Source of the DNA: a bacterium
Lineage (GTDB): Bacteria; Hinthialibacterota; Hinthialibacteria; Hinthialibacterales; Hinthialibacteraceae
Direction of reading: 5' to 3'
Assembly: GCA_963662285.2 (NCBI GenBank)
Contig: CAXXMV010000008.1
Span: 416,001 to 480,000, forward strand
DNA length: 64,000 bases
In this document: one piece after another, positions 1-64,000 of the stretch
How the letters are laid out: each line of letters begins with the position of its first letter
Numbering within the stretch: position 1 is the first letter of the stretch
Program-made: the position numbers and the translations under genes
The notes under the pieces: generated by a model
What the model saw: the letters and a program-made list of their open reading frames with translations, nothing else
Told to the model about the DNA's origin: nothing
The model's database searches: none

Positions 1-187
1 ATCCTTGATGGTCAATAAACGTTCCAAAATAAAGTCACCTATACAAACGTACTTTTTAGTTGAATACTGTTAATTTCTATCGAATCAATAGTTTGGGTTG
101 GTATTATAAAATACAAAATGCGTCCGCTGGGCAAGCTGAGACGCTACTAATTCTTTAGTTATTTTTTTTATTATTATAATAACACAC

Positions 188-201
188 TTGACTATCGTCA
201 A
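188..201. promoter_or_regulatory. Palindrome TTGAC-N4-GTCAA (CRP/FNR-family-like box) upstream of the 309..542 ORF
   Basis: TTGACTATCGTCAA seen directly; resembles the FNR-type TTGAY-N4-RTCAA consensus; could also be a -35 element. Confidence 0.35.
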
Positions 202-308
202 TGATTGGTCACAATTATACATAGATGTCAAGCGTTGTCAATAAGGTTCATAGGATTGTTTGTTTTTTATATATGATTCATTAGATTATATTAATTAAGG
301 AGTAGGAA

Positions 309-542
309 ATGATTGATATTAGCAATGTAGTTGAATTAAACGATGTTGAATTTAATGTAGGCGACCGCGTGAGCTTTAATCCTCAAGATAATGAAGAAGG
401 TTCGATTGAATCTATCAGACTGATTTCCGAAGGCAGACTGGTAGAGAGTTACAAAGGCGCTGCTGACCGCATTGTCGTCACCATCCACATGAAAGATTCC
501 ATCATCAACAAGCGCGGCATGGATATTATGCATATCGGATAA
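309..542 (+). CDS. Small hypothetical protein (77 aa), possible SH3/KOW-like beta barrel
   Basis: AAGGAG RBS upstream of ATG; F-x-VGD-x-V pattern (FNVGDRV) typical of small beta-barrel domains. Confidence 0.6.
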   Translation: MIDISNVVELNDVEFNVGDRVSFNPQDNEEGSIESIRLISEGRLVESYKGAADRIVVTIHMKDSIINKRGMDIMHIG

Positions 543-580
543 GTAGTCCCCATAAGTCGTTTACAGACTTACTGGAACAA

Positions 581-617
581 ACCCCTCTCCCCCAATTCGG
601 GGGAGGTTATAGAGGGT
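581..617. repeat. REP-like palindrome, C-rich/G-rich family, copy 1
   Basis: acccctctcccccaattcggggggaggttatagagggt; hairpin related to copies at 21263, 23759, 33628, 55317. Confidence 0.55.
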
Positions 618-796
618 ATTTTTTTTGTCTGAATCTGGATATCCAGGATGAAAGGATTACCTGGATTGCATATTATCGGGTGATTACGATAATTAATGGT
701 TCTAGGTTCACGGGGGCGCCTATTATTATTTCAAAAGAGATTTGTTATCTCAACTTGGGTACAGGGATATCTAGCGAACTTAATTCTATCAACTAC

Positions 797-1402
797 CTAT
801 TGATAAATCCGGGCGCTGGTGCTTACAATATCTCCATTGGAATTCATTCCATTGCTTGAATTGTAAAAAGCGCCTCCATCACCATTGCTGCCTGCTTTAC
901 TTGGATTATTGAGTGATCTTAAACCTCCAGCCCAATCGGTCCAGGCCCAATCGGTATCACCATCCGGACCGGAAGAGATGCAGACATACGAGACTCCTGC
1001 GGATTTATATTCTTTAACTCGCGCTTGTCCACCAGATGTATTAGGTTCATTACCCAACCTAAGCGATGCGCCATATTCATAATATTTGCGCTCGCCTTGC
1101 TTTGGCGGGAAAATATCTCTTACCACGCCATAGCCACTGATATACGCAACAGGAGTTGTCAGCGGTTGATAACTGGAACCATTAACCGTCTCATCTCCAC
1201 GATCCATCGGAGGCCATCCACTATCGACTTCATATAAACTGATAGCAGTCTGGAGAGCTTTCATATTACCATAGCACTGAGCAATCTTGGCTCTGATCTG
1301 AGCATTCAAGAAATTCGGTACGGCGATAGCGGCTAGAATCCCGATAATCGCAACAACAATCAATAACTCAATCAAAGTAAAACCATTAAGCCTTTTCTTC
1401 AT
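797..1402 (-). CDS. Type IV pilin / T2SS pseudopilin-like protein (prepilin N-terminal methylation motif)
   Basis: MKKRLNG/FTLIELLIVVAIIGILAAIAVPNF class III signal peptide; start re-assigned to ATG 1402 with GAGGAG RBS. Confidence 0.93.
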   Translation of the reverse strand: MKKRLNGFTLIELLIVVAIIGILAAIAVPNFLNAQIRAKIAQCYGNMKALQTAISLYEVDSGWPPMDRGDETVNGSSYQPLTTPVAYISGYGVVRDIFPPKQGERKYYEYGASLRLGNEPNTSGGQARVKEYKSAGVSYVCISSGPDGDTDWAWTDWAGGLRSLNNPSKAGSNGDGGAFYNSSNGMNSNGDIVSTSARIYQ

Positions 1403-1472
1403 GTTTAACTCCTCAATAATCGCTATTAAGCTTTTTACGATAGTTGCCATCAAACAATAACATTATCGTTAA

Positions 1473-1494
1473 TGTAAATATAGGCATATTTACA
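1473..1494. promoter_or_regulatory. Perfect inverted repeat TGTAAATAT-N4-ATATTTACA upstream of the pilin; probable regulator binding site
   Basis: 9-bp perfect arms seen directly ~70 bp upstream of the pilin start. Confidence 0.45.
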
Positions 1495-1536
1495 ATATTC
1501 TTTTAAAATATATCTATTATCCTGATGAATTATAAG

Positions 1537-1577
1537 AAAAAAGACCGTAGTCACAGGGAGAGACTACGGTCAAAAAA
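1537..1577 (-). terminator. Rho-independent terminator
   Basis: 10-bp perfect stem GACCGTAGTC/GACTACGGTC followed by a U6 tract on the minus strand. Confidence 0.8.
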
Positions 1578-1779
1578 TGTGGAATAGGGAATGCCGAACA
1601 ATCCCCATATAATTTATAACCTAATTTATGTTTTTGTAAAGCCCCCATGATTTAATTTTTTTACAATATAACCACCCTATTTTACATAGGTTCCATACAA
1701 ACCTCTCTCAACATTGGTTAATTGATCTTTTTTATAAACTTTAGGGCACTATTTATACCAATAATGATACAATGATAAT

Positions 1780-2802
1780 CTATCCAATCATGGAATCTTC
1801 GCTGCCCCGGTTAATCATAATCTCTCCAGATTCTTCCAAACGCCTGATAATGGCAACGATTTTCTGCTGAGCCTCTTCCACCTGCTTAACGCGAACTGGA
1901 CCCATAAATTCCATATCTTCACGAATATTATCCGCCGCGCGTGATGATACATTGCTGAAAATTTTGTTCTTGACTTCTTCGTTGCCGCCTTTCAATGCGA
2001 CGGCCATTTCTTTCATATCCACTTCACGCAGCACCTGCTGAATAGCGCGGTCGTCAAGCAGAATAACATCGTCGAAGGTGAACATCAGTTTTTTGATTTC
2101 AACCGCCAGTTCCTGATTCTCTTCTTCGATGGTCTCCATGATGGCTTTCTCGGTTGCGCGGTCAACCCGGTTGAGTAATTCAGCCAGAGCTTCGATACCG
2201 CCTGCAATGGAGAACTCCTGCGACAGAACCGTGGCGATTTTGCGCTCCAGCACCCGCTCAACTTCAGAGATGATTTCCGGCGAGGTCTGATCCATAGTGG
2301 CTATGCGCAATGCAACTTCGGTCTGCATTTCGGGAGGCAGGGCCGACATAATGACGGCTGACTGATCGAATTCCAAATGCGCCAGAATCAGAGCAACCGT
2401 CTGGGGATGCTCGCTCTGAATAAAGTTAAGCAGATGATTGGGATCAATTTTTTTGAGGAAATCGAAAGGCGTACCTTGCAGCATACCCTGTAGACGCTCG
2501 ATGATTTCCATAGCCTTGCCTGGTCCAAGCGCTTTTTCGAGTATCTCGCGGGCGGTAGAGATGCCGCCATGCGCGATGTATTGCTTGGCCATAGAGGTAT
2601 GATAGAACTCTTCGATTACATGCGAGGTTTGTTCTTGAGGGATATTACCAATATTCGCCACTTCCAGAGTGATTTGCTCTATTTCATCATCACTTAAACA
2701 GCGGTATACATCAGAGGCGATATCAGGACCCAGCGTAACCATCAAAATGGCCGCTTTTTTCCTGCCTGTCATTTTTGGTTTGTCTGATGAACCTCGTACC
2801 AT
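1780..2802 (-). CDS. fliG: Flagellar motor switch protein FliG
   Basis: Full-length 340 aa; KAAIL N-terminus, EHPQ motif, GG linker, MFTF motif, SRAADNIREDM..GPVR torque helix. Confidence 0.96.
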   Translation of the reverse strand: MVRGSSDKPKMTGRKKAAILMVTLGPDIASDVYRCLSDDEIEQITLEVANIGNIPQEQTSHVIEEFYHTSMAKQYIAHGGISTAREILEKALGPGKAMEIIERLQGMLQGTPFDFLKKIDPNHLLNFIQSEHPQTVALILAHLEFDQSAVIMSALPPEMQTEVALRIATMDQTSPEIISEVERVLERKIATVLSQEFSIAGGIEALAELLNRVDRATEKAIMETIEEENQELAVEIKKLMFTFDDVILLDDRAIQQVLREVDMKEMAVALKGGNEEVKNKIFSNVSSRAADNIREDMEFMGPVRVKQVEEAQQKIVAIIRRLEESGEIMINRGSEDSMIG

Positions 2803-2902
2803 GGCGCTTCACAATTTCTTTGTTCGGGATATTTATAATATTGACTTTTATATTATAGATAGCAAATTGTGTTTTTCAATAATTTTTATTAAAATTCATT
2901 AA

Positions 2903-4009
2903 CTATCTTCTGCGATTACGAAACGCCATACCAATTCTATTTGAATTGGAAGAACCTTTTTGCTGCGGAGAACCTGATTGGTTCAGTTCTGTATCAGAGT
3001 CAAACCTGTTCAATAACTGCTCTATTTCATTATCGGTTAATGCTTCTCCATCTTTATGAATATCCTCCATAATTTTTATCTTGTCACTCATAACATCCTT
3101 AAAATAGGAACATTGATCGATTTCTTTTTCTCTATTATTAATAAAAAATTCTAAACTTTTCCTCATAACACTGAAAATTTGGGTTAAACCATCATATCCC
3201 AATGCATCTAATTCTATAGATTCCATTAATTCTTCCCACTGGACTATCCTCTTCAATTGCAGCCTTTCACACTCTAATAAATCATTAATAAGGTTTTTTA
3301 AGAACGCCTTATTAATTTCAGGATTATTGTAATCACATCTGTTTTGCAGTAATTCCTCAACCTTCACTAAATCTTCTATTCCATATCCAAGAGTTTTAAC
3401 ATCTATATAACCATTCTCTATCATGGTTCGAGTGATTCTACATCTTTCTATTAGAGAGAACTCTTCTTTAATGAAATTATCACAATAAATTTCCTGATCA
3501 TTAATATTGCTCAACAATTTATTGACTATTTTTCTGTTATTATCAATATTAATTTTACTTTTCTTATATTCACCATTCATATGATGTTTCAGATTTTCAA
3601 GCAACACAGCATCATTAGCAACCGATTGAACAATATGACGGATATTCTTATGGTGGTAAGCAAGTATTTCCCGACTGGTAAGTTTCCAGAGAGGATCATT
3701 GCCGTTAAGCTCCATACCACGGTTAGAGTTTTCCAATTTCAAGATCAACGTATTGAGCATTTCTTCATCTAACCAATACGCTCCATTTTCAGTAAAAATA
3801 CAGGTGATTTTCTCTGAAGATAATTTTGAATTTATAACTTCACTATATTGAGTCAATTTATATTGCACTTGAGTGATAGAATCATCATTAATTTCAGATA
3901 GAAATTCTTTATTAAACAATTTCTCGAAAGACAGAAAAAAAATCGTTTCAAAATCAAATGAATTACTCAGTATATCAGGAGCAAAAAAGAAAGGTTTGTT
4001 GATAGACAT
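2903..4009 (-). CDS. Hypothetical coiled-coil protein, AT-rich, with a weak CheZ-like signature
   Basis: 368-aa ORF; helical E/K/L-rich composition; D-x3-Q motif (YDGLTQ) and LTDNEIEQLL near the C-terminus. Confidence 0.7.
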   Translation of the reverse strand: MSINKPFFFAPDILSNSFDFETIFFLSFEKLFNKEFLSEINDDSITQVQYKLTQYSEVINSKLSSEKITCIFTENGAYWLDEEMLNTLILKLENSNRGMELNGNDPLWKLTSREILAYHHKNIRHIVQSVANDAVLLENLKHHMNGEYKKSKINIDNNRKIVNKLLSNINDQEIYCDNFIKEEFSLIERCRITRTMIENGYIDVKTLGYGIEDLVKVEELLQNRCDYNNPEINKAFLKNLINDLLECERLQLKRIVQWEELMESIELDALGYDGLTQIFSVMRKSLEFFINNREKEIDQCSYFKDVMSDKIKIMEDIHKDGEALTDNEIEQLLNRFDSDTELNQSGSPQQKGSSNSNRIGMAFRNRRR

Positions 4010-4371
4010 AAAAATTTCCAGAAAACTTTGGGTTTAAATAACTTAAATATATATATCAATAATTTTTTTTAAGTGATTCTAAAATTACGAGTATTTAAGC
4101 AGCAATTCTAATTGACTAATTGCAGTATAGAGCGACTCAAAAAAGAAGATTATTTGATCAAATATTTAAACTTCACAATAAGATTTTGTTTATAGAAAAA
4201 ATATTTAAAAGCAGCTGATAAATTGTACTATTGTTATATATAAAGCATGTAAGGGAATTCCTGATTTTTTGTAAGATTATCCCTAAACTTTATAAGTTCC
4301 TTGAAACGTTGTATTGAATGTACATACTTCTCAGAACCATTCAAACCTCATACATATATGAAGAAGCAAAA

Positions 4372-4403
4372 AAAACCCCGATCTAGCAATAGACCGGGGT
4401 TTT
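4372..4403 (-). terminator. Rho-independent terminator after the secretin gene
   Basis: AAAACCCCG-ATCTA-GCAA-TAGAC-CGGGGTTTT hairpin with poly-U on the minus strand, ~20 bp past the stop. Confidence 0.8.
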
Positions 4404-4421
4404 ATTTTAATTTTATTCAGA

Positions 4422-7400
4422 TTACAAACTAGGTTCGATAACACGAGCGGTAACAAAGATAAGAGTCGATGATTTTTCGCTTTCGATCCTTCGGTCTATA
4501 AACAGGTTTCCTAGGAATGGAATTTTGGAAAGAAGAGGCACGGCGTCTTTAACTTCACTCTTTCTTTCACTAATCATTCCACCAAGAACCATAGTAGAAC
4601 CGTTCTTCATACGAACGCTGGTTTTTAAATATTGCTGATTGAGAAGCAAGGGGCCAATATTAGGAATTTCCTGCCCTGGAGGAGCGGTTCCGCTAAGAGT
4701 AACAGGAAGTCGTTCACCAGGTTCAATAACCTGTGGATTCAACTCAAGGTAAATATGATCATCATTGAGAATGAATGGAATGCAAGCCAACATGCTGCCA
4801 ACGAATGTACGTTCAAAATTAGCGGTTAAACGGTTATTAGTTGGATCGTCATCACCCTGATCATCAAAATCGACGGTGTCAGCATAAGGAATCTGCTGTC
4901 CGACGAAGACCAAAGGAGGATCTGTAGGATTAGCGACGGATAGATATTTAGGAGCATTAAGTAATTGGAAGCTTGAGGTCGATTCCAGCAGATTCATCAA
5001 GAAATCCACACGGGAACTTCCAAAAGTATGAAGACCTAAATTTAATCCTTCTCCACCAGTAGTAGAAGATGCGGTCATACTCATTTGCATCTGTTCCGGG
5101 TTCAAGGAAATTTTATCAACCAACGGATCAGTCAGAATGTAATCAAAGTTAATGGTACGGAGATCGTTGAGTGAAACGCGAACTGTACGGGTTTCGATTT
5201 CGACCATGCGTTGAGCTTTATCAAAAGTAGTGATAATGCGTGAAACCAAATCAATTGATTCCTGGTCAGGCGTCAAAACAACAATACTGTTGGTGTTAGG
5301 ATCAGGATAGAAACGAACTGCCATAAACTGAAGCAGATCAGAACTTCCACCACCGCCTGTCAGGTTGAAACGGCTACGGGTGGTTTCTTCATAAAGGCTT
5401 CCAGCATCGATATTATCACCTTCTTCAGATGAACCAATCGATTGGAATGAATCCTGGCTTAAGAACATGGAACGAGTGGATTGCTGTGAATCAAAGAACA
5501 CATAAGCCAAAGCATCAGCAATATCGAATACATTAACATGCTTGATTAAAAAACGCTCAATAAGAAGGTCCTGAGTGCTTTCACCCCGGACGCTGGCCAG
5601 ATAATCTTCGACTCGACGAATGTTCTCGCGAGTATCGACTACGTCAATAGTGCCCCGTTGAGGATTAGGCATAATCTGACGGCCTTGCAGTTTGGCGGCA
5701 TCACGTCCTTCACGGGCGAAGAGCATCTTTTCGATGATCTCAGCGATAGCTGTGACGAACTCTTCACGACGCAACAAAGCTTCTGGCGTATTCTCAACAT
5801 CGTCCATGTCAGTAATAGTAAACTGTTGCGCTACAAGGACGCCTTCTTCCAACTGTTGGGTGATTTGAGCACTGGAAAGAATTGCTTCAACTTCATTAAT
5901 ATTTTCAGGATAATCAATAACAATTAATACATTGGAGTTTGGTTCGAGATAGAGAGCACGCTTGGGATTATTGATATCATAGGCGCCCTGGCCTTTATAA
6001 AGGACCAGTTTGACTATCTCAAATATCTCTTTAGCGATGTCTTTATCTAACTTATAGGTATTGGTTTGTAATGGTTTCAACTCACCTGTAATTACCGGCA
6101 TATCTTTAAAGAATGCTTCGACGCGTCGCAGGTTGGCTTTTGTATCGGTTACCACCAAAGAACGGCTGGTATTATTCAGATACAGTTGTTTGCCAGGAAC
6201 TTTAAACTCATCACCGGGACCATAAAGGATTGTAACAAGGCTTTTACTGGAATCATCCAGTACGTTACTATCTTTAATGATCAATTCCAAAGTTTTATAC
6301 TGGTCTTCAGTTAGTGGGAAGACGCGCGTTTCAAAACCTTGTTCGACGAAAATTGTTCCTTCTTCGCGCTTCCAGATGAAACCATATTGTTTCTGAATCA
6401 GGTTAAGCACTTCGCGAACCGAAGAGTTTTTCACTTCGAAAGCAACTTTACCTGCCAGGTTTTCACCCATCATAATGTTAAGGCCGCTAATTTTGCTGAG
6501 GGTACTCAGGACATTTTTTATATCCAGGCTTTCACCCTCAGTAGAATATTGCATAATGGGTTCATCTAGCTTTTTTTCAAAAGCAGATTCTTCAGCAGCA
6601 AGTTTCTCTGCTGATTTTAAGGTTTCTATTGCCTGATTGTATTCAGTTTCAGTATTGGCCAGATAAGTCTGAGCCAATGGATGATCCGGGAAAATTTCCA
6701 ACGCCTGATTCCACTTTTCAACCGCTTCTATGATGCGTCCCTCTTTATAAAGAATAACGCCTTCACGGAAAACGGAATCAGCTGTCTTGGATTTCGCCGA
6801 AATATCTTTTGCATCAACCACCTGCTGGGCAGCCATGTCTGCTTTTTTGACGACGGAACGTTTTTGATAAACCTGATTCAACAGAACATCAACACGCTTG
6901 TCATCAGGAGCGATCATTTTGGCGCGTTGCAACTCAAGCTCAGCTTTGTCGAATTGATCAAGTTCCAGATAAGTCGTTCCTTTTTGCAGAAAACTTTCAA
7001 GTTCAGAAAGGTTGTAATCCATAACATCCTTACGGGCTTTATCAGAATTAACTCTTTCCTTATTGATCGCAGTCAAAAAAGTATCAATAGTTTTCTTTGA
7101 TTTTTCATCACCTTTTTTAACTTTTTTCTGCGCTTTGATCAAAATTGATTCAGCTCCGGCTAAATCACCGTCACGCATCATGCCTTCCGCTACTTTTATC
7201 ATGTCTTGAGCGGAGAGATCGTTTGCGATAACCGTTGAATTCGCATCCAGCGACATTCCAGAACTATTCAATTTAACAAGTTCAGCTCGAGCTTGTTTAT
7301 TCTGAGGATCAAGGGTCAAAACTTGCTGAAAAAGCGAAACTGCCTTCTCTTGATTCCCCGCGCGAACCTCGTTTCGCGCCATACGGAGAAGAGCACTAGA

Positions 7401-7595
7401 CTGCGCCTTCACCGATTTAGTGGTATCGCTCTTAGCCAGACCGGCTAACACTGGCAGTAAAGCAGTGTTATTCGAACTAGCAGAACCCGCCAAATTGCTC
7501 CCCAGAAACAGACCACTAATAATTACCAAAGATACCAATCGTATGGTATAGGTCCGTGTTTTAGGATGTCTCCAATGCGGAAAAACAGAAACCAT
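4422..7595 (-). CDS. Secretin (GspD/PilQ family) with an N-terminal TPR extension
   Basis: C-terminal secretin signature (VRMKNGSTMVLGGMI...VPLLSKIPFLGNLF...LIFVTARVI); several N3-type repeats (NTNSIVV, SNVLIVID); N0-like domain; N-terminal TPR helices; signal peptide; AAGGAG RBS. Confidence 0.92.
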   Translation of the reverse strand: MVSVFPHWRHPKTRTYTIRLVSLVIISGLFLGSNLAGSASSNNTALLPVLAGLAKSDTTKSVKAQSSALLRMARNEVRAGNQEKAVSLFQQVLTLDPQNKQARAELVKLNSSGMSLDANSTVIANDLSAQDMIKVAEGMMRDGDLAGAESILIKAQKKVKKGDEKSKKTIDTFLTAINKERVNSDKARKDVMDYNLSELESFLQKGTTYLELDQFDKAELELQRAKMIAPDDKRVDVLLNQVYQKRSVVKKADMAAQQVVDAKDISAKSKTADSVFREGVILYKEGRIIEAVEKWNQALEIFPDHPLAQTYLANTETEYNQAIETLKSAEKLAAEESAFEKKLDEPIMQYSTEGESLDIKNVLSTLSKISGLNIMMGENLAGKVAFEVKNSSVREVLNLIQKQYGFIWKREEGTIFVEQGFETRVFPLTEDQYKTLELIIKDSNVLDDSSKSLVTILYGPGDEFKVPGKQLYLNNTSRSLVVTDTKANLRRVEAFFKDMPVITGELKPLQTNTYKLDKDIAKEIFEIVKLVLYKGQGAYDINNPKRALYLEPNSNVLIVIDYPENINEVEAILSSAQITQQLEEGVLVAQQFTITDMDDVENTPEALLRREEFVTAIAEIIEKMLFAREGRDAAKLQGRQIMPNPQRGTIDVVDTRENIRRVEDYLASVRGESTQDLLIERFLIKHVNVFDIADALAYVFFDSQQSTRSMFLSQDSFQSIGSSEEGDNIDAGSLYEETTRSRFNLTGGGGSSDLLQFMAVRFYPDPNTNSIVVLTPDQESIDLVSRIITTFDKAQRMVEIETRTVRVSLNDLRTINFDYILTDPLVDKISLNPEQMQMSMTASSTTGGEGLNLGLHTFGSSRVDFLMNLLESTSSFQLLNAPKYLSVANPTDPPLVFVGQQIPYADTVDFDDQGDDDPTNNRLTANFERTFVGSMLACIPFILNDDHIYLELNPQVIEPGERLPVTLSGTAPPGQEIPNIGPLLLNQQYLKTSVRMKNGSTMVLGGMISERKSEVKDAVPLLSKIPFLGNLFIDRRIESEKSSTLIFVTARVIEPSL

Positions 7596-7865
7596 CTAAG
7601 TCTCTCCTTACTCTATCAGCCAAATGATGCCGATCTAATGGAACTGAAAAAAACGGTGCAAAAAAATAAAAATGTTGCATTGCAACCTTTCTTTCTTGAT
7701 ATTTAACCCGAACCGGAAAATCCGAACATTCGGGAGATTAAACTATTTATTTAACTCAGGTTATAACGCTGTTTCGCTATAGAAACATCTTTTACTGCTC
7801 GGTCATTAAAATAAGCACGACAAAACATTGTATATCAAAAAACATCAGTACAGGATGTAATAAAC

Positions 7866-9431
7866 CTAATTTGCTTGATTAATATCTACTTTTGCAGATG
7901 TGTATCCAGGTTTTGAGAGTATAACAAAGCTGCCATCACTGTCAACTTCCTTAAGTGCGATTAAGGTTTTTCTATCTTTCTCGCCTAGAGATAAAGTCAG
8001 GGTATTGACTTTTCTTCTGGAACGGGATGTTTTATCATAATACTGAATCTGATATTTACTTGCCCGCTTAACTACTTTGATAAAATCATAGTCTTTGGTC
8101 AACTCAGGAGGTTTCCGAACCTTGGTTTTCAGTTGGGTTTCACGATCAGTTATTTGATTGCGCAAAGTGGCGTTAATGGCGCCGCCGCCCAGGTTCCGCA
8201 AACCAACCAGTTCATCCAGAAAAGCAATCTTAGTCTTGGCATCGAACTGTTCGTATTGACCTTGATTAATGAAATCTACTTGCTGCTTTATAAAATCGTC
8301 CGCCTTCTGAATTACCAGTTCAGCTCTTCGTACTATAGATGAAGATATTTTCTGCTGCAATGCATCATCTTGAGGATTAATCGACAAAGCCATTTGCATA
8401 ACTTGTATAGCGGCTTTGGATTCAACCATATCCATAGCTGTGATAGACCGCTGGAACTGCTGATCCGCCTGTAGGCATAGGTCAGAGTATCCAGATTTCA
8501 ACTTTTCCTGTATTTGAGTGATAAGCGCAACAAGAAGATTTCGCTCGCTCTGGGGAACCATATTGAAATTGGCGTCTATCTGATTCAATCTGGCCTGAAT
8601 CTGATTCAGGTTCAGCATTGATTTCAGCAGGGCAATCAAATCATTCTGCGCCAGAAGTTGTTGAGCCTGATTGGTTCCTTTTTGCAATTCACTCTTAAGC
8701 AAAGAAGTCTGAACCGACTGCCATTTCTGAAAGACGCCTTGCTGCAGCGTCTTAACTTTCGTCAGATTATCTGCTCCGATAGATGCGCCATCAGGATCTG
8801 CTGCTAAAGCATCACTCAAGGTTTTATTGGAGCGAGAATATACTTTCTCCGCCTCCAACAATTGCTTGGCAGCGGCAAAACGGTCACCTTCCTGGATATC
8901 GTTTTGCGCGCTGGTTAACATCCTGTCAAAGTTGCGTTTAAGATACTCACGCTGAGACCGCCTCTTATATTCCGAAGGCATGATAGGATAAGGAATGCGC
9001 GATTCGGTAACATCCAGTTTATTGACCACCAGATCAAACTGTTGAATAGCCGATTCATATTCTCCCGCATTGAAAAGACTAACTCCTCTGTTATACGTGT
9101 TTTCGACTTCTTCACGCATACGAAGCTGCTCTTGCGGAGAACCAAAGGGGCTGCTTGCAACGTTATACATCACACGGCTTCTTTTTTCCAATAAAGAATC
9201 AACTACATCCGTGGGTACAACAACTTTCTCAAGATTGCCGCCGGCATTTTTATTCTCTTCTTCGCTTGTTGCTTCTTGTATCAGGTCATCTACAGAAATA
9301 GAACTTTTCTGATATAAAAACCAACCACCATACAGCAGCAGTACGATTAATATTCCAATGAACAGAAAATCTTTTTTTGTTTCAAGAATTTCAGAAATGG
9401 CGTCTTTGTCTAACTTCAATTTGAGAGCCAA
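7866..9431 (-). CDS. Single-pass membrane TPR/coiled-coil protein at the PilO/PilP position
   Basis: TTG start with AAGGGAG RBS; N-terminal TM helix; TPR (YNRGVSLFNAGEYESAIQQF); beta-rich C-terminus; lies between the pilMN fusion and the secretin. Confidence 0.8.
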   Translation of the reverse strand: MALKLKLDKDAISEILETKKDFLFIGILIVLLLYGGWFLYQKSSISVDDLIQEATSEEENKNAGGNLEKVVVPTDVVDSLLEKRSRVMYNVASSPFGSPQEQLRMREEVENTYNRGVSLFNAGEYESAIQQFDLVVNKLDVTESRIPYPIMPSEYKRRSQREYLKRNFDRMLTSAQNDIQEGDRFAAAKQLLEAEKVYSRSNKTLSDALAADPDGASIGADNLTKVKTLQQGVFQKWQSVQTSLLKSELQKGTNQAQQLLAQNDLIALLKSMLNLNQIQARLNQIDANFNMVPQSERNLLVALITQIQEKLKSGYSDLCLQADQQFQRSITAMDMVESKAAIQVMQMALSINPQDDALQQKISSSIVRRAELVIQKADDFIKQQVDFINQGQYEQFDAKTKIAFLDELVGLRNLGGGAINATLRNQITDRETQLKTKVRKPPELTKDYDFIKVVKRASKYQIQYYDKTSRSRRKVNTLTLSLGEKDRKTLIALKEVDSDGSFVILSKPGYTSAKVDINQAN

Positions 9432-9514
9432 GTTTGTACTCCCTTACCTGTCAGGATTATTCTTCATTAACAATATATTACTTACAAAAAATACGAATAT
9501 TAATTTCAAGTAAA

Positions 9515-11596
9515 TCAACCACCAGTCGGCATGCCATAACCACCCATGCCATAACCACCCATGCCATAACCACCCATCATAGGCGATGCGCCTTCATCAC
9601 CCTCGGCTTCGGGTGTTGGAGTATGGGAAGGAGTCGGACTTGGAAGAGGCGTTATTTGTTCAAAGCCTTTCAAGAATTCCTCCTGGGTTTTGGTCTTATC
9701 CCAGAAAGCTGCTACTAATTCTCGAGAAACCTTCATGTGCTCTTCAAGGTTGCTTTCACGATCATGGATTCTTAAATCAATTGTTTTGACCGTTTCGTCC
9801 TTTGATTTCATAAGACAGGAATAAACCTTCCGGATCAAAGCAATTCGTTCTTTCTCTTTTTGTTGATATACGCCAATGATAAGAGTGGGATTGCCAGGAT
9901 CAGTTTCACGGTCAAATTTAATCAGTAGGATATCACCTTGCTGGGTTATTTTACGGAATTCACTAACAAATCTGATATCTTCATCCGATGGAGTGTTATA
10001 TCTATTAATAGCAATAGTAAAGTCCATTTGCACTGATCCGGAACCACTTAAGTCTTCCGAAGGACTCATATCCAACAGAACCACGACTTCATTATCAAAA
10101 AAGGGCGATAAGCATAAGTTCTGATAAAAACTGGTGATTCGTTCGTCGTTCAGGGCTTTACCGGTGATGGTGAATTTGCGGCTGGTTAATTCTATGCTAT
10201 CCAACCACATATCCTGTGGAACCAGATTCTGGACTTCCAGATAAATACGAGTAAGCAAACCGCGCTTCTCGGCAACCTGATTGATTCGCGTGTAGCGCTC
10301 TTTAAAGTTGTTCTGTTCGGTGCGCACTTTAGATAGAATCGGATTGAACTCTTTGCTGGGTTCTACGATTTCATTAACCTGTTCAATGGCGTCAGCTGTT
10401 ACAGTCAGCATTTTGTCCAAGAAGAAGATAGAACCGCCGATCATTACAACAAGCAGAGCAGCCATCAGCAAGAACATGGGAGAACGACGTTCAAATTCAA
10501 GCCGGTCTTTAATATATTCTGGAGCGAAACTAAGACCACACGAGGCTTTTCCCGCAGCCCGGACAGCCATGCCAACCAGAGATGCTTCATATTTAAGCAT
10601 CGATTTGTCCTGGTCGGATCCCTCTAAACCTTCAATTTCGGTTCCATCCAATATTTGAACAGGGACGCCCAGGCGATCTTCCAGAAATTCAATTGCGCCT
10701 TCCATGCGAATCGTACCTCCGCAAAGAAAGATCCGCGTCACTGGAAGAGCATCCGGCTGTGATACGTAAAAGTCGAAGGAACGCCGCACCTCAGTTACTA
10801 TTTGGTCAAATCCTTTTTCGAGGATAGCGGATACTTTTTCGGCGGAAATATCTCCTTCAGTTTCACCAAATTCCGAAGCAGGCTTCATTTTCAACTTTTC
10901 TGCTTCTTCAGTGGAGATACCCAGATTCTTGGAGATTAGAGCAGTTAATGTATTGCCGGCAACCGGAGCGCTACGCATAAATTGCATAGAGCCATTCTGC
11001 TCTATAACGATATCAGTGCTGGTGGCGCCTACAGAAACAATGGCCGTCACTTCTTCGTCACTTTGGTGAACCGATGCGGCATAGGCATTATAAATTGAGA
11101 GCGGAGCGACTTCGATAATATCAGCGCGAATACCGCATTTCTTCAAAGTTTTAACATAAGCATCGGCAATCTCACGGCGAACTGCAACCAGATTGATTTC
11201 CAGTTCCGTTAAATCGCCGCCCGGATTATCAGAAACCTGATAATCCATGTTGACTTGATCTAATGGAAATGGAATATGCTGCCGCGCTTCATACTGAACA
11301 ATACGGCCTAACTGCCGTCCACTGACCACAGGAACTTTAAGGCGTCGGGTAAATGCAGAACGACCAGGCAGGGTAACGATAGCGCGCTTCCCTTTGATAC
11401 CCAGACGTTGAAGAAGAATGGGGAAAGTTTCTTGAATTCGTTTATACTGCGAATCCTCCTCTTCGCCTTCTAACGCGATAAGAGGTTCTACTCCCGCTTT
11501 AATGACGCGGATTCCGCCTTTCTTCCCGACTTGGATCTGAAGAATTTTAACATTTTGGTGACCTATATCGATAACCAGATCGGGTACTTTCGCCAT
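9515..11596 (-). CDS. pilM: Type IV pilus assembly protein PilM fused to a PilN-like domain, plus a C-terminal extension
   Basis: Actin-like motifs (IDIGHQNVK, EARQHIPFPLDQVNMDYQ, EVRRSFDFY, IFLCGG), then a TM helix and PilN pattern (LVPQDMWLDSIE...ITGKA...SPFF); ends PTPTP..MGGYG x3. Confidence 0.88.
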   Translation of the reverse strand: MAKVPDLVIDIGHQNVKILQIQVGKKGGIRVIKAGVEPLIALEGEEEDSQYKRIQETFPILLQRLGIKGKRAIVTLPGRSAFTRRLKVPVVSGRQLGRIVQYEARQHIPFPLDQVNMDYQVSDNPGGDLTELEINLVAVRREIADAYVKTLKKCGIRADIIEVAPLSIYNAYAASVHQSDEEVTAIVSVGATSTDIVIEQNGSMQFMRSAPVAGNTLTALISKNLGISTEEAEKLKMKPASEFGETEGDISAEKVSAILEKGFDQIVTEVRRSFDFYVSQPDALPVTRIFLCGGTIRMEGAIEFLEDRLGVPVQILDGTEIEGLEGSDQDKSMLKYEASLVGMAVRAAGKASCGLSFAPEYIKDRLEFERRSPMFLLMAALLVVMIGGSIFFLDKMLTVTADAIEQVNEIVEPSKEFNPILSKVRTEQNNFKERYTRINQVAEKRGLLTRIYLEVQNLVPQDMWLDSIELTSRKFTITGKALNDERITSFYQNLCLSPFFDNEVVVLLDMSPSEDLSGSGSVQMDFTIAINRYNTPSDEDIRFVSEFRKITQQGDILLIKFDRETDPGNPTLIIGVYQQKEKERIALIRKVYSCLMKSKDETVKTIDLRIHDRESNLEEHMKVSRELVAAFWDKTKTQEEFLKGFEQITPLPSPTPSHTPTPEAEGDEGASPMMGGYGMGGYGMGGYGMPTGG
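9530..9574. repeat. 15-bp tandem repeat x3 encoding (MGGYG)3
   Basis: catgccataaccacc repeated three times. Confidence 0.9.
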
Positions 11597-11704
11597 TGAA
11601 CTCCGCCTTTACTTTATATATATTCCCTAATTAAGACAATTGGGCGATTTTATCAATACTTACCAATCTACGGAAGGGTTAGCTCCCATCCTTTAAGTAT
11701 TGAT

Positions 11705-13567
11705 TCATCGAAATTTCTTTAAAAAAGCCGTTGTCGGACGCACTGCTAGAGAACAGGTTCTTACGCCATCATAAGGATCAGTTGGATCGCCCAGACGATC
11801 ATTATGGCGGAAAAAGAGGCCTGTAGTCGGCTCTTCTCCACTTTCACTCAAGAATAGCCGGAAAGTGGTCTTCTTCGTAGGATGAATCGCACGTAATTTA
11901 ATTGTTGCGATTACTCCCTCGTTGGTTACTGATTTCCGCATAGATTTTTTGCGATAATCAATAATTCCTTTATCCTCATCAATTATATTAAGAATCGGAA
12001 AATCTAATGGAAACTGTTCTTTGTATTCTTGATCTGCTATATTGACGCCAGGAGCGAAATCATCACCATCTATCGCCTCAAATACTCTGGGATTATAAGC
12101 GATCAGAAGATTCACTGCATCGATTGTTTCTCTGCCAGGATTTGAAAGAACAACATCAATATCTACAGTATCTCCTACATCAAGGCTATTCGAGCGGGCA
12201 ACGAGAGAAAGTTTGGTCTCATATGACTGGTTTTCTTCTTTCTCATCACTAGTATCAATATCATCACCCGCTTTTTTTACTACCATCCGCTTGCGAGCCT
12301 TTTCCAGCGTATCAAAAATCTGGAGATCGATATTAATAACTCCATCCGCCTTATTATGTTTGGAACCAAGTTGATCAATATTTGACAAACTCAATATTGT
12401 CAAAGGTTTATCAGTTTTACTCTTTAATAAATCCTGGAAGACGAATGAAATCGTAGTATTCGATTCGCGTAAAGGCAAGAAAACTAATTGCGCAATTTCT
12501 CCGCCTTCTTTGGATGCGCCATTTTTGACTTTCATTTCAAAACGAATCTCACCGGTCTGCAAATCAATTGTATTATTAATAATTTCATACTTACCGGGAT
12601 TTCTTGAAATGAACGTACTCTCTCCACCCAACGAGTCTGTTGCATCAGAAACATCCGGCGCAACCATTGGAACTTTATCGGCAGCGATCCACTCACCAGC
12701 TGCATCCTGCCCGCTTATAGGCATTACATCATCAGGATCATACTGAAGCGCAAACGACAAATAATCATATTCTAAACTATTGTTAGTTAAAATTATACTG
12801 ATTGTTTTTGGTTGGTTTACTACAGCCATAGGACTGGCGCAATCCAGATAAAGCGTAGACGTGGAACGCATCTTGGCTTTAGGTTCATTGCGCTTTGGCG
12901 CTGGTTTACCTTTAGACCCTTTTGCAACCGGAGAACCACCAACTGCTCCCTGAATCTGTAAACCACCGCTTCCTTGCGATGCAGAAGGGCCGGACATAGC
13001 GCCCCGCACGTTAGATTTACCACTCAATGCCTTGCGCCGGTCAGTAGAATTTCCTGTCGGGGAAGTTTGTTTAGCCTGGCCGCCCTGAGTTGCAGCTGAA
13101 TTAGATACATTCCCACCATAAGTTTGGTTACTGTAATTCCCGCCGCGTCTGGAACGTCCACTGCGGCTACTTGAATTGCCATAACCCTGATTGTCATAAC
13201 CCTGGTTGCCATAACTTTGGTTGCCGCCATACTGGTTTGAACCACGCCCACTACGACCACTACGACCTGAGCGACTACTACCTCTCATACTACTTCCAAA
13301 ACCACCGCCGAATTGGTTATTCCCTCCGCCGTATTGATTATAACCACCACCGTATTGGCTGCTACCACCGCCGAATCTACTACTACCGTATTGGCTATTA
13401 CCACCGCCGTATTGGTTATAACCACCGCCATATTGATTATATCCACCACCATATTGATTAGATCCTCCACCAAAGCGGCTATATTGCGCTTGAACGGGAG
13501 TAACCAACCACAGTGAAGCGGCTGAAAAAAACACTAGAAAGAATTTTATTGGTTGTTTTGAGATCAT
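11705..13567 (-). CDS. Secreted protein: G/Y/N/Q/S low-complexity N-terminus plus two cohesin-like domains
   Basis: Signal peptide (..PVQA/Q); GGGYNQY repeats; cohesin-type patterns SFALQYDP and VGDTVDIDVVL..LIAYNP..GIIDY..GVIATIKL. Confidence 0.8.
   Translation of the reverse strand: MISKQPIKFFLVFFSAASLWLVTPVQAQYSRFGGGSNQYGGGYNQYGGGYNQYGGGNSQYGSSRFGGGSSQYGGGYNQYGGGNNQFGGGFGSSMRGSSRSGRSGRSGRGSNQYGGNQSYGNQGYDNQGYGNSSSRSGRSRRGGNYSNQTYGGNVSNSAATQGGQAKQTSPTGNSTDRRKALSGKSNVRGAMSGPSASQGSGGLQIQGAVGGSPVAKGSKGKPAPKRNEPKAKMRSTSTLYLDCASPMAVVNQPKTISIILTNNSLEYDYLSFALQYDPDDVMPISGQDAAGEWIAADKVPMVAPDVSDATDSLGGESTFISRNPGKYEIINNTIDLQTGEIRFEMKVKNGASKEGGEIAQLVFLPLRESNTTISFVFQDLLKSKTDKPLTILSLSNIDQLGSKHNKADGVINIDLQIFDTLEKARKRMVVKKAGDDIDTSDEKEENQSYETKLSLVARSNSLDVGDTVDIDVVLSNPGRETIDAVNLLIAYNPRVFEAIDGDDFAPGVNIADQEYKEQFPLDFPILNIIDEDKGIIDYRKKSMRKSVTNEGVIATIKLRAIHPTKKTTFRLFLSESGEEPTTGLFFRHNDRLGDPTDPYDGVRTCSLAVRPTTAFLKKFR
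13170..13480. repeat. Degenerate ~21-bp coding repeats (GGGYNQY/GGGNSQY heptads, QGYGN, SGR)
   Basis: Repeated ccaccgccgtattgg/ccaccaccatattga units on the + strand. Confidence 0.8.
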
Positions 13568-14060
13568 TTGCCCTGCTCCTCATTGATAAACTCTAACACT
13601 TATTAAGATAACGAGTCAACCACACAAGGAGTTTACATTATTTACGCAATAATCTGTATAGTCTGCCTCAATCGAATTATTGCTATAGCGGTTAGCCACA
13701 AGTATATTCGTTTCATTAATGCGTTTGATTTCCGAAAAAGCCTAACTATTACAGCATTTTATCAACGCGAATAACAAATGTTATTATGTAAACCGCTTCT
13801 GATGATTCAATATTACATTTTCGCTCAACAAAACAATAAAAAATTAAATAAAAACCTTAAAAAATGCAAATAAACTTAAAGTAGATAAGTTACGATATCC
13901 AACATAGTTTACTTAACGAACGGTATCTTGTGAAGGATTGAGTGTCAAGTTACAGAGGGTGTAATTTTGCAAAAACAGGAATTTGAAAATACCGCTATTA
14001 TTATATAAAAACAGAGCAAATCACTGATTTTCAACCATTTAAATAATCCAACACGACAAA

Positions 14061-15653
14061 TCAATTTAACTTGCTAAGATAAGCTGTTGTTGGCCTAACT
14101 CCGACCGAACAAGTCTCTACGCCATCAAAAGGATCCGATGAATTACCCAACCTATCTTGCAAACGATAAAAAACTCCCGTCGTAGGTTCTTCCCCTTTGC
14201 TGCTGATAAACATTCTAAAAGTGGTCTTTTTAGTTGGTTTTATTGCTCTTAAACGAACCGTTGCAAAAACGCCTTCGCTGCGGACCGGCTTGCGCATGGC
14301 TTTTTTGCGGTAATCGATTATCCCTTTTTCTTTATCGATTACATTCAGAATCGGAAAATCCAAAGAAAAATTATTTTTATATTTTTTATCTTCAATATTG
14401 ATGCCGGAATCAGCTTTTTCTCCATCTACCGGCTCAAAAATTCGCGTATTATAAGCAATGAGCAATCCAATAGAATCAAAAACTTTTTTACCTGGATTCT
14501 TCAGATAAACGTCTATTTCCATTATATCTCCGACATTCACCTGACTTTGACGAGGGATTAAAATCAAACTTGCATTTTCTGTTTGGCTGTCATCCGATGA
14601 TTCTTCATCACCAACTTTAGTGATAAGTGATGACTTTTTCGCTTTATCGCGGCTTTCGAAAATAAGTAAATCAAGATTAATAATTCCATCCGCAGCGCTG
14701 AATCGTGAACCTAATTGGTCTTTTTCTGATAAAGACAAACTAGTCAAAGGTTCTTTGGCCGGATCTCTTTTTTCAGGATTCACGAATATAAAAGAGAGAT
14801 TGGTGTTGGTTACGTGTATGGGGATGCAGGTAAACTGCGCTACAAGCCCATTCCAGGCGATGGGTTCTTTTTGGGTCTTAATATCTAAATAGATCAAACC
14901 ATTCTCGGCATCAATCCTATTCTCAACAATCTGTAAATTGCTTTGATTGGCGGAGATTAAAGTCTCTTCTTTGACATTATTTATCTTGGATTCACCTGGA
15001 GTATCGAGCGCCGGCTCGGATGTCAAAGCAATCGATTCCGCTTTAATTAATGTTCCAGAGGCATCCTTACCTGTTGAAATTACCAGATCATCGGGATTAT
15101 ATTTTATAACCAGACTTACACGGTCAAATTTCAGTTGCGCCTTATTGTCTATAAGTATCTTAATCACCTTAGGTTCATTAATCACGCCAACCGGGCTGTC
15201 GCCATCCAGGTAAAGATTAGCGGTTGGCCTGGTAGTTAACAAAGGCTTTGATTTAGCTAAATATTTTCGTCCACTCCCTGATCCCGTAGAAGATGAACCA
15301 GATACTGGCCTGGGCATTGCGGCGCCTGGTCTTGATAGGCCCGGCCTTGATCTTGGACCCATTCCTTGCGCTGGAATGTTAGAATTTTTCCCATCTGCAT
15401 TCTGGGTGGATCCATCACGTGTTCGGCTGCGGCTGCTTCTGCTTCGCGAGGATCGGCTTTGGTTCCCAGTATTATTATTACCTAACTTACTCCCTGATTC
15501 ACTGTTTTCAATTTGGTTAGAGTCGCTCTGGTTATTGAAGTTGTCGGGAATATTCTGATTATTATCATCTTGGGCATTCACAAGCAGCGTGGAAACAAGG
15601 CACAAGACAACGCCCGTAATTAAAAAAGTTTTGGTATATTTAAAAAAACTCAT
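14061..15653 (-). CDS. Secreted protein: N/S/R low-complexity N-terminus plus two cohesin-like domains (paralog of 11705..13567)
   Basis: Signal peptide (..VNA/Q); shares LYLD, DQLGS, ADG-IN-DL, LDFPILN-ID--KGIIDYRKK, AI-PTKKTTFR, EEPTTG, VRPTTA with the neighbour. Confidence 0.82.
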   Translation of the reverse strand: MSFFKYTKTFLITGVVLCLVSTLLVNAQDDNNQNIPDNFNNQSDSNQIENSESGSKLGNNNTGNQSRSSRSRSSRSRTRDGSTQNADGKNSNIPAQGMGPRSRPGLSRPGAAMPRPVSGSSSTGSGSGRKYLAKSKPLLTTRPTANLYLDGDSPVGVINEPKVIKILIDNKAQLKFDRVSLVIKYNPDDLVISTGKDASGTLIKAESIALTSEPALDTPGESKINNVKEETLISANQSNLQIVENRIDAENGLIYLDIKTQKEPIAWNGLVAQFTCIPIHVTNTNLSFIFVNPEKRDPAKEPLTSLSLSEKDQLGSRFSAADGIINLDLLIFESRDKAKKSSLITKVGDEESSDDSQTENASLILIPRQSQVNVGDIMEIDVYLKNPGKKVFDSIGLLIAYNTRIFEPVDGEKADSGINIEDKKYKNNFSLDFPILNVIDKEKGIIDYRKKAMRKPVRSEGVFATVRLRAIKPTKKTTFRMFISSKGEEPTTGVFYRLQDRLGNSSDPFDGVETCSVGVRPTTAYLSKLN

Positions 15654-15897
15654 CTTTTAATCCTCGTTTTTTTGGCAATTATATATCTTAGATCAATATA
15701 TTATACGTTTTATCAGGCAGGAAAGTGAATACTCTTTTTATAAATTACGCGGTTTCTCAAGGTCATGCTTGATAATAATCAGAGATGGTCTTCGAAAAAA
15801 CCTATTATTTCACAAATTAACTGAAATTAAATATAACTCTTCGCGAAAAATAAAATCTTTCACGACAACATACATTATAACGATTCTGCAGAAGAGT

Positions 15898-16905
15898 TTA
15901 TTGACTTTGCCCCTGAACTTTTATACTGTGCAATTGATATTTATCAATTTTACGATCAAGAGTAGGCCGTGAAATCTTCAAAATATTGGCCGCCTGGCTT
16001 TTATTGAACCGGGTGAACTCCAAAATCCGCAGAATATGCCGTTTCTCCGCTTCATCAAGCGATAATATTTCCAGTAACTCATCAGCTTTGGTTTCCGCTT
16101 TATCTTCCATAGAGCGGGAAGAATCAGCCAGATGAATATCCAATGGGATATGTTCTAACCAAATCGTATCTTGAGATTCGTTCATAAGAACAGCGCATTT
16201 AACAACATGGTGCAATTCGCGAATGTTACCCGGCCAATCATGACGCATCAGAAATTGCAAGGCCGCATCAGATATTCCTTCAATCGATTTATGGTATTGC
16301 TTGTTGTACAGTTTTATGAAAAAATCAACCAATATGGGAATATCTTCTTTTCTATCTCTGATGGGAGGGATATCTAAATGGACTTCTTTCAGGCGGTAAT
16401 ACAAATCCTGCCTGAAATTACCTTCCTGCACCAAACTGTATATTCTCTGATTGCATGCGGTAATTATTCGAACATTAACCGGGATAGGTTCTCCACCGCC
16501 AATACGCTCAACCACTCCTTCTTCCAGAACCCGCAATAGTTTGGCTTGAGTAGTGGCGCTCATATCACCAATTTCATCCAGGAAGAGAGTTCCACCCTGG
16601 GCTTGTTCAAATTTCCCCTTACGAGAATAAACCGCTCCGGTAAAAGCGCCTTTTTCATGCCCGAAAATCTCCGTCTCTAGAAGAGCATCTGGCAACGCCG
16701 CGCAATTAACGCTGACAAAACGGGAATTGGATCGTTCGCTTGCATGATGAATAGCCTGAGCCAGCGTCTCTTTTCCCGTTCCATCTTCGCCTGAGATTAA
16801 AACCAGCATATCTGATTTCGCGATACGCTGAGCAGTACGAATGACTTGCTGCATCCGAGAACTGTTGGCAACAATCTGATTGAAAGTAACTTTTTTGCGA
16901 GTCAT
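15898..16905 (-). CDS. Sigma54-dependent transcriptional activator (bEBP) lacking an N-terminal regulatory domain
   Basis: Walker A GEDGTGKE, GAFTGA, LFLDEIG, FRQDLYYRL, WPGNIREL, C-terminal Fis HTH; the AAA+ domain starts at about residue 8. Confidence 0.93.
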   Translation of the reverse strand: MTRKKVTFNQIVANSSRMQQVIRTAQRIAKSDMLVLISGEDGTGKETLAQAIHHASERSNSRFVSVNCAALPDALLETEIFGHEKGAFTGAVYSRKGKFEQAQGGTLFLDEIGDMSATTQAKLLRVLEEGVVERIGGGEPIPVNVRIITACNQRIYSLVQEGNFRQDLYYRLKEVHLDIPPIRDRKEDIPILVDFFIKLYNKQYHKSIEGISDAALQFLMRHDWPGNIRELHHVVKCAVLMNESQDTIWLEHIPLDIHLADSSRSMEDKAETKADELLEILSLDEAEKRHILRILEFTRFNKSQAANILKISRPTLDRKIDKYQLHSIKVQGQSQ

Positions 16906-17220
16906 ATAAGTTCACATCCCGTAAATTGTTTTAATACTTAAATCTAGGCTATTACAAAGCCATATCGATGTCAAGAAATATTACATGATTAATTTGCTTA
17001 TTATGCATATTTTAATTTAACTTGTAAAGAATAGTATATGAAAAGGATTATTATGATTCAATATAAAATATCAAATAACAATTATAAGATAATAATATAA
17101 TCAGAGCGATTCCAAAAGTTCCTAAATAAAAGCGAATGTACAAAGTCTCTTCTTTCTGGAACTTTTCACAAATCAATCGCTTTTAATTATCTTTTTATTA
17201 AGAATAATGTTATCAATATT

Positions 17221-17817
17221 TTAAGAAGAAATGGTTTCGGCAGGTTCAATCTGTTGAACCGTTTTTGCTACAACGCAATCAATATCTGATTCGCAACAAT
17301 GGATTCCCCCCTCGAAACCACAAGCAATGCATAATTTGGTAGCTATCTGTCCATCGTCGATAAAGTCCGTCAAGAAAGATTCAAGAATACCATCTAACTT
17401 TTCGACTGTTTCAGCTCTTAAACGCTGGATTATCCGGCTTAAACGAATTTCCGTTTCAGAAATTAACTCTCCCGCAACCTGCTGTCCGGTCTCAGTTAAC
17501 TTGGCGTAAACCGTTCTATGATCTTCGCCTTTACTATACCGTTCCACCCATCCATTCTTCTCTAAACGGTTGACGGACTTGGTTGCTCCGGAAATAGTAT
17601 GCCCCAGCCCAACCGCAATTTCACTGATTGATGCGTTGTTGTTTAATACTAAAAAACGCAAAGCATCCGCTTGAGAATCAGTAATTCGAATCCCCAATTT
17701 TTTCGACAGAACTTCTCCGCTGGTCGCCTGACGAACTGCTGCGGCGAACAGAATTAAACGCCTGGATAATTGGTGATGCTGTTCAGACATATCTTCACCC
17801 CGGGAGGTCATTGCCAT
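17221..17817 (-). CDS. MarR-family regulator with a Cys-rich C-terminal extension
   Basis: wHTH (ISEIAVGLGHTISGATKSVNRLEKNGWVER..DHR..LTETG); tail CIAC..CC..C; AAAGGAG RBS before ATG 17817. Confidence 0.85.
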   Translation of the reverse strand: MAMTSRGEDMSEQHHQLSRRLILFAAAVRQATSGEVLSKKLGIRITDSQADALRFLVLNNNASISEIAVGLGHTISGATKSVNRLEKNGWVERYSKGEDHRTVYAKLTETGQQVAGELISETEIRLSRIIQRLRAETVEKLDGILESFLTDFIDDGQIATKLCIACGFEGGIHCCESDIDCVVAKTVQQIEPAETISS

Positions 17818-17961
17818 ATCTCCTTTACCAGATATTAAGAACATACCACAAACAGAATACGCAGCAATGGTTCTGGGCATCCTGAACTCTGATTCTAAAT
17901 ACTCGATGCAAACTTAAGCATGTTTTTTAACAAAATATTTCACAATACCGGCTTCTCTAGA

Positions 17962-18285
17962 CTATCCTCCACAACTGCAACATTGACTGGCATTTGGGTT
18001 ATCAAAGGTAAAGCCGCCGCCATTGGGTCCATCACTATAACCAACCGTGGTTCCGTTTAGAAACAAGAAACTTTTGGTATCAATATAAACAGCCACATCA
18101 TTGCTAATATAAACACGGTCGTTTGCCCTCTTCTCCGTCTCAAAATTGAGAGTATACGATAGACCAGAGCATCCCCCTCCATTAACTCCTACTCGAAGGG
18201 AAGTACTTTCAGGTAAATTCTGCGCTTCGATCAATTTTTTAATCTCATTCGCTGCTTGTTCGGTAACATTAATCACGATAGTCAT
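17962..18285 (-). CDS. iscA: A-type Fe-S cluster carrier (IscA/ErpA/HesB family)
   Basis: LRVGVNGGGCSGLSY, F-F-NPNA..C-C-G motif; AGGAG RBS. Confidence 0.9.
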   Translation of the reverse strand: MTIVINVTEQAANEIKKLIEAQNLPESTSLRVGVNGGGCSGLSYTLNFETEKRANDRVYISNDVAVYIDTKSFLFLNGTTVGYSDGPNGGGFTFDNPNASQCCSCGG

Positions 18286-18398
18286 CTCCTATTTATATAT
18301 ATTGCGATTTAATAACAAAATACTTTACTGCTAGAGAGGTTCTCCAAAGAAATAATTATTTTTCTTAAAAAAGCCTTCTCAAATAATAATACCTTAAC

Positions 18399-18415
18399 AC
18401 TTGACGCTGTCAAGT
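18399..18415. promoter_or_regulatory. Palindrome ACTTGAC-N3-GTCAAGT upstream of iscA-marR, candidate operator
   Basis: 7-bp perfect arms in the divergent iscA/bioF intergenic region. Confidence 0.45.
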
Positions 18416-18644
18416 AAATAACACCTTACTGAATATTTTTTTCCCGCACCAACTTTTAACCATTTTATAACTAGAGCGATTATTGAAGTTATGATTCAAT
18501 AACCTATAAGACAATTACATCAACCAATAAACTAGAAGGGATTGAACCAGAATGGCCTGCTTCAAAATATCAACACTCATTTGATAACATAAATATGTAA
18601 TTTAAGGAATACGTGCAAATCTACAGAATTTCATAATAAATATC

Positions 18645-19832
18645 ATGGTAAAAAAAACAGTCTGGAAATCATTCATCAAAAAAAGGTTAGGCATTGCGCA
18701 AGAAGAAGACGCCTACCGCAGCCTTAGAGTCTTCGACTCGTTCCAGCCGGGATATCTTATTCGAGGGGAAAAGAAATTCCTCAACCTATGCTCTAACGAT
18801 TACTTAGGATTATCAGCTAATCAAGAGAGTATGGATGAAGGAAAAGTACTGGCCGATATCTTGCCCATCGGTTCGGGCGCATCCCGCTTGGTTACCGGTA
18901 ACCTGGCCATTCATAAAGAGTTGGAACGAATACTGGCGGAGTGGAAAGGCGCCGAAGCGGCGCTGGTATTTGCGTCAGGCTACCAAACCAATACGGGAGT
19001 CATAACCGCTCTGGCAGGCAAAGGCGACGTAATATTCGCCGATAAACTAAACCATGCATCGCTGATCGACGGATGCCTTTTATCCGGCGCTGTTTTCCAT
19101 CGGTACCAGCATAATGACATGGATGATTTGCGTTCTCTGTTGCAGAGCAAGCGCGGCAAGAAAAAGATTATCATCACCGACGGCGTCTTCTCTATGGATG
19201 GCGATATCGCTCCATTAAACGAATTAGTTGAATTAGCGAAACAATTTGGCGCATTATTATTAATCGATGACGCACACGGAACCGGAGTACTTGGCCCCGA
19301 CGGCGCCGGAAGCCTATCCCATTACGGCATCCCCTGGGATGAGAACATAATCCTGATGGGAACGCTGAGCAAAGCAATCGGATGCCAGGGCGGCTTCATC
19401 TGCGCCACGCAGGATATTATTGATTATCTCGTCAACTTTTGCCGCTCATTCATCTACTCCACCGGACTCTCGCCCTGGATCGCGGCCATGGCTCATTTCA
19501 ATATCTGCCGCATCCGCACCGAAAAAGATATTTTGAAACAATCACGCCAATCAATTTCTATAATGCAACGGTCATTACGCAAGATGGGTATAGAAGTTAA
19601 TGATTATCCAACCCCCATCATTCCCATAATGCTGGGCGAAAGTAAACGCGCTTTGAGATGCGCCGACGCCCTGCTTCAAAATGACATTGTCGCCGCCGCC
19701 ATTCGACCCAAGACAGTACCAGAAGGAACTGCGCGTATCAGGCTCTCGGTTTGCGCCGCGCACCGGGACAGTGATTTAAAGAAAGCCGCCCGGATTCTGG
19801 CTGATATTCTGGGCAGCGAAGAAATGGCGTAA
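18645..19832 (+). CDS. bioF: 8-amino-7-oxononanoate synthase
   Basis: SNDYLGL, GSGASRLVTG, DKLNHASLIDG, DGVFSMDGD, DDAHG, GTLSKA (PLP lysine), IRP-TVP-GTARIR. Confidence 0.92.
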   Translation: MVKKTVWKSFIKKRLGIAQEEDAYRSLRVFDSFQPGYLIRGEKKFLNLCSNDYLGLSANQESMDEGKVLADILPIGSGASRLVTGNLAIHKELERILAEWKGAEAALVFASGYQTNTGVITALAGKGDVIFADKLNHASLIDGCLLSGAVFHRYQHNDMDDLRSLLQSKRGKKKIIITDGVFSMDGDIAPLNELVELAKQFGALLLIDDAHGTGVLGPDGAGSLSHYGIPWDENIILMGTLSKAIGCQGGFICATQDIIDYLVNFCRSFIYSTGLSPWIAAMAHFNICRIRTEKDILKQSRQSISIMQRSLRKMGIEVNDYPTPIIPIMLGESKRALRCADALLQNDIVAAAIRPKTVPEGTARIRLSVCAAHRDSDLKKAARILADILGSEEMA

Positions 19833-19869
19833 CAACACAATATATAACCAAGTCTCTAGGAGAAAATTA

Positions 19870-21243
19870 ATGATAAATAACACCTCAATTGAGCCATGCC
19901 TACTTCAGCCGAAACTTGAACAGCTCTTTGAGTTATCCGGAAAAAAAATCCTGCTAATAGAAAAAAACTGGGATCAAACCAAAGGCACGCCCGTCTTTAC
20001 GGATCATGGAACCTATACCACCCGTGGTTGGACCGAATGGACCCAGGGATTTCAATATGGCTCAGCCATCCTGCAATTCGACGTTACCGATGATGAGCAA
20101 TTCCTGGAGATCGGACGCCGCAACACTATCCAACGCATGGCGCCTCATGTATCGCATATCGGGGTGCATGATCATGGCTTTAATAATATTTCCACCTACG
20201 GCAATTTACGCCGCTTGATGAATCAAGGCCGCATCTCCGAAAATGAATGGGAACGTAATTTCTATGACTTGGCCTTAAAAGTATCCGGCGCCGTGCAAGC
20301 CGCACGCTGGTCTGACACAGCCTATGAATCAGGCTATATATACTCATTCAACGGGCCGCACTCGCTCTTTGTCGACACCATACGATCAGTCAGAATCCTC
20401 AGTTTAGCTCACCAACTCGGTCATGTACTGATGGGCGAAGGCGACAAACCTATCTCATTGCTCGACCGGGGCATCCAACATGCGCGCAGCACCGCAAGGT
20501 TCAGCATCTATTATGGTAAAGGGCGCGACTCCTACGACGTTCGCGGACGCGCAGTTCATGAATGCATCTTCAACTGCAATGATGGACAGTTCCGCTGCCC
20601 CAGCACCCAGCAGGGCTACGCCCCCTTCTCTACCTGGACGCGCGGCCTGGCCTGGGCTATTACCGGATTCGCCGAAGAGATTGAGTTTATTGCATCACTG
20701 CCTGATGCTGAGTTGGAACCATTGGGCGGCAAATCAGCCATACTCGAAGTTTATCTCGAAGCAGCCCGCGCCACATCCGACTTTTATATCGAGAACACTC
20801 CTACCGACGGCATACCCTATTGGGACGCAGGAGCGCCGGGACTTGTTCACCTGGGCGATTACCTAAACCGTAAGTCTGATCCCTATAATGATAATGAACC
20901 CATTGACAGCTCCGCCGCCGCCATCGCCGCGCAGGGAATGATCCGCCTGGGCAAATATCTCAAATCACAGGGATTGAATGATGAAGGCGAAAAATATTAC
21001 CAAGCCGGTTTGACCGTGGCCGACGCTCTGTTTGACCAACCATATCTGTCAACCGACGATAACCATCAGGGTTTGATACTTCATTCGATCTACCATAAAC
21101 CCAATGGATGGGATACTATCCCCCAAGGAAGTAAGATACCCAATGGAGAATCATCCATGTGGGGCGACTATCATGCGCTGGAACTGGCGGTTCTAATCTC
21201 GCGCATGGCGCAGGGAAAACCTTATTTGACATTTTTCTCTTAA
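19870..21243 (+). CDS. Glycoside hydrolase family 88-like (unsaturated glucuronyl hydrolase-like)
   Basis: WTEWTQGF, HDHGF, QGY...STWTRGLAW, PYWD, DSSAAAI, WGDY motifs. Confidence 0.82.
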   Translation: MINNTSIEPCLLQPKLEQLFELSGKKILLIEKNWDQTKGTPVFTDHGTYTTRGWTEWTQGFQYGSAILQFDVTDDEQFLEIGRRNTIQRMAPHVSHIGVHDHGFNNISTYGNLRRLMNQGRISENEWERNFYDLALKVSGAVQAARWSDTAYESGYIYSFNGPHSLFVDTIRSVRILSLAHQLGHVLMGEGDKPISLLDRGIQHARSTARFSIYYGKGRDSYDVRGRAVHECIFNCNDGQFRCPSTQQGYAPFSTWTRGLAWAITGFAEEIEFIASLPDAELEPLGGKSAILEVYLEAARATSDFYIENTPTDGIPYWDAGAPGLVHLGDYLNRKSDPYNDNEPIDSSAAAIAAQGMIRLGKYLKSQGLNDEGEKYYQAGLTVADALFDQPYLSTDDNHQGLILHSIYHKPNGWDTIPQGSKIPNGESSMWGDYHALELAVLISRMAQGKPYLTFFS

Positions 21244-21262
21244 AAATAAGGTTGGGGATATC

Positions 21263-21300
21263 AACCCCCTCTTGAATTCTCCCCCAACTTGGGGGCTGAT
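21263..21300. repeat. REP-like palindrome, C-rich/G-rich family, copy 2
   Basis: aaccccctcttgaattctcccccaacttgggggctgat; close to the reverse complement of 23759..23794. Confidence 0.6.
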
Positions 21301-21628
21301 CTTCACCCTTAAGTTTTGTTTTTATTAATGGCTATGAAGACAGCAATACGGGCGCCAAGGGCAGCGTTCTTTCTGCCCTTGATCGAAAACTATTGATAAA
21401 CGGACGAATTCTAATGATAATCACGTTTTTATAATGAATTATTAACACATTAATACATTTATTGAAAAATTTGTAGTTAATCATGATTATATCTTTTGAG
21501 TGGAACATAGATAAAGATTATTGAAATTACATAGGTAAACTGGATCAAGGGCAGAAAATACACTGCCCTTGGCACCCAATATTATCCTATATTCGGTCAA
21601 TCCGAAACTCCATGCAGGAGGCTCGATA

Positions 21629-22390
21629 ATGAAACGTTTTATCCTGAGCATTCTTATTGCAATTACCGTAATTCCAGTCGTTAACAGCGCATCGAATGTC
21701 CGTAATGCAGACGTTCCGGTTATCTCGACGATGTTGGAGCAGCGTGATGGAACGCGCATAAAACTATCATTCCTCGCATTGCACTGGGATGCGGAAATGA
21801 TCAATAACATGAAAGCATCTAAAGAGATGCGCGACTACTATAACGCCAATATCATGCCCAAGATGGGTATTCTTGAAACTAATATCAGGATAAAATTCGG
21901 TCCTCGTTATCAAATCGAACCGGGGCAATATTTCCTTGGTTTGAGGATGAGCGAACCAATTGAGGCCAATAAAGAACCAGCATGGTGGCTGCTGATATCC
22001 AATGAACAGATGACTCTCATTGATATTCCACTTAATATAATTATTGCTGAACATGACACGCCGCACCTATGCTTTATGTTTTCTCCCGGCATTACTGACC
22101 GTGATTTCATGTTCAACATGATGTATGGCAACCTCATGGCCTCAGTCCGGTGGACTATATCTGGAATACCATCAATGACCATGCCATCAGAATCAAAAGA
22201 GAACGCCGCCTGGAAACTACCAAAACCCGGTCAGGAAAGCATTCAAACGTCGGATGTTCTGAATGATAATGCTCAATTAACGCCTCAAGCCATTCGTCCA
22301 ACGCCAACTCCAGCCAAAACCAAAGCAAAAGCGGGCAGTGGATCATTACGATACTTGAAAGATCAAAAAGATAAAGAAAACCAAAATTAA
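21629..22390 (+). CDS. Secreted hypothetical protein, DUF2911-like
   Basis: AGGAGG RBS before ATG 21629; signal peptide; LETN..IKFG...IEPGQYFLGL pattern; PTPTP tail. Confidence 0.65.
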   Translation: MKRFILSILIAITVIPVVNSASNVRNADVPVISTMLEQRDGTRIKLSFLALHWDAEMINNMKASKEMRDYYNANIMPKMGILETNIRIKFGPRYQIEPGQYFLGLRMSEPIEANKEPAWWLLISNEQMTLIDIPLNIIIAEHDTPHLCFMFSPGITDRDFMFNMMYGNLMASVRWTISGIPSMTMPSESKENAAWKLPKPGQESIQTSDVLNDNAQLTPQAIRPTPTPAKTKAKAGSGSLRYLKDQKDKENQN

Positions 22391-22425
22391 GAAAACCAAG
22401 AGAAAGAGGATAACTAAGTTATTAC

Positions 22426-23742
22426 ATGAGCAAAAAAAATAAGAAACTAAATCAAACTGGAAGCAAATCACTCTTCAGCGAAAAAGAGAATGCTATAATT
22501 CTTGAGGAACTAAAAGATAAGGACGCCTATCAACGCAATCTTCCCCTTCTTCTTACTCTTCTGAAAGACAGTCCTAACCTGCGCTCCATCAGGATCAATC
22601 CTTTCCAGGTTATGATGGTGATGGAAAGCCGGCACCGCACCGTGATGGCCAATGCATCATTAGGCGGACAGCCTGTCCCGGACGAGCAATTTATTGATAT
22701 GGTTGTGCAGGATTTCGCTGATCAACTCAATCCCGAAGCTCTGCTGGATAGTCTGATGCCTATCGCCAAGCAAACCAAGATCAAACGTGAAAAACGCGTA
22801 TTGCTCTGGGCGACTGGTGAAATCATCGCCACTATTGCGGAAAACAAGTCATGCCGCGAATCCGCCGCTATCCGTACCATCGTGCTTTCTTCCGTGCAAC
22901 ATTCCATGGGGCTTTCTCATCATGCCTCCAATTTCATTCATGAGAAAGAGCCATTTAAATTCAATTACAAACAGGTTCTGGATGACTCTTTGACCGATGA
23001 AAATTGGGAGGAACTACTTAATTTATCCCAGGAATATGAGCCGGATTTCACCTTTTCCATGTCCCAACATGCCAATTCTCTCTTTCAGGGAATCAAAAAA
23101 CCATTCGGTCTACGCTTTCATCGAGTTATCAGATATGCTTCAGCAGCACAAGGCAAACAACGCAGCATTCTGTTACCCGGAGAAACCAGCATCCCTAAAA
23201 ATGATGAGAATGAAGAAGAAATACAACGCCGTATGGTTGGAGGTTTATTGGGAGATTTCTCTATTGCGCGACGTGTTGAATTCGCTAAAGAAGTTATCTC
23301 TTCAATTAAAACCGCTGCTTTTGGCGAATTAGAAGAGGATAAACTTTGTCCGTTTCTCAACGCCGTGGCTTATTGCTTCCTCTCACCGTTGCCCGCTAAT
23401 CCTTTCCTGATGCAGTTGTATCAAACCAGCGGCGAGAAGGCCGACCAGCTCAATCCTGATGATGAAAAAGAACTGATTATCGATATCAAAGGTTCTCCAA
23501 CTAACACCAAACTCTACCAGCGCTACGCCGAATTACTCGTCAACAAAGAAGAATACATGGGAGCGCTGCAAACCTATTTCTATCTTCAGGAATTGCTCGA
23601 AACGCCTGATCCCGCTTTCGATGAGATTATTGAAGACCTATTAGAGAAAGCAGGCAAAGCATTAGAGCAAGAGAAATCGAATACAGAGAAAACAGTACCA
23701 ACAGATGATGAAGCCGCGCCGAAATCCAGCATCATCATATAG
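22426..23742 (+). CDS. Hypothetical cytoplasmic helical protein, possible C-terminal TPR
   Basis: 438-aa ORF with GAGGA RBS; no family recognised. Confidence 0.75.
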   Translation: MSKKNKKLNQTGSKSLFSEKENAIILEELKDKDAYQRNLPLLLTLLKDSPNLRSIRINPFQVMMVMESRHRTVMANASLGGQPVPDEQFIDMVVQDFADQLNPEALLDSLMPIAKQTKIKREKRVLLWATGEIIATIAENKSCRESAAIRTIVLSSVQHSMGLSHHASNFIHEKEPFKFNYKQVLDDSLTDENWEELLNLSQEYEPDFTFSMSQHANSLFQGIKKPFGLRFHRVIRYASAAQGKQRSILLPGETSIPKNDENEEEIQRRMVGGLLGDFSIARRVEFAKEVISSIKTAAFGELEEDKLCPFLNAVAYCFLSPLPANPFLMQLYQTSGEKADQLNPDDEKELIIDIKGSPTNTKLYQRYAELLVNKEEYMGALQTYFYLQELLETPDPAFDEIIEDLLEKAGKALEQEKSNTEKTVPTDDEAAPKSSIII

Positions 23743-23758
23743 CCCTGGGATATAGTAT

Positions 23759-23794
23759 TCTCCCCCCAAGTTTGGGGGGAGTTAGAGGGGGGTT
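23759..23794. repeat. REP-like palindrome, C-rich/G-rich family, copy 3
   Basis: tctccccccaagtttggggggagttagaggggggtt. Confidence 0.6.
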
Positions 23795-23844
23795 GCGTTT
23801 AGACCAATCACCCCACTCCCGTTAAGATCACGGAATAAAAAATC

Positions 23845-24933
23845 ATGAACATAACACAATCAAAACCTATCTATCCGTTTCTGATTTTTTTCTATGTTTG
23901 TTGCCTGACGATTTTATCCCTGGGAGCATGGTCAACCGAACTATATCTGAACCATCTGGTGATCAACACAGATGAAAAATTCTCTTTTTACGCCACCGTA
24001 AAGGATGCGGTTGATTTACAATCCTACCAGTTGCGGCTCCACCTTCCCATGGAGACTATCGCCAAACTGGAGTCGATCCAACAACAGAACAACGCTTCTG
24101 CGGTTTATGAGAGTTTTGAAATTGACAGTGAATATGATGAGGCGCTCAAATCTGTGGTTTGGATCGTTTCGGGGAAATTCCAACAACCCATTTCGGGAAC
24201 CACAATTCTCTTCAAAGCCAACGCGCAGGCTGCGGCCAAAGCTGGTTTCAGCGATATTGGAGTAGCCGTAGCCAGTGGAGAACTGCAAGACGCTTTCATA
24301 CACGGCGGATCGATTTATGTGTTGGATCAAAGCTGGCCCTGGTTCGATCTTCAGATCAACTACCGCAATGCGTTTCACCGGTTTGATTTCGATAACAGCG
24401 GCAAGGTTGATAAGAAAGATATCTTATTCTTCTCATCCTCTTGGCATCAACAGTTTAACTCCGGCCTTCCCCAGGCGCCTACGCCAACTCCCAAGCCATC
24501 AGGCGTCGAACCAACCCCGACGCCAGTACAGGATAAACCAACCATAGAAGAGTTCATCGGAACCTGGACCTTCGATTTCCTGCATAACACCCTGATAGGC
24601 GTGGATGCGCACATAGTCTTTGACGCCGAAGTCAACGAGGATGGAGTCATCATCATCCAAGACCGCTACGCCAACCAGTATCTCGGTACGTATACCTATG
24701 CCGAAAGCGATGGAAAAATCAGCGGAGTGTTTATGATCGCCAATACCAATCCCCTGAATCCTGCGGAAAAAACCGACTATTTCGTAAACTTCGAAGGAGA
24801 AGCAGGCATCGGTAATTCCATCACCGGAACAGCCAAATTCTCCTACAACACCACCGACATCAAAGTAACCGGCTACGAATCATACGGTTTAACTCTAACC
24901 GACTCAGGCCGGTTTACTGCGATTAAGAAATAA
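23845..24933 (+). CDS. Secreted protein: cohesin-like domain, dockerin/EF-hand-like motif, PT linker, beta domain
   Basis: Signal peptide; FSFYATVKDAVDLQSYQLRL (cohesin-like); FDFDNSGKVDKKDILFFSSSWH; PTPTP linker. Confidence 0.7.
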   Translation: MNITQSKPIYPFLIFFYVCCLTILSLGAWSTELYLNHLVINTDEKFSFYATVKDAVDLQSYQLRLHLPMETIAKLESIQQQNNASAVYESFEIDSEYDEALKSVVWIVSGKFQQPISGTTILFKANAQAAAKAGFSDIGVAVASGELQDAFIHGGSIYVLDQSWPWFDLQINYRNAFHRFDFDNSGKVDKKDILFFSSSWHQQFNSGLPQAPTPTPKPSGVEPTPTPVQDKPTIEEFIGTWTFDFLHNTLIGVDAHIVFDAEVNEDGVIIIQDRYANQYLGTYTYAESDGKISGVFMIANTNPLNPAEKTDYFVNFEGEAGIGNSITGTAKFSYNTTDIKVTGYESYGLTLTDSGRFTAIKK

Positions 24934-25036
24934 AGTAGGTTGACAAAAAGTAGGATAAGACAAAGCGAAAGCGCCCCATCAAAACCACTTTGAGAATTAC
25001 TCAAAATCCTACGGGATTACTGTTTTCAGAATATGT

Positions 25037-25073
25037 AAAAACCGGGTGAAAGCGTTATGCTCTCACCCGGTTT
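25037..25073. terminator. Terminator between convergent genes
   Basis: AAAACCGGGTGA..TCACCCGGTTT hairpin. Confidence 0.75.
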
Positions 25074-25104
25074 ATTTTGATTACTTAATCAGAATGTCAG
25101 GCAA

Positions 25105-26202
25105 TTAAGGCTTCAAGTCTCCCGGTGAAATCTGAATAGCGCCGGCGTCTGGTGCGGCAGGAGCAGGCTTAGCTGCATGACGCACGCCCCATGCATCTTT
25201 ATCGATCACTGTTTCGATCTTTGCGCCTTCACGCAGTTTGTTGAGATATGCTTTATTGGCTTCCTGCAGTTTGATGTTTTCCAAATGGCCTTTTATTTTA
25301 TCGGTCCACTCAGCATCAAGCGTTGCTTCTTTGGCTGCGATCTTATCGGTTACTTTAATGATATGATAACCAAACTGGGTTTCTACGATATCGGATAAGA
25401 CGCCCACTTCGGCTTCGAAAGCTACTTTTTCAAATGGCGCGGCCATATCTCCCTTGCTAAATGGTCCTAAATCTCCCCCGGCGGCTTTACCGCTGGGACA
25501 ATCGGAATGTTCTTTGGCTGCATCCTCGAAAGTGACTTTTTTATCAAGGATATCTTTGCGGATGGTTTGTAGCTTTTCCTTGGCTATGGTTTTGTCAGCT
25601 GCGCTATCAGTAGCTTCGGTTTTGATCAGGATATGAGAAGCTTGCACCTTTTCTGGTTGAGCCATGCGGCTTTTATTTTCTTCAAAGAATTTCTTGATAT
25701 CTTCGTCTGTCACTTCTGCCGGCTTGGCGACTTCACTATCCAAAACCTTGGTATAGATCATGTCTTCCTTCATGCGCTCTTTAAGGGAATCCAATGTCAT
25801 GCCCTGCATGGTCAGGATTTGATTGAGTTTATCAACCGAACCGAAGCGTTTGATGATGCTGGCAATCTGCTCATCAACATCCTTATCCTCGACGACTATT
25901 TTCTTTTGCTGGGCGATTTCAACCAATAATTGTTTTTCAATAAGTCCGTTTAAGGCTTGATCATAAAGATAAACTTTCATTTGCTCGGCCATCTCTGGTC
26001 TTACAGGACGTCCACTGCCTTTGATCATGTTGTCGATTTCACTCAACAACTGCTGTTCTTTAATCTCTTTGCCGTTGACCTTGCATACTACGGCATCTTG
26101 ATCTGCTTTGGCTTGATCCTGGGCGAATCCAACTCCACATAGGAATGCAAACATAATGGAGGCCATAATGCAGGCGCAACTAACTCGACGAATAATTGAC
26201 AT
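25105..26202 (-). CDS. Parvulin-type peptidyl-prolyl isomerase (SurA/PrsA-like chaperone)
   Basis: ASHILI, FEDAAKEHSDCPS..GGDLG-F...M..PFE, VETQFGYHII; signal peptide; start re-assigned to ATG 26202 (AAGGAG RBS). Confidence 0.92.
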   Translation of the reverse strand: MSIIRRVSCACIMASIMFAFLCGVGFAQDQAKADQDAVVCKVNGKEIKEQQLLSEIDNMIKGSGRPVRPEMAEQMKVYLYDQALNGLIEKQLLVEIAQQKKIVVEDKDVDEQIASIIKRFGSVDKLNQILTMQGMTLDSLKERMKEDMIYTKVLDSEVAKPAEVTDEDIKKFFEENKSRMAQPEKVQASHILIKTEATDSAADKTIAKEKLQTIRKDILDKKVTFEDAAKEHSDCPSGKAAGGDLGPFSKGDMAAPFEKVAFEAEVGVLSDIVETQFGYHIIKVTDKIAAKEATLDAEWTDKIKGHLENIKLQEANKAYLNKLREGAKIETVIDKDAWGVRHAAKPAPAAPDAGAIQISPGDLKP

Positions 26203-26473
26203 CTTTTTCTCCTTATTAGATATTACGATATAGATTAAGCGTTGATCCACGCAACGCCTGCGAGAATCCGAAGGCGGGGGAGGACTTTTACTACGGATAA
26301 CTCCCAAGACTATCTTAATGGTTATGGAAGTCAAGTAGATGAATATACTACCCGGCTAGCAGCTCTAACAGGCTATGTTATACTGCATATTAAATTTTAT
26401 CCAGTAACATCAAAATACAATTAATCAGTTGTATCAATATGAACAAAAAAAACGTTTTTTGTTGGTGAATAAT

Positions 26474-27574
26474 ATGACAAATCAATCTTCTACAATTTCC
26501 GTTGGACTTGGTGAACGCAGTTACCAGATAACCGTTCAATCAGGACTGCTTGACAGTGTCGGCAAGCAGGCCAAATCGTTGGGATTGCAATCCCCGGTTC
26601 CCATTATTACCGATGATACGGTGGCTGGACTTTACGGCCAGCGGGTGAAAACATCGCTGGAGGAGGCGGGATATAAAAGCCGCATCATTTCTTTCCCGGC
26701 GGGCGAATCGTCCAAACACCTGCAATCCATCTCGCATATCTATGATGAGATGGTTGCACTAAAGCCAGAGCGTAAAAGCGGCGTCATCGCCCTGGGTGGA
26801 GGCGTTCCGGGAGACATGGCGGGATTCGTGGCTGCCACCTACCTGCGCGGCATCCGTTTCATCCAGGTTCCTACTACCCTGCTGGCCTTCGTCGATTCTA
26901 GCGTCGGTGGTAAAACCGGCATTGACCACCCCGGCGGCAAGAACCTGATCGGCGCTTTTCATCAACCCAGCGCCGTAATGATTGATCCCGAAACGCTTAA
27001 AACGCTTGATCCCCGTCAGGTGAAAGCGGGATTAGCCGAAATCATCAAGCATGGCGTTATCGCCGATGCGGAGTTATTCGACACCGTCAATAACTCATTG
27101 GATAAATTGAAAGCGATTGACCTAAACGAATATTGCAAGATCATCCCCTGGAATTGCCGTATCAAAGCGGATGTGGTGGAGCAGGATGAAAAAGAGAGCG
27201 GCATCCGCGCCATCTTGAATTTCGGGCACACCTTCGGACATGCAATAGAAATGCTGACTGGTTTTGAAACATACCTACATGGCGAAGCAGTGGCTATAGG
27301 TATGCTAATGGAAGCCCAACTGGGCGTTCGTCTGGGCATCACTCCAATAGAGACGGTAAACCAAATCCGTGACATACTCATCAAGACAGGATACTCCATC
27401 TCCAAACCGGATATATCCACCGACCAGATGATGGACAGCATGTTCCTCGATAAAAAGGTGGAGAAAGGCAAATTACGTTTTATCATCCCCACCACCATCG
27501 GGGATGTTGTGATACATGCCATAGAAGATATTGAAGCCGTACGTCAAACTTGGAATGAATATAACGAAGATTAA
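26474..27574 (+). CDS. aroB: 3-dehydroquinate synthase
   Basis: GESSK, ALGGGVPGDMAGF, QVPTTLLA-VDSSVGGKT, KNLIGAFHQP, LNFGHTFGHAIE, HGEAVAIG, DKK. Confidence 0.96.
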   Translation: MTNQSSTISVGLGERSYQITVQSGLLDSVGKQAKSLGLQSPVPIITDDTVAGLYGQRVKTSLEEAGYKSRIISFPAGESSKHLQSISHIYDEMVALKPERKSGVIALGGGVPGDMAGFVAATYLRGIRFIQVPTTLLAFVDSSVGGKTGIDHPGGKNLIGAFHQPSAVMIDPETLKTLDPRQVKAGLAEIIKHGVIADAELFDTVNNSLDKLKAIDLNEYCKIIPWNCRIKADVVEQDEKESGIRAILNFGHTFGHAIEMLTGFETYLHGEAVAIGMLMEAQLGVRLGITPIETVNQIRDILIKTGYSISKPDISTDQMMDSMFLDKKVEKGKLRFIIPTTIGDVVIHAIEDIEAVRQTWNEYNED

Positions 27575-27598
27575 ATAAAACAATTGGAGAAAAATATT

Positions 27599-30067
27599 AT
27601 GAAGAATAAATCTTTAGTATTGCTCATAATTGGTTTGGTTACCTGTGTATTCGCATGTCCGTCTTGGTGCGGTAGCGAATGGTTAAAAATGAACAGTGGA
27701 ACGAATAAAAACCTTACTGATATTTGGGGCAATTCGGCCAACGATGTCTACGTTGTGGGTTCTTATGGAACCATCCTGCACTACGATGGAAACAATTGGA
27801 GCGCAATGGACAGTGGTACGGAAGAATATCTATCGAGCGTGTGGAGCAGTTCGGCCAACGATGTCTTCGCTGTGTTGGAGACAGGAACCATCCTGCACTA
27901 CGATGGAAGCAATTGGAGCACAATGATCAGTGGAATAGATAAATATCTATCGTGCGTCTGGGGCAGTTCGGCCAACGATGTCTTCGTTGTGGGTTCTTCT
28001 GGAACCATCCTGCACTACGATGGAAACAATTGGACTACAATGAACAGTGGAACGGATGGTTTTATTTTAAACGTGTGGGGCCGTTCCGCCAACGATGTCT
28101 TCGCTGTTGGAGCAGGAATCATCCTGCATTACGATGGAAGCAATTGGAACACAATGGACAGTGGTAATTCTCATATTATTTATGGCGTATGGAGCAGTTC
28201 GGCCAACGATGTCTTTGCTGTTTGCAGAAATGGAGACATCCTGCACTACGATGGAAGCAATTGGAGCACAATGATCATCGGAACAGATGACGATGAATCT
28301 TTATATGGCGTGGGGGGCAGTTCGGCTAACGATGTCTACGCTGTTGGAGATTCAGGAAACATCCTGCACTACGATGGAAGCACGTGGAGCAAAATGAACA
28401 GCAGGACGATTAATTGGTTTGAAGACGTGTGGGCTACTACATCAAAGGTCTTCTGCATAGGCAGCAAAGGAACCATCCTTTACAGACCGCTTCACTGTGA
28501 TCTTGTTCTTAAAGATGCAAATGGAGACCAGTTAAATTTCTATCTAGGGAATTCACAAAACCAAGGTTATTCTTTCTACTATGGAAGTTGGGTATCCAAC
28601 GGCGCCGAATATGATTGCACGTTAGTCTACAATCAATTTGATAAGACAATCACCATAAACGCCGATTATAAAGACAATCAGACCTTCTATTACGCATTGA
28701 AATATGACAGTCCAAGTTTTTTTAATGGGTACTATACGCTTTATAACACCAATAAACCATTCACCGAAACTTATATGCAACTCATTGAAGGGGAATTCGC
28801 TACGACTTCAGCCGCCAAAATATCCCAACGGAACTCAGAACACCCGCAGGTGACTCCACAGCAGGATAATACGCTTAAACTGGGGGCGCTGATTCCCATA
28901 AGCGGCGAGTTGCAATCGCTTGGTGATGCGTTTGCCGCAACCCTGATGCTCGCTCAACAGGATGCGAATACATACCTGAACAATATTGGCAGCGAGTTAA
29001 CCGTCGAATTATTCACCGAAGACAACCAGGCCAACCCCGGCCAGACCTGGCACAGCATCCAGAGCCTGCGCGAACAGGGCGTCGCTGTGTTCCTCGGTCC
29101 GCAGGATAGCCCGTCGCTGGATTACATCAAGCAGTTCGCTGATGAAGAGGATTACCTTCTCCTATCCAGTTCATCAACCGCCGCGGAGATTTCCATCCCC
29201 GATGATAACGTAATGCGCTGCATCAGCGATGATAACTTACAAGCCGCCGCGCTGATCGATAAGATGAAAGCCGACGGCATCGAAGACATCATCATCGTCT
29301 CGCGCACCAATATCTATGGCCACGGGTTTTATCAATCTCTCGAACGGGGATGGATAGCTAATAATGAGACCACCGATCATATCATCGGCGACGTCATTGA
29401 AGACGCCACGGACGTCAACACGGCGGTCACCATATTGTTCAGTCGTCCCGATACTGATATCCCTGATACGCTTGAGTACTTAAAGAATATGCTCAGCGAG
29501 GATGAGTTCTCTGATAAAAGCAAGACAGCCGTGGTGCTGATAGCCTACGACGAAGGCGCCGCGCTTATGGAACAAGCCTCCACAATCGAAGGCCTGGGAG
29601 ACCTGCGCTGGTATGGAACAGATTCCCTCGCTCAGAACAACACTCTAATAAGCAACCCTGCCGCAGCTGAATTCGCGGCAAAAACCAACTTCACCTGCAC
29701 CACCTTCGCCATCCCTGAAAGTGAAGCATATAACGCAGCGCTGGAAAAAGTTACTACCATGTTAGGTCATACGCCGCCAGCCCTGGCTATGATCGCTTAT
29801 GACAGTTACCAACTGGCGGTGCGCGCTTACATCGAAGCGGGGTCAAATGATCCAGCAAGCATGAAAACCGCTTTGCAAAATGTCGCCGAGACTTATGAAG
29901 GCATTACAGGCGATTTGAGTTTCAACGCCAACGGCGACCGGGCCAACGGCGCCTATGAATACTGGACGCTGACCCAGGAAGATGGTCTCTACTATTGGCA
30001 ATCCGATTCCGGCCAAGTCTGGACTGGCGATCCGGTATTAATTCGGGAATGGAGTATTTTTGAATAA
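27599..30067 (+). CDS. Secreted multidomain protein: 7-repeat beta-propeller, linker domain, type I periplasmic binding (LivK-like) domain, WSIFE tail
   Basis: Signal peptide; WGSSANDVFAVG..GTILHYDG repeats; KLGALIPISG ... YEGITGDLSFNANGDR binding-protein signature. Confidence 0.85.
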   Translation: MKNKSLVLLIIGLVTCVFACPSWCGSEWLKMNSGTNKNLTDIWGNSANDVYVVGSYGTILHYDGNNWSAMDSGTEEYLSSVWSSSANDVFAVLETGTILHYDGSNWSTMISGIDKYLSCVWGSSANDVFVVGSSGTILHYDGNNWTTMNSGTDGFILNVWGRSANDVFAVGAGIILHYDGSNWNTMDSGNSHIIYGVWSSSANDVFAVCRNGDILHYDGSNWSTMIIGTDDDESLYGVGGSSANDVYAVGDSGNILHYDGSTWSKMNSRTINWFEDVWATTSKVFCIGSKGTILYRPLHCDLVLKDANGDQLNFYLGNSQNQGYSFYYGSWVSNGAEYDCTLVYNQFDKTITINADYKDNQTFYYALKYDSPSFFNGYYTLYNTNKPFTETYMQLIEGEFATTSAAKISQRNSEHPQVTPQQDNTLKLGALIPISGELQSLGDAFAATLMLAQQDANTYLNNIGSELTVELFTEDNQANPGQTWHSIQSLREQGVAVFLGPQDSPSLDYIKQFADEEDYLLLSSSSTAAEISIPDDNVMRCISDDNLQAAALIDKMKADGIEDIIIVSRTNIYGHGFYQSLERGWIANNETTDHIIGDVIEDATDVNTAVTILFSRPDTDIPDTLEYLKNMLSEDEFSDKSKTAVVLIAYDEGAALMEQASTIEGLGDLRWYGTDSLAQNNTLISNPAAAEFAAKTNFTCTTFAIPESEAYNAALEKVTTMLGHTPPALAMIAYDSYQLAVRAYIEAGSNDPASMKTALQNVAETYEGITGDLSFNANGDRANGAYEYWTLTQEDGLYYWQSDSGQVWTGDPVLIREWSIFE
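27725..28480 (+). repeat. Coding tandem repeat, ~117-bp unit x7 (last copy degenerate)
   Basis: Unit starts at 27725, 27842, 27959, 28076, 28190, 28313, 28430; conserved tcggccaacgatgtc and atcctgcactacgatgga. Confidence 0.9.
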
Positions 30068-30089
30068 CGATAATCCAATATGTAATCTA

Positions 30090-30117
30090 AAAGCCCTGCT
30101 AATTTTAGTAGGGCTTT
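30090..30117. terminator. Bidirectional terminator
   Basis: AAAGCCCTGCTAA-TT-TTAGTAGGGCTTT between convergent genes. Confidence 0.7.
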
Positions 30118-30120
30118 AAT

Positions 30121-31401
30121 TTATTGCAATAAAAATCCCGGTAGGAATAATGAGAAAAATGGGAAAATAGTGACAATCAACAACGCCATTACTTCAGCAA
30201 TTAAAAATGGAATCACAGCGCGGCTCAAGGTTGCAATCTCTATGCGTGAGATGGTAGACGCCACAAATAGGTTCACGCCCACCGGGGGAGTTATCTGACC
30301 TATGGCCATATTAACGGTAAGAATAATGCCGAAATGGATAGGATCAACGCCCACCTGACGCAAAACCGGCATGAAGATGGGCGCGAAAATATAGATAATC
30401 GATACCGCGTCGATAAAGCAGCCCATCACCAACAGAAAACCGTTTATTAAAAGAAGCAGCAAGATTTGATTTTGGCTAATGGTTAAAATCATACGGCTCA
30501 GTTCTTCGGTCAAATGGGTTTGATGAAGCACCCATGAGAAAAGCGAACCTCCCGCAATGATAAAAAGAATCTGCGCCGAACTGCGGCCTGCTTTGACCAA
30601 TAAACCGCTTAAGACTCCCTTTTTGAACAGAGAACGGTAGAAGATAATATCGACTAGAAGAATATATAAAACCGCCGCTCCGGCTGATTCTGTGGGAGTG
30701 AATATCCCTGTGTAGATGCCGCCCAGAATAATCACTGGAGCAATCAGAGCTAGCAGCGTTCCACCGATGACCGACCAGGATATAGGCGCCTTGTTGGAAG
30801 GCGTCAGGTCGCCGCGCGACAAAATCAATACAGCGATGATGAGCGATAAACTGACCAGAATACCCGGTAATACGCCCGCCAGAAACAAACGGCTGATTGA
30901 TGTCTCAGCCACCACGCCATAGATAATCAACGCAATGCTGGGCGGTACGATAATGCCGATGCCGCCGCCCGCCGCCAGCAACGCCGCCGAACGGGGCGCC
31001 GGAAAACCGGACGATGTCAGCAAGGGAAACAACAACACGCCCAACGCCGCAACATCAGCGGGGCCTGAACCTGAGATTCCAGCGAAAAGCAGCGAAACGA
31101 TAACCGCAACCACCGCCGTTCCACCGCGCAGGCCGCCAACCGTAGCGATTACGAAATCCAGCAGACGTTTGGCGAGAGCGCTCTCGCCCAACATGTGCCC
31201 CGCAGTTAAAAACAAGGGGATAGCCAGTAATTTATATGAATCCAGAGCAGAGAAAACCTGCTGGGCGATAATGATCGGGTCTTCCAACCTAAAAGCGAAG
31301 ATTACAGCTATAGCAGAGAGTCCCAGAGAAAACGCCACTGGAACTTCTAGCAACAGTAAAGTAAAAAAAAGTCCAAAAAGAAGCAGAGCAATCCAGATCA
31401 T
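30121..31401 (-). CDS. dctM: TRAP transporter large permease subunit (DctM)
   Basis: LLAIPLF, FAGISGSGPAD, IIVPPSI, GIFTPTE, DPIHFG, GQITPPVGVNLF. Confidence 0.93.
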   Translation of the reverse strand: MIWIALLLFGLFFTLLLLEVPVAFSLGLSAIAVIFAFRLEDPIIIAQQVFSALDSYKLLAIPLFLTAGHMLGESALAKRLLDFVIATVGGLRGGTAVVAVIVSLLFAGISGSGPADVAALGVLLFPLLTSSGFPAPRSAALLAAGGGIGIIVPPSIALIIYGVVAETSISRLFLAGVLPGILVSLSLIIAVLILSRGDLTPSNKAPISWSVIGGTLLALIAPVIILGGIYTGIFTPTESAGAAVLYILLVDIIFYRSLFKKGVLSGLLVKAGRSSAQILFIIAGGSLFSWVLHQTHLTEELSRMILTISQNQILLLLLINGFLLVMGCFIDAVSIIYIFAPIFMPVLRQVGVDPIHFGIILTVNMAIGQITPPVGVNLFVASTISRIEIATLSRAVIPFLIAEVMALLIVTIFPFFSLFLPGFLLQ

Positions 31402-31614
31402 AATTATCTCAAAACGTTTATAGAGTGAACATAAAATCTAGCCGGATTAAAGTATCTACTGTAGTCCGGCGCGATAATATTTCATAAATAATAAACCAAC
31501 AATCATTACAAAACCGCTCCAAAGGGAGAAATATGGAAGAACATGCGCTATGCTTGTACATTAAAATACATTATGAGATGAATCATTCTATACCCGCCGC
31601 ATAGGAAACAGTGA

Positions 31615-32355
31615 ATGAACGGTTATACAATATTCGCCTTAGCTTTCGCTCCGGGAGCGTTCTGGCTGTGGTATTTTTATAAAAAAGACAAACTGGAACC
31701 GGAGCCGAAATCGCTGATCCTGCGAGTATTCGCGCTAGGTATGCTGGCGGTGATCCCGGCGTTTTTTGCTGAACAGGCGGCGGATTGCTTTTTGTCGCTG
31801 TTCTCGCCGGTTTTGATCCTGATAGCCGGCGCCCCGGTAATTGAGGAGTTGGCCAAATTTCTGGTAGTGCGTTTTACCATTTTCAGAAACAAAGAGTTCA
31901 ACGAACCGATGGATGGAATAGTCTATGCGGCTGCGGTCGCTTTGGGATTCGCTTCGCTGGAGAATTTTGGATACATCAGCACCGCATATATGAACATGCT
32001 ATCTATACCAACAGCCCATGCTACATCGCATGAGGTATGGGGGATATCATTCACCCGCGCAATCTTTTCCGTTCCCGGACATGTATTGTTTTCAGTGATG
32101 TGGGGGTACGCCTTGGGCGCCGCCAAGTTTATGCATGATCAAGCCTATGGCAGAAGATTGGTAGTGCATGGATTGATATTATCAATGGTTCTACATGGCG
32201 TCTTTAATTCGGTATTAAATTCCCCCTTGGCGCTGGGCTTGCTTTTGCTTTTTATGTTTGCCGCTTGGCGCATGGTGCGCAAACGCATCACCACAGCGTT
32301 AATGAATTCACCCTTCTCTAAACAGGTTGCCGCCGAACGTGAATTTGATGAATAA
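31615..32355 (+). CDS. prsW: PrsW-family intramembrane glutamic/metalloprotease
   Basis: DKLEPEP, IEELAK, DGIVY...LGFASLEN, R...VPGH, HGVFN motifs. Confidence 0.9.
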   Translation: MNGYTIFALAFAPGAFWLWYFYKKDKLEPEPKSLILRVFALGMLAVIPAFFAEQAADCFLSLFSPVLILIAGAPVIEELAKFLVVRFTIFRNKEFNEPMDGIVYAAAVALGFASLENFGYISTAYMNMLSIPTAHATSHEVWGISFTRAIFSVPGHVLFSVMWGYALGAAKFMHDQAYGRRLVVHGLILSMVLHGVFNSVLNSPLALGLLLLFMFAAWRMVRKRITTALMNSPFSKQVAAEREFDE

Positions 32356-32365
32356 CCACCTACGC

Positions 32366-32395
32366 GTAGGGTGGGTCGCGCCTCATCGACCCACC
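32366..32395. repeat. GTAG-type REP palindrome
   Basis: GTAG then GGTGGGTCG..CGACCCACC 9-bp stem, between convergent genes. Confidence 0.65.
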
Positions 32396-32451
32396 GAAAA
32401 ACCACCACCGATAACAAACCACTCCCCACTAAACACTTGCAACCAAACCGC

Positions 32452-33498
32452 CTACTTCGCCAGATAATTCCCAAAGCCTACGATAATGGTAGACAAGATC
32501 AACACGCCTATTCCAGTCCAGACCAGCGCATGGGTCTTCTTGCCGACGCCTTTCCATTCGCGGAATATCCATCCCCAAATATTTGAGAAAATAATGATAA
32601 AGGCCATGTGGATCGTCCAGCTGGAGAAATCATATTTCCCCATCTGGGTAGTTCCCATGCCGTAAAACATAAACTGCAAATACCAGGTTATTCCGGCTAA
32701 CGCGGAAAAAATGTAATTCAACAGCATGGGCGTTTCAACGGTTTTGATATAATCGCACCAGGAGTTATTCTTGAAATTAAGATACAAGCACCAGATAAAA
32801 TTTGTAGTGAATCCGCCAGCTAGGATAATGATGAAAACCGGAGTGTTCTGCCATAAATCCGGAGTCCCCATTTGAACAGCCAGTTCTGCAATCGGTTTGC
32901 CGGTATTGATGCCGAACGACATGCAGGCGCTCATCACGCCTGCGAATAACGCCACCCACACGCCTTTCCAGAAATTGAATTCACGGATAGTTTGTTGTTT
33001 TTCCTCAGATGGAATCTCTTTCTCTTTACGGATGCCAGCCGCCCCGCAAAACGAGATGCCGATCATACAAGCGGCGACGCCGGACAATACTACAATCCCT
33101 GAAAGGCTGCCAATCAGCTCGCCAAACTGGTTCTGAAATAATGGAGGAATTATAGTGCCAAATGCCGCGCAGAATCCCAAGGCCAACGCATAGCCCAGCG
33201 ACATGCCCAGATAACGCATGGAAAGGCCGAAAGTCAATCCGCCGACGCCCCATAAGACGCCGAAGAAATAACTCCATAATACAGCATTCCCCGGCGATGA
33301 AGATAGCACTTCCAATAAGTTGGGAACGGTTAACAGAGCGACAATCCAGGGAGTGATAAGCCAACTGAATACGCCGCCGATCAGCCAATAACTTTCCCAT
33401 GACCAATTGCGGACTTTTTTGAATGGAATATAAAAACTGGCGGCGGCCAATCCGCCAATAGCATGAAGACATACGCCAAGAAATGGATTAATATCCAT
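32452..33498 (-). CDS. rhaT: L-rhamnose/proton symporter
   Basis: ASFYIPFKKVRNWSWESYW, GLTFGLSMRYLG, WYLQFMFYGMG, SWTIHM, EWKG. Confidence 0.93.
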   Translation of the reverse strand: MDINPFLGVCLHAIGGLAAASFYIPFKKVRNWSWESYWLIGGVFSWLITPWIVALLTVPNLLEVLSSSPGNAVLWSYFFGVLWGVGGLTFGLSMRYLGMSLGYALALGFCAAFGTIIPPLFQNQFGELIGSLSGIVVLSGVAACMIGISFCGAAGIRKEKEIPSEEKQQTIREFNFWKGVWVALFAGVMSACMSFGINTGKPIAELAVQMGTPDLWQNTPVFIIILAGGFTTNFIWCLYLNFKNNSWCDYIKTVETPMLLNYIFSALAGITWYLQFMFYGMGTTQMGKYDFSSWTIHMAFIIIFSNIWGWIFREWKGVGKKTHALVWTGIGVLILSTIIVGFGNYLAK

Positions 33499-33627
33499 TG
33501 GTTCCCCCAATTATGAGATGATTTAAAATATTATATTGGATCATAGATAATATATGAACGCAAGAGTAGAGCATCATCTTTCTTATGCAATATTATCCTT
33601 TTGACGCTATAACCTTCGACCTTACAT

Positions 33628-33664
33628 CCCCTCTCCCATCGGGAGAGATAAAGGGTAGGGGGGT
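33628..33664. repeat. REP-like palindrome, C-rich/G-rich family, copy 4
   Basis: cccctctcccatcgggagagataaagggtaggggggt. Confidence 0.5.
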
Positions 33665-33692
33665 AATCAAATAACACTACCAGTAAACCGCC

Positions 33693-34553
33693 CTACTTAT
33701 TCCAGAAGTACTGAAACAGTAAAAGATCCAACTGGTTCACCGATCCATCTGCGTTAATATCGGCGCTGGATTGCAAACCAGGATCGATGGTCGGTATAGG
33801 GGTTGGCGTCGGCGGAATGGGAGTCGGAGTCGGCGGGCCAACAATTACGGGGGTAAAGGTAGGCGTAGGAGTGGGCGTACCTTCTATCTCATAGACGATA
33901 TCCAGCATGTTAATCACATGCCAGGGCGCATCTTCATCACGACTTGTATTATCATTTGCATCAGAAACCGAAAAAGCCAGAAAATTCTTTTTTAGCGAAT
34001 ATTCAAAAATACTGCGTGATTCTCCCGGAGGAGGAGTAGCGCTTCGGGCGGGAATGCCTAAATTCAGCTTTTGCCCTGTTTCAAAATGATAAAACCGCAT
34101 AATTGTATTATAGGCTTTCTTATCTCCATCGATATCTATTCCCTCATCGGCTTCGTCAAATAAAAAAACCATATATTTTCCATCATCCGGTAAACGCACC
34201 GATCCGGGAATACCATCTTCATTGGTATCGAATAACTTGTTGTTATCGGGTTCCCAGATAAAGAAGCGCTTATTATCATCGAATCCGGTATTATCTGAAA
34301 AGATGATTCTGTCATCAGTAATTGCTTCGAGATGCACATCAACGATACGCTGCACATCAACTTTCAACCGGCTAATAGGGGTTGGAGTTTTACTGATTTT
34401 CACTGTATTGGAAATACCATAAACAGTAGGATATGGAGTAATATTCTGAGCAATGCCTAATACCGGCGAGACGCACAATGCCAGAAAAAACAGGGTGATG
34501 ATAAAGAATGACTTTGCGCATAATAGAAAACAGGAGAAACGATCTCGGAACAC
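33693..34553 (-). CDS. Secreted protein with PT-rich linker and C-terminal dockerin/EF-hand-like motif
   Basis: Signal peptide; TPTPTPT linker; ends SADINADGSVNQLDLLLFQYFWNK; internal DIDGD loop. Confidence 0.78.
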   Translation of the reverse strand: MFRDRFSCFLLCAKSFFIITLFFLALCVSPVLGIAQNITPYPTVYGISNTVKISKTPTPISRLKVDVQRIVDVHLEAITDDRIIFSDNTGFDDNKRFFIWEPDNNKLFDTNEDGIPGSVRLPDDGKYMVFLFDEADEGIDIDGDKKAYNTIMRFYHFETGQKLNLGIPARSATPPPGESRSIFEYSLKKNFLAFSVSDANDNTSRDEDAPWHVINMLDIVYEIEGTPTPTPTFTPVIVGPPTPTPIPPTPTPIPTIDPGLQSSADINADGSVNQLDLLLFQYFWNK

Positions 34554-34766
34554 GATTTGAACCTCTCTAAAAACAAGTTTAGGATTATTGTAGCACTATA
34601 GGAATATATCCCAATTGAAAGAGTTTTGCCCGAAAAAAATGTTTTTATTTCAGAGGGTTCTAGAGTGGTTGTCGTAACAATGTTTTGATTGGCGTATACG
34701 AAGACCAAACTTGATAATAAACGAAATATATTTTCAGAACATATTTTAAACAATCGCTCTATACTA

Positions 34767-35675
34767 TTAATTGATGCTCAGATAATTGATATATTCAGCA
34801 GGGTTTATGTTTTTTGCATTAACCCTTGTTTTATTAGGCGTGAGTTTTTTCGAATTACCAGAATGGTTTTGTTGGTTGAATAAAACCGATTGACTCGAAG
34901 GTAATATAATTCCGGAAAGCGGCATGGCATAGTCACCCTCAATGTTATCAACATCCTCAGATTTATCGATGCTCAGCATTTTATATTTATGAAGGCATAA
35001 AAAAGCATCGGCGTCGCCTTCAATGAAAGAGTAATCATTAAATTGATTCGCTGCATAAGTATGTGAATGCATCACAACTGCGTCAGAAACGTATTGAATC
35101 AGATACCCTTTACGTTTAGCCCAGCATCCCCATTCGAAATCCTCGGCGCCCCATGCATCTATCGAGAATGGTCTTTCCTGCCAGATTGATCTACGTATAG
35201 CAGCGAAAGACATAGAGAATGGAATATAATCCGGAGCAACGCCTTTTTCTGGAAATGCTTTTTGATAACAAGGTCTGATCCAAGATTCAGCATCTATGCG
35301 TGGAACCTGACGTCCAAAAGCGGCCTTAACCGCGGGATTATCGAATGAACCAACAAGGCGTTTTAAGGCATAGGGAGAGACCAACGGAGCATCTGCATTA
35401 AGAAATACGATCATATCACCATTGGTTGTACTGATTGTATTATTTAAGACATGACCTGTACTATAAGTATTTGAATTAACTTTATAGCGTATGCAATTAT
35501 ATTCGCGAACAATATCTCTAGTGCGATCAGTTGAACTGTAGTCAATCACGATCAGTTCATACTTTTCATAAGCCTGCATAAAAAGAGAAGTCAATGTTTC
35601 TCCAATTACATGTTCCGAATTATTAGTCCGGATGATAATCGATACAGGAATATTGTTATTTTTGAGTATAACCAT
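34767..35675 (-). CDS. Glycosyltransferase family 2 (rhamnosyltransferase-like)
   Basis: VSIIIRT-N, VID-SSTD-T, FLNADA, FGRQ-PR, AEDFEW, V-HSH-Y; start may be 35675 or 35723. Confidence 0.85.
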   Translation of the reverse strand: MVILKNNNIPVSIIIRTNNSEHVIGETLTSLFMQAYEKYELIVIDYSSTDRTRDIVREYNCIRYKVNSNTYSTGHVLNNTISTTNGDMIVFLNADAPLVSPYALKRLVGSFDNPAVKAAFGRQVPRIDAESWIRPCYQKAFPEKGVAPDYIPFSMSFAAIRRSIWQERPFSIDAWGAEDFEWGCWAKRKGYLIQYVSDAVVMHSHTYAANQFNDYSFIEGDADAFLCLHKYKMLSIDKSEDVDNIEGDYAMPLSGIILPSSQSVLFNQQNHSGNSKKLTPNKTRVNAKNINPAEYINYLSIN

Positions 35676-35752
35676 GATTAATATCCTGTTTTTTACATAA
35701 TTGAGAAAATCAAAATTCTCCACCTAATTAATTGTTTATTTTCGTTTTAATA

Positions 35753-35769
35753 AGCAAAAGATTTGCCAA
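35753..35769 (-). promoter_or_regulatory. Sigma54 (-24/-12) promoter upstream of the GT2 gene
   Basis: Minus strand reads TTGGCAAATCTTTTGCT = TGGCA..TTGCT with exact GG-N10-GC spacing. Confidence 0.7.
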
Positions 35770-35961
35770 ATATACGGATAAATTTATATATAGACATAAG
35801 TTACATGTAATCAATTACATATCTTAATAAAAAAATATATCACAGGGGATTTATAACAAAGCAAAAAAGCAAGCCTAATTTGTTTTTTAAAAAATGAGAA
35901 TAATTTTGGAGATATTAAAAAGATGATGTAAACTTATAAAAGAAGATGATTTGGCAGACTT

Positions 35962-37428
35962 TTAACTTGCCTCTATTTTATGCTTATCACAATATAACAA
36001 CCTAAATTCCCAAATCATTAAGACGAAAAAAGGTATATATTCAATTTGCCTTGAATATGGTAGATAATCCCAAGGATCGAGAGTGAAGAAAGTATAGTAT
36101 ATGAAAATGCTTATTGATAAATATAACCATGAAGGGCGAATGCAGAAACATAAAAAGGGAACAATCCAGGTTATATACCATGGATTGCATACCGGACTAC
36201 ATATCAGGATTGCGCCTACTATATAAAAAGTATAATTAAGTTGCTGATTATAATCGATTTCGGGATTACGAAACGACTTCCATATCAAAATCAACGATAA
36301 CCCGGCAACAAAGGCCGCGCATAAAGCTTTGGCAAGCAGGAATGAATCGAAACTGAACATAACTCCTGTAAAAGTAAACAGTTCCCCGCCCTCTCCCCAT
36401 TGAGGAATTCCAATTATTCCCAATACATATTCCAATACAACAACTACGCTGCTGTTGCTTTCCCAACGGTTAGCAAATGCGGCCAAGCCGCTGGCGCCGC
36501 GTTCTCCAACGCCGCTGAATAGAAATACGCCGCCCACAATGATCCCGATGCATACAAGCCATGATTTTATCGATTGCTTTATTAACCATATCGGCGCTGA
36601 TAAAACAGGATGCACCTTGGTCAGCGCGGCGCAAGCCCAGGCGGCGCCGCAACGTTTTCCATATCCCACTACTGCAAAAAGCACGCCCAGGAATAGATCT
36701 GCCATGGCGATAACATCGAAATGAAGCGTATTGACCGTCTCTTTTAATACCAGCGGAGACCAGGCATAGACCAACACCCAAGACGGGTCGCGGCCAAAAC
36801 GCGGTAATAATATAACCAGCGACATAATCAACAAAGCGTCAAAAAATAATATCATCACCCGCCAGCCATATAACGATAGTGGATAAACTTTCGCCGCAAC
36901 TCCAAAAACCACTTGCGCGAAGGGAGGGTAAATTGTAATGACCGATGGATTATTGACTTCGGAGAGAATCTGATGAGCCGCTTTGTTTTTACGAACCACA
37001 ATTCTTAGACGATCAAGTTTTCTTTGTTCTGTTGTGGATAATCCGGCTATGGGACCGTCATCAAGCACTTCTTGAGGAGAGAACTGGTAGGGATTGTATC
37101 CATTGGAGAGTACGAATCCATCCCATAAATAACGGTAATAATCGGTCTCCAGAATTGGCTTTCCGGGGAAAAGCAAAAGCCGGAAAATCACCGCCCACAA
37201 CAGGACGACGCCTAACCTGGGCAACGAACCACCTGAAGCCATACGCCAAATAGCGAAGATATAGAAAACCGAAGCGCCGCCCAAAAGCAGCAGCAGCAAC
37301 GTCACACCACGGGTGGTTCCAGATGCATCAACATGAAACGAAAACACGCTCAACGAAACGCAGACCAAAGCTATGGCTGCACCGCATCCATGGATAATAA
37401 ACGACCGGTTCACATGTCCTGACCGCAA
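35962..37428 (-). CDS. Polytopic GT-C glycosyltransferase (GT87/DUF2029-like)
   Basis: DYYRYLWDG..NPY, TIYPP, YAWSPL..E...H-D, PWY-TW motifs. Confidence 0.8.
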   Translation of the reverse strand: MRSGHVNRSFIIHGCGAAIALVCVSLSVFSFHVDASGTTRGVTLLLLLLGGASVFYIFAIWRMASGGSLPRLGVVLLWAVIFRLLLFPGKPILETDYYRYLWDGFVLSNGYNPYQFSPQEVLDDGPIAGLSTTEQRKLDRLRIVVRKNKAAHQILSEVNNPSVITIYPPFAQVVFGVAAKVYPLSLYGWRVMILFFDALLIMSLVILLPRFGRDPSWVLVYAWSPLVLKETVNTLHFDVIAMADLFLGVLFAVVGYGKRCGAAWACAALTKVHPVLSAPIWLIKQSIKSWLVCIGIIVGGVFLFSGVGERGASGLAAFANRWESNSSVVVVLEYVLGIIGIPQWGEGGELFTFTGVMFSFDSFLLAKALCAAFVAGLSLILIWKSFRNPEIDYNQQLNYTFYIVGAILICSPVCNPWYITWIVPFLCFCIRPSWLYLSISIFIYYTFFTLDPWDYLPYSRQIEYIPFFVLMIWEFRLLYCDKHKIEAS

Positions 37429-39011
37429 ACAGCCGGGCTGCGGTCTGAATTATCTTGATCCGGCTGGTCGCTATCTTGCTGGCCGGTATTATGCTGAATA
37501 CCGTTTTCCTGATCGTCGGGTTTGATTACCTCATACCATATATCCAGGAAGAAGGCCATGAAACACCACAGGAAGAACGAAATCAACATCCCGGCTGCAG
37601 TCATATAGGATCGCTTGGGCGACACGCGTTTGTCTGGTTTTATGGCGCGATCCACGCTGACATCAGAATAACGGATATTCTCTCCACGGCTTTGCAACAG
37701 GGCGGCCTCATCTAACAAGGGACGGATAGCGGTCAAAGCGCTGCGATGCTGATTCATATTACGACGCAGTTGTTCGATTGCAGTCTCATGGTTACGTATA
37801 GATTCTGAAAGAGTGGATATTTCACGCGTGATGCGTTTGACTTGATCCTTGACAGATAAGAGTTTTGCGTCCAATTCGTTTTTTTGTTTGAGTAGTTCCT
37901 GATACTGTTTTTCTTTATTATCAGTCATGCTTTTCAAGAAAGCATTAAGAAGAAAAACCTCTCCTTCGATTTTCTGTTGAGTGGGCAGAAATGCATCCTG
38001 ATATTGCGAGCTTATCGAGAAAGAGAGAGAATCAGCGATTTCACGCCGCTCTTTCATAAATGATTCATCTTCATCATCCAGAGAAAACGATTCTTCTTTA
38101 CTATCCGCGATACGCCGATTGGGCGCCATGCCTGTCAATTGAACCAGTTTAGAAGCCAATTCAGCCCGCGCTTGTTGGAGCTTGGATTCCTTTTCATAAT
38201 CGGCCAACGCTTTTTCTGCTTTTACTAAATCAATCTCAATACCTTTGGCTCTATCTTGAGTACGGGTAATTTCGTTCTCAATGGCTCCCCGGACAATCTC
38301 TTCAGAGCGTGCCAGGAATAAATCAAGCCAGGTATTAGCCAGCATCTTGGCGCTTGAAGCAGTATCAAACTCAGCCGAGACGCGAATTACCCGTGAATAC
38401 TCCACTTCCATATTAGTCTCACGTACCTTGGAGACGCTGGCGCTGAGCATCTTACGCAGGTCGAATACGGTTAAATCATCAAGTTCGTCTGGATCGCTTT
38501 TATAAGCCGTCTCTAATTCTTCCGCGCTTAAATGGCCTAACATATTTATCTTAACCGCCCACTGCGGATCATCTTTCTCATCCTGAGGGACAAGAAATCC
38601 AGTTAGTATAGTCAGGTTAGTATTCTGAATTTTTTCATAAATTGTCATCTTCTGCGATTTTTCGCCAAGATGCTTATCGATTGCAGTTAAGAATTCTGGA
38701 TCATCGTATAGTTGATGAACCGCCAAACGATACCATTTCAGGGAAGCAATAATCTGCTGATAAATACGATCTGACAACATAACTCCCTGATATGTAAGAA
38801 CATCGAAAGGCTTAGAAACCAGCCGCAGAGATTCTTTATATTTTGGCGTAGAAACCAGAACCCGGGCGTCCGCCCGCCAGGTCTGCGGCCATATAAGGGT
38901 TGCAAGAGCCACAAGCACGGTTACACAAATGGTTCCTGTGATAATCATTGTCCTGCGGCGGTAAAGAACGCGGAGAAAACTCACCAGATCGTAGGCAAAA
39001 GTTTGAGCCAT
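37410..39011 (-). CDS. Wzz/GumC-like polysaccharide chain-length determinant
   Basis: N-terminal DL..LY-RR plus TM, long coiled coil, C-terminal A..PDKRVSPKR plus TM. Confidence 0.8.
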   Translation of the reverse strand: MAQTFAYDLVSFLRVLYRRRTMIITGTICVTVLVALATLIWPQTWRADARVLVSTPKYKESLRLVSKPFDVLTYQGVMLSDRIYQQIIASLKWYRLAVHQLYDDPEFLTAIDKHLGEKSQKMTIYEKIQNTNLTILTGFLVPQDEKDDPQWAVKINMLGHLSAEELETAYKSDPDELDDLTVFDLRKMLSASVSKVRETNMEVEYSRVIRVSAEFDTASSAKMLANTWLDLFLARSEEIVRGAIENEITRTQDRAKGIEIDLVKAEKALADYEKESKLQQARAELASKLVQLTGMAPNRRIADSKEESFSLDDEDESFMKERREIADSLSFSISSQYQDAFLPTQQKIEGEVFLLNAFLKSMTDNKEKQYQELLKQKNELDAKLLSVKDQVKRITREISTLSESIRNHETAIEQLRRNMNQHRSALTAIRPLLDEAALLQSRGENIRYSDVSVDRAIKPDKRVSPKRSYMTAAGMLISFFLWCFMAFFLDIWYEVIKPDDQENGIQHNTGQQDSDQPDQDNSDRSPAVCGQDM

Positions 39012-39207
39012 GATAATCTCTTTATGTGTAAATAGAATTAATAGAAGTTATAGGAGCTTACGCAGGGAAAGAGTAGGTGTCAACCCGTTTCTTGAGCGAT
39101 TATTAAAAAATCGCATGTCAATACAGTAGTAAGAAGTCCTCGAAATAATAAGACTTATAACAAATACGGCGCTTTCAATTATCATATACTTTATTAACCG
39201 TTACGCC

Positions 39208-39236
39208 AAAAAGGCTCCCAAAAATCGGGAGCCTTT
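39208..39236 (-). terminator. rpmB terminator
   Basis: AAAGGCTCCC..GGGAGCCTTT hairpin with U tract on the minus strand. Confidence 0.75.
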
Positions 39237-39271
39237 AGAAATGGTTTTACGAAAGATAATTCTGTTTAGAA

Positions 39272-39451
39272 TTATAAATTACCGGTGCGGATGCAGCGGG
39301 TGCATGCGCGAATACGTCTAGTCTGTCCATTACCCTTTACGGTCACCTTTTGAAGGTTGGGCATAAAGCGACGTTTGGTTTTGTTATTAGCGTGACTGAC
39401 GTTATTTCCTGAAACCGGGGCTTTCCCACAAATTGCACATACGCGAGCCAT
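39272..39451 (-). CDS. rpmB: 50S ribosomal protein L28 (59 aa; absent from the ORF track)
   Basis: Hand translation [59 protein letters not shown]; AAGGAG RBS. Confidence 0.97.
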
Positions 39452-39597
39452 TTTGAATCTCCTTGAAAGTACTTATAAGACCTACGACAAAACAGAGGTA
39501 ATTATAGCCGCCTTAACCGGATGTCCAAGGCGCACGTAACGAATTGAGCAGAGCATATCAATATATTTCACCTAGGGTAATTATAAATACACTCCAA

Positions 39598-40884
39598 TCA
39601 CTCAGCCAAATTCACATTGGCTTCTCCCACCAAGGCTTTACTGACATTACCGAAAAAGGCTTTGCGCAATGCCGAACTTTCCTTATCTTCACGTTTAGGA
39701 TGAACTGCATTGGATAACAATATGGCAGCCATCTTATGTTCTGGATCGATAGTTAGCGCGGTTCCTGTGAAGCCGGTATGACCATAAGCGGTCTTGGATG
39801 GCAAGCCGCCGATTCCACTAATCAGCATTTCATCATCCATCCCCCACCAACCAAGCAGTTGCTTACGATAACGCAAGAAACCAGAGCCATTTACAACAGA
39901 GTTCTTGGTTAATTGCGGTGTAAGCATCAATTTGATGGTTTCGTTTTTAAGAATCCTTTTACCATTAAAAATACCGCCATCAAGCAACATTTGACAGAAC
40001 ACGGCGAGATCCGTGGCGGTTGAAAATAGACCGGCGTGACCGGATACCCCCCCCATAATGCGCGAATTTTCATCGTGAACGATGCCTTTAAGGATATTCT
40101 TTCTCTGTGGATCGAATTCAGTCGAGGCGGCGTTTATACGTTCCTGCATACGGGGCAGAAATCCGGTATTAAGCATTCCAAGAGGTTCAAATATATTTTC
40201 ATAAGAGAAATGATCCAATCGCTTGCCGGAAACAGTTTCCACTATTCTACCCAGTACAATGAAACCAATGTCGCTATAAATCCTTTTTTCGCCAGGAGGA
40301 TATAGCAAAGAGAAATCTTCATCTATAGCCCGGAAATAATCTTCACGGTCAATATAGTGCATGTAAAATGGATACCATGCTTGAAGACCTGAAGTATGGG
40401 TTAATAGGTTGCGGACAGTTACTTTATCCTTGGCCCGCCCCCCAAAGGTTGGAATATATTGCACTACCGGCGCATCAAGGTTGATCTTGCCTTGTTCGAC
40501 CAAAATCATTACTGAAGTCGTAGTGGCGATCATCTTGGTTAAAGAAGCTAAATCGAAAAGAGTGTGCTCCATCATTTTATCGTTAAACGAAACGTACTCG
40601 ATCTCTTCTGAACCGGGCATGGAACGTATCATATAAGTTTGTTTATTTCCAACCGCGCGACGGGCGATGATATGACCATCTTTCAGTATAAGACCTACAG
40701 CGCCGGGGACCGCTCCTTCAGTGACAAGCGTCGTCATCGAATCAAAGGATTTATTAACGAATTCATAATCCAATCCTTTATCCCATGGATTAGCCCAAGG
40801 CAGAGGCTCGATGGCAGCGTTGCCCATAACAGATGCAGAAATAACGATTAATCCAACCAATAAAACAGAAGAATAACTTCGCAT
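39598..40884 (-). CDS. Secreted serine hydrolase, beta-lactamase class C / AmiE-like fold
   Basis: FDLASLTK (SxxK), LLTHTSG, YSD, VHDEN, GHAGLFS, GHTGFTG. Confidence 0.88.
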   Translation of the reverse strand: MRSYSSVLLVGLIVISASVMGNAAIEPLPWANPWDKGLDYEFVNKSFDSMTTLVTEGAVPGAVGLILKDGHIIARRAVGNKQTYMIRSMPGSEEIEYVSFNDKMMEHTLFDLASLTKMIATTTSVMILVEQGKINLDAPVVQYIPTFGGRAKDKVTVRNLLTHTSGLQAWYPFYMHYIDREDYFRAIDEDFSLLYPPGEKRIYSDIGFIVLGRIVETVSGKRLDHFSYENIFEPLGMLNTGFLPRMQERINAASTEFDPQRKNILKGIVHDENSRIMGGVSGHAGLFSTATDLAVFCQMLLDGGIFNGKRILKNETIKLMLTPQLTKNSVVNGSGFLRYRKQLLGWWGMDDEMLISGIGGLPSKTAYGHTGFTGTALTIDPEHKMAAILLSNAVHPKREDKESSALRKAFFGNVSKALVGEANVNLAE

Positions 40885-40894
40885 TTTAATCTCC

Positions 40895-42202
40895 CTATAT
40901 AACTATCTGGCCTACTAAATTCCCATTTTTCAAATCAATAATATTCACTGAGACTTGATCTCCGCTTGAAACGCCATGGGGCGCGTCAAATTCCACCCTG
41001 AGATAATTGGTGGTAAATCCTGAACAATTTCCCTCATCAACCGATTCAACCAAGACAGACATTATACTACCAATATACCGTTTTTTGACTTTATCGACGA
41101 CGGCGCCGGCAATCCGGTCAAGTTCTTTACGGCGTTCTTCAATCAGTTTCGGCTCTAATTTATCACTCATTCGAAGCGCAGGAGTATCTTCCCGCGCTGA
41201 AAAACGGAAAGAATGAACTTTGCAAAATTCGCATTTATTTACCATATCTATTGTATCTTGAAAATCCTGATCAGTCTCACCGGGAAATCCGACCATGATA
41301 TCGGTGGATAACTCAAAATACGGCAACAGATTACGCGCTTTTTGGACGCGTTCATTGAAATACTCGGCTTTATACAAACGATTCATCCGACGCAGAATTC
41401 GATTAGAACCGCTCTGTAACGGTAGATGAAGGTGTGGGCATATAACGTCGCCCTTTTCCTGCATTACCTTAAAAAGTTCATCATTGGCGTGCTGAGGCTC
41501 AAACGATGATATACGGATACGCTTAATGCCATCAATTTCCGCCGCTTGAACAAGCAAATCAGGCAACGCAACATCCATCCCCCGGCCATAATAGCCCAGG
41601 CAGATTCCACAAAAAACGATTTCAGGATATCCGCCGTCAACTAATTGGCGGCATTCGTCCAGGATTTCCGGCATGGGACGGCTGCGGGCTTGCCCCCTAC
41701 CCTGCGGGATGCTGCAAAAAGTGCATTTAAGGTCGCAGCCATCTTGAATTTTGACAAAAGCGCGGGTGTGCTCGTGGAATAGTTCAATACCTTGGCTGGA
41801 ATCCCAAAGGGCGGCCTGGTCATCACAGCCCCACCCTAGATCATCCGCCAGCCGCTGCACCCATTCCGACTGTTTTTCAATAGGAACCAGTTCGTTGACT
41901 CCATCGATTTGGAGAATCTCTTCCGGCTTTCGCTCTGAATAACACCCGGTAACCATGATCCGCGCATGGGGATGGCGCCGAATCAATTTCCGAATCATCT
42001 GACGTCCCTTGCGGTCACTCTCAGCTGTGACGGAACAGGTATTAACGATAATCAAGTCAGGCGCTTCTGCATCTTCATTTATAACTAAACGATAACCGCT
42101 ATGCAGTAATTGGGCGCGAATTTTTTCAGAATCGTATTGATTTACTTTGCATCCCAGGGTTTGGATTAAAAACCGTGGAGCATTATTTTCAGTGATTGAC
42201 AT
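40895..42202 (-). CDS. mtaB: tRNA t6A37 methylthiotransferase MtaB
   Basis: TLGCKVNQYDS, NTCSVT, TRAFVKIQDGCDLKCTFC (radical SAM), HLPLQSGS, VGFPGET. Confidence 0.93.
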   Translation of the reverse strand: MSITENNAPRFLIQTLGCKVNQYDSEKIRAQLLHSGYRLVINEDAEAPDLIIVNTCSVTAESDRKGRQMIRKLIRRHPHARIMVTGCYSERKPEEILQIDGVNELVPIEKQSEWVQRLADDLGWGCDDQAALWDSSQGIELFHEHTRAFVKIQDGCDLKCTFCSIPQGRGQARSRPMPEILDECRQLVDGGYPEIVFCGICLGYYGRGMDVALPDLLVQAAEIDGIKRIRISSFEPQHANDELFKVMQEKGDVICPHLHLPLQSGSNRILRRMNRLYKAEYFNERVQKARNLLPYFELSTDIMVGFPGETDQDFQDTIDMVNKCEFCKVHSFRFSAREDTPALRMSDKLEPKLIEERRKELDRIAGAVVDKVKKRYIGSIMSVLVESVDEGNCSGFTTNYLRVEFDAPHGVSSGDQVSVNIIDLKNGNLVGQIVI

Positions 42203-42319
42203 GGCTAATTAGAATGAAACTCCTTATCAAGTGGAGTTTTTATTATATCCAATTCTTTTGAAACGGGGATTGATAGCAAGGGGAAATCTTTGTATAGAAG
42301 ATTGATAATAATTGGATAA

Positions 42320-43051
42320 TCATCGCGTTGCGTTAAAGAGGACGGTTCCGACAACTACCGCAAGTTCTGTGCGGAGAATACGTTGCCCTAAAGATGCCAG
42401 AGTGAAGGGTTGTGATTTGACGAATAGGGCTTCTTCATCAGAGAATCCGCCTTCAGGACCAAAAATCAGGTTCTTATAAGAACTGCCTTGTATTATAGAA
42501 TGATGACCGGCTAATGGTTGGCAATCATCCGCACGCTCCCAACAGACAATGGATTGCTGAGGATCAAGGTGACCTTCATGACAAAGGTCGCATAAAGATG
42601 AAAGAGTTATTTCGATTTGAGGAATCGTAGAACGCCCGCATTGACGACATGCTTCGATAGCGATTTTCTGCAAGCGAGGTAGTGCGTCAGTCCGGGGCAG
42701 GCACACAGAACGTTCCGCTTTAAAAAAAACGATTCCAGAAACACCCAACGGTGTAAGATCACGCACGATGCGGTCTTTGGTTTTGCCTTTGGTGGCGGCG
42801 ATATAGATTTTGGTCTCAGAAGATTGGTCGCAAAGATTCGGTTCGGAAAATTTTAAGCTTAAAAAAATATTATTTCGGGTAGAATTATCAATAAGATAAT
42901 AATATTCCACTCCATCACCATTGAAACAGGAGAGGTGTTGCCCGGATTTTAGACGAAGAGAGCGCTGAATGCCTAATGAATCAGGATCGCTCAATATTAA
43001 CTGAGTGTTCCCAGCTTCAGTGGTATATAGACGAGTACGCGTTTTTAACAT
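42320..43051 (-). CDS. rsmE: 16S rRNA m3U1498 methyltransferase
   Basis: EACRQCGR, GPEGGFS, LGQRILRTE; start re-assigned to ATG 43051. Confidence 0.92.
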   Translation of the reverse strand: MLKTRTRLYTTEAGNTQLILSDPDSLGIQRSLRLKSGQHLSCFNGDGVEYYYLIDNSTRNNIFLSLKFSEPNLCDQSSETKIYIAATKGKTKDRIVRDLTPLGVSGIVFFKAERSVCLPRTDALPRLQKIAIEACRQCGRSTIPQIEITLSSLCDLCHEGHLDPQQSIVCWERADDCQPLAGHHSIIQGSSYKNLIFGPEGGFSDEEALFVKSQPFTLASLGQRILRTELAVVVGTVLFNATR

Positions 43052-43237
43052 ACTATCCTTCTGAATGGATTGGAAATTAATGAGACATGGTTTTTTTGTC
43101 AAAAAAAAATGAAAAAAAATCAAAAGTAATCGGTCGTCAAGTCGATTAACCCTTGCATATCCTGACGACAGTTCTTATCCTAATCAGTTGGGCATACTTC
43201 ACGCAAGACCTATTATCAAAAAGGAGGCGAAAAAGCC

Positions 43238-43411
43238 ATGGCGGAACGAGTAAGCGATGAACGCAGGATGGAATTGGTTGCAATGATAACCTCAGCGTAT
43301 ATCAGCAGCTTTAATGGACCGGATATGCGTCCACCTGATGCCATTACAATTGCACGATTTATTCAGGACATTACCGAGAAATTTGACGAGAAATACCCCC
43401 GCGCAGATTGA
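43238..43411 (+). CDS. Small unannotated protein (57 aa) resembling the MucR/Ros N-terminal oligomerisation helices
   Basis: AAGGAGG RBS; hand translation MAERVSDERRMELVAMITSAYISSFNGPDMRPPDAITIARFIQDITEKFDEKYPRAD*; directly upstream of and co-oriented with 43450. Confidence 0.7.
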   Translation: MAERVSDERRMELVAMITSAYISSFNGPDMRPPDAITIARFIQDITEKFDEKYPRAD

Positions 43412-43449
43412 GTAGATGATAATGAAACAGGGAAGTAGAGACAACGTAG

Positions 43450-44184
43450 ATGGATCCTAGACTTACCTCTCTCCTCGAGCTTCAAGAAAGCCTGACATCG
43501 CAAAGAGAATTGGAATTGCAATATAAACAGATTCCTTCGCGACGGGACGAAATCCAAGCGATTTTGAATAATCTTGAAGAAGAAGCCAACGCCGCCCAGG
43601 AACGTTTCAAGAAGCATGAGGTCGAACAGAAAACGATCGAGCTGGAATCACAGGACGGGCAAGCAAACCGCGCTAAAAAAGAAGCTCAACTCCTTACGAT
43701 AAAAAACAATAAGGAATACGAAGCAACTCTTGCGGAAATTGAATCTTTAGACCGCCGTAACAGCCGTAATGAAGAACGGTTGATCCAGCTAATGGAAGAG
43801 GTCGAGAAAGAACGCAATCTTCTGGAAGAAAAAAAGAAGGAATTGGAAGAGCGAAAAGCCGGTTTTCAAGACGAACTTGCTGAATTAGAAAAAAAGGGCC
43901 AGGGATTGAACGGCGAAGTCGATCAAGCCAAAGCGGCAACCGAAAAGATCAAAGAACGCGTTGATGCCGCACTTTTCCAACGTTTTGTACGCGTGTTTCA
44001 CGGCAAACAAGGTATAGCCATTGCCAGCGCCAATGGAGGACATTGCGGAGCATGTTGTATGCGTTTAACTCCTAGACTAATCCAACTGGCAAAACGTGGA
44101 CAAGACATTGTCGTCTGTGAAGGATGTCAACGTTTTCTATATTGGGATACTTCACTGGAAGAAGACCAACTAGGCTCACTTTGA
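43450..44184 (+). CDS. Coiled-coil C4-type zinc-ribbon protein (CT398/HP0958 family)
   Basis: L..LQE, NNKEYEA..EI coiled coil, CGAC..L..CEGCQRFL. Confidence 0.9.
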   Translation: MDPRLTSLLELQESLTSQRELELQYKQIPSRRDEIQAILNNLEEEANAAQERFKKHEVEQKTIELESQDGQANRAKKEAQLLTIKNNKEYEATLAEIESLDRRNSRNEERLIQLMEEVEKERNLLEEKKKELEERKAGFQDELAELEKKGQGLNGEVDQAKAATEKIKERVDAALFQRFVRVFHGKQGIAIASANGGHCGACCMRLTPRLIQLAKRGQDIVVCEGCQRFLYWDTSLEEDQLGSL

Positions 44185-44254
44185 TTTAGCCTATTGAAAA
44201 CCTTTCACGGTTGCATGCGGTTGATAGTCAGAATTGTTCTGGAGATGCGTATCT

Positions 44255-45952
44255 ATGTGGACGCAGCAAGATCGCAGTTTCCTGCATATAAAATGGTTGC
44301 AAACCAGCCGACGCTGGAAACGCCTTAATCTGGATTCGATCCTTCAATCCAGCGGCTTTTTCTTATTAGTCGGTTTTTTTTGGCTGCTTTGCTATCAGGT
44401 TGTATCCAAGTTATGCAATCAAATATATTACAAATATGACGTTATTGGTCCAATAGTTCTGGACCGCATCGTTTCATTTGGTTTTTTCGCTGCATTAATG
44501 ATCGTAACAGTAGGTCATATCCTTACAGCATATAATTCTCTTTTTAGTGGGTCGGGTTTACCGCAACTTGTCGGTTCTCCTTATCCAATGCGTAAGCTTT
44601 ACCGTATTCAGTGCATGGAAGCGTTGTTTCTAGGCGGCTGGGTATCAGGAGTATTCTGCATACCAATTATCTTTGCCTATGGCTGGGAATTAAAAGCAAC
44701 CTGGTGGTATTATCCAGTAATTCTTATCGGTCTGGTTGGATTTTTGATAACTGCCGGAATGATCGGCATCATTATAATGCTTATGATTGCACGCTGGATC
44801 ATAGGACGTCCGATCAGGACAGCTATCGGTTCAGTGTTGGTGTTGGTGGGATTCTTTGCAATCATCCTATACACATCAATTGTCAACCGTGATTTATTAG
44901 GAAACATAGAGATTCAAAAGTTGGGAGAGAAACTGGCGAACTTACGGCTATCAGCCTATCCCTATCTTCCCAGCCACTGGATATCCCAGCTGATGCAAGC
45001 GGCCCACAAAGGAGATGTTTACAGCGCCTTTCTTTACCTGGGCTTACTGTGGTCAAGCGCCTTTTTTTTATGGCATCTGGCTATGGAATTAGGACATCGA
45101 TCATATAACCTCGCTTGGTTATGGACTCAAGAACGAGTTCATTTGTTTTATAAGTCAAGAGATGCCAAACGCTTCCGCAAAAAACGCACCTGGTTTCCCA
45201 GCATTCTGCCCCGTCGCGCCAGCGCTGTAATTCATAAAGAGATCAAAATATTCGCTCGTGATTTTTCCCAATGGGGACAAATGGTTCTGATTCTGACATT
45301 AGTATTGTTTTATATTGCCCATACTCAGAATTTCACTTTTAACGAGCAAAACTCTCAAGTCAAAAAATTGTTGGCTTTTTTTAACGTTATTCTGCTGGGA
45401 TTCATTCAAGCGACTTTATCTCTCAGGTATACGTTTCCATCGATCAGCCTGGAGGGAAAATCGTTCTGGGTAGTAGCTGCATCATCTATAGGATTACCTC
45501 GCTTTTTCTTTGCCAAATACTATCTGCATACCAGCGTTTTACTGGTGATTGGCTTAGGAATGGGAAGTTTACTCAACAACATCCTGGGCGTAGATCCGAC
45601 CTTAAACGCAATAAGCCTTTTTGTGCTCTTTCTCTTCTCATTTGGATTTACCAGTTGGTCGATGGGCTTCGGAGCAGTGTTTTATAAATTTGAAGCAACC
45701 GGCGCCGCTGATGTATCATCCGATACAGGCGCATTGGTTACTATGATTGTAACGCTGCTATATTTCGCCATTAGCGTATATTTCTTTTCCAGACTGGCTT
45801 TCACCCCGACGCAAGGAACCGATCTTATCGGGCAATTAGCCATTAATCCACCACTAATTCTACTCTGCGCATTGTTTCTATTTATCCAAACATGCGCCAT
45901 TCTTCTTCCCCCGGTTTATGGATTAAAAAAGTTAAAACAGGCAGTTTTATAA
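44255..45952 (+). CDS. Putative ABC-2 type exporter permease
   Basis: Multiple TM helices; LPSHW, KE...F-RD..QW, RY-FPSISLEG..FW motifs. Confidence 0.82.
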   Translation: MWTQQDRSFLHIKWLQTSRRWKRLNLDSILQSSGFFLLVGFFWLLCYQVVSKLCNQIYYKYDVIGPIVLDRIVSFGFFAALMIVTVGHILTAYNSLFSGSGLPQLVGSPYPMRKLYRIQCMEALFLGGWVSGVFCIPIIFAYGWELKATWWYYPVILIGLVGFLITAGMIGIIIMLMIARWIIGRPIRTAIGSVLVLVGFFAIILYTSIVNRDLLGNIEIQKLGEKLANLRLSAYPYLPSHWISQLMQAAHKGDVYSAFLYLGLLWSSAFFLWHLAMELGHRSYNLAWLWTQERVHLFYKSRDAKRFRKKRTWFPSILPRRASAVIHKEIKIFARDFSQWGQMVLILTLVLFYIAHTQNFTFNEQNSQVKKLLAFFNVILLGFIQATLSLRYTFPSISLEGKSFWVVAASSIGLPRFFFAKYYLHTSVLLVIGLGMGSLLNNILGVDPTLNAISLFVLFLFSFGFTSWSMGFGAVFYKFEATGAADVSSDTGALVTMIVTLLYFAISVYFFSRLAFTPTQGTDLIGQLAINPPLILLCALFLFIQTCAILLPPVYGLKKLKQAVL

Positions 45953-46178
45953 AAAACAACTCTACTTTTTCTCATTTTAATAAAATTATTGATAATAACA
46001 AAATTAGTTCTCAAATCCCACCAAACCTTAAATTCCTAAATCATTCAACCAAAGCAAGATACTACTATATAAAAATATGGCGCCTTTATTGCTCTTATAA
46101 TATAATAATTATTTACATAAATTACTTATATAGCATATATTTTTTACATAACTTATGAGTATAGACTGGCTATAGAAT

Positions 46179-46760
46179 ATGAAACAGGATGCAGAAAAAA
46201 ATAATATTATGATTTTAGTAAATCAATTTATTGGAAGTTTAGTCTATACGCTTCTACTGATTTTTTGGAGTAATTGGTCAAACAATAATTTTAAAGCCGA
46301 ATTTCTGATTTTTCTTTTGCCGCCTGTCTTTTATTCCGCAATAAAATTCCAGCAAAGAATATATTTAGCATCATTGTTGATTGTAATATCAGTAAGTCTT
46401 TCTACTCTATTATACATGGATTTAAATTTCAGTTATTTATTCAATACAGCGTCAATAATTTGTGTAATAACCACCTTTTCTTCTGAATGCATTTTTCGAT
46501 TGGGAAAAGCACAGATAGATCAACGCGAAAAAGTGATTATGAAACAGAACGAAATTATCTCCAATGTTAATCAGCTTAGCGGTCTACTGCCTATCTGCAC
46601 GAGTTGTAAAAAAATACGCGATGACCAGGGTAATTGGAGCGGGGTAGAAACATTTATCCGCAATCATTCTGAAGCAGAATTTACTCATAGCATGTGCCCT
46701 GATTGCGTTAAAAAATACTATCCTGATTTTGACGAAAATAATGAGGATAATTGTTGTTGA
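46179..46760 (+). CDS. Membrane protein with a C-terminal Cys/His (LPIC..CKKIRDD..HS-CP-C) domain
   Basis: About 4 TM helices, then LPICTSCKKIRDDQGNW...FTHSMCPDC. Confidence 0.8.
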   Translation: MKQDAEKNNIMILVNQFIGSLVYTLLLIFWSNWSNNNFKAEFLIFLLPPVFYSAIKFQQRIYLASLLIVISVSLSTLLYMDLNFSYLFNTASIICVITTFSSECIFRLGKAQIDQREKVIMKQNEIISNVNQLSGLLPICTSCKKIRDDQGNWSGVETFIRNHSEAEFTHSMCPDCVKKYYPDFDENNEDNCC

Positions 46761-46767
46761 TGCAGGA

Positions 46768-47808
46768 TCAAGCGACTAATTGTTCCAGTTTGGGTATATT
46801 ATTAACGTCGCCTATCACGATAAGAGTTACGTCCTCTTCTATTACGGTATCTCCGGTTGGAGCATAATGAAAATGGTCAGAACCGGACTTTTGGATAGCG
46901 ACAACCACCATACCGGCTTTTTGATTGATATCGAGTGAATCCAGCGTTTTTCCTACAGCGCTGGAATTTTTCGGCACTAATACCCCCTCGACGCGTAGGG
47001 TTCGTTCTTTATCGCGCAACATTTTGTCCAGAAAGGTTACTACTGATGGCCTGATCATCTCCGAGGCCATGCGCATTCCGCCGATAAGGGTAGGAGAAAC
47101 AACCGAATCGGCGCCGGCTTTGCTCAACTTTTTCATGTGCTGAACATCCATGCCTTTACAGACAATGCGCAGATCTTTTTTCATTTGTTTAGCGGTAACC
47201 ACCAGCATCATATTATCCTTATCATCATTGAGGCACGCGATAAGGCCCACAGCTTTATCGATCCCCGCAGCCTGGAGAATATGATTCTCAGACGAATCGC
47301 CTTCTATGACCGGAACATCCGGCATTAGTTTATTAAGTTCCTTGACGCGTTCTTCGTCCAGTTCAACCATCACGAAAGGACGATTGGTATTTTTCAATTC
47401 ATTGGCGACAACCATCCCCTGCCGACCGATGCCGCAAACAATATAGTGATTGCTCAAATTTTCGATCATTTTTCTTACCCGTCTTCTCCAGTAAAGTTCC
47501 CATGCCTCGCCTTCAACAATAAACGCCGTACCAGTAGTAATGACATATAATAAAAAGCCCATCCCGGTTAAAGAATACAAACTGGTGAAAATTTTCGCCG
47601 TATTGGTATCGACCGCAGTAACATGACCGAAACCTACGGTAGTAAGGGTGATTGAGGCCATGAAGAATGAATCTATCCAGGTATCAGTTTCTGCTCCGTT
47701 ATACTTAAAACCGACGACGCCGATGACGAATACAATAAGCAATACGCCGCATCCATCAAGCAAGCGCCTTCCCCAGACAAATTGTTTTTTAAAGTAAACA
47801 TCGTCCAT
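46768..47808 (-). CDS. Potassium channel with RCK/TrkA-N and TrkA-C domains
   Basis: TLTTVGFG selectivity filter; HYIVCGIGRQG Rossmann motif. Confidence 0.93.
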   Translation of the reverse strand: MDDVYFKKQFVWGRRLLDGCGVLLIVFVIGVVGFKYNGAETDTWIDSFFMASITLTTVGFGHVTAVDTNTAKIFTSLYSLTGMGFLLYVITTGTAFIVEGEAWELYWRRRVRKMIENLSNHYIVCGIGRQGMVVANELKNTNRPFVMVELDEERVKELNKLMPDVPVIEGDSSENHILQAAGIDKAVGLIACLNDDKDNMMLVVTAKQMKKDLRIVCKGMDVQHMKKLSKAGADSVVSPTLIGGMRMASEMIRPSVVTFLDKMLRDKERTLRVEGVLVPKNSSAVGKTLDSLDINQKAGMVVVAIQKSGSDHFHYAPTGDTVIEEDVTLIVIGDVNNIPKLEQLVA

Positions 47809-47937
47809 AGTTCACATCATTCTCAATTGAAAAAACCTATAAATCTCATAAGTTACCCAAAATCTCATAAATCACTAAACTTTGTCAAGCCAAGATAATA
47901 GAATATCACATAAACACATAAATAAGTAGAAGATAAC

Positions 47938-48402
47938 ATGAAAAACAAGCATGATTTATATCAAAAAACTATTAAGCATATCGAGAGCCTGATTGAGGGG
48001 GAAAATGACCTTGTGTCAATCATGTCTACAGTGGTTTGTGAACTGCATCATAGTTTTAATTATTTCGATTGGACCGGCTTCTATCGACTGGTTGAGCATG
48101 ATTTACTGAAAATCGGGCCATATCAGGGTCAACATGGTTGTTTGCGCATCTCGCTGGACCGGGGAGTATGCGGCGCCGCCGCGCGTACGCGTCAAACCCA
48201 GTTAGTTCCTGATGTCAGGCAGTTTCCAGGGCATATTGCATGTTCATCGAGCACCCTATCAGAAATCGTGGTTCCAGTGCTTGATTCACGAGGCCAGCTG
48301 ATCGCCGTGCTGGATGTAGATTCCAACCAACTTAACAGTTTCGATGAGACTGATCAACAATTCCTGGAAAAACTCTGCGCTGATATAGGAGCGCGGGTTT
48401 AA
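47938..48402 (+). CDS. msrC: GAF-domain protein, free methionine-R-sulfoxide reductase-like
   Basis: WTGFY, GPYQG..GC-RI...GVCG, FPGHIAC, SEIVVP, VLDVDS. Confidence 0.87.
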   Translation: MKNKHDLYQKTIKHIESLIEGENDLVSIMSTVVCELHHSFNYFDWTGFYRLVEHDLLKIGPYQGQHGCLRISLDRGVCGAAARTRQTQLVPDVRQFPGHIACSSSTLSEIVVPVLDSRGQLIAVLDVDSNQLNSFDETDQQFLEKLCADIGARV

Positions 48403-48445
48403 AACTTATGGAATTACTTCGACTTATCACCTCATTTATAAATTA

Positions 48446-50164
48446 TTATTCAGCAGAGGCTGGCTTTCCCTGCCCTTCAATGATTTTCACTACTTTATCG
48501 ACGCCTTCAATAGAATAGTTTTCAGAGATTCCTGTAGGCCATAGAACAGTAATGGATTCAATATGGGATGCTTTTGCCAGACCAAACCTTAAGGTAAGTT
48601 CTGATTGGGATGCATATCCAAAACTGCCGCGATGATATTTCTTGATTTGCTTATCTTTGGTTTTAACTGTTACCCATGAACCCAAGGCGGTGCGATTGGA
48701 TGCCGTTCCAACCAGATCAATACCTATCCAGTGATTTCCTGAATCATTTTGATTTTCATATATGGTAGGAATATCATCCATGTTGCATACCACGATATCC
48801 TGATCGCCATCACCATCCAAATCACCGAAGGCGCAGCCACGGGATGAAAGTTTTGTTTGAAAGACGTCGCCAGCCTCTTTGGAAACATGCTTAAAATGAG
48901 CCTGACCGTCATTGAGGAACAGCTGATTGGTCTGTTTGTATCCTTCTTTAGCGTCCGTTTGATCTACCTGGGGAATCACATGCCCGTTGGCGATAAACAT
49001 ATCCAAATCGCCATCGAATTCCACATCCAGAAATAATATCGACCAACTTAATTTGTGGAAAGAATCGAAATACAGATTGGCTTCTTTCGTAGCATCAGAG
49101 AAGAAGCCATCGCCCTCATTCTTGTAGAAAGTATTGTAATCCTGGGCGTAATTCATAACCACAATATCTTCCTTACCGTCACCGGTAAGGTCGCCGCAAT
49201 CAACGCCCATGCCTGACTGGACGTCTCCCATTCCGCTGTAACTGACGCCCGCCACGATGCCGATCTCTTCAAAAGTACCGTCGCCATTATTTCGGAAAAG
49301 AAAATTGGGGAATTGATCGTTGGTTACATAGATATCAGGATTGCCATCTATATCATAGTCCATAAAGAACACGCCTAATCCATAAGCGTTTTCAACTTGC
49401 AGAATTCCGGATTCCTTACTGATGTCAGTGAAAGTTCCGTCTCCATTGTTGCGGTATAACAAATCTGATATGGGAATCAGCCCTTTGGGGCCGCAGTGTA
49501 CCGGGATTTCTCCGCCAATAGTGCAACTGGCCCGCTCGCCCCGCTTGGGAACTATTTCCAGACTGAAATCCAGGTAACGGGTAACATACAAATCCAAATC
49601 GCCATCCAGATCGAAATCGCCGAAAGCGCATCCCGCCGCCCAATTTTCCGATTGAACGCCAGCCTTTTGAGCAATATCGGTGAAGGTTCCATCGCCATTA
49701 TTTTGGTAAAAATGATTGGAACCCCAATTGGTAACATAAAGGTCCAGGTCGCCATCATTATCGAAGTCGGCGGCTGAGCAGCCAATCCCCCATCCGATGC
49801 TGCCTAATCCAGCGGCTTGGGTTATATCGGTAAATTTCCAGTCGCCATCATTACGATAGAAGCGGTCAGTGGGATGCTCATCCTCCGGTTTCAGATCGAG
49901 GTAAGAGGCATTGACCATGTAGATATCCAAATCGCCGTCATTGTCATAGTCGAACAAAGCGACTCCCGATCCATTTACCTCAATTATGTAATCTTTGTCT
50001 TTCACGCCTGAGTCATAGCGGAATTTCAAATTCGCTTTGGAACTGGCATCAATAAAATGGGGAATATACATATCTTCAGCTGACAAAGCAGTATTGATAA
50101 GAGAAATCAATAAAGAAAATAAAATCAAGCACGGAAAGCCAGTTTTTTTTATATATAGAGTCAT
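48446..50164 (-). CDS. CRTAC1 / ASPIC-UnbV family FG-GAP repeat protein
   Basis: Repeated DYDNDGDLD/NNGDGTF-D; C-terminal SNR-ALG..FGL..V-WP-G. Confidence 0.92.
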   Translation of the reverse strand: MTLYIKKTGFPCLILFSLLISLINTALSAEDMYIPHFIDASSKANLKFRYDSGVKDKDYIIEVNGSGVALFDYDNDGDLDIYMVNASYLDLKPEDEHPTDRFYRNDGDWKFTDITQAAGLGSIGWGIGCSAADFDNDGDLDLYVTNWGSNHFYQNNGDGTFTDIAQKAGVQSENWAAGCAFGDFDLDGDLDLYVTRYLDFSLEIVPKRGERASCTIGGEIPVHCGPKGLIPISDLLYRNNGDGTFTDISKESGILQVENAYGLGVFFMDYDIDGNPDIYVTNDQFPNFLFRNNGDGTFEEIGIVAGVSYSGMGDVQSGMGVDCGDLTGDGKEDIVVMNYAQDYNTFYKNEGDGFFSDATKEANLYFDSFHKLSWSILFLDVEFDGDLDMFIANGHVIPQVDQTDAKEGYKQTNQLFLNDGQAHFKHVSKEAGDVFQTKLSSRGCAFGDLDGDGDQDIVVCNMDDIPTIYENQNDSGNHWIGIDLVGTASNRTALGSWVTVKTKDKQIKKYHRGSFGYASQSELTLRFGLAKASHIESITVLWPTGISENYSIEGVDKVVKIIEGQGKPASAE

Positions 50165-50166
50165 AA

Positions 50167-52251
50167 TTATTCTTGGGGAGAGAGTTCTAAATGAGCCAGC
50201 GTTTCTTTGATCTCTTTATCGTAATTCCTTTGATTATTTTTATATGATTTAACTATGCGAATCTGGCTTAATCTCTGAAAAACATATTCAGGCGCAGTCA
50301 TTAATTCAATAATTTTCTGGTTTATATCTATTCGATTCTGATCGGCTTCAGAAGCCAGTTGAGCGTATTGCAAGGCAATTTCCAGTTCACCAATACCAGC
50401 ATAGATATCAGATAATTCCAGCAATACCGGGATGGATTCAGGCCATATAAGGCGATGAGTTTGCATAACTTTTTGTTGAATCTTCTTTAAAGCCTGCTTG
50501 ATTATTGATGCCGATTGAGCCAAATCACCGCTATTTTCAGAATGATTAACTTTAGCTAGAGCAGATCGAGCGGCAACGGTCAGCATAGCGGGAAGATCTG
50601 GATGATCTTCCAGAGTTTGTTTAAATAATAACTGGGCTTGATCTTTCTGATCAAGACGCGCCAAATATTCAATCCTGGATAAGGTTGTCTTTATATGCTT
50701 GTAATCTTGGGGCAGACTTTCAAAATATTTTCCAGCCTGCAAGATATCGCCTATTTCCATAAAGGCCCGCGCCAAAGTAGCCCTAATCTCCGTAGACTCA
50801 GTTTTTATCGACTTAAGATAAGAGATGGCCTGAGTCGCATCACCGATTATTTCCAGATAAGAAGAACCTATCATCGATTGCAGCGACTGTTTCAATGAGT
50901 TATCAGCTGAATGGGCTTCAAGTAATTCTATGGCATCATTGATTTTCCCCTGCCGTAAGTATGATTGAGCCAGATCGAGGCAGACCTGGCTTTTCTCGGC
51001 AGTAGATACTTTGGGCATCAGATCACATAAGATTTTTTCAGCGCGGCATGCCTGATGAGTAGTGATATAAAATTTGGCTAAATTATTTTGAGCGGAAGTC
51101 GAATCAGGGACAATCTGACAGGCTTTCAGAAATAAACTCTCCGAATCACGGAATTTACCTATCAGGTTAAGGGAAAGGGAACGCAAGCGGGCATGTTCAA
51201 CTACGTCTCCCTTTCGCCATAGATATGAGGCTTCAATATCCGGCAGATAGATTTTTTCGATCTTTTGCCTGATCTTTTGAACCTGTTTGAAACCTTTTAT
51301 CTTTCTCTGACGGGCTAATGCCTGTTCGAGAAGAGACATGGTTTTGGCATCATAGGGATAAGTAGATAGTATCTCAACAAAAACAGCGGCGGCTTTATCG
51401 AATTGACGAAGTTTGGAATAACATAATCCAGTCAATTGTTTGGCGTCCTGCCAGTTTTTATAAGTTTCAGGGATTTTCAATAAAGCGTTAATAGCTTTTT
51501 CAAATTCCCCAAGTTCCTGCAAAGCTTTGGCTCGCGCATAGAGTATGGATGGATCATCGGGAGAAACGATAGTTTGGAGTTGATCTATCAATTTTATGGC
51601 TTTATCTGCTTGATTATATTGAATATAAGAATTTATAGCCTGTAGCATCAGGATTGAATCTTTACTGTGATGATCAACTATGATTTCACAAAGAGATAAT
51701 GCCTGGTCGCGGTCATCCAACAAATTCAAGACATTTAAGTAACGAAACAGTTTGCCGGGATTCTGGGGATTGGATTTATAAACATTTTCGAAATATACTC
51801 GTGCTTCCTTAGGTCGATCCATCTGAAGAGTAATATTTCCCAGAATTTCCTGAACAACCATATCATTTGGATTTTTATTAAGCCATGAAATAGCCGCATT
51901 TCTTGCGGAATCCAGTCGACCGACTGAAGAACTGTATTTGATGCGTAAATGAGCGCGTTCGGTGATAATTGGTGAAGGAATTTCCATTACCAGCATCAAA
52001 CCGACCATGGAATCCATATATTGTTCGATCAAATGGTGATTCCCACGCTCGCCTTCTTGCTGAACCTTAGCGTTCAGTTCCATCAACTTGCGTTGATTAA
52101 CCTCTTGATTTGAATCTACTTGAGAATAAGCGGCATAATTAATAGTTAAAAGCCCAAGTAATACAATAAGAGATATACGTGAAGAATTAATTAGTATAAA
52201 CATGTCAAACCGTTGATTAATTATGGGATTTACATAGATATTCCTAAACAC
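50167..52251 (-). CDS. Tetratricopeptide repeat protein, probably secreted
   Basis: Many TPR-like helical repeats; signal peptide if started at MFILINSS; abuts the CRTAC1 gene. Confidence 0.8.
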   Translation of the reverse strand: MFRNIYVNPIINQRFDMFILINSSRISLIVLLGLLTINYAAYSQVDSNQEVNQRKLMELNAKVQQEGERGNHHLIEQYMDSMVGLMLVMEIPSPIITERAHLRIKYSSSVGRLDSARNAAISWLNKNPNDMVVQEILGNITLQMDRPKEARVYFENVYKSNPQNPGKLFRYLNVLNLLDDRDQALSLCEIIVDHHSKDSILMLQAINSYIQYNQADKAIKLIDQLQTIVSPDDPSILYARAKALQELGEFEKAINALLKIPETYKNWQDAKQLTGLCYSKLRQFDKAAAVFVEILSTYPYDAKTMSLLEQALARQRKIKGFKQVQKIRQKIEKIYLPDIEASYLWRKGDVVEHARLRSLSLNLIGKFRDSESLFLKACQIVPDSTSAQNNLAKFYITTHQACRAEKILCDLMPKVSTAEKSQVCLDLAQSYLRQGKINDAIELLEAHSADNSLKQSLQSMIGSSYLEIIGDATQAISYLKSIKTESTEIRATLARAFMEIGDILQAGKYFESLPQDYKHIKTTLSRIEYLARLDQKDQAQLLFKQTLEDHPDLPAMLTVAARSALAKVNHSENSGDLAQSASIIKQALKKIQQKVMQTHRLIWPESIPVLLELSDIYAGIGELEIALQYAQLASEADQNRIDINQKIIELMTAPEYVFQRLSQIRIVKSYKNNQRNYDKEIKETLAHLELSPQE

Positions 52252-52469
52252 ATAACCGATAAACCGAGTAAATAAGTTGCAATCTATTATCCAAATAAAC
52301 TACTCAATGTCAATAAATTAATCCTCATAAAATTACACTAAAAAGGATGAAATAACAATTAGTAAAAAAGAATCGATACAAAATGTATTTTTTCTCTTGA
52401 CTTTGTTGAATGTTTCCTTGAAAATTAAATAGTTTCATTAATATCTTCGCAAATAGGGGAGGAAATTTT

Positions 52470-53384
52470 ATGAAAAGTTGGAAATTTATCTTATCTCTAG
52501 CATTATGCATTATAGCAGCCCCTGCTTTTTCGATTGAATTGCAGCAGGGAGTCAATGGTTACGAAGGCACAGCAGATACCCATATCGTATCCTGGGATGG
52601 AAATCAGAACCAGTTAATCCGTTTGGCAGATGGATCAAATGGCGGTAATGGCAGCGGTACGGCCACAACCGGCGGCGATCCGCAGAATGCTGGCGGCCAT
52701 AATTTCCTTGAAGAAGGCGACTATGGAGATCCTGCTCCTTTGTATGAAGACAGCAAGTGCATCCTGATCAAGTTTGATCTGACCAACATTTCTGGTAATG
52801 TTTCAAGCGCCAAAATCGGACTGTATTACTGGTATGAACGCAGTACTGGCAGCGACGCTACTGAATTAAGCGGCACCAAAAAAGCAGCTCATGCGCTTTA
52901 TGTAAATCGCATCTTGAAGGATTGGGCTGAAGGCGATACGAATACAGGCGTTGACGGATCAGACGCTCCTGATAACAGCGGTCTTGTATCATGGAACTCA
53001 ACTGGTTATGAACTATGGCAGGCGATGGGTGTTGAAGGCCCGGAAGATATCGCTCCGACCGAAAGCACAACCCAATTTGATCCAGCCGTTGGTGGATGGA
53101 CCTGGTTTGACGTAACTGAAAGCGTAAAGTTCTGGTTAGCGAATCCAGACAAGAACTTTGGAGTAAAGATTGGCCAGGAAGAATATCCTGTGAATGCCAA
53201 AGCGCCGGATCTTACATTACCTGATGGAACTGTAGTTTATTCCGCAGGACCGACGGATACCCCAACTGGTTTCCAAGCTGGCGCTCATGACTTTGTTTCC
53301 AGCGAAAACTCTATGGTCGATTTACGACCGAAGTTAGTTATTGAAGGCGCCTCAAACGCCATCGATTGGGAACTGATGAAATAA
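52470..53384 (+). CDS. Secreted DNRLRE-domain-like protein with DWELMK tail
   Basis: Signal peptide; LQQGVNGYEGTADT, LIKFDL, W-EG, W..FDVT..V..W...N-G, SSEN...RPKLVI. Confidence 0.82.
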   Translation: MKSWKFILSLALCIIAAPAFSIELQQGVNGYEGTADTHIVSWDGNQNQLIRLADGSNGGNGSGTATTGGDPQNAGGHNFLEEGDYGDPAPLYEDSKCILIKFDLTNISGNVSSAKIGLYYWYERSTGSDATELSGTKKAAHALYVNRILKDWAEGDTNTGVDGSDAPDNSGLVSWNSTGYELWQAMGVEGPEDIAPTESTTQFDPAVGGWTWFDVTESVKFWLANPDKNFGVKIGQEEYPVNAKAPDLTLPDGTVVYSAGPTDTPTGFQAGAHDFVSSENSMVDLRPKLVIEGASNAIDWELMK

Positions 53385-53408
53385 GCCATTCTCTTTAATG
53401 TTATAATC

Positions 53409-53444
53409 AAAAAGCCTGGGATGGATATATCCCAGGCTTTTTTT
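53409..53444 (+). terminator. Rho-independent terminator
   Basis: AAAAAGCCTGGGAT..ATCCCAGGCTTTTTTT. Confidence 0.85.
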
Positions 53445-53815
53445 ATTACTTCTCAGCAATAATTTATGAAAAAAAAACTAAAACGCCCCTAATCTATTCC
53501 AACATTGAGAAAGAATTTAAGAGGAAAACAAAACCAAAGATTCCAAAACGTATACAGTTTTATCAATAGATATAGTTATAAAAGGCATTATTCAATCCCA
53601 AATCTATTTTTTATATAAAAAGGCGTAAAAAGATGAGTATTTTCCTCCCCCATCCATTGACCTAAGATTCGATTGTATTAGATAATAGGAAACATTACAT
53701 GCGGAACTCGTCTTATACCCGGTTAGGCAACATAAATTTATTCTATAGGGTAATTTGAGTATCCGCGCCAATAATGGATTATCTTAATCCATTAAATAGA
53801 TAGGGGAGATAACAT

Positions 53816-55198
53816 ATGAAAAAAGGATTTAAAGTATTCGGGATTCTGGCTTGCATGATACTGCTAGTTGGATCAGGGGCGATGGCGCAAGTAGGCGTCT
53901 TCGAAAACACGGTAACGCTGGATGCCGCAAATGATACTACTGCCGTTCCCGGCAGTATTACATTGGATGGCGGAACGTACACGATCCAGGGTAACGGAGC
54001 AGACATCTGGGGAACAGGCGATGAAGCTTTCTTCGCTTACACAGAACTAGCTGGTTCCAACACCATAACTGCCAAAGTCAAATGGATTCAGGCTAAAGGC
54101 GATGCAGCAGGTGGAAGCGACTGGGCTAAAATAGGCGTCATGGTTCGTGATGCTGCTGAAGATCCTGCATCAGCGCATTATTGGATCGAATTGCGTTGCG
54201 GCGCTGGCGATCCAGCCCTAGGCGACCAAACAGACGCTCAGTGGCGTCCCACAGCCGGATCATCATCCAGCAATGTTGAAGTTTTGCAAACTGATGGTTC
54301 TAAACTTGCTTCTCCTGATGGCGTATGGCTTCGCGTAACCCGTAATGCAGCAACCAACGAGATGACATCCGAATTTTCGATGGATGGAAAGAATTGGAAT
54401 TTTGGCGACACTCAGACAATTGAAATGAGTGAAACAGCAGCCTATGGTTTGATCATTACATCTCACACCAATGATGATCAGATCGTTATCGCTGAAGCCA
54501 GTGATGTTGCTATCACACAAAGCAATGTAGGCGTCTTCGATCATACCGTAACACTGGATGCCGAAAATAGTACTACTGCCGAAATTGGCAGTATCTCATT
54601 GATTGGCGACACATACACAATCCAGGGTAACGGAGCAGACATCTGGGGCACAGGCGATGAAGCGTTCTTCGCTTACACTGAACTGGCTGGCTCCAACACT
54701 ATCAGCGCTAAAGTCAAATGGATTCAGACTAAAGGCGATGCAGCCGGTGGAAGCGACTGGGCTAAGATTGGCGTTATGGTCCGTGATACTGCAACAGATC
54801 CTGGCTCAACACATTATTGGATCGAAATGCGCGGCGGCGCCGGCGATCCAGCTACTGGCGACCAGACAGATGCTCAGTGGCGTGATGTAGCTGACGCCGA
54901 TTCCGGTAATGTTGAAATATTACAAGCCGACGGTTCTAAACTTGCTGCGGCTGATGGCGTATGGCTTCGCGTAACCCGTAATGCAGAAAACAACGAACTC
55001 ACTTCCGAATATTCCATGGATGGAGCAGATTGGATTTTTGCTAACTCCAGAACTATCGAAATGAGTGAAACAGTTGCGTATGGTTTGATCATTACCTCTC
55101 ACACCAATGATGATCAGATCGTTATTGCTGAAGCTACTGATGTTTCTTTAGAAGAAGCTGTTATTTCTTCAACGGATAACTGGGAACTGTTCCGGTAA
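53816..55198 (+). CDS. Secreted protein with two tandem ConA/DUF1349-like beta-sandwich domains and NWELFR tail
   Basis: Signal peptide; two copies of G-GADIWGTGDE..FAY, WAKIGVMVR, WLRVTR, YGL-ITSH. Confidence 0.85.
   Translation: MKKGFKVFGILACMILLVGSGAMAQVGVFENTVTLDAANDTTAVPGSITLDGGTYTIQGNGADIWGTGDEAFFAYTELAGSNTITAKVKWIQAKGDAAGGSDWAKIGVMVRDAAEDPASAHYWIELRCGAGDPALGDQTDAQWRPTAGSSSSNVEVLQTDGSKLASPDGVWLRVTRNAATNEMTSEFSMDGKNWNFGDTQTIEMSETAAYGLIITSHTNDDQIVIAEASDVAITQSNVGVFDHTVTLDAENSTTAEIGSISLIGDTYTIQGNGADIWGTGDEAFFAYTELAGSNTISAKVKWIQTKGDAAGGSDWAKIGVMVRDTATDPGSTHYWIEMRGGAGDPATGDQTDAQWRDVADADSGNVEILQADGSKLAAADGVWLRVTRNAENNELTSEYSMDGADWIFANSRTIEMSETVAYGLIITSHTNDDQIVIAEATDVSLEEAVISSTDNWELFR
53891..55144 (+). 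repeat. Intragenic tandem duplication, 636-bp period
   Basis: gtaggcgtcttcga at 53891 and 54527; long near-identical stretches thereafter. Confidence 0.9.
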
Positions 55199-55232
55199 TC
55201 TAAGCAATAGCGTATTTCTTAATAGCATCACC

Positions 55233-55262
55233 ACGGCCCGGATTCTTCCGGGCCGTTTTTTT
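55233..55262 (+). terminator. Rho-independent terminator
   Basis: ACGGCCCGGA-TTCT-TCCGGGCCGT-TTTTTT. Confidence 0.85.
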
Positions 55263-55316
55263 ATTTTGGATAGATGTTTTTGAGAGTATTTAGGACACTT
55301 AGGTCTTTGATTTTTT

Positions 55317-55350
55317 CCCCTCACCCTAGCCCTCTCCCGGCGGGCTGATC
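55317..55350. repeat. REP-like element, C-rich/G-rich family, copy 5
   Basis: cccctcaccctagccctctcccggcgggctgatc; shares the gggctgatc end with the 21263 copy. Confidence 0.55.
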
Positions 55351-55399
55351 CCCGTACACAAATCAAAAGAGGAAAATGAAACGGGGAGCATAATAGAAT

Positions 55400-55724
55400 G
55401 GGGAGCATCGGCTTCTAGCCGGTGCGTCAAATAGAATAGAATGAGCCCCATTACGCATAATCATTTCCATGGAAATAGGGGGATGAAAAATGAATAACCG
55501 ATTTGTGTTGTGAAGCCGGATCACGTGCACATACTCCTTACGCTATTAGAAATTCCAAACCTTGGATATCATTCGATCACAACAATACTTCATAGCATTA
55601 AAAGTAATTCATCAATAAAAGCAAACTGGTTAGGAAGGGATTGGTTGAAATTGTGGAAAAGTTTCCTTTTTTGTGTGAAGAGAACCGACGGGATTGGCGT
55701 ACCGGCTAGAAGCCGATGCTCCCC
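55400..55724 (+). mobile_element. Decayed REP-associated tyrosine transposase (RAYT/IS200-like) remnant inside 31-bp inverted repeats
   Basis: IRs 55400..55430 and 55694..55724 (2 mismatches); internal frame VVKPDHVHILL...ILHSIKSNS matches the HUH motif region of Y1 transposases. Confidence 0.75.
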
Positions 55725-55879
55725 TGTTTGATGCTCTCTGGTTATTGATAGAGTGTTTTTTCAGTTTATCAGAGGTAGGTGTATTGCCACTGCTTCAATT
55801 TCACAACAATATGTACGGAGAGTAGCCCTCCGAGAGAGAGGACTTGATTATCCAATGTTATTTATTGGACATATTAGGA

Positions 55880-58800
55880 TCATCTGGTTTCGCGGATGAC
55901 GCGGAAGCCTACATTATATACCGGCAGGAATTTATGGTAATAGACTTTATGATTTGAACTGGCAAATTTGGGACGGTCATACCATGAGCCGCCTTTGACA
56001 ACTTTTCTGTCATTCATTTCATTAGCCGTTGAGCTTGTCCATTCCGCCGCATTGCCATGCATATCATAGAGTCCCCAGGGATTGGGCTGATATGTTCCAA
56101 CTGGAGCAGATACGCGATATTGATCGTTATAGGAGCTTATGGCAGGTCTCCATGTGGGGATAGCGCCTGAGGGCAACCCCCAGCCGAAGGTATCTACTTT
56201 ATGGAATGATGCATCAGCTAGATTGGCGTATTTGGAGAAATCCACTGTATGACCGCCATACCACATGGCGGAGTCCGATCCCGCACGGCATGCATATTCC
56301 CACTGGGCTTCATCGGGTAGAGTGAAATGCTCGCCCGTTTTTTCCGACAACCAGCGGCAAAAAGCCATAGCATCATTCCATGATACGCGCACTACCGGCT
56401 GACGAGTGGTGTTGAGAGGATAGCCGCGCTCCTCAATGCTGAATTGTAAAAAGTCTCCATGTTCCAAGCGGCTGTCATGGGATGGATCGAACAACTGATA
56501 TTGCTGGTTGGTTATTTCATAAGCGCTTATCCAGTAGGGATCATTAATTCTCACGGTTGGTTTATCAGACGCCGATGCAAATTCACCTGAGGGAATCAGC
56601 ATCATCGGCATATCAATACCTTCACCCAGATCAATAGCGTCCTGATAATCGCCTAGTGAAGCCTGACGCGCCCTGGCTTGTTGCTGGTTGAATGACCAAG
56701 CATTAGTAGACTGCTTTATTGCAGGAATTCCTCTGGGATGCGGCGGCGTTGAATTATCCATTATCAGCGCAGGTTGGTTAATTTCTTCAGGGTCTTCGTC
56801 AATATTGGCGTATTGCTTTAACATGGCCAGCCGACGGTCGCGCTGATGAAACACATTCTGGTCGCCTACGATTTCCCGCCATGTTCCATGAGCTGGAGTG
56901 TTCAAGTCGATCCAGGTAATCAAACGATCCCAGGCTTCTGCGCTTAAATCGACGTCATGATGACCTTGGCTTAACATCTGAACCAATTGAGTGCTGTCCG
57001 CATGAAACTCTCCGGGAGGCAATAAATGTAGATCGCTCTCAATGGTCGGCGCACGAACATAGCGCCGTAATGCTATGTAAGACGGAGGGAATTTTGTTCC
57101 ATTATTGTAGGTAGCATTACCCCCTTTAGGGTGAACCGATGGGAGAGAGCGAAAATCAGGCGTCTCCATTTCCGGAAGCGAGGTTCCATCATGGCATCTA
57201 ATGCAATATTTATCCAAAACAGGCTGAACCTCTCTGATAAAGGAGAAACCGCGGGTGGGGCCGTACCAAGGCTGTATCTGTGAAGGCTGGCGCTGAAGAG
57301 CCAGGGCTGACATAACTGGAGGAGCGGTGTTTTGTTGTTCATGGCAACCGACGCAGGTCAGAATTTCTCCCGGCATGGCGGTCATCCAGCTGCGCATCAG
57401 TTGCAAGGCTTTGCCTTCTTCATCCAAAGGTTGCAGTGAAATAGGCGTATTGGCGGGGACCGAAAAATAGGCCGAGCCATCCTCTTCCACAGGAACTTCA
57501 CCGATGACTCTTTTTATATCCCAGGGACCATCCAGACCTACGCGGCTTATCTGGCCGCCCATGCCATGATAAGCGAAATGATAGGTGAACAGACGTAGTT
57601 TCTTGACTGTACCTTGCGGGACGCCTTTAAGACCGCCGCCTTTATATATATCTGTAAAATAGACCAGCGCATCCTTACGTTCAGGTTGTACTTTACTTGG
57701 AATAACTGGTGGAGCCGGTATTTTCTTAAACGGGATAGGCTCCAGCAAGGCGTAATCTTCAAGTTCCTTGATCAGCGTCATATTATCAAAGACATCGACC
57801 AGATAAATCCCCCAATTGGCGCCGGGCGATGGTTTACATGAAGTGATAATGTACTTGTCGCTCAGCGGCCAGGGGTGCAGAAATTTTGGCCAGCTTTTTT
57901 TGATAAGATCGTCTTGAATTATCGGCGCCACTTTCACGCCGCGACCGGGAATGCGCTGAATCACGCCATCCGCTTCACGGCGGCCTTTAGCGGGATCGAA
58001 GAGCACCAATTCACCCATGCGCGGTTCGTCGTGATGACCTCCGATTACGGCGACGAATTTGGTTGGATGATTGGGAACCGGCCTGGCGTAGAACATTGAG
58101 TTAGGCCAATAGGAGTTGCTGCCGTAATACTCCATTTGGCTGGTTCCATCAGGATTCATGTGGAAAAGTATGCGCGAGACGAAATGGGGGATGTCAGAAT
58201 ATTCCCAGCGTAAATATAGAATCCGGCCATTATTCAATACAGTCGGACACCAGTCATGATCCTGTTCAAAAGTCAAACGCCTGATATTATTGGTCTGCAA
58301 ATCAAACAGATACATGTTAGATACATGAGCCGATCCCGATACGCATGGCACCCCGATGAATGGCGCGGTTGAGGTGAAGATAATATTTCCGTCAGGTAAG
58401 TAACATGCGTCATAATTATCCACATCGGGCTGCTCTATCAGTGATAATTGCCGGATGTCCCGTCCATCAGCGCTCAATTCAAAAATCTGCCAGCGTCCAT
58501 TGTCGCCCGGCATAGAGAAAAGCATACGGTCCGCATCAAAATCCAGATCGATATCTCCCACGAAGCGGTCTTTTTCCGGCTTGAATAATGTGGTTAGTTG
58601 TCCTGATGGAGATAATGGGGAAAGAAGAACGATTTGATTATGGTAGCCCTGTTGGGGGATGCTGGAATTACTTTCCCAGTTCATGGGTAATCCCAGTTTT
58701 TCGCCGTCCCGCTTAATCATGAGTAATTGCTCGAAATCAATCAACGGATTAGCGAGCAGCGCCTGACGCTGAAATTGGAGGATAGCATCCGCCTGTTGAA

Positions 58801-59068
58801 GTGAGTTAGTTTTCTTTTGCTCAAGAGCCTTTATTATGAATATTCTATTGGATTTATATTCATTCAACTGTTCCAGGTATGATGCGGGATATTGATTGGG
58901 ATAAGTCTCTATAAGGTCTTCAATAGCCAACCGCAGGGATGCGAAATTGATCTGACCGACTTGTGTTATCTTCTCCTGGTATATATCTGCTCCATCACAT
59001 TGATAAGGAAATATCAAGCATGATATCAGCCAGGAACCACTTAACAATAAAAGCGTATATTTTTTCAT
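55880..59068 (-). CDS. Secreted HzsA-like beta-propeller / c-type heme protein fused to an FGE-sulfatase (SUMF1) domain
   Basis: Y-RWEY-D, EEDGSA-F-VPA..QPLD..G-A-Q-MRSW..MPGE..CVGCHE, CIRCH, C-terminal LPDEAQWEYACRAG, PNPWGLYDMHGNAAEW, VGFRV. Confidence 0.88.
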   Translation of the reverse strand: MKKYTLLLLSGSWLISCLIFPYQCDGADIYQEKITQVGQINFASLRLAIEDLIETYPNQYPASYLEQLNEYKSNRIFIIKALEQKKTNSLQQADAILQFQRQALLANPLIDFEQLLMIKRDGEKLGLPMNWESNSSIPQQGYHNQIVLLSPLSPSGQLTTLFKPEKDRFVGDIDLDFDADRMLFSMPGDNGRWQIFELSADGRDIRQLSLIEQPDVDNYDACYLPDGNIIFTSTAPFIGVPCVSGSAHVSNMYLFDLQTNNIRRLTFEQDHDWCPTVLNNGRILYLRWEYSDIPHFVSRILFHMNPDGTSQMEYYGSNSYWPNSMFYARPVPNHPTKFVAVIGGHHDEPRMGELVLFDPAKGRREADGVIQRIPGRGVKVAPIIQDDLIKKSWPKFLHPWPLSDKYIITSCKPSPGANWGIYLVDVFDNMTLIKELEDYALLEPIPFKKIPAPPVIPSKVQPERKDALVYFTDIYKGGGLKGVPQGTVKKLRLFTYHFAYHGMGGQISRVGLDGPWDIKRVIGEVPVEEDGSAYFSVPANTPISLQPLDEEGKALQLMRSWMTAMPGEILTCVGCHEQQNTAPPVMSALALQRQPSQIQPWYGPTRGFSFIREVQPVLDKYCIRCHDGTSLPEMETPDFRSLPSVHPKGGNATYNNGTKFPPSYIALRRYVRAPTIESDLHLLPPGEFHADSTQLVQMLSQGHHDVDLSAEAWDRLITWIDLNTPAHGTWREIVGDQNVFHQRDRRLAMLKQYANIDEDPEEINQPALIMDNSTPPHPRGIPAIKQSTNAWSFNQQQARARQASLGDYQDAIDLGEGIDMPMMLIPSGEFASASDKPTVRINDPYWISAYEITNQQYQLFDPSHDSRLEHGDFLQFSIEERGYPLNTTRQPVVRVSWNDAMAFCRWLSEKTGEHFTLPDEAQWEYACRAGSDSAMWYGGHTVDFSKYANLADASFHKVDTFGWGLPSGAIPTWRPAISSYNDQYRVSAPVGTYQPNPWGLYDMHGNAAEWTSSTANEMNDRKVVKGGSWYDRPKFASSNHKVYYHKFLPVYNVGFRVIRETR

Positions 59069-59192
59069 TTGATGATTTGCATCCAATTTTTAGTTATTTA
59101 CATGAAATCAGTAATTTATTATAGAGGGTATTGAGTATCATTAGAGATAAAGAGAGAGGAAAAGTCAAGCAGACAATTAAGTAATAAAGTAT

Positions 59193-59239
59193 ACAGGCAT
59201 TTCCCCGCCCTGATCCAATTAAGGCGGAGAAATGCCTGT
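59193..59239 (-). terminator. Long hairpin after cysK (terminator or stabiliser)
   Basis: ACAGGCATTTC-CCGCC..GGCGG-GAAATGCCTGT; poly-U tail weak. Confidence 0.55.
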
Positions 59240-59259
59240 TTTAACCAAACAATAATCCG

Positions 59260-60147
59260 CTACAAAAGCGCGGTGCTGAAATAGCGCTCGGCGCGGTCGG
59301 GAAGAACGGTGGTGATATTCCCTTCAATTTTTTTAGCGAGTTGACGTGCAGCCCAGATGTTCGCTCCAGAGGAGATGCCAACCAGAAGACCATAATCGCC
59401 ACTCAATTTTCTGGTTGTATCAATAGCGTCTTCATCGGTCACTTCAATCACATCATCAACTATGGAAACATCCAGTATGGCAGGAATGAAGCCGTCGCCG
59501 ATGCCCTGAATCTGATGAAGTCCCGGCTCGTGTCCCAACAGGGCGGAAACATTTTTTGGTTCGACGGCGACAATCTTAACATCGGGTTTATGTTCTTTTA
59601 GAAATTTGCCGATGCCTTGCAGTGAACCGCCGCTGCCGACTCCAGCTACGAAACAGGATATATCGCCAGTCATCTGGCGCCACAATTCATGAGCGGTTTC
59701 TTCGTAATGAACCTTTGGATTATCTGGATTCTCGAACTGCTGGGGAACGAAAACGCGGGGATCTTCCACAGCCATCTGATTAACCAATTCGACAGCGCCG
59801 TTGATGCTTTTTTCAGCGGGAGTCAAGATCAGCTCAGCGCCAAGGATGCGAATCAATTTTTTGCGCTCTTCGCTCATGTTTTCGGGCATAACGATGCGAA
59901 CCGCATATCCCTTGAGACGAGCTACCAGAGCGATTCCAATGCCTGTGTTGCCCGAAGTCGGTTCGGTTATTATTGAGTCGGGTTTCAACAGTCCATCCCG
60001 CTCGGCGCCTTCCAGCATGGCCAAAGCCACCCGGTCTTTGATGCTGCCGCCGGGATTTAGGAATTCGAGTTTGGCGAAAATATTTTCGCCCTTCAACTGA
60101 AAAAGTGGAGTGTTGCCAATCAGATCAAGAATATTATCAGTTATCAT
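59260..60147 (-). CDS. cysK: Cysteine synthase A
   Basis: IGNTPL, KLEFLNPGGSIKDR, EPTSGNTGI, QQFENPDN, HQIQGIG, GISSGAN, PD-AERY-ST. Confidence 0.95.
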   Translation of the reverse strand: MITDNILDLIGNTPLFQLKGENIFAKLEFLNPGGSIKDRVALAMLEGAERDGLLKPDSIITEPTSGNTGIGIALVARLKGYAVRIVMPENMSEERKKLIRILGAELILTPAEKSINGAVELVNQMAVEDPRVFVPQQFENPDNPKVHYEETAHELWRQMTGDISCFVAGVGSGGSLQGIGKFLKEHKPDVKIVAVEPKNVSALLGHEPGLHQIQGIGDGFIPAILDVSIVDDVIEVTDEDAIDTTRKLSGDYGLLVGISSGANIWAARQLAKKIEGNITTVLPDRAERYFSTALL

Positions 60148-60189
60148 TAATACACCTTATACAAATTCTCAAATTTAGACGATTCGTTT

Positions 60190-61011
60190 TTAATACAAAC
60201 TCCAGTGTGAAACATAAGAGGCGTGCACACAATAGTCATCAGTAAGTGTAACCGAGTATACATCAACCTCTGCGCCAATGCGGATTATAAATTCACTCAT
60301 TCCGATGTGGTTATCCGTCTTTCCCCAATCATAGGTATAACCGAGACGGGTCCAGGGGTATCCATTTTCTCCATACATAGATGCTTTTGTATCATTAAAC
60401 CATTGCTTGTGCTCTTCACTCACCCCAGCGGGGAAATCCAGAGTGGCTGCGTTATTAGTTATATCAGGATCGGGAGTAGGTCGAAACAGGTCTTCAGGAC
60501 TTACCCAGAATTCCACAAAACGGGTTTTACCATTATCAGGCGGCAAGCCAAGCAGTTGTTCGAGACGTAAATCCAAATCATTGGCTGGTATTTGGTTTTG
60601 CTGGCAGAACTTTTGTAATTCCGGCACGGCGGTGACCCAAATATCACGCGTGGTTTCGTAGATACCCATAGTTGAGTTACCATTGGCGCCATTGGTTCGC
60701 GCTTGGATATACTGCGTCATGCGGATGGTTTTGCCAACCATACCGTCATAACCATCCCAGGAAGTCCAGGTAGTCATCAGGACTTTTTGATCGCCTGATT
60801 CACTGCTCCAGACAAGATTGTTGTTGTCTTCTGTAATAGAGATCAGATCATAATAGATTTCATCTGCTTCAGCGATTTCTGCATCATTAACCGCCGCCTG
60901 GAAGGCTTGTTGAAGTTCCTCTTCTGAAGCCGCATATAAAAAAGGTGCGACCAATAGAGAAAGACAGGCGAGAAGCAGGAAGATAGCAAAAAAGCGATTG
61001 AATTTTTTCAT
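60190..61011 (-). CDS. Secreted hypothetical protein (YPWTRLGYTYDW family) with HWSLY tail
   Basis: Start re-assigned to ATG 61011 (signal peptide MKKFNRFF..LYA); WVT..PEL, RLEQLLGLPP, DLFRP-PDP, YPWTRLGYTYDW, G-SEF. Confidence 0.8.
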   Translation of the reverse strand: MKKFNRFFAIFLLLACLSLLVAPFLYAASEEELQQAFQAAVNDAEIAEADEIYYDLISITEDNNNLVWSSESGDQKVLMTTWTSWDGYDGMVGKTIRMTQYIQARTNGANGNSTMGIYETTRDIWVTAVPELQKFCQQNQIPANDLDLRLEQLLGLPPDNGKTRFVEFWVSPEDLFRPTPDPDITNNAATLDFPAGVSEEHKQWFNDTKASMYGENGYPWTRLGYTYDWGKTDNHIGMSEFIIRIGAEVDVYSVTLTDDYCVHASYVSHWSLY

Positions 61012-61205
61012 TAATACCCTCTGGTAATTACATAAAATTTCTTGTTTTTCAGTATACAAACAATATATTCCCCGTTCGAGTGCTCTGAAATGATGATCCA
61101 AACTCAAGTCATACGATTTATTAACTGCTGCAACTATAAAGTTATCTTAATATGGTTTATGCTCTAAAAAATTAAAAACAACCTGGAATCCATGGAGGAA
61201 GAAGA

Positions 61206-62582
61206 ATGCGTACAACAAGCCAGATGAATAAATGTTTAGCAAGAGTATGCGTCTTTATTTTAATGATGATTATGACCGGGATTAATTTTACTCCCGACTG
61301 CGCGGCCTCTCCAGAAAATGCCATGCAGAATTACCTGCAACGAGCGGAACCGGACTATTCGTGGACTCTCAAAGATACCAATGAACTCAAAGGGATGAAG
61401 ATTTACGATCTTCATCTAGTCTCGCAAAAGTGGCAGGGGATAGTATGGACCCATCAACTGCGCATTTTCATCCCCAAAGATTGCAAAGCAGGCTCAGCCC
61501 TTCTGTTTATCTCAGGAGGCAGCAACAAAAACGGCAAACCCAATTGGGATAAATGGAACGGGGAAAAACCCGGTCTTATAGCTCAAATGGCTTTTAAGAC
61601 TAATCGCCCGGTTATCGCGCTAAAGCAGGTTCCCAATCAACCGCTGTATGGTGAAAAGGTGGAAGACGACCTGATATCGCATACTTTCCTTAAATATTTT
61701 GAGACCAAAGATGAGACATGGCCGCTGCTGCTGCCCATGACCAAAAGCGCCGTACAGGCCATGACGGCGATGCAGGAATTTTGCTCTAAAGAAATCAACC
61801 TGCCAATCAAAGGCTTCGTGGTCGCTGGAGGCTCCAAACGGGGATGGACCACATGGATGACCGGATCCAACGACAAACGGGTTATCGGCATTGGTCCGAT
61901 GGTGATTGATACCCTGAAGATGAATAAGCAAATGGATTACCAGTTGGAATGTTGGGGCAAGTATAGTGAACAAGTGGATGATTATACTAAAAAAGGCATC
62001 CAGGAAAAAATGAAAACTCCTGAAGGCAAGGATTTATTGAAAATCGCCGATCCATATTCCTATATCAAACAACTCAAGATACCTAAGTTGATCTTCATCG
62101 GCACCAATGATCCTTATTGGCCGGTAGACGCCATCAAACATTACTACAACGACCTTGTCGGAGAGAGTTATATTCATTACGTACCCAACGTGGGTCATGA
62201 TTTAGGCGATGGAGAGCAAGCAGTGAGATCATTGGCCGCCTTCTTTGACATCTGCGCATCGGGCGCCCAACATCCTAAATTGAAATGGTCCATGACTCAG
62301 GAAAATGGCGCCGCAGTATTGAAAGTTGATGCTGGCGGCGACGCCAAAGAAGCCAAACTGTGGACTGCGGCATCGAACGACCGGGATTTCCGTGATGATA
62401 AGTGGAATAATGAACCATGCAAAGACCGTGATGGATCGCAATTTACTTCCAGTATTATATTGCCCGATGAAGGATATAAAGCCCTCTATCTAGAAGTGAT
62501 CTACCCCAGCCCGGTAGAAAAGACATACTCAAAAACCAGCCGCATATTCGTGCTTGATCCGAAAGGCGTGGTTAGCGAATAA
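61206..62582 (+). CDS. PqaA-family (PhoPQ-activated pathogenicity-related) alpha/beta hydrolase-like protein
   Basis: SQ-W...W-H, QVPNQPL, EDD-I, PMTKS..AM, G-SKRGWTTW, DPYSY, GTND-YW, YVPN-GH. Confidence 0.9.
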   Translation: MRTTSQMNKCLARVCVFILMMIMTGINFTPDCAASPENAMQNYLQRAEPDYSWTLKDTNELKGMKIYDLHLVSQKWQGIVWTHQLRIFIPKDCKAGSALLFISGGSNKNGKPNWDKWNGEKPGLIAQMAFKTNRPVIALKQVPNQPLYGEKVEDDLISHTFLKYFETKDETWPLLLPMTKSAVQAMTAMQEFCSKEINLPIKGFVVAGGSKRGWTTWMTGSNDKRVIGIGPMVIDTLKMNKQMDYQLECWGKYSEQVDDYTKKGIQEKMKTPEGKDLLKIADPYSYIKQLKIPKLIFIGTNDPYWPVDAIKHYYNDLVGESYIHYVPNVGHDLGDGEQAVRSLAAFFDICASGAQHPKLKWSMTQENGAAVLKVDAGGDAKEAKLWTAASNDRDFRDDKWNNEPCKDRDGSQFTSSIILPDEGYKALYLEVIYPSPVEKTYSKTSRIFVLDPKGVVSE

Positions 62583-62639
62583 CAGTTATCACAGATTAAC
62601 AGTATAAAAGGCTTCTGAGAAATTTCAGGAGCCTTTTTT
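62477..62639 (+). repeat. Direct repeat copy 1 (3' end of the pqaA-like gene plus terminator)
   Basis: Core 62525..62599 matches 63656..63730 with 3 mismatches; flanks more degenerate. Confidence 0.9.
62606..62639 (+). terminator. Rho-independent terminator, copy 1
   Basis: AAAAGGCTTCTGA..TCAGGAGCCTTTTTT. Confidence 0.8.
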
Positions 62640-62719
62640 CGCCATGGGACTTTATGGGCTACAACGATCCGCGGCTTATATCCCACCATCTCTGATACAT
62701 ATTTGGTTTAATGAGTGAT

Positions 62720-62748
62720 TTGGCGTAATTAAATTTGTGATGTATAAT
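62720..62748 (+). promoter_or_regulatory. Sigma70-type promoter of the TA operon
   Basis: TTGGCG-N17-TATAAT, followed by a GGAGGTG RBS. Confidence 0.6.
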
Positions 62749-62773
62749 TGTAGTAGACTGGAGGTGATTGGTT

Positions 62774-63328
62774 ATGGTTAATGATGACGCAATAAACAAA
62801 TATCGTGAAACGATTAAGTATATCGCCTACCGCTCGATTGATGACCGGAACTTTGGCCGGACTAAACTGAATAAGATTTTATTCTATTGTGATTTCCTGG
62901 CTTACCGTAATCTAGGGAAATCAATTACAGATGACGGGTATATCAAACATAAGCATGGCCCCGTTCCCACCCATGTCAAAAAGATAGCCAATGCATTGAT
63001 TGATGATATAGAGATCAAAGAGATCAATACTCCGACAGGCAACTATATTCAGAAAAGACTGGTTACGTTGACGGAATGCAATTTGGATGTGTTCACTCCG
63101 CAAGAAATTTCTCTGATTGATTCGGTCATCGAAGTGTTGTGGGATGAAACCGCCAAGGCGGTCAGTGAACTGTCACATCAGTTCATCGGATGGCAAATGA
63201 TGGATATAGGGGAAAATATCCCTTATGAAACAGTGTTAATTCGTGAATCAAAGGTAACCGATGACGACTTGGCCTATGGGGCGGAATTGGCAAAGGAACT
63301 GGACGAATGGCCCGTGGTCTCTCCGTAG
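62774..63328 (+). CDS. Panacea (DUF4065/SocA-like) antitoxin
   Basis: TKLNKILFYCDF..Y...G-SIT...Y.....GPVP ...TAKAVSELSH...W.....GE-IPY. Confidence 0.88.
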   Translation: MVNDDAINKYRETIKYIAYRSIDDRNFGRTKLNKILFYCDFLAYRNLGKSITDDGYIKHKHGPVPTHVKKIANALIDDIEIKEINTPTGNYIQKRLVTLTECNLDVFTPQEISLIDSVIEVLWDETAKAVSELSHQFIGWQMMDIGENIPYETVLIRESKVTDDDLAYGAELAKELDEWPVVSP

Positions 63329-63334
63329 TACGAC

Positions 63335-63592
63335 ATGTACGGATTCACCCAACGGTTGGAAGAATTCCGGCATATCCGGCGTCTTGATGAATATATTCGG
63401 GCTTACGAATGGCAGTTATCCAACGATCCCACTGTAGGCGCCCGTCAAACATTAGGTGATCGCATTATCTGGACATATTCCTACTATCTTGATCCTACAG
63501 AAATGAAAGAAATTGTGGTTTATTACACTTACGATGAAACAAATCTGTACATGCTGGATATACGGTTAAAGCCAGCGCGTGATAATGATTGA
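63335..63592 (+). CDS. Putative cognate toxin, RelE/ParE-like
   Basis: Small ORF directly after the antitoxin; F...LE...LDE....EW-L..DP..G and V-YY-YD....Y-LDIR pattern; family assignment tentative. Confidence 0.55.
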   Translation: MYGFTQRLEEFRHIRRLDEYIRAYEWQLSNDPTVGARQTLGDRIIWTYSYYLDPTEMKEIVVYYTYDETNLYMLDIRLKPARDND

Positions 63593-63608
63593 TGTTAACA
63601 GTTTGAAT

Positions 63609-63772
63609 TAAATCCCTCTATATAAAAGTAATGTCTCCCAGCCCGGGTAAAAAAAATACTCAAAAACCAGCCGCATATTCGTGCTTGATCCTAAAGGCGT
63701 GGTTAGCGAATAACGGTTATCACATATTAATAATAGAAAAGGCTCCTGAATTAATTTCGGGAGCCTTTTTTT
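63609..63772 (+). repeat. Direct repeat copy 2 (orphan pqaA-like 3' end plus terminator)
   Basis: Still encodes SKTSRIFVLDPKGVVSE* and the hairpin AAAAGGCTCCTGAA..TTCGGGAGCCTTTT. Confidence 0.9.
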
Positions 63773-63932
63773 AATCTAAAACGCTATTCTTTTCCAAACC
63801 TACGTTTATAACCAATGATAGACAATACCCCGGCCTCATGATAAACTCGATCAATTCAAATGAAATGAGTTGGATTCTGTTGATTCCACTAAAAAATCAC
63901 GCATCAATTAAGGATCATAGAGAAAAACCATT

Positions 63933-64000
63933 ATGAAAAAAATAATAGTTAACGTCATCATAGGATTAATTTTGCTATTTGCAGGATCAGTGTCAGAATC
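63933..64000 (+). CDS. Start of a secreted protein, truncated by the window edge
   Basis: MKKIIVNVIIGLILLFAGSVSE..., signal-peptide-like, open to the end of the window. Confidence 0.6.
   Translation, partial: MKKIIVNVIIGLILLFAGSVSE

Follow-up and report, generated by a model that had tools for sequence, protein, structure and literature searches.

A short C-terminal tail on unrelated exported proteins of a Hinthialibacterota (OLB16)-like lineage probably acts as a novel type of sorting tag

Why should four exported proteins with unrelated bodies, encoded within one 64,000-nucleotide stretch of bacterial DNA (the whole stretch analyzed, hereafter the window), end in the same few residues? P1 (27599..30067 from an ATG, with an in-frame TTG also at 27584; plus strand) is an exported protein of 822 aa, with N-terminal repeats and a Peripla_BP_6/ANF_receptor region at residues 430–797, and it ends in PVLIREWSIFE (30032..30064, plus strand). 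P2 (52470..53384, plus strand) is an exported protein of 304 aa with a DNRLRE domain (CBM96-like), and its tail, ASNAIDWELMK (53349..53381, plus strand), follows the last strand of that domain (..RPKLVIEG). P3 (53816..55198, plus strand; 460 aa, exported) has two DUF1349 copies (LamG-like), and the tail ISSTDNWELFR (55163..55195, plus strand) stands after the second copy and is absent from the end of the first. P4 (60190..61014 from an ATG, the longest ORF reaching 61107; minus strand; 273 aa, exported) ends in ASYVSHWSLY (60193..60222, minus strand); it belongs to a widespread family that no Pfam or NCBIfam model matches, and a comparison of its fold with the PDB gave no match with E ≤ 0.001. 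The four ORFs and their C-terminal ends agree exactly with those given in the sequence-only reading, the starting point of this analysis. The bodies are unrelated, as it had claimed, with a best pairwise blastp E-value of 0.011 and differing Pfam content. All four N-termini are signal-peptide-like, i.e., basic, then hydrophobic, then a small-residue cleavage-like site, the signal peptides having been called by inspection and a crude in-house heuristic rather than a dedicated predictor. The tail has no transmembrane (TM) helix, again as described, and a basic tail is also absent.

The pattern W[SE][LI][FYM].{0,1}$ matches 4 of the 43 window ORFs and none of the other 39, and no cytoplasmic window protein ends in the motif, as had been noted. 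With the window amino-acid frequencies, the chance of the motif is 6.7e-5 per protein and the probability of at least four matches among 43 is 2.5e-12; the motif was defined post hoc, and the margin over chance is very large. The sharing of the tail by unrelated signal-peptide proteins, the central claim of the sequence-only reading, is therefore non-random. Inside the proteins, the four-residue core is about as frequent as chance predicts (one copy among 18,180 window residues, three among 103,207 lineage residues and four among 251,542 control residues), and thus the enrichment is specific to the C-terminus. Across 30 tails, Ser is encoded by six different codons and Leu likewise by six, with synonymous variation, and nothing is conserved 3' of the stop codon; both show that the tail is selected at the level of the protein. 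That the resemblance is due to chance, to faulty annotation or to an element of the DNA at the ends of genes has next to no probability: apart from the shortness of the motif nothing speaks for it, and it is effectively refuted by the above P value, by dozens of homologues in four families, by the synonymous codons and by the lack of conservation past the stop.

The consensus proposed earlier was too narrow, since M, A, D and Q also occur directly after W, and the core may be followed by as many as three residues. The tail core reads [ST]-x-[VA]-x-[NDHE]-W-[SEMA]-[LIM]-[YF], followed by 0–1 and rarely up to 3 residues, for a total of about 10–13 residues; of the 83 distinct tails, 51 have at least one extra residue after the core. 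Positions −5, −3, 0, +2 and +3 are repeatedly occupied by small or hydrophobic residues, and the tail, which has the length of one strand, is preceded by a Ser/Thr/Gly/Pro-rich linker. As to an existing HMM, which the sequence-only reading had said would refute its idea, none covers the tail: Pfam and NCBIfam scans of the whole P1–P4 gave no match covering it, and the 35-aa tails alone gave no match to Pfam or NCBIfam at E ≤ 10. A literature search found no paper describing it.

The tail is a lineage-specific add-on that is kept in close homologues and missing from distant ones. In the P3 family it is present in 21 of the 24 best homologues and in 0 of 19 distant ones, while in the P1 family a W-x-[LIMV]-x tail is found in 12 of 13 homologues (including the paralogue P0321, on the same 1.64-Mb contig as P1) and in 0 of 4 distant ones. 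For P2, it is carried by 7 of the 8 best-matching homologues and, depending on the pattern, by 20–27 of 150 representatives of the family; for P4, by 15 of 120 homologues. The P4 alignment shows that the family usually ends in ..DYC[KQR], and that the tail-bearers run 11–13 residues further. The last domains preceding the tail vary (DUF1349, CBM9, DNRLRE, Peripla_BP_6, the P4 domain and a PPDK_N-like protein), and the tail is transferable between unrelated domains.

The tail goes together with export, as the signal-peptide heuristic flags 28 of 30 tail ORFs versus 75 of the 301 ORFs that lack a tail (Fisher p = 9e-14). Of the two tail ORFs that it missed, one is a fragment, and in the other a signal peptide is plain to see. 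Relatives often carry something else in the place or role of the tail. For instance, among the 105 P4 homologues without the tail, a lipobox is found in 65 and LysM in 14, versus a lipobox in only 1 of 15 tailed P4 homologues (Fisher p = 4.7e-5). Similarly, 10 of 12 DNRLRE homologues picked by eye as T9SS-like pass the TIGR04183 (T9SS type A) cutoff, the DUF1349 relative P0041 passes the T9SS model, and the distant homologues P0312 and P0037 pass the PEP-CTERM model; other tail-less relatives simply end at the domain. The surface-targeting or docking tag proposed in the sequence-only reading gains indirect support from these lipoprotein, LysM, T9SS and PEP-CTERM signals, which suggest such a role, but the reader locus proposed with it finds no support.

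Two rival readings bear on the same evidence. The proteases Prc/Tsp and CtpA have C-terminal extensions some ten residues long as substrates, e.g., in FtsI and the D1 protein. The tail could accordingly be a processing or turnover signal, i.e., a pro-peptide or degron for a periplasmic Prc/CtpA-type protease that is cut off on maturation or serves quality control; its apolar/aromatic extreme C-terminus, predicted to be exposed and flexible, would suit such a protease. However, these proteases are near-universal, while the tail is lineage-restricted (0 of 605 control ORFs), a degron would bring no obvious benefit to several unrelated families, and the anchors and sorting domains found at the same place in tail-less homologues are left unexplained, so that this reading is improbable. 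That Trp plus Tyr/Phe attach the tail directly to LPS, a glycan layer or the outer membrane, with no protein receptor, is more doubtful still: Trp and Tyr prefer membrane interfaces, lipid anchors are replaced by the tail in the P4 family, and a variant in DNRLRE homologues (..[RH][HRN]W-x-L-Y-R) has basic flanks like those of Trp/Arg-rich membrane-binding peptides, but four residues provide little binding energy, the flanks of the window class are acidic or neutral (DNWELFR, IDWELMK, GDEWSLYE) and poor for anionic LPS, and the strict W, L and Y/F in fixed order point to a specific binding site.

The tail lies outside the folds of the proteins, as tail-less homologues and AlphaFold2 (AF2) predictions indicate together. 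Overall, the predicted bodies have pLDDT > 90, and the tails have 41–70 with no secondary structure and no packing; in P2 the body is confident and residues 295–304 are low, and in P4 the mean pLDDT is 88.4 and the last blocks fall from 59 to 41 with no secondary structure. The tail might have been a structural strand in homologues from other phyla, a possibility raised in the sequence-only reading, but homologues there lack the tail and AF2 leaves it unpacked. A strand could still be formed on docking. Terminal strands dock in this manner in chaperone-usher, type V and WxL pili, and the tail may be a C-terminal donor strand that completes, or adds to, a beta-sandwich in a scaffold or fibre subunit at the surface (cohesin-like, pilin-like or Ig-like), so that the cargo would be tethered without a covalent bond. 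This special case of a sorting tag, which we consider unlikely but worth weighing, is favoured by the one-strand length behind the linker, by the small or hydrophobic residues at the five recurrent positions, and by the tolerance of 0–1 extra residue after the core within one family, which suits strand docking better than carboxylate-anchored recognition. A preprint gives the donor-strand consensus of WxL pili as [S/T]-x-[G/A]-x-[V/I]-x-F (10.64898/2026.10.17.759780), and the tail pattern is reminiscent of it. [quoted passage not shown]

The tail misses defining features of every known sorting signal with which it was compared. The T9SS type A domain (TIGR04183, Por_Secre_tail) is, like the tail, C-terminal on unrelated Sec-exported cargo and lineage-restricted, and it stands where the tail stands in homologues of the same cargo families (DNRLRE and the DUF1349 relative P0041), but it is a folded domain of about 70–100 residues with its own HMM, whereas the tail has about 10 residues, is predicted to be unstructured and has no HMM match. 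LPXTG/sortase, PEP-CTERM/exosortase, GlyGly-CTERM/rhombosortase and MYXO-CTERM/myxosortase signals are defined by a tripartite design with a TM segment and an Arg/Lys cluster; the tail lacks both and thus has no way to reach an intramembrane or membrane-bound sorting enzyme. PEP-CTERM nonetheless fills the slot of the tail in P0312 and P0037. Among the discovery criteria for such signals, Haft lists a position at the C-terminus, multiple copies in a genome, signal peptides at the N-terminus and pairs that are otherwise non-homologous (10.1101/2023.06.07.544157); these apply to the tail. The lipobox and LysM have an anchoring role in tail-less P4 homologues and are nearly exclusive with the tail, but they are N-terminal or separate folded modules with another chemistry. 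In diderm bacteria, exported outer-membrane proteins close with the OMP beta-signal, a short aromatic motif that is read by BamA/BamD, of which BamD is a TPR protein. In these respects, i.e., short, aromatic, C-terminal and on exported proteins, it resembles the tail; however, it ends on the aromatic residue and has alternating hydrophobics in the last barrel strand, whereas most tails have extra residues, non-alternating positions 0/+2/+3 and soluble bodies. The nearest analogy in design is PTS1 of eukaryotes: a peptide of very few residues closes cargo proteins that are otherwise unrelated, stays uncleaved and is read by a soluble repeat-protein receptor, the TPR domain of PEX5, although it belongs to another domain of life and another compartment and is strictly carboxylate-anchored, whereas the distance of the tail to the C-terminus varies by 0–1 and up to 3 residues. 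Two sources describe WxL as a Trp-x-Leu motif near the C-terminus of Bacillota surface proteins, acting by non-covalent strand complementation (PMC10599100; 10.64898/2026.10.17.759780). The tail shares this motif and position, but in WxL as described there an entire Ig-like domain carries two such motifs, and it is reported as confined to Bacillota (PMC10599100; 10.64898/2026.10.17.759780), whereas the tail is one strand long; a Pfam scan of P1–P4 at E ≤ 0.01 gave no WxL-family match.

The explanation that we favour, with somewhat more confidence than doubt, is that the tail serves a Hinthialibacterota (OLB16)-like lineage as a sorting or anchoring tag at the C-terminus, one that is short and flexible and has no membrane helix. 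The lineage would have appended the tail to some of its Sec-exported proteins, mostly ones that bind carbohydrate or are of surface type. After Sec export, the tail would bring the protein to the cell surface or outer envelope, or keep it there, and so may do the job of the lipid anchors, LysM, T9SS C-terminal domains and PEP-CTERM of homologues in other phyla. In the most likely mechanism, an envelope receptor would hold the exposed tail as an extended strand or as a peptide lying in a groove; it would do so by beta-strand addition, similar to donor-strand docking, or with a repeat module that binds peptides. A covalent, sortase-like reaction at the membrane is unlikely because no membrane-spanning segment presents the tail to an intramembrane enzyme. 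Some observations speak against a sorting tag: P1 is periplasmic-binding-protein-like, and such proteins normally remain periplasmic; and about 17 of the 39 tail-less window ORFs are also signal-peptide-like by the heuristic, which fits a sorting subset and a family-specific functional peptide alike.

As for the receptor, the sequence-only reading had proposed a locus at 4.4–15.7 kb of the window, which encodes a secretin with N-terminal TPRs, a TM-anchored TPR protein, a PilM-PilN fusion and two cohesin-domain paralogues. As a sub-case of the sorting tag, a TPR module (the secretin N-terminus or the inner-membrane TPR protein) would bind the tail and pass the cargo through the secretin. PEX5 with PTS1 and Hop with EEVD are examples of TPR modules that bind C-terminal peptides, and the OMP beta-signal is a ligand of BamD; the locus exists and has an unusual make-up, and pseudopilin-like genes make up 7 of 288 lineage ORFs versus 1 of 605 control-locus ORFs. 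However, the nearest tail gene lies 12 kb from the secretin locus with unrelated housekeeping genes between, and homologues of the secretin, TPR or cohesin genes occur beside tail genes in 0 of 23 related loci. Nothing in this analysis ties this machine to the tail except the shared 64-kb window, and we give it a low probability as the reader.

The users of the tail are best read as Hinthialibacterota (OLB16)-like bacteria, known from metagenome-assembled genomes (MAGs), with sister variants elsewhere; the assignment is based on homologue names and on the statement of one paper about SURF_12, not on a marker-gene tree. Tail ORFs number 26 of 288 in 23 lineage loci and 0 of 605 in 57 loci from other phyla, the lineage loci having been fetched by homology to P3, and 25 of the 26 are P3 homologues. 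Among flanking ORFs non-homologous to P3 in these 23 loci, 1 of 261 has the tail. Perhaps only a few families carry the tag, in contrast to a general sorting signal. The tail density of the window (4 of 43) is unusually high. MAGs of this kind often carry the NCBI label Omnitrophota.

Four proteins encoded in the window, P1–P4, finish in the same tail of about ten residues, whose Trp-x-Leu-Tyr/Phe core lies at the extreme C-terminus. ORF listing and translation returned the four ends exactly as the sequence-only reading had given them: P1 (27599–30067, +; 822 aa from the ATG) combines N-terminal repeats with Peripla_BP_6/ANF_receptor and ends in ..PVLIREWSIFE; P2 (52470–53384, +; 304 aa) has a DNRLRE domain and ends in ..ASNAIDWELMK; P3 (53816–55198, +; 460 aa) has two DUF1349 domains and ends in ..ISSTDNWELFR; and P4 (60190–61014, −; 273 aa from the ATG), which has no Pfam or NCBIfam family, ends in ..ASYVSHWSLY. 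Their bodies, described in that reading as unrelated, gave a best pairwise blastp E-value of 0.011 and differ in Pfam and NCBIfam content, and the Sec signal peptides it proposed are recognizable, on inspection and by a crude heuristic, as a basic start, then a hydrophobic stretch, then small residues that resemble a cleavage site. Its statement that no cytoplasmic window protein ends in this way also holds, and the end is equally missing from about 17 other ORFs flagged as signal-peptide-like. The motif W[SE][LI][FYM].{0,1}$ matches 4 of the 43 window ORFs; at a per-protein chance of 6.7e-5, the probability of four or more matches is 2.5e-12, and the four-residue core is not enriched at internal protein positions. 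By the crude heuristic, a signal peptide is flagged in 28 of 30 tailed ORFs; of the two not flagged, one clearly has a signal peptide.

The tail is found in homologues of each of the four proteins. In the P3 family, the pattern W[SEMDAQ][LIMV][FYMHLW] plus 0–2 residues is kept at the end of 21 of the best 24 homologues, the exceptions being P0007, with a truncated C-terminal region, P0015 (..DYQLYK, with Tyr for Trp) and P0024 (..DWSVR); none of 19 more distant matches is tailed, and these end at the DUF1349 fold or in other C-terminal modules. Similarly, the form [DE]-W-[SMA]-[LIMV]-x is present in 12 of 13 close matches of P1 and in none of four distant ones; one of these 12, the P1 paralogue P0321, is encoded on the window's own 1,642,991-bp contig, which places it in one genome with the four window tails. 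For P2, an exhaustive representative search found the tail in seven of the eight best matches and, by the P3-family pattern, in 20 of 150 representatives (27 of 150 by a broader pattern). Among the 120 P4-family matches listed, 15 are tailed; the usual family end in the alignment is ..DYC[KQR], and the tail-bearers are 11–13 residues longer, running to W-[SEA]-[LMV]-[YF]-(E/K/R). The P4 family itself, to which P4 and P0044–P0163 belong, has 2048 matches at E ≤ 0.001 and no Pfam or NCBIfam model; outside the lineage its members are mostly lipoproteins or LysM fusions, among the matches listed, and the confident AlphaFold2 (AF2) model of P4 gave no match at E ≤ 0.001 in a fold search of the PDB. 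The P3 family (P0001–P0024; loci L001–L023) also has a strongly conserved mature N-terminus, Q-[VYI]-G-[IV]-F-[DEQ], just after the predicted cleavage site.

A scan of a genome collection with the P3-family alignment gave 80 loci, namely 23 close loci from 12 assemblies and 57 from other phyla, including Acidobacteriota, Actinomycetota, Planctomycetota and Verrucomicrobiota. Simple ORF calling gave 288 ORFs in the close group, 26 of them with the tail pattern, compared with 0 of 605 in the other-phyla loci. The close loci are labelled as uncultured bacterium or Candidatus Omnitrophota, and one P3 homologue carries the source name Candidatus Hinthialibacter sp. Two of the loci belong to the MAG SURF_12, which is placed, in the accessible part of a published study (PMC9324843), in phylum OLB16, now Ca. 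Hinthialibacterota and earlier classified under Omnitrophota. Judged by homologue labels and the SURF_12 paper, the lineage of the tail is probably Hinthialibacterota/OLB16-like. An important caveat is that the close loci were picked via P3 homology: P3 homologues make up 25 of their 26 tailed ORFs, and 25 of 27 P3-homologous ORFs are tailed. Among flanking ORFs without P3 homology, the tail is carried by 1 of 261, a 997-aa PPDK_N-like protein (L019, 3396–6389), from which a wide occurrence of the tail in these proteomes does not follow; the window, with 4 of 43 ORFs tailed, is unusually dense in tails compared with the related loci. One locus, L022 (contig NZ_CBTJ020000066.1, 5.5 kb), is filed under Candidatus Competibacter denitrificans and holds an untailed P3 relative with 33% identity.

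Counting core positions from Trp as 0, the logo of 83 distinct tails reads [ST] at −5, [VA] at −3, [NDHE] at −1, then W, [SE(M)], L and [YF], in which Trp is invariant by construction, the tails having been collected on it. The motif is short and degenerate, with Leu in 68 of 83 tails and Tyr/Phe in 71. No residue follows the core in 32 tails and one follows in 50, which puts the end of the core 0–1 residues before the C-terminus for 82 of the 83; as many as three residues follow it in the P1 family, and where a residue follows (51 tails) it is R in 17, E in 11, K in 10 and H in 4. A C-terminal ligand of the PDZ or tail-specific-protease type would keep a fixed register to the free carboxylate. 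The register of the tail shifts by 0–1 residues even inside single families, as seen in WSLY, WSLYE and WALYR of the P4 family. This would tell against a recognition anchored strictly on the carboxylate, as with PDZ or PTS1; docking of a strand or in a groove would be easier to reconcile with it. At the DNA level, Ser and Leu are each written with six codons among 30 tails and no conserved sequence was found downstream of the stop codon in these 30 genes, which indicates selection on the peptide.

The sequence-only reading had itself raised the alternative that the tail is a structural strand of each domain in homologues from other phyla. Those homologues are untailed, and in AF2 models built with alignments (mean pLDDT 88.4 for P4 and 79.4 for P2, with confident bodies) the tails are unpacked: pLDDT falls from about 59 to 41 over residues 263–273 of P4, which form no secondary structure, and from about 70 to 43 over residues 295–304 of P2. 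In addition, the tail is appended to at least six different last domains. Taken together, the predicted structures, the variety of last domains and the untailed homologues exclude the structural-strand reading. The observation is confirmed and strengthened: the tail is a C-terminal tag on exported proteins, export being judged by the crude heuristic, and it is under selection, portable and restricted to one lineage.

This tag was compared with the known signals. No Pfam (2025 copy) or NCBIfam (release 20) model matches the tails of P1–P4, and 35-aa tails searched alone gave no family at E ≤ 10, so the possibility, left open in the sequence-only reading, that an existing HMM already covers the tail has fallen away; with about 12 bits in the motif, significance is unreachable for a tail-alone profile among 1.8 billion proteins. 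No mention of this tail was found in the searchable literature, where the four-letter cores returned only unrelated uses of the letters. As in the discovery criteria of Haft for C-terminal sorting signals, so far as the accessible part of the preprint sets them out (10.1101/2023.06.07.544157), the tail is C-terminal, occurs several times per genome and lies on signal-peptide proteins, pairs of which are otherwise unrelated. The tripartite signals (LPXTG, PEP-CTERM, GlyGly-CTERM, MYXO-CTERM and others), however, have a hydrophobic transmembrane segment after the motif and a terminal basic cluster, the two structural parts that define the class, whereas the tail has neither; at most three residues follow its core, in agreement with the earlier claim of no transmembrane helix. 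The T9SS C-terminal domain of type A is folded and about 70–100 residues long (TIGR04183/PF18962); P1–P4 do not match it, the tail is too short for it, and the test is valid since the same model matches untailed homologues. In an outer-membrane-protein beta-signal, the aromatic is the last residue, the hydrophobic residues alternate and the last strand of a beta-barrel is formed, whereas 51 of the 83 tails have at least one residue after the aromatic, their hydrophobic positions (0, +2 and +3) lack the alternation, and they are attached to soluble domains.

Other candidates were rejected or set aside. The duplicated Ca-binding repeat of dockerin (PF00404) has no match in P1–P4; an Asn/Asp-specific transpeptidase site before the Trp would need N or D at −1, which only 39 of 83 tails have; a C-terminal Lys linkage to peptidoglycan, as in Lpp, is at odds with the variable last residue; T1SS and T7SS signals do not suit cargo with Sec signal peptides; and SurA, which binds Ar-x-Ar with a spacing unlike that of the tail, was set aside. 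The WxL domain of Bacillota, a different phylum from that of the tail, comprises an entire Ig-like domain and contains two WxL motifs, whereas the tail has a single W-x-L in ten residues, and no WxL family appeared in the Pfam scan of P1–P4 (E ≤ 0.01). It has been reported, in the accessible text of two sources (PMC10599100; preprint 10.64898/2026.10.17.759780), that WxL proteins, with their Trp-x-Leu motif, attach by strand complementation. WxL may therefore serve as a mechanistic analogy, in which a terminal strand would dock into an acceptor fold, and implies no membership.

That the tail sorts or anchors its proteins is argued chiefly from the untailed homologues. Among the 120 P4-family matches listed, the 105 without the tail comprise 65 that count as lipoproteins under a relaxed lipobox rule, 14 fused to LysM, 6 truncated at the N-terminus and 20 others, at least two of which have an evident lipobox that escapes the rule; a possible lipobox occurs in only 1 of the 15 tail-bearers (Fisher p = 4.7e-5). 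A scan with sorting-domain HMMs, covering 19 of roughly 190 proteins in the DNRLRE and P3 lists, placed 10 of 12 DNRLRE homologues chosen by eye as T9SS-like above the curated cutoff of TIGR04183 (T9SS type A); the T9SS model was also passed by P0041, a distant P3 relative, and the PEP-CTERM model by P0312 of the DNRLRE list and P0037, another distant P3 relative. In the P1 list, the C-terminus of P0330 is a hydrophobic stretch followed by RRRR. The lipobox, LysM, T9SS and PEP-CTERM signals of untailed homologues suggest that these cargo families are typically anchored or surface-sorted, and in this lineage the tail fills the slot held elsewhere by established anchors and sorting signals. By this analogy, the reading of the tail with the most support, at moderate confidence, is that it serves in sorting or anchoring.

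Related endings occur in the DNRLRE family. The ending ..[RH][HRN]-W-x-L-[YF]-R accounts for much of the 25 of 150 DNRLRE representatives that match W.[LIMV][YFMHLW].{0,2}$, and ..AVPV[ED]V[ST][RK]-F-[MYI]-L-[YW] is found in 6 of 150, in proteins of 322–1918 aa (P0171–P0173, P0177, P0181, P0213). Both follow the same kind of linker, and they point to a broader class of tails, aromatic-x-Leu-aromatic in form; P0222, of the variant class, had no usable match in the ESM Atlas. Other recurrent ends among representatives P0164–P0312 are x-L-P-[LIV]-[LIV]-x near the end (9), a Cys-rich C..GC..C (9), ..RFYR.. (4), T9SS-like ends (11) and ends with a transmembrane segment plus basic residues (3), and this family may be a good place for further undescribed sorting signals.

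As a reader of the tail, the sequence-only reading had proposed the secretin/TPR/cohesin locus, which is real and unusual; nothing was found to connect it to the tail. It belongs to a pilus- or secretion-like gene cluster on the minus strand (797–16905), in which a pseudopilin (797–1453), FliG (1780–2802), a secretin with N-terminal TPRs (4422–7595), a TM-anchored TPR protein (7866–9431), a PilM-PilN fusion with a GYGM-rich end (9515–11596; Amuc_1101_fam at 238 bits, below the cutoff of 650), two cohesin-domain paralogues with G/Y/Q/S/R-rich low-complexity regions (11705–13567 and 14061–15653) and a sigma-54 activator (15898–16905) are encoded. The genes between the locus at 4.4–15.7 kb and the tail genes are housekeeping genes, and no secretin, TPR or cohesin homologue was found near tail genes in the 23 related loci. 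A complex prediction with the secretin TPR region (45–345), the TPR protein (45–445) and the last 35 residues of P3 gave no verdict at a score of 0.00, with no controls run, and is neutral on binding. The link is unsupported and unlikely. Among the neighbours in the related loci, a single one recurs to a notable extent, a pseudopilin-like gene (GFTLIELLIVVAIIGILAAIAVP..; in L002, L005, L010, L020, L021, L023 and at 797–1453 of the window), with eight copies in seven loci including the window; several copies lie within two genes of a tailed gene. Pseudopilin-like genes are frequent in the lineage, at 7 of 288 ORFs compared with 1 of 605 in loci of other phyla, and their recurrence beside tailed genes does not clearly exceed what this abundance would give. 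Elsewhere in the window, a signal-peptide protein (33693–34553, −) with a single weak C-terminal dockerin-like repeat and the end ..LLLFQYFWNK is a possible partner of the window's cohesin proteins.

C-terminal sorting signals have repeatedly led to new envelope machines, namely sortase, exosortase, rhombosortase, T9SS and myxosortase. To our knowledge, every known bacterial C-terminal sorting signal is either tripartite (motif, membrane helix and basic tail) or a folded domain. Neither design accommodates some ten residues without a membrane helix, and the reader is accordingly expected to be of another kind. Rather unlikely, and offered tentatively, is a more specific proposal: the tail would be a linear, receptor-read signal for export or surface docking. 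Folded proteins in the periplasm would be picked out through their free C-terminal peptide by an outer-envelope machine dedicated to them, which would be either a secretin apparatus bearing its own TPR readers or else a fibre or scaffold taking the tail as donor strand, and ..RxW-x-L-Y-R and ..[RK]F[MY]LY would be signs of this system in further uncultured lineages. Such a linear signal would be a bacterial counterpart of PTS1 in design and, if real, a new class of diderm protein sorting, possibly the first linear signal of a secretin pathway. Hinthialibacterota/OLB16 is a polysaccharide-degrading candidate phylum, and the tail marks surface-type, carbohydrate-binding proteins there, with variants elsewhere; it would sharpen localisation calls in these uncultured bacteria, its motif gives a concrete handle on the reader through phylogenetic profiling, and a short portable tag could find use in surface display.

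Two further gene products of the window were noted. An untailed 1068-aa signal-peptide protein (55880–59086, −) has a hydrazine-synthase-alpha middle domain (PF18582, 113 bits) and a C-terminal FGE-sulfatase domain, and at 62768–63592 (+) a SocA/Panacea antitoxin-domain protein of 186 aa is followed, after 6 bp, by an 85-aa ORF without a family, with which it may form a toxin-antitoxin pair.
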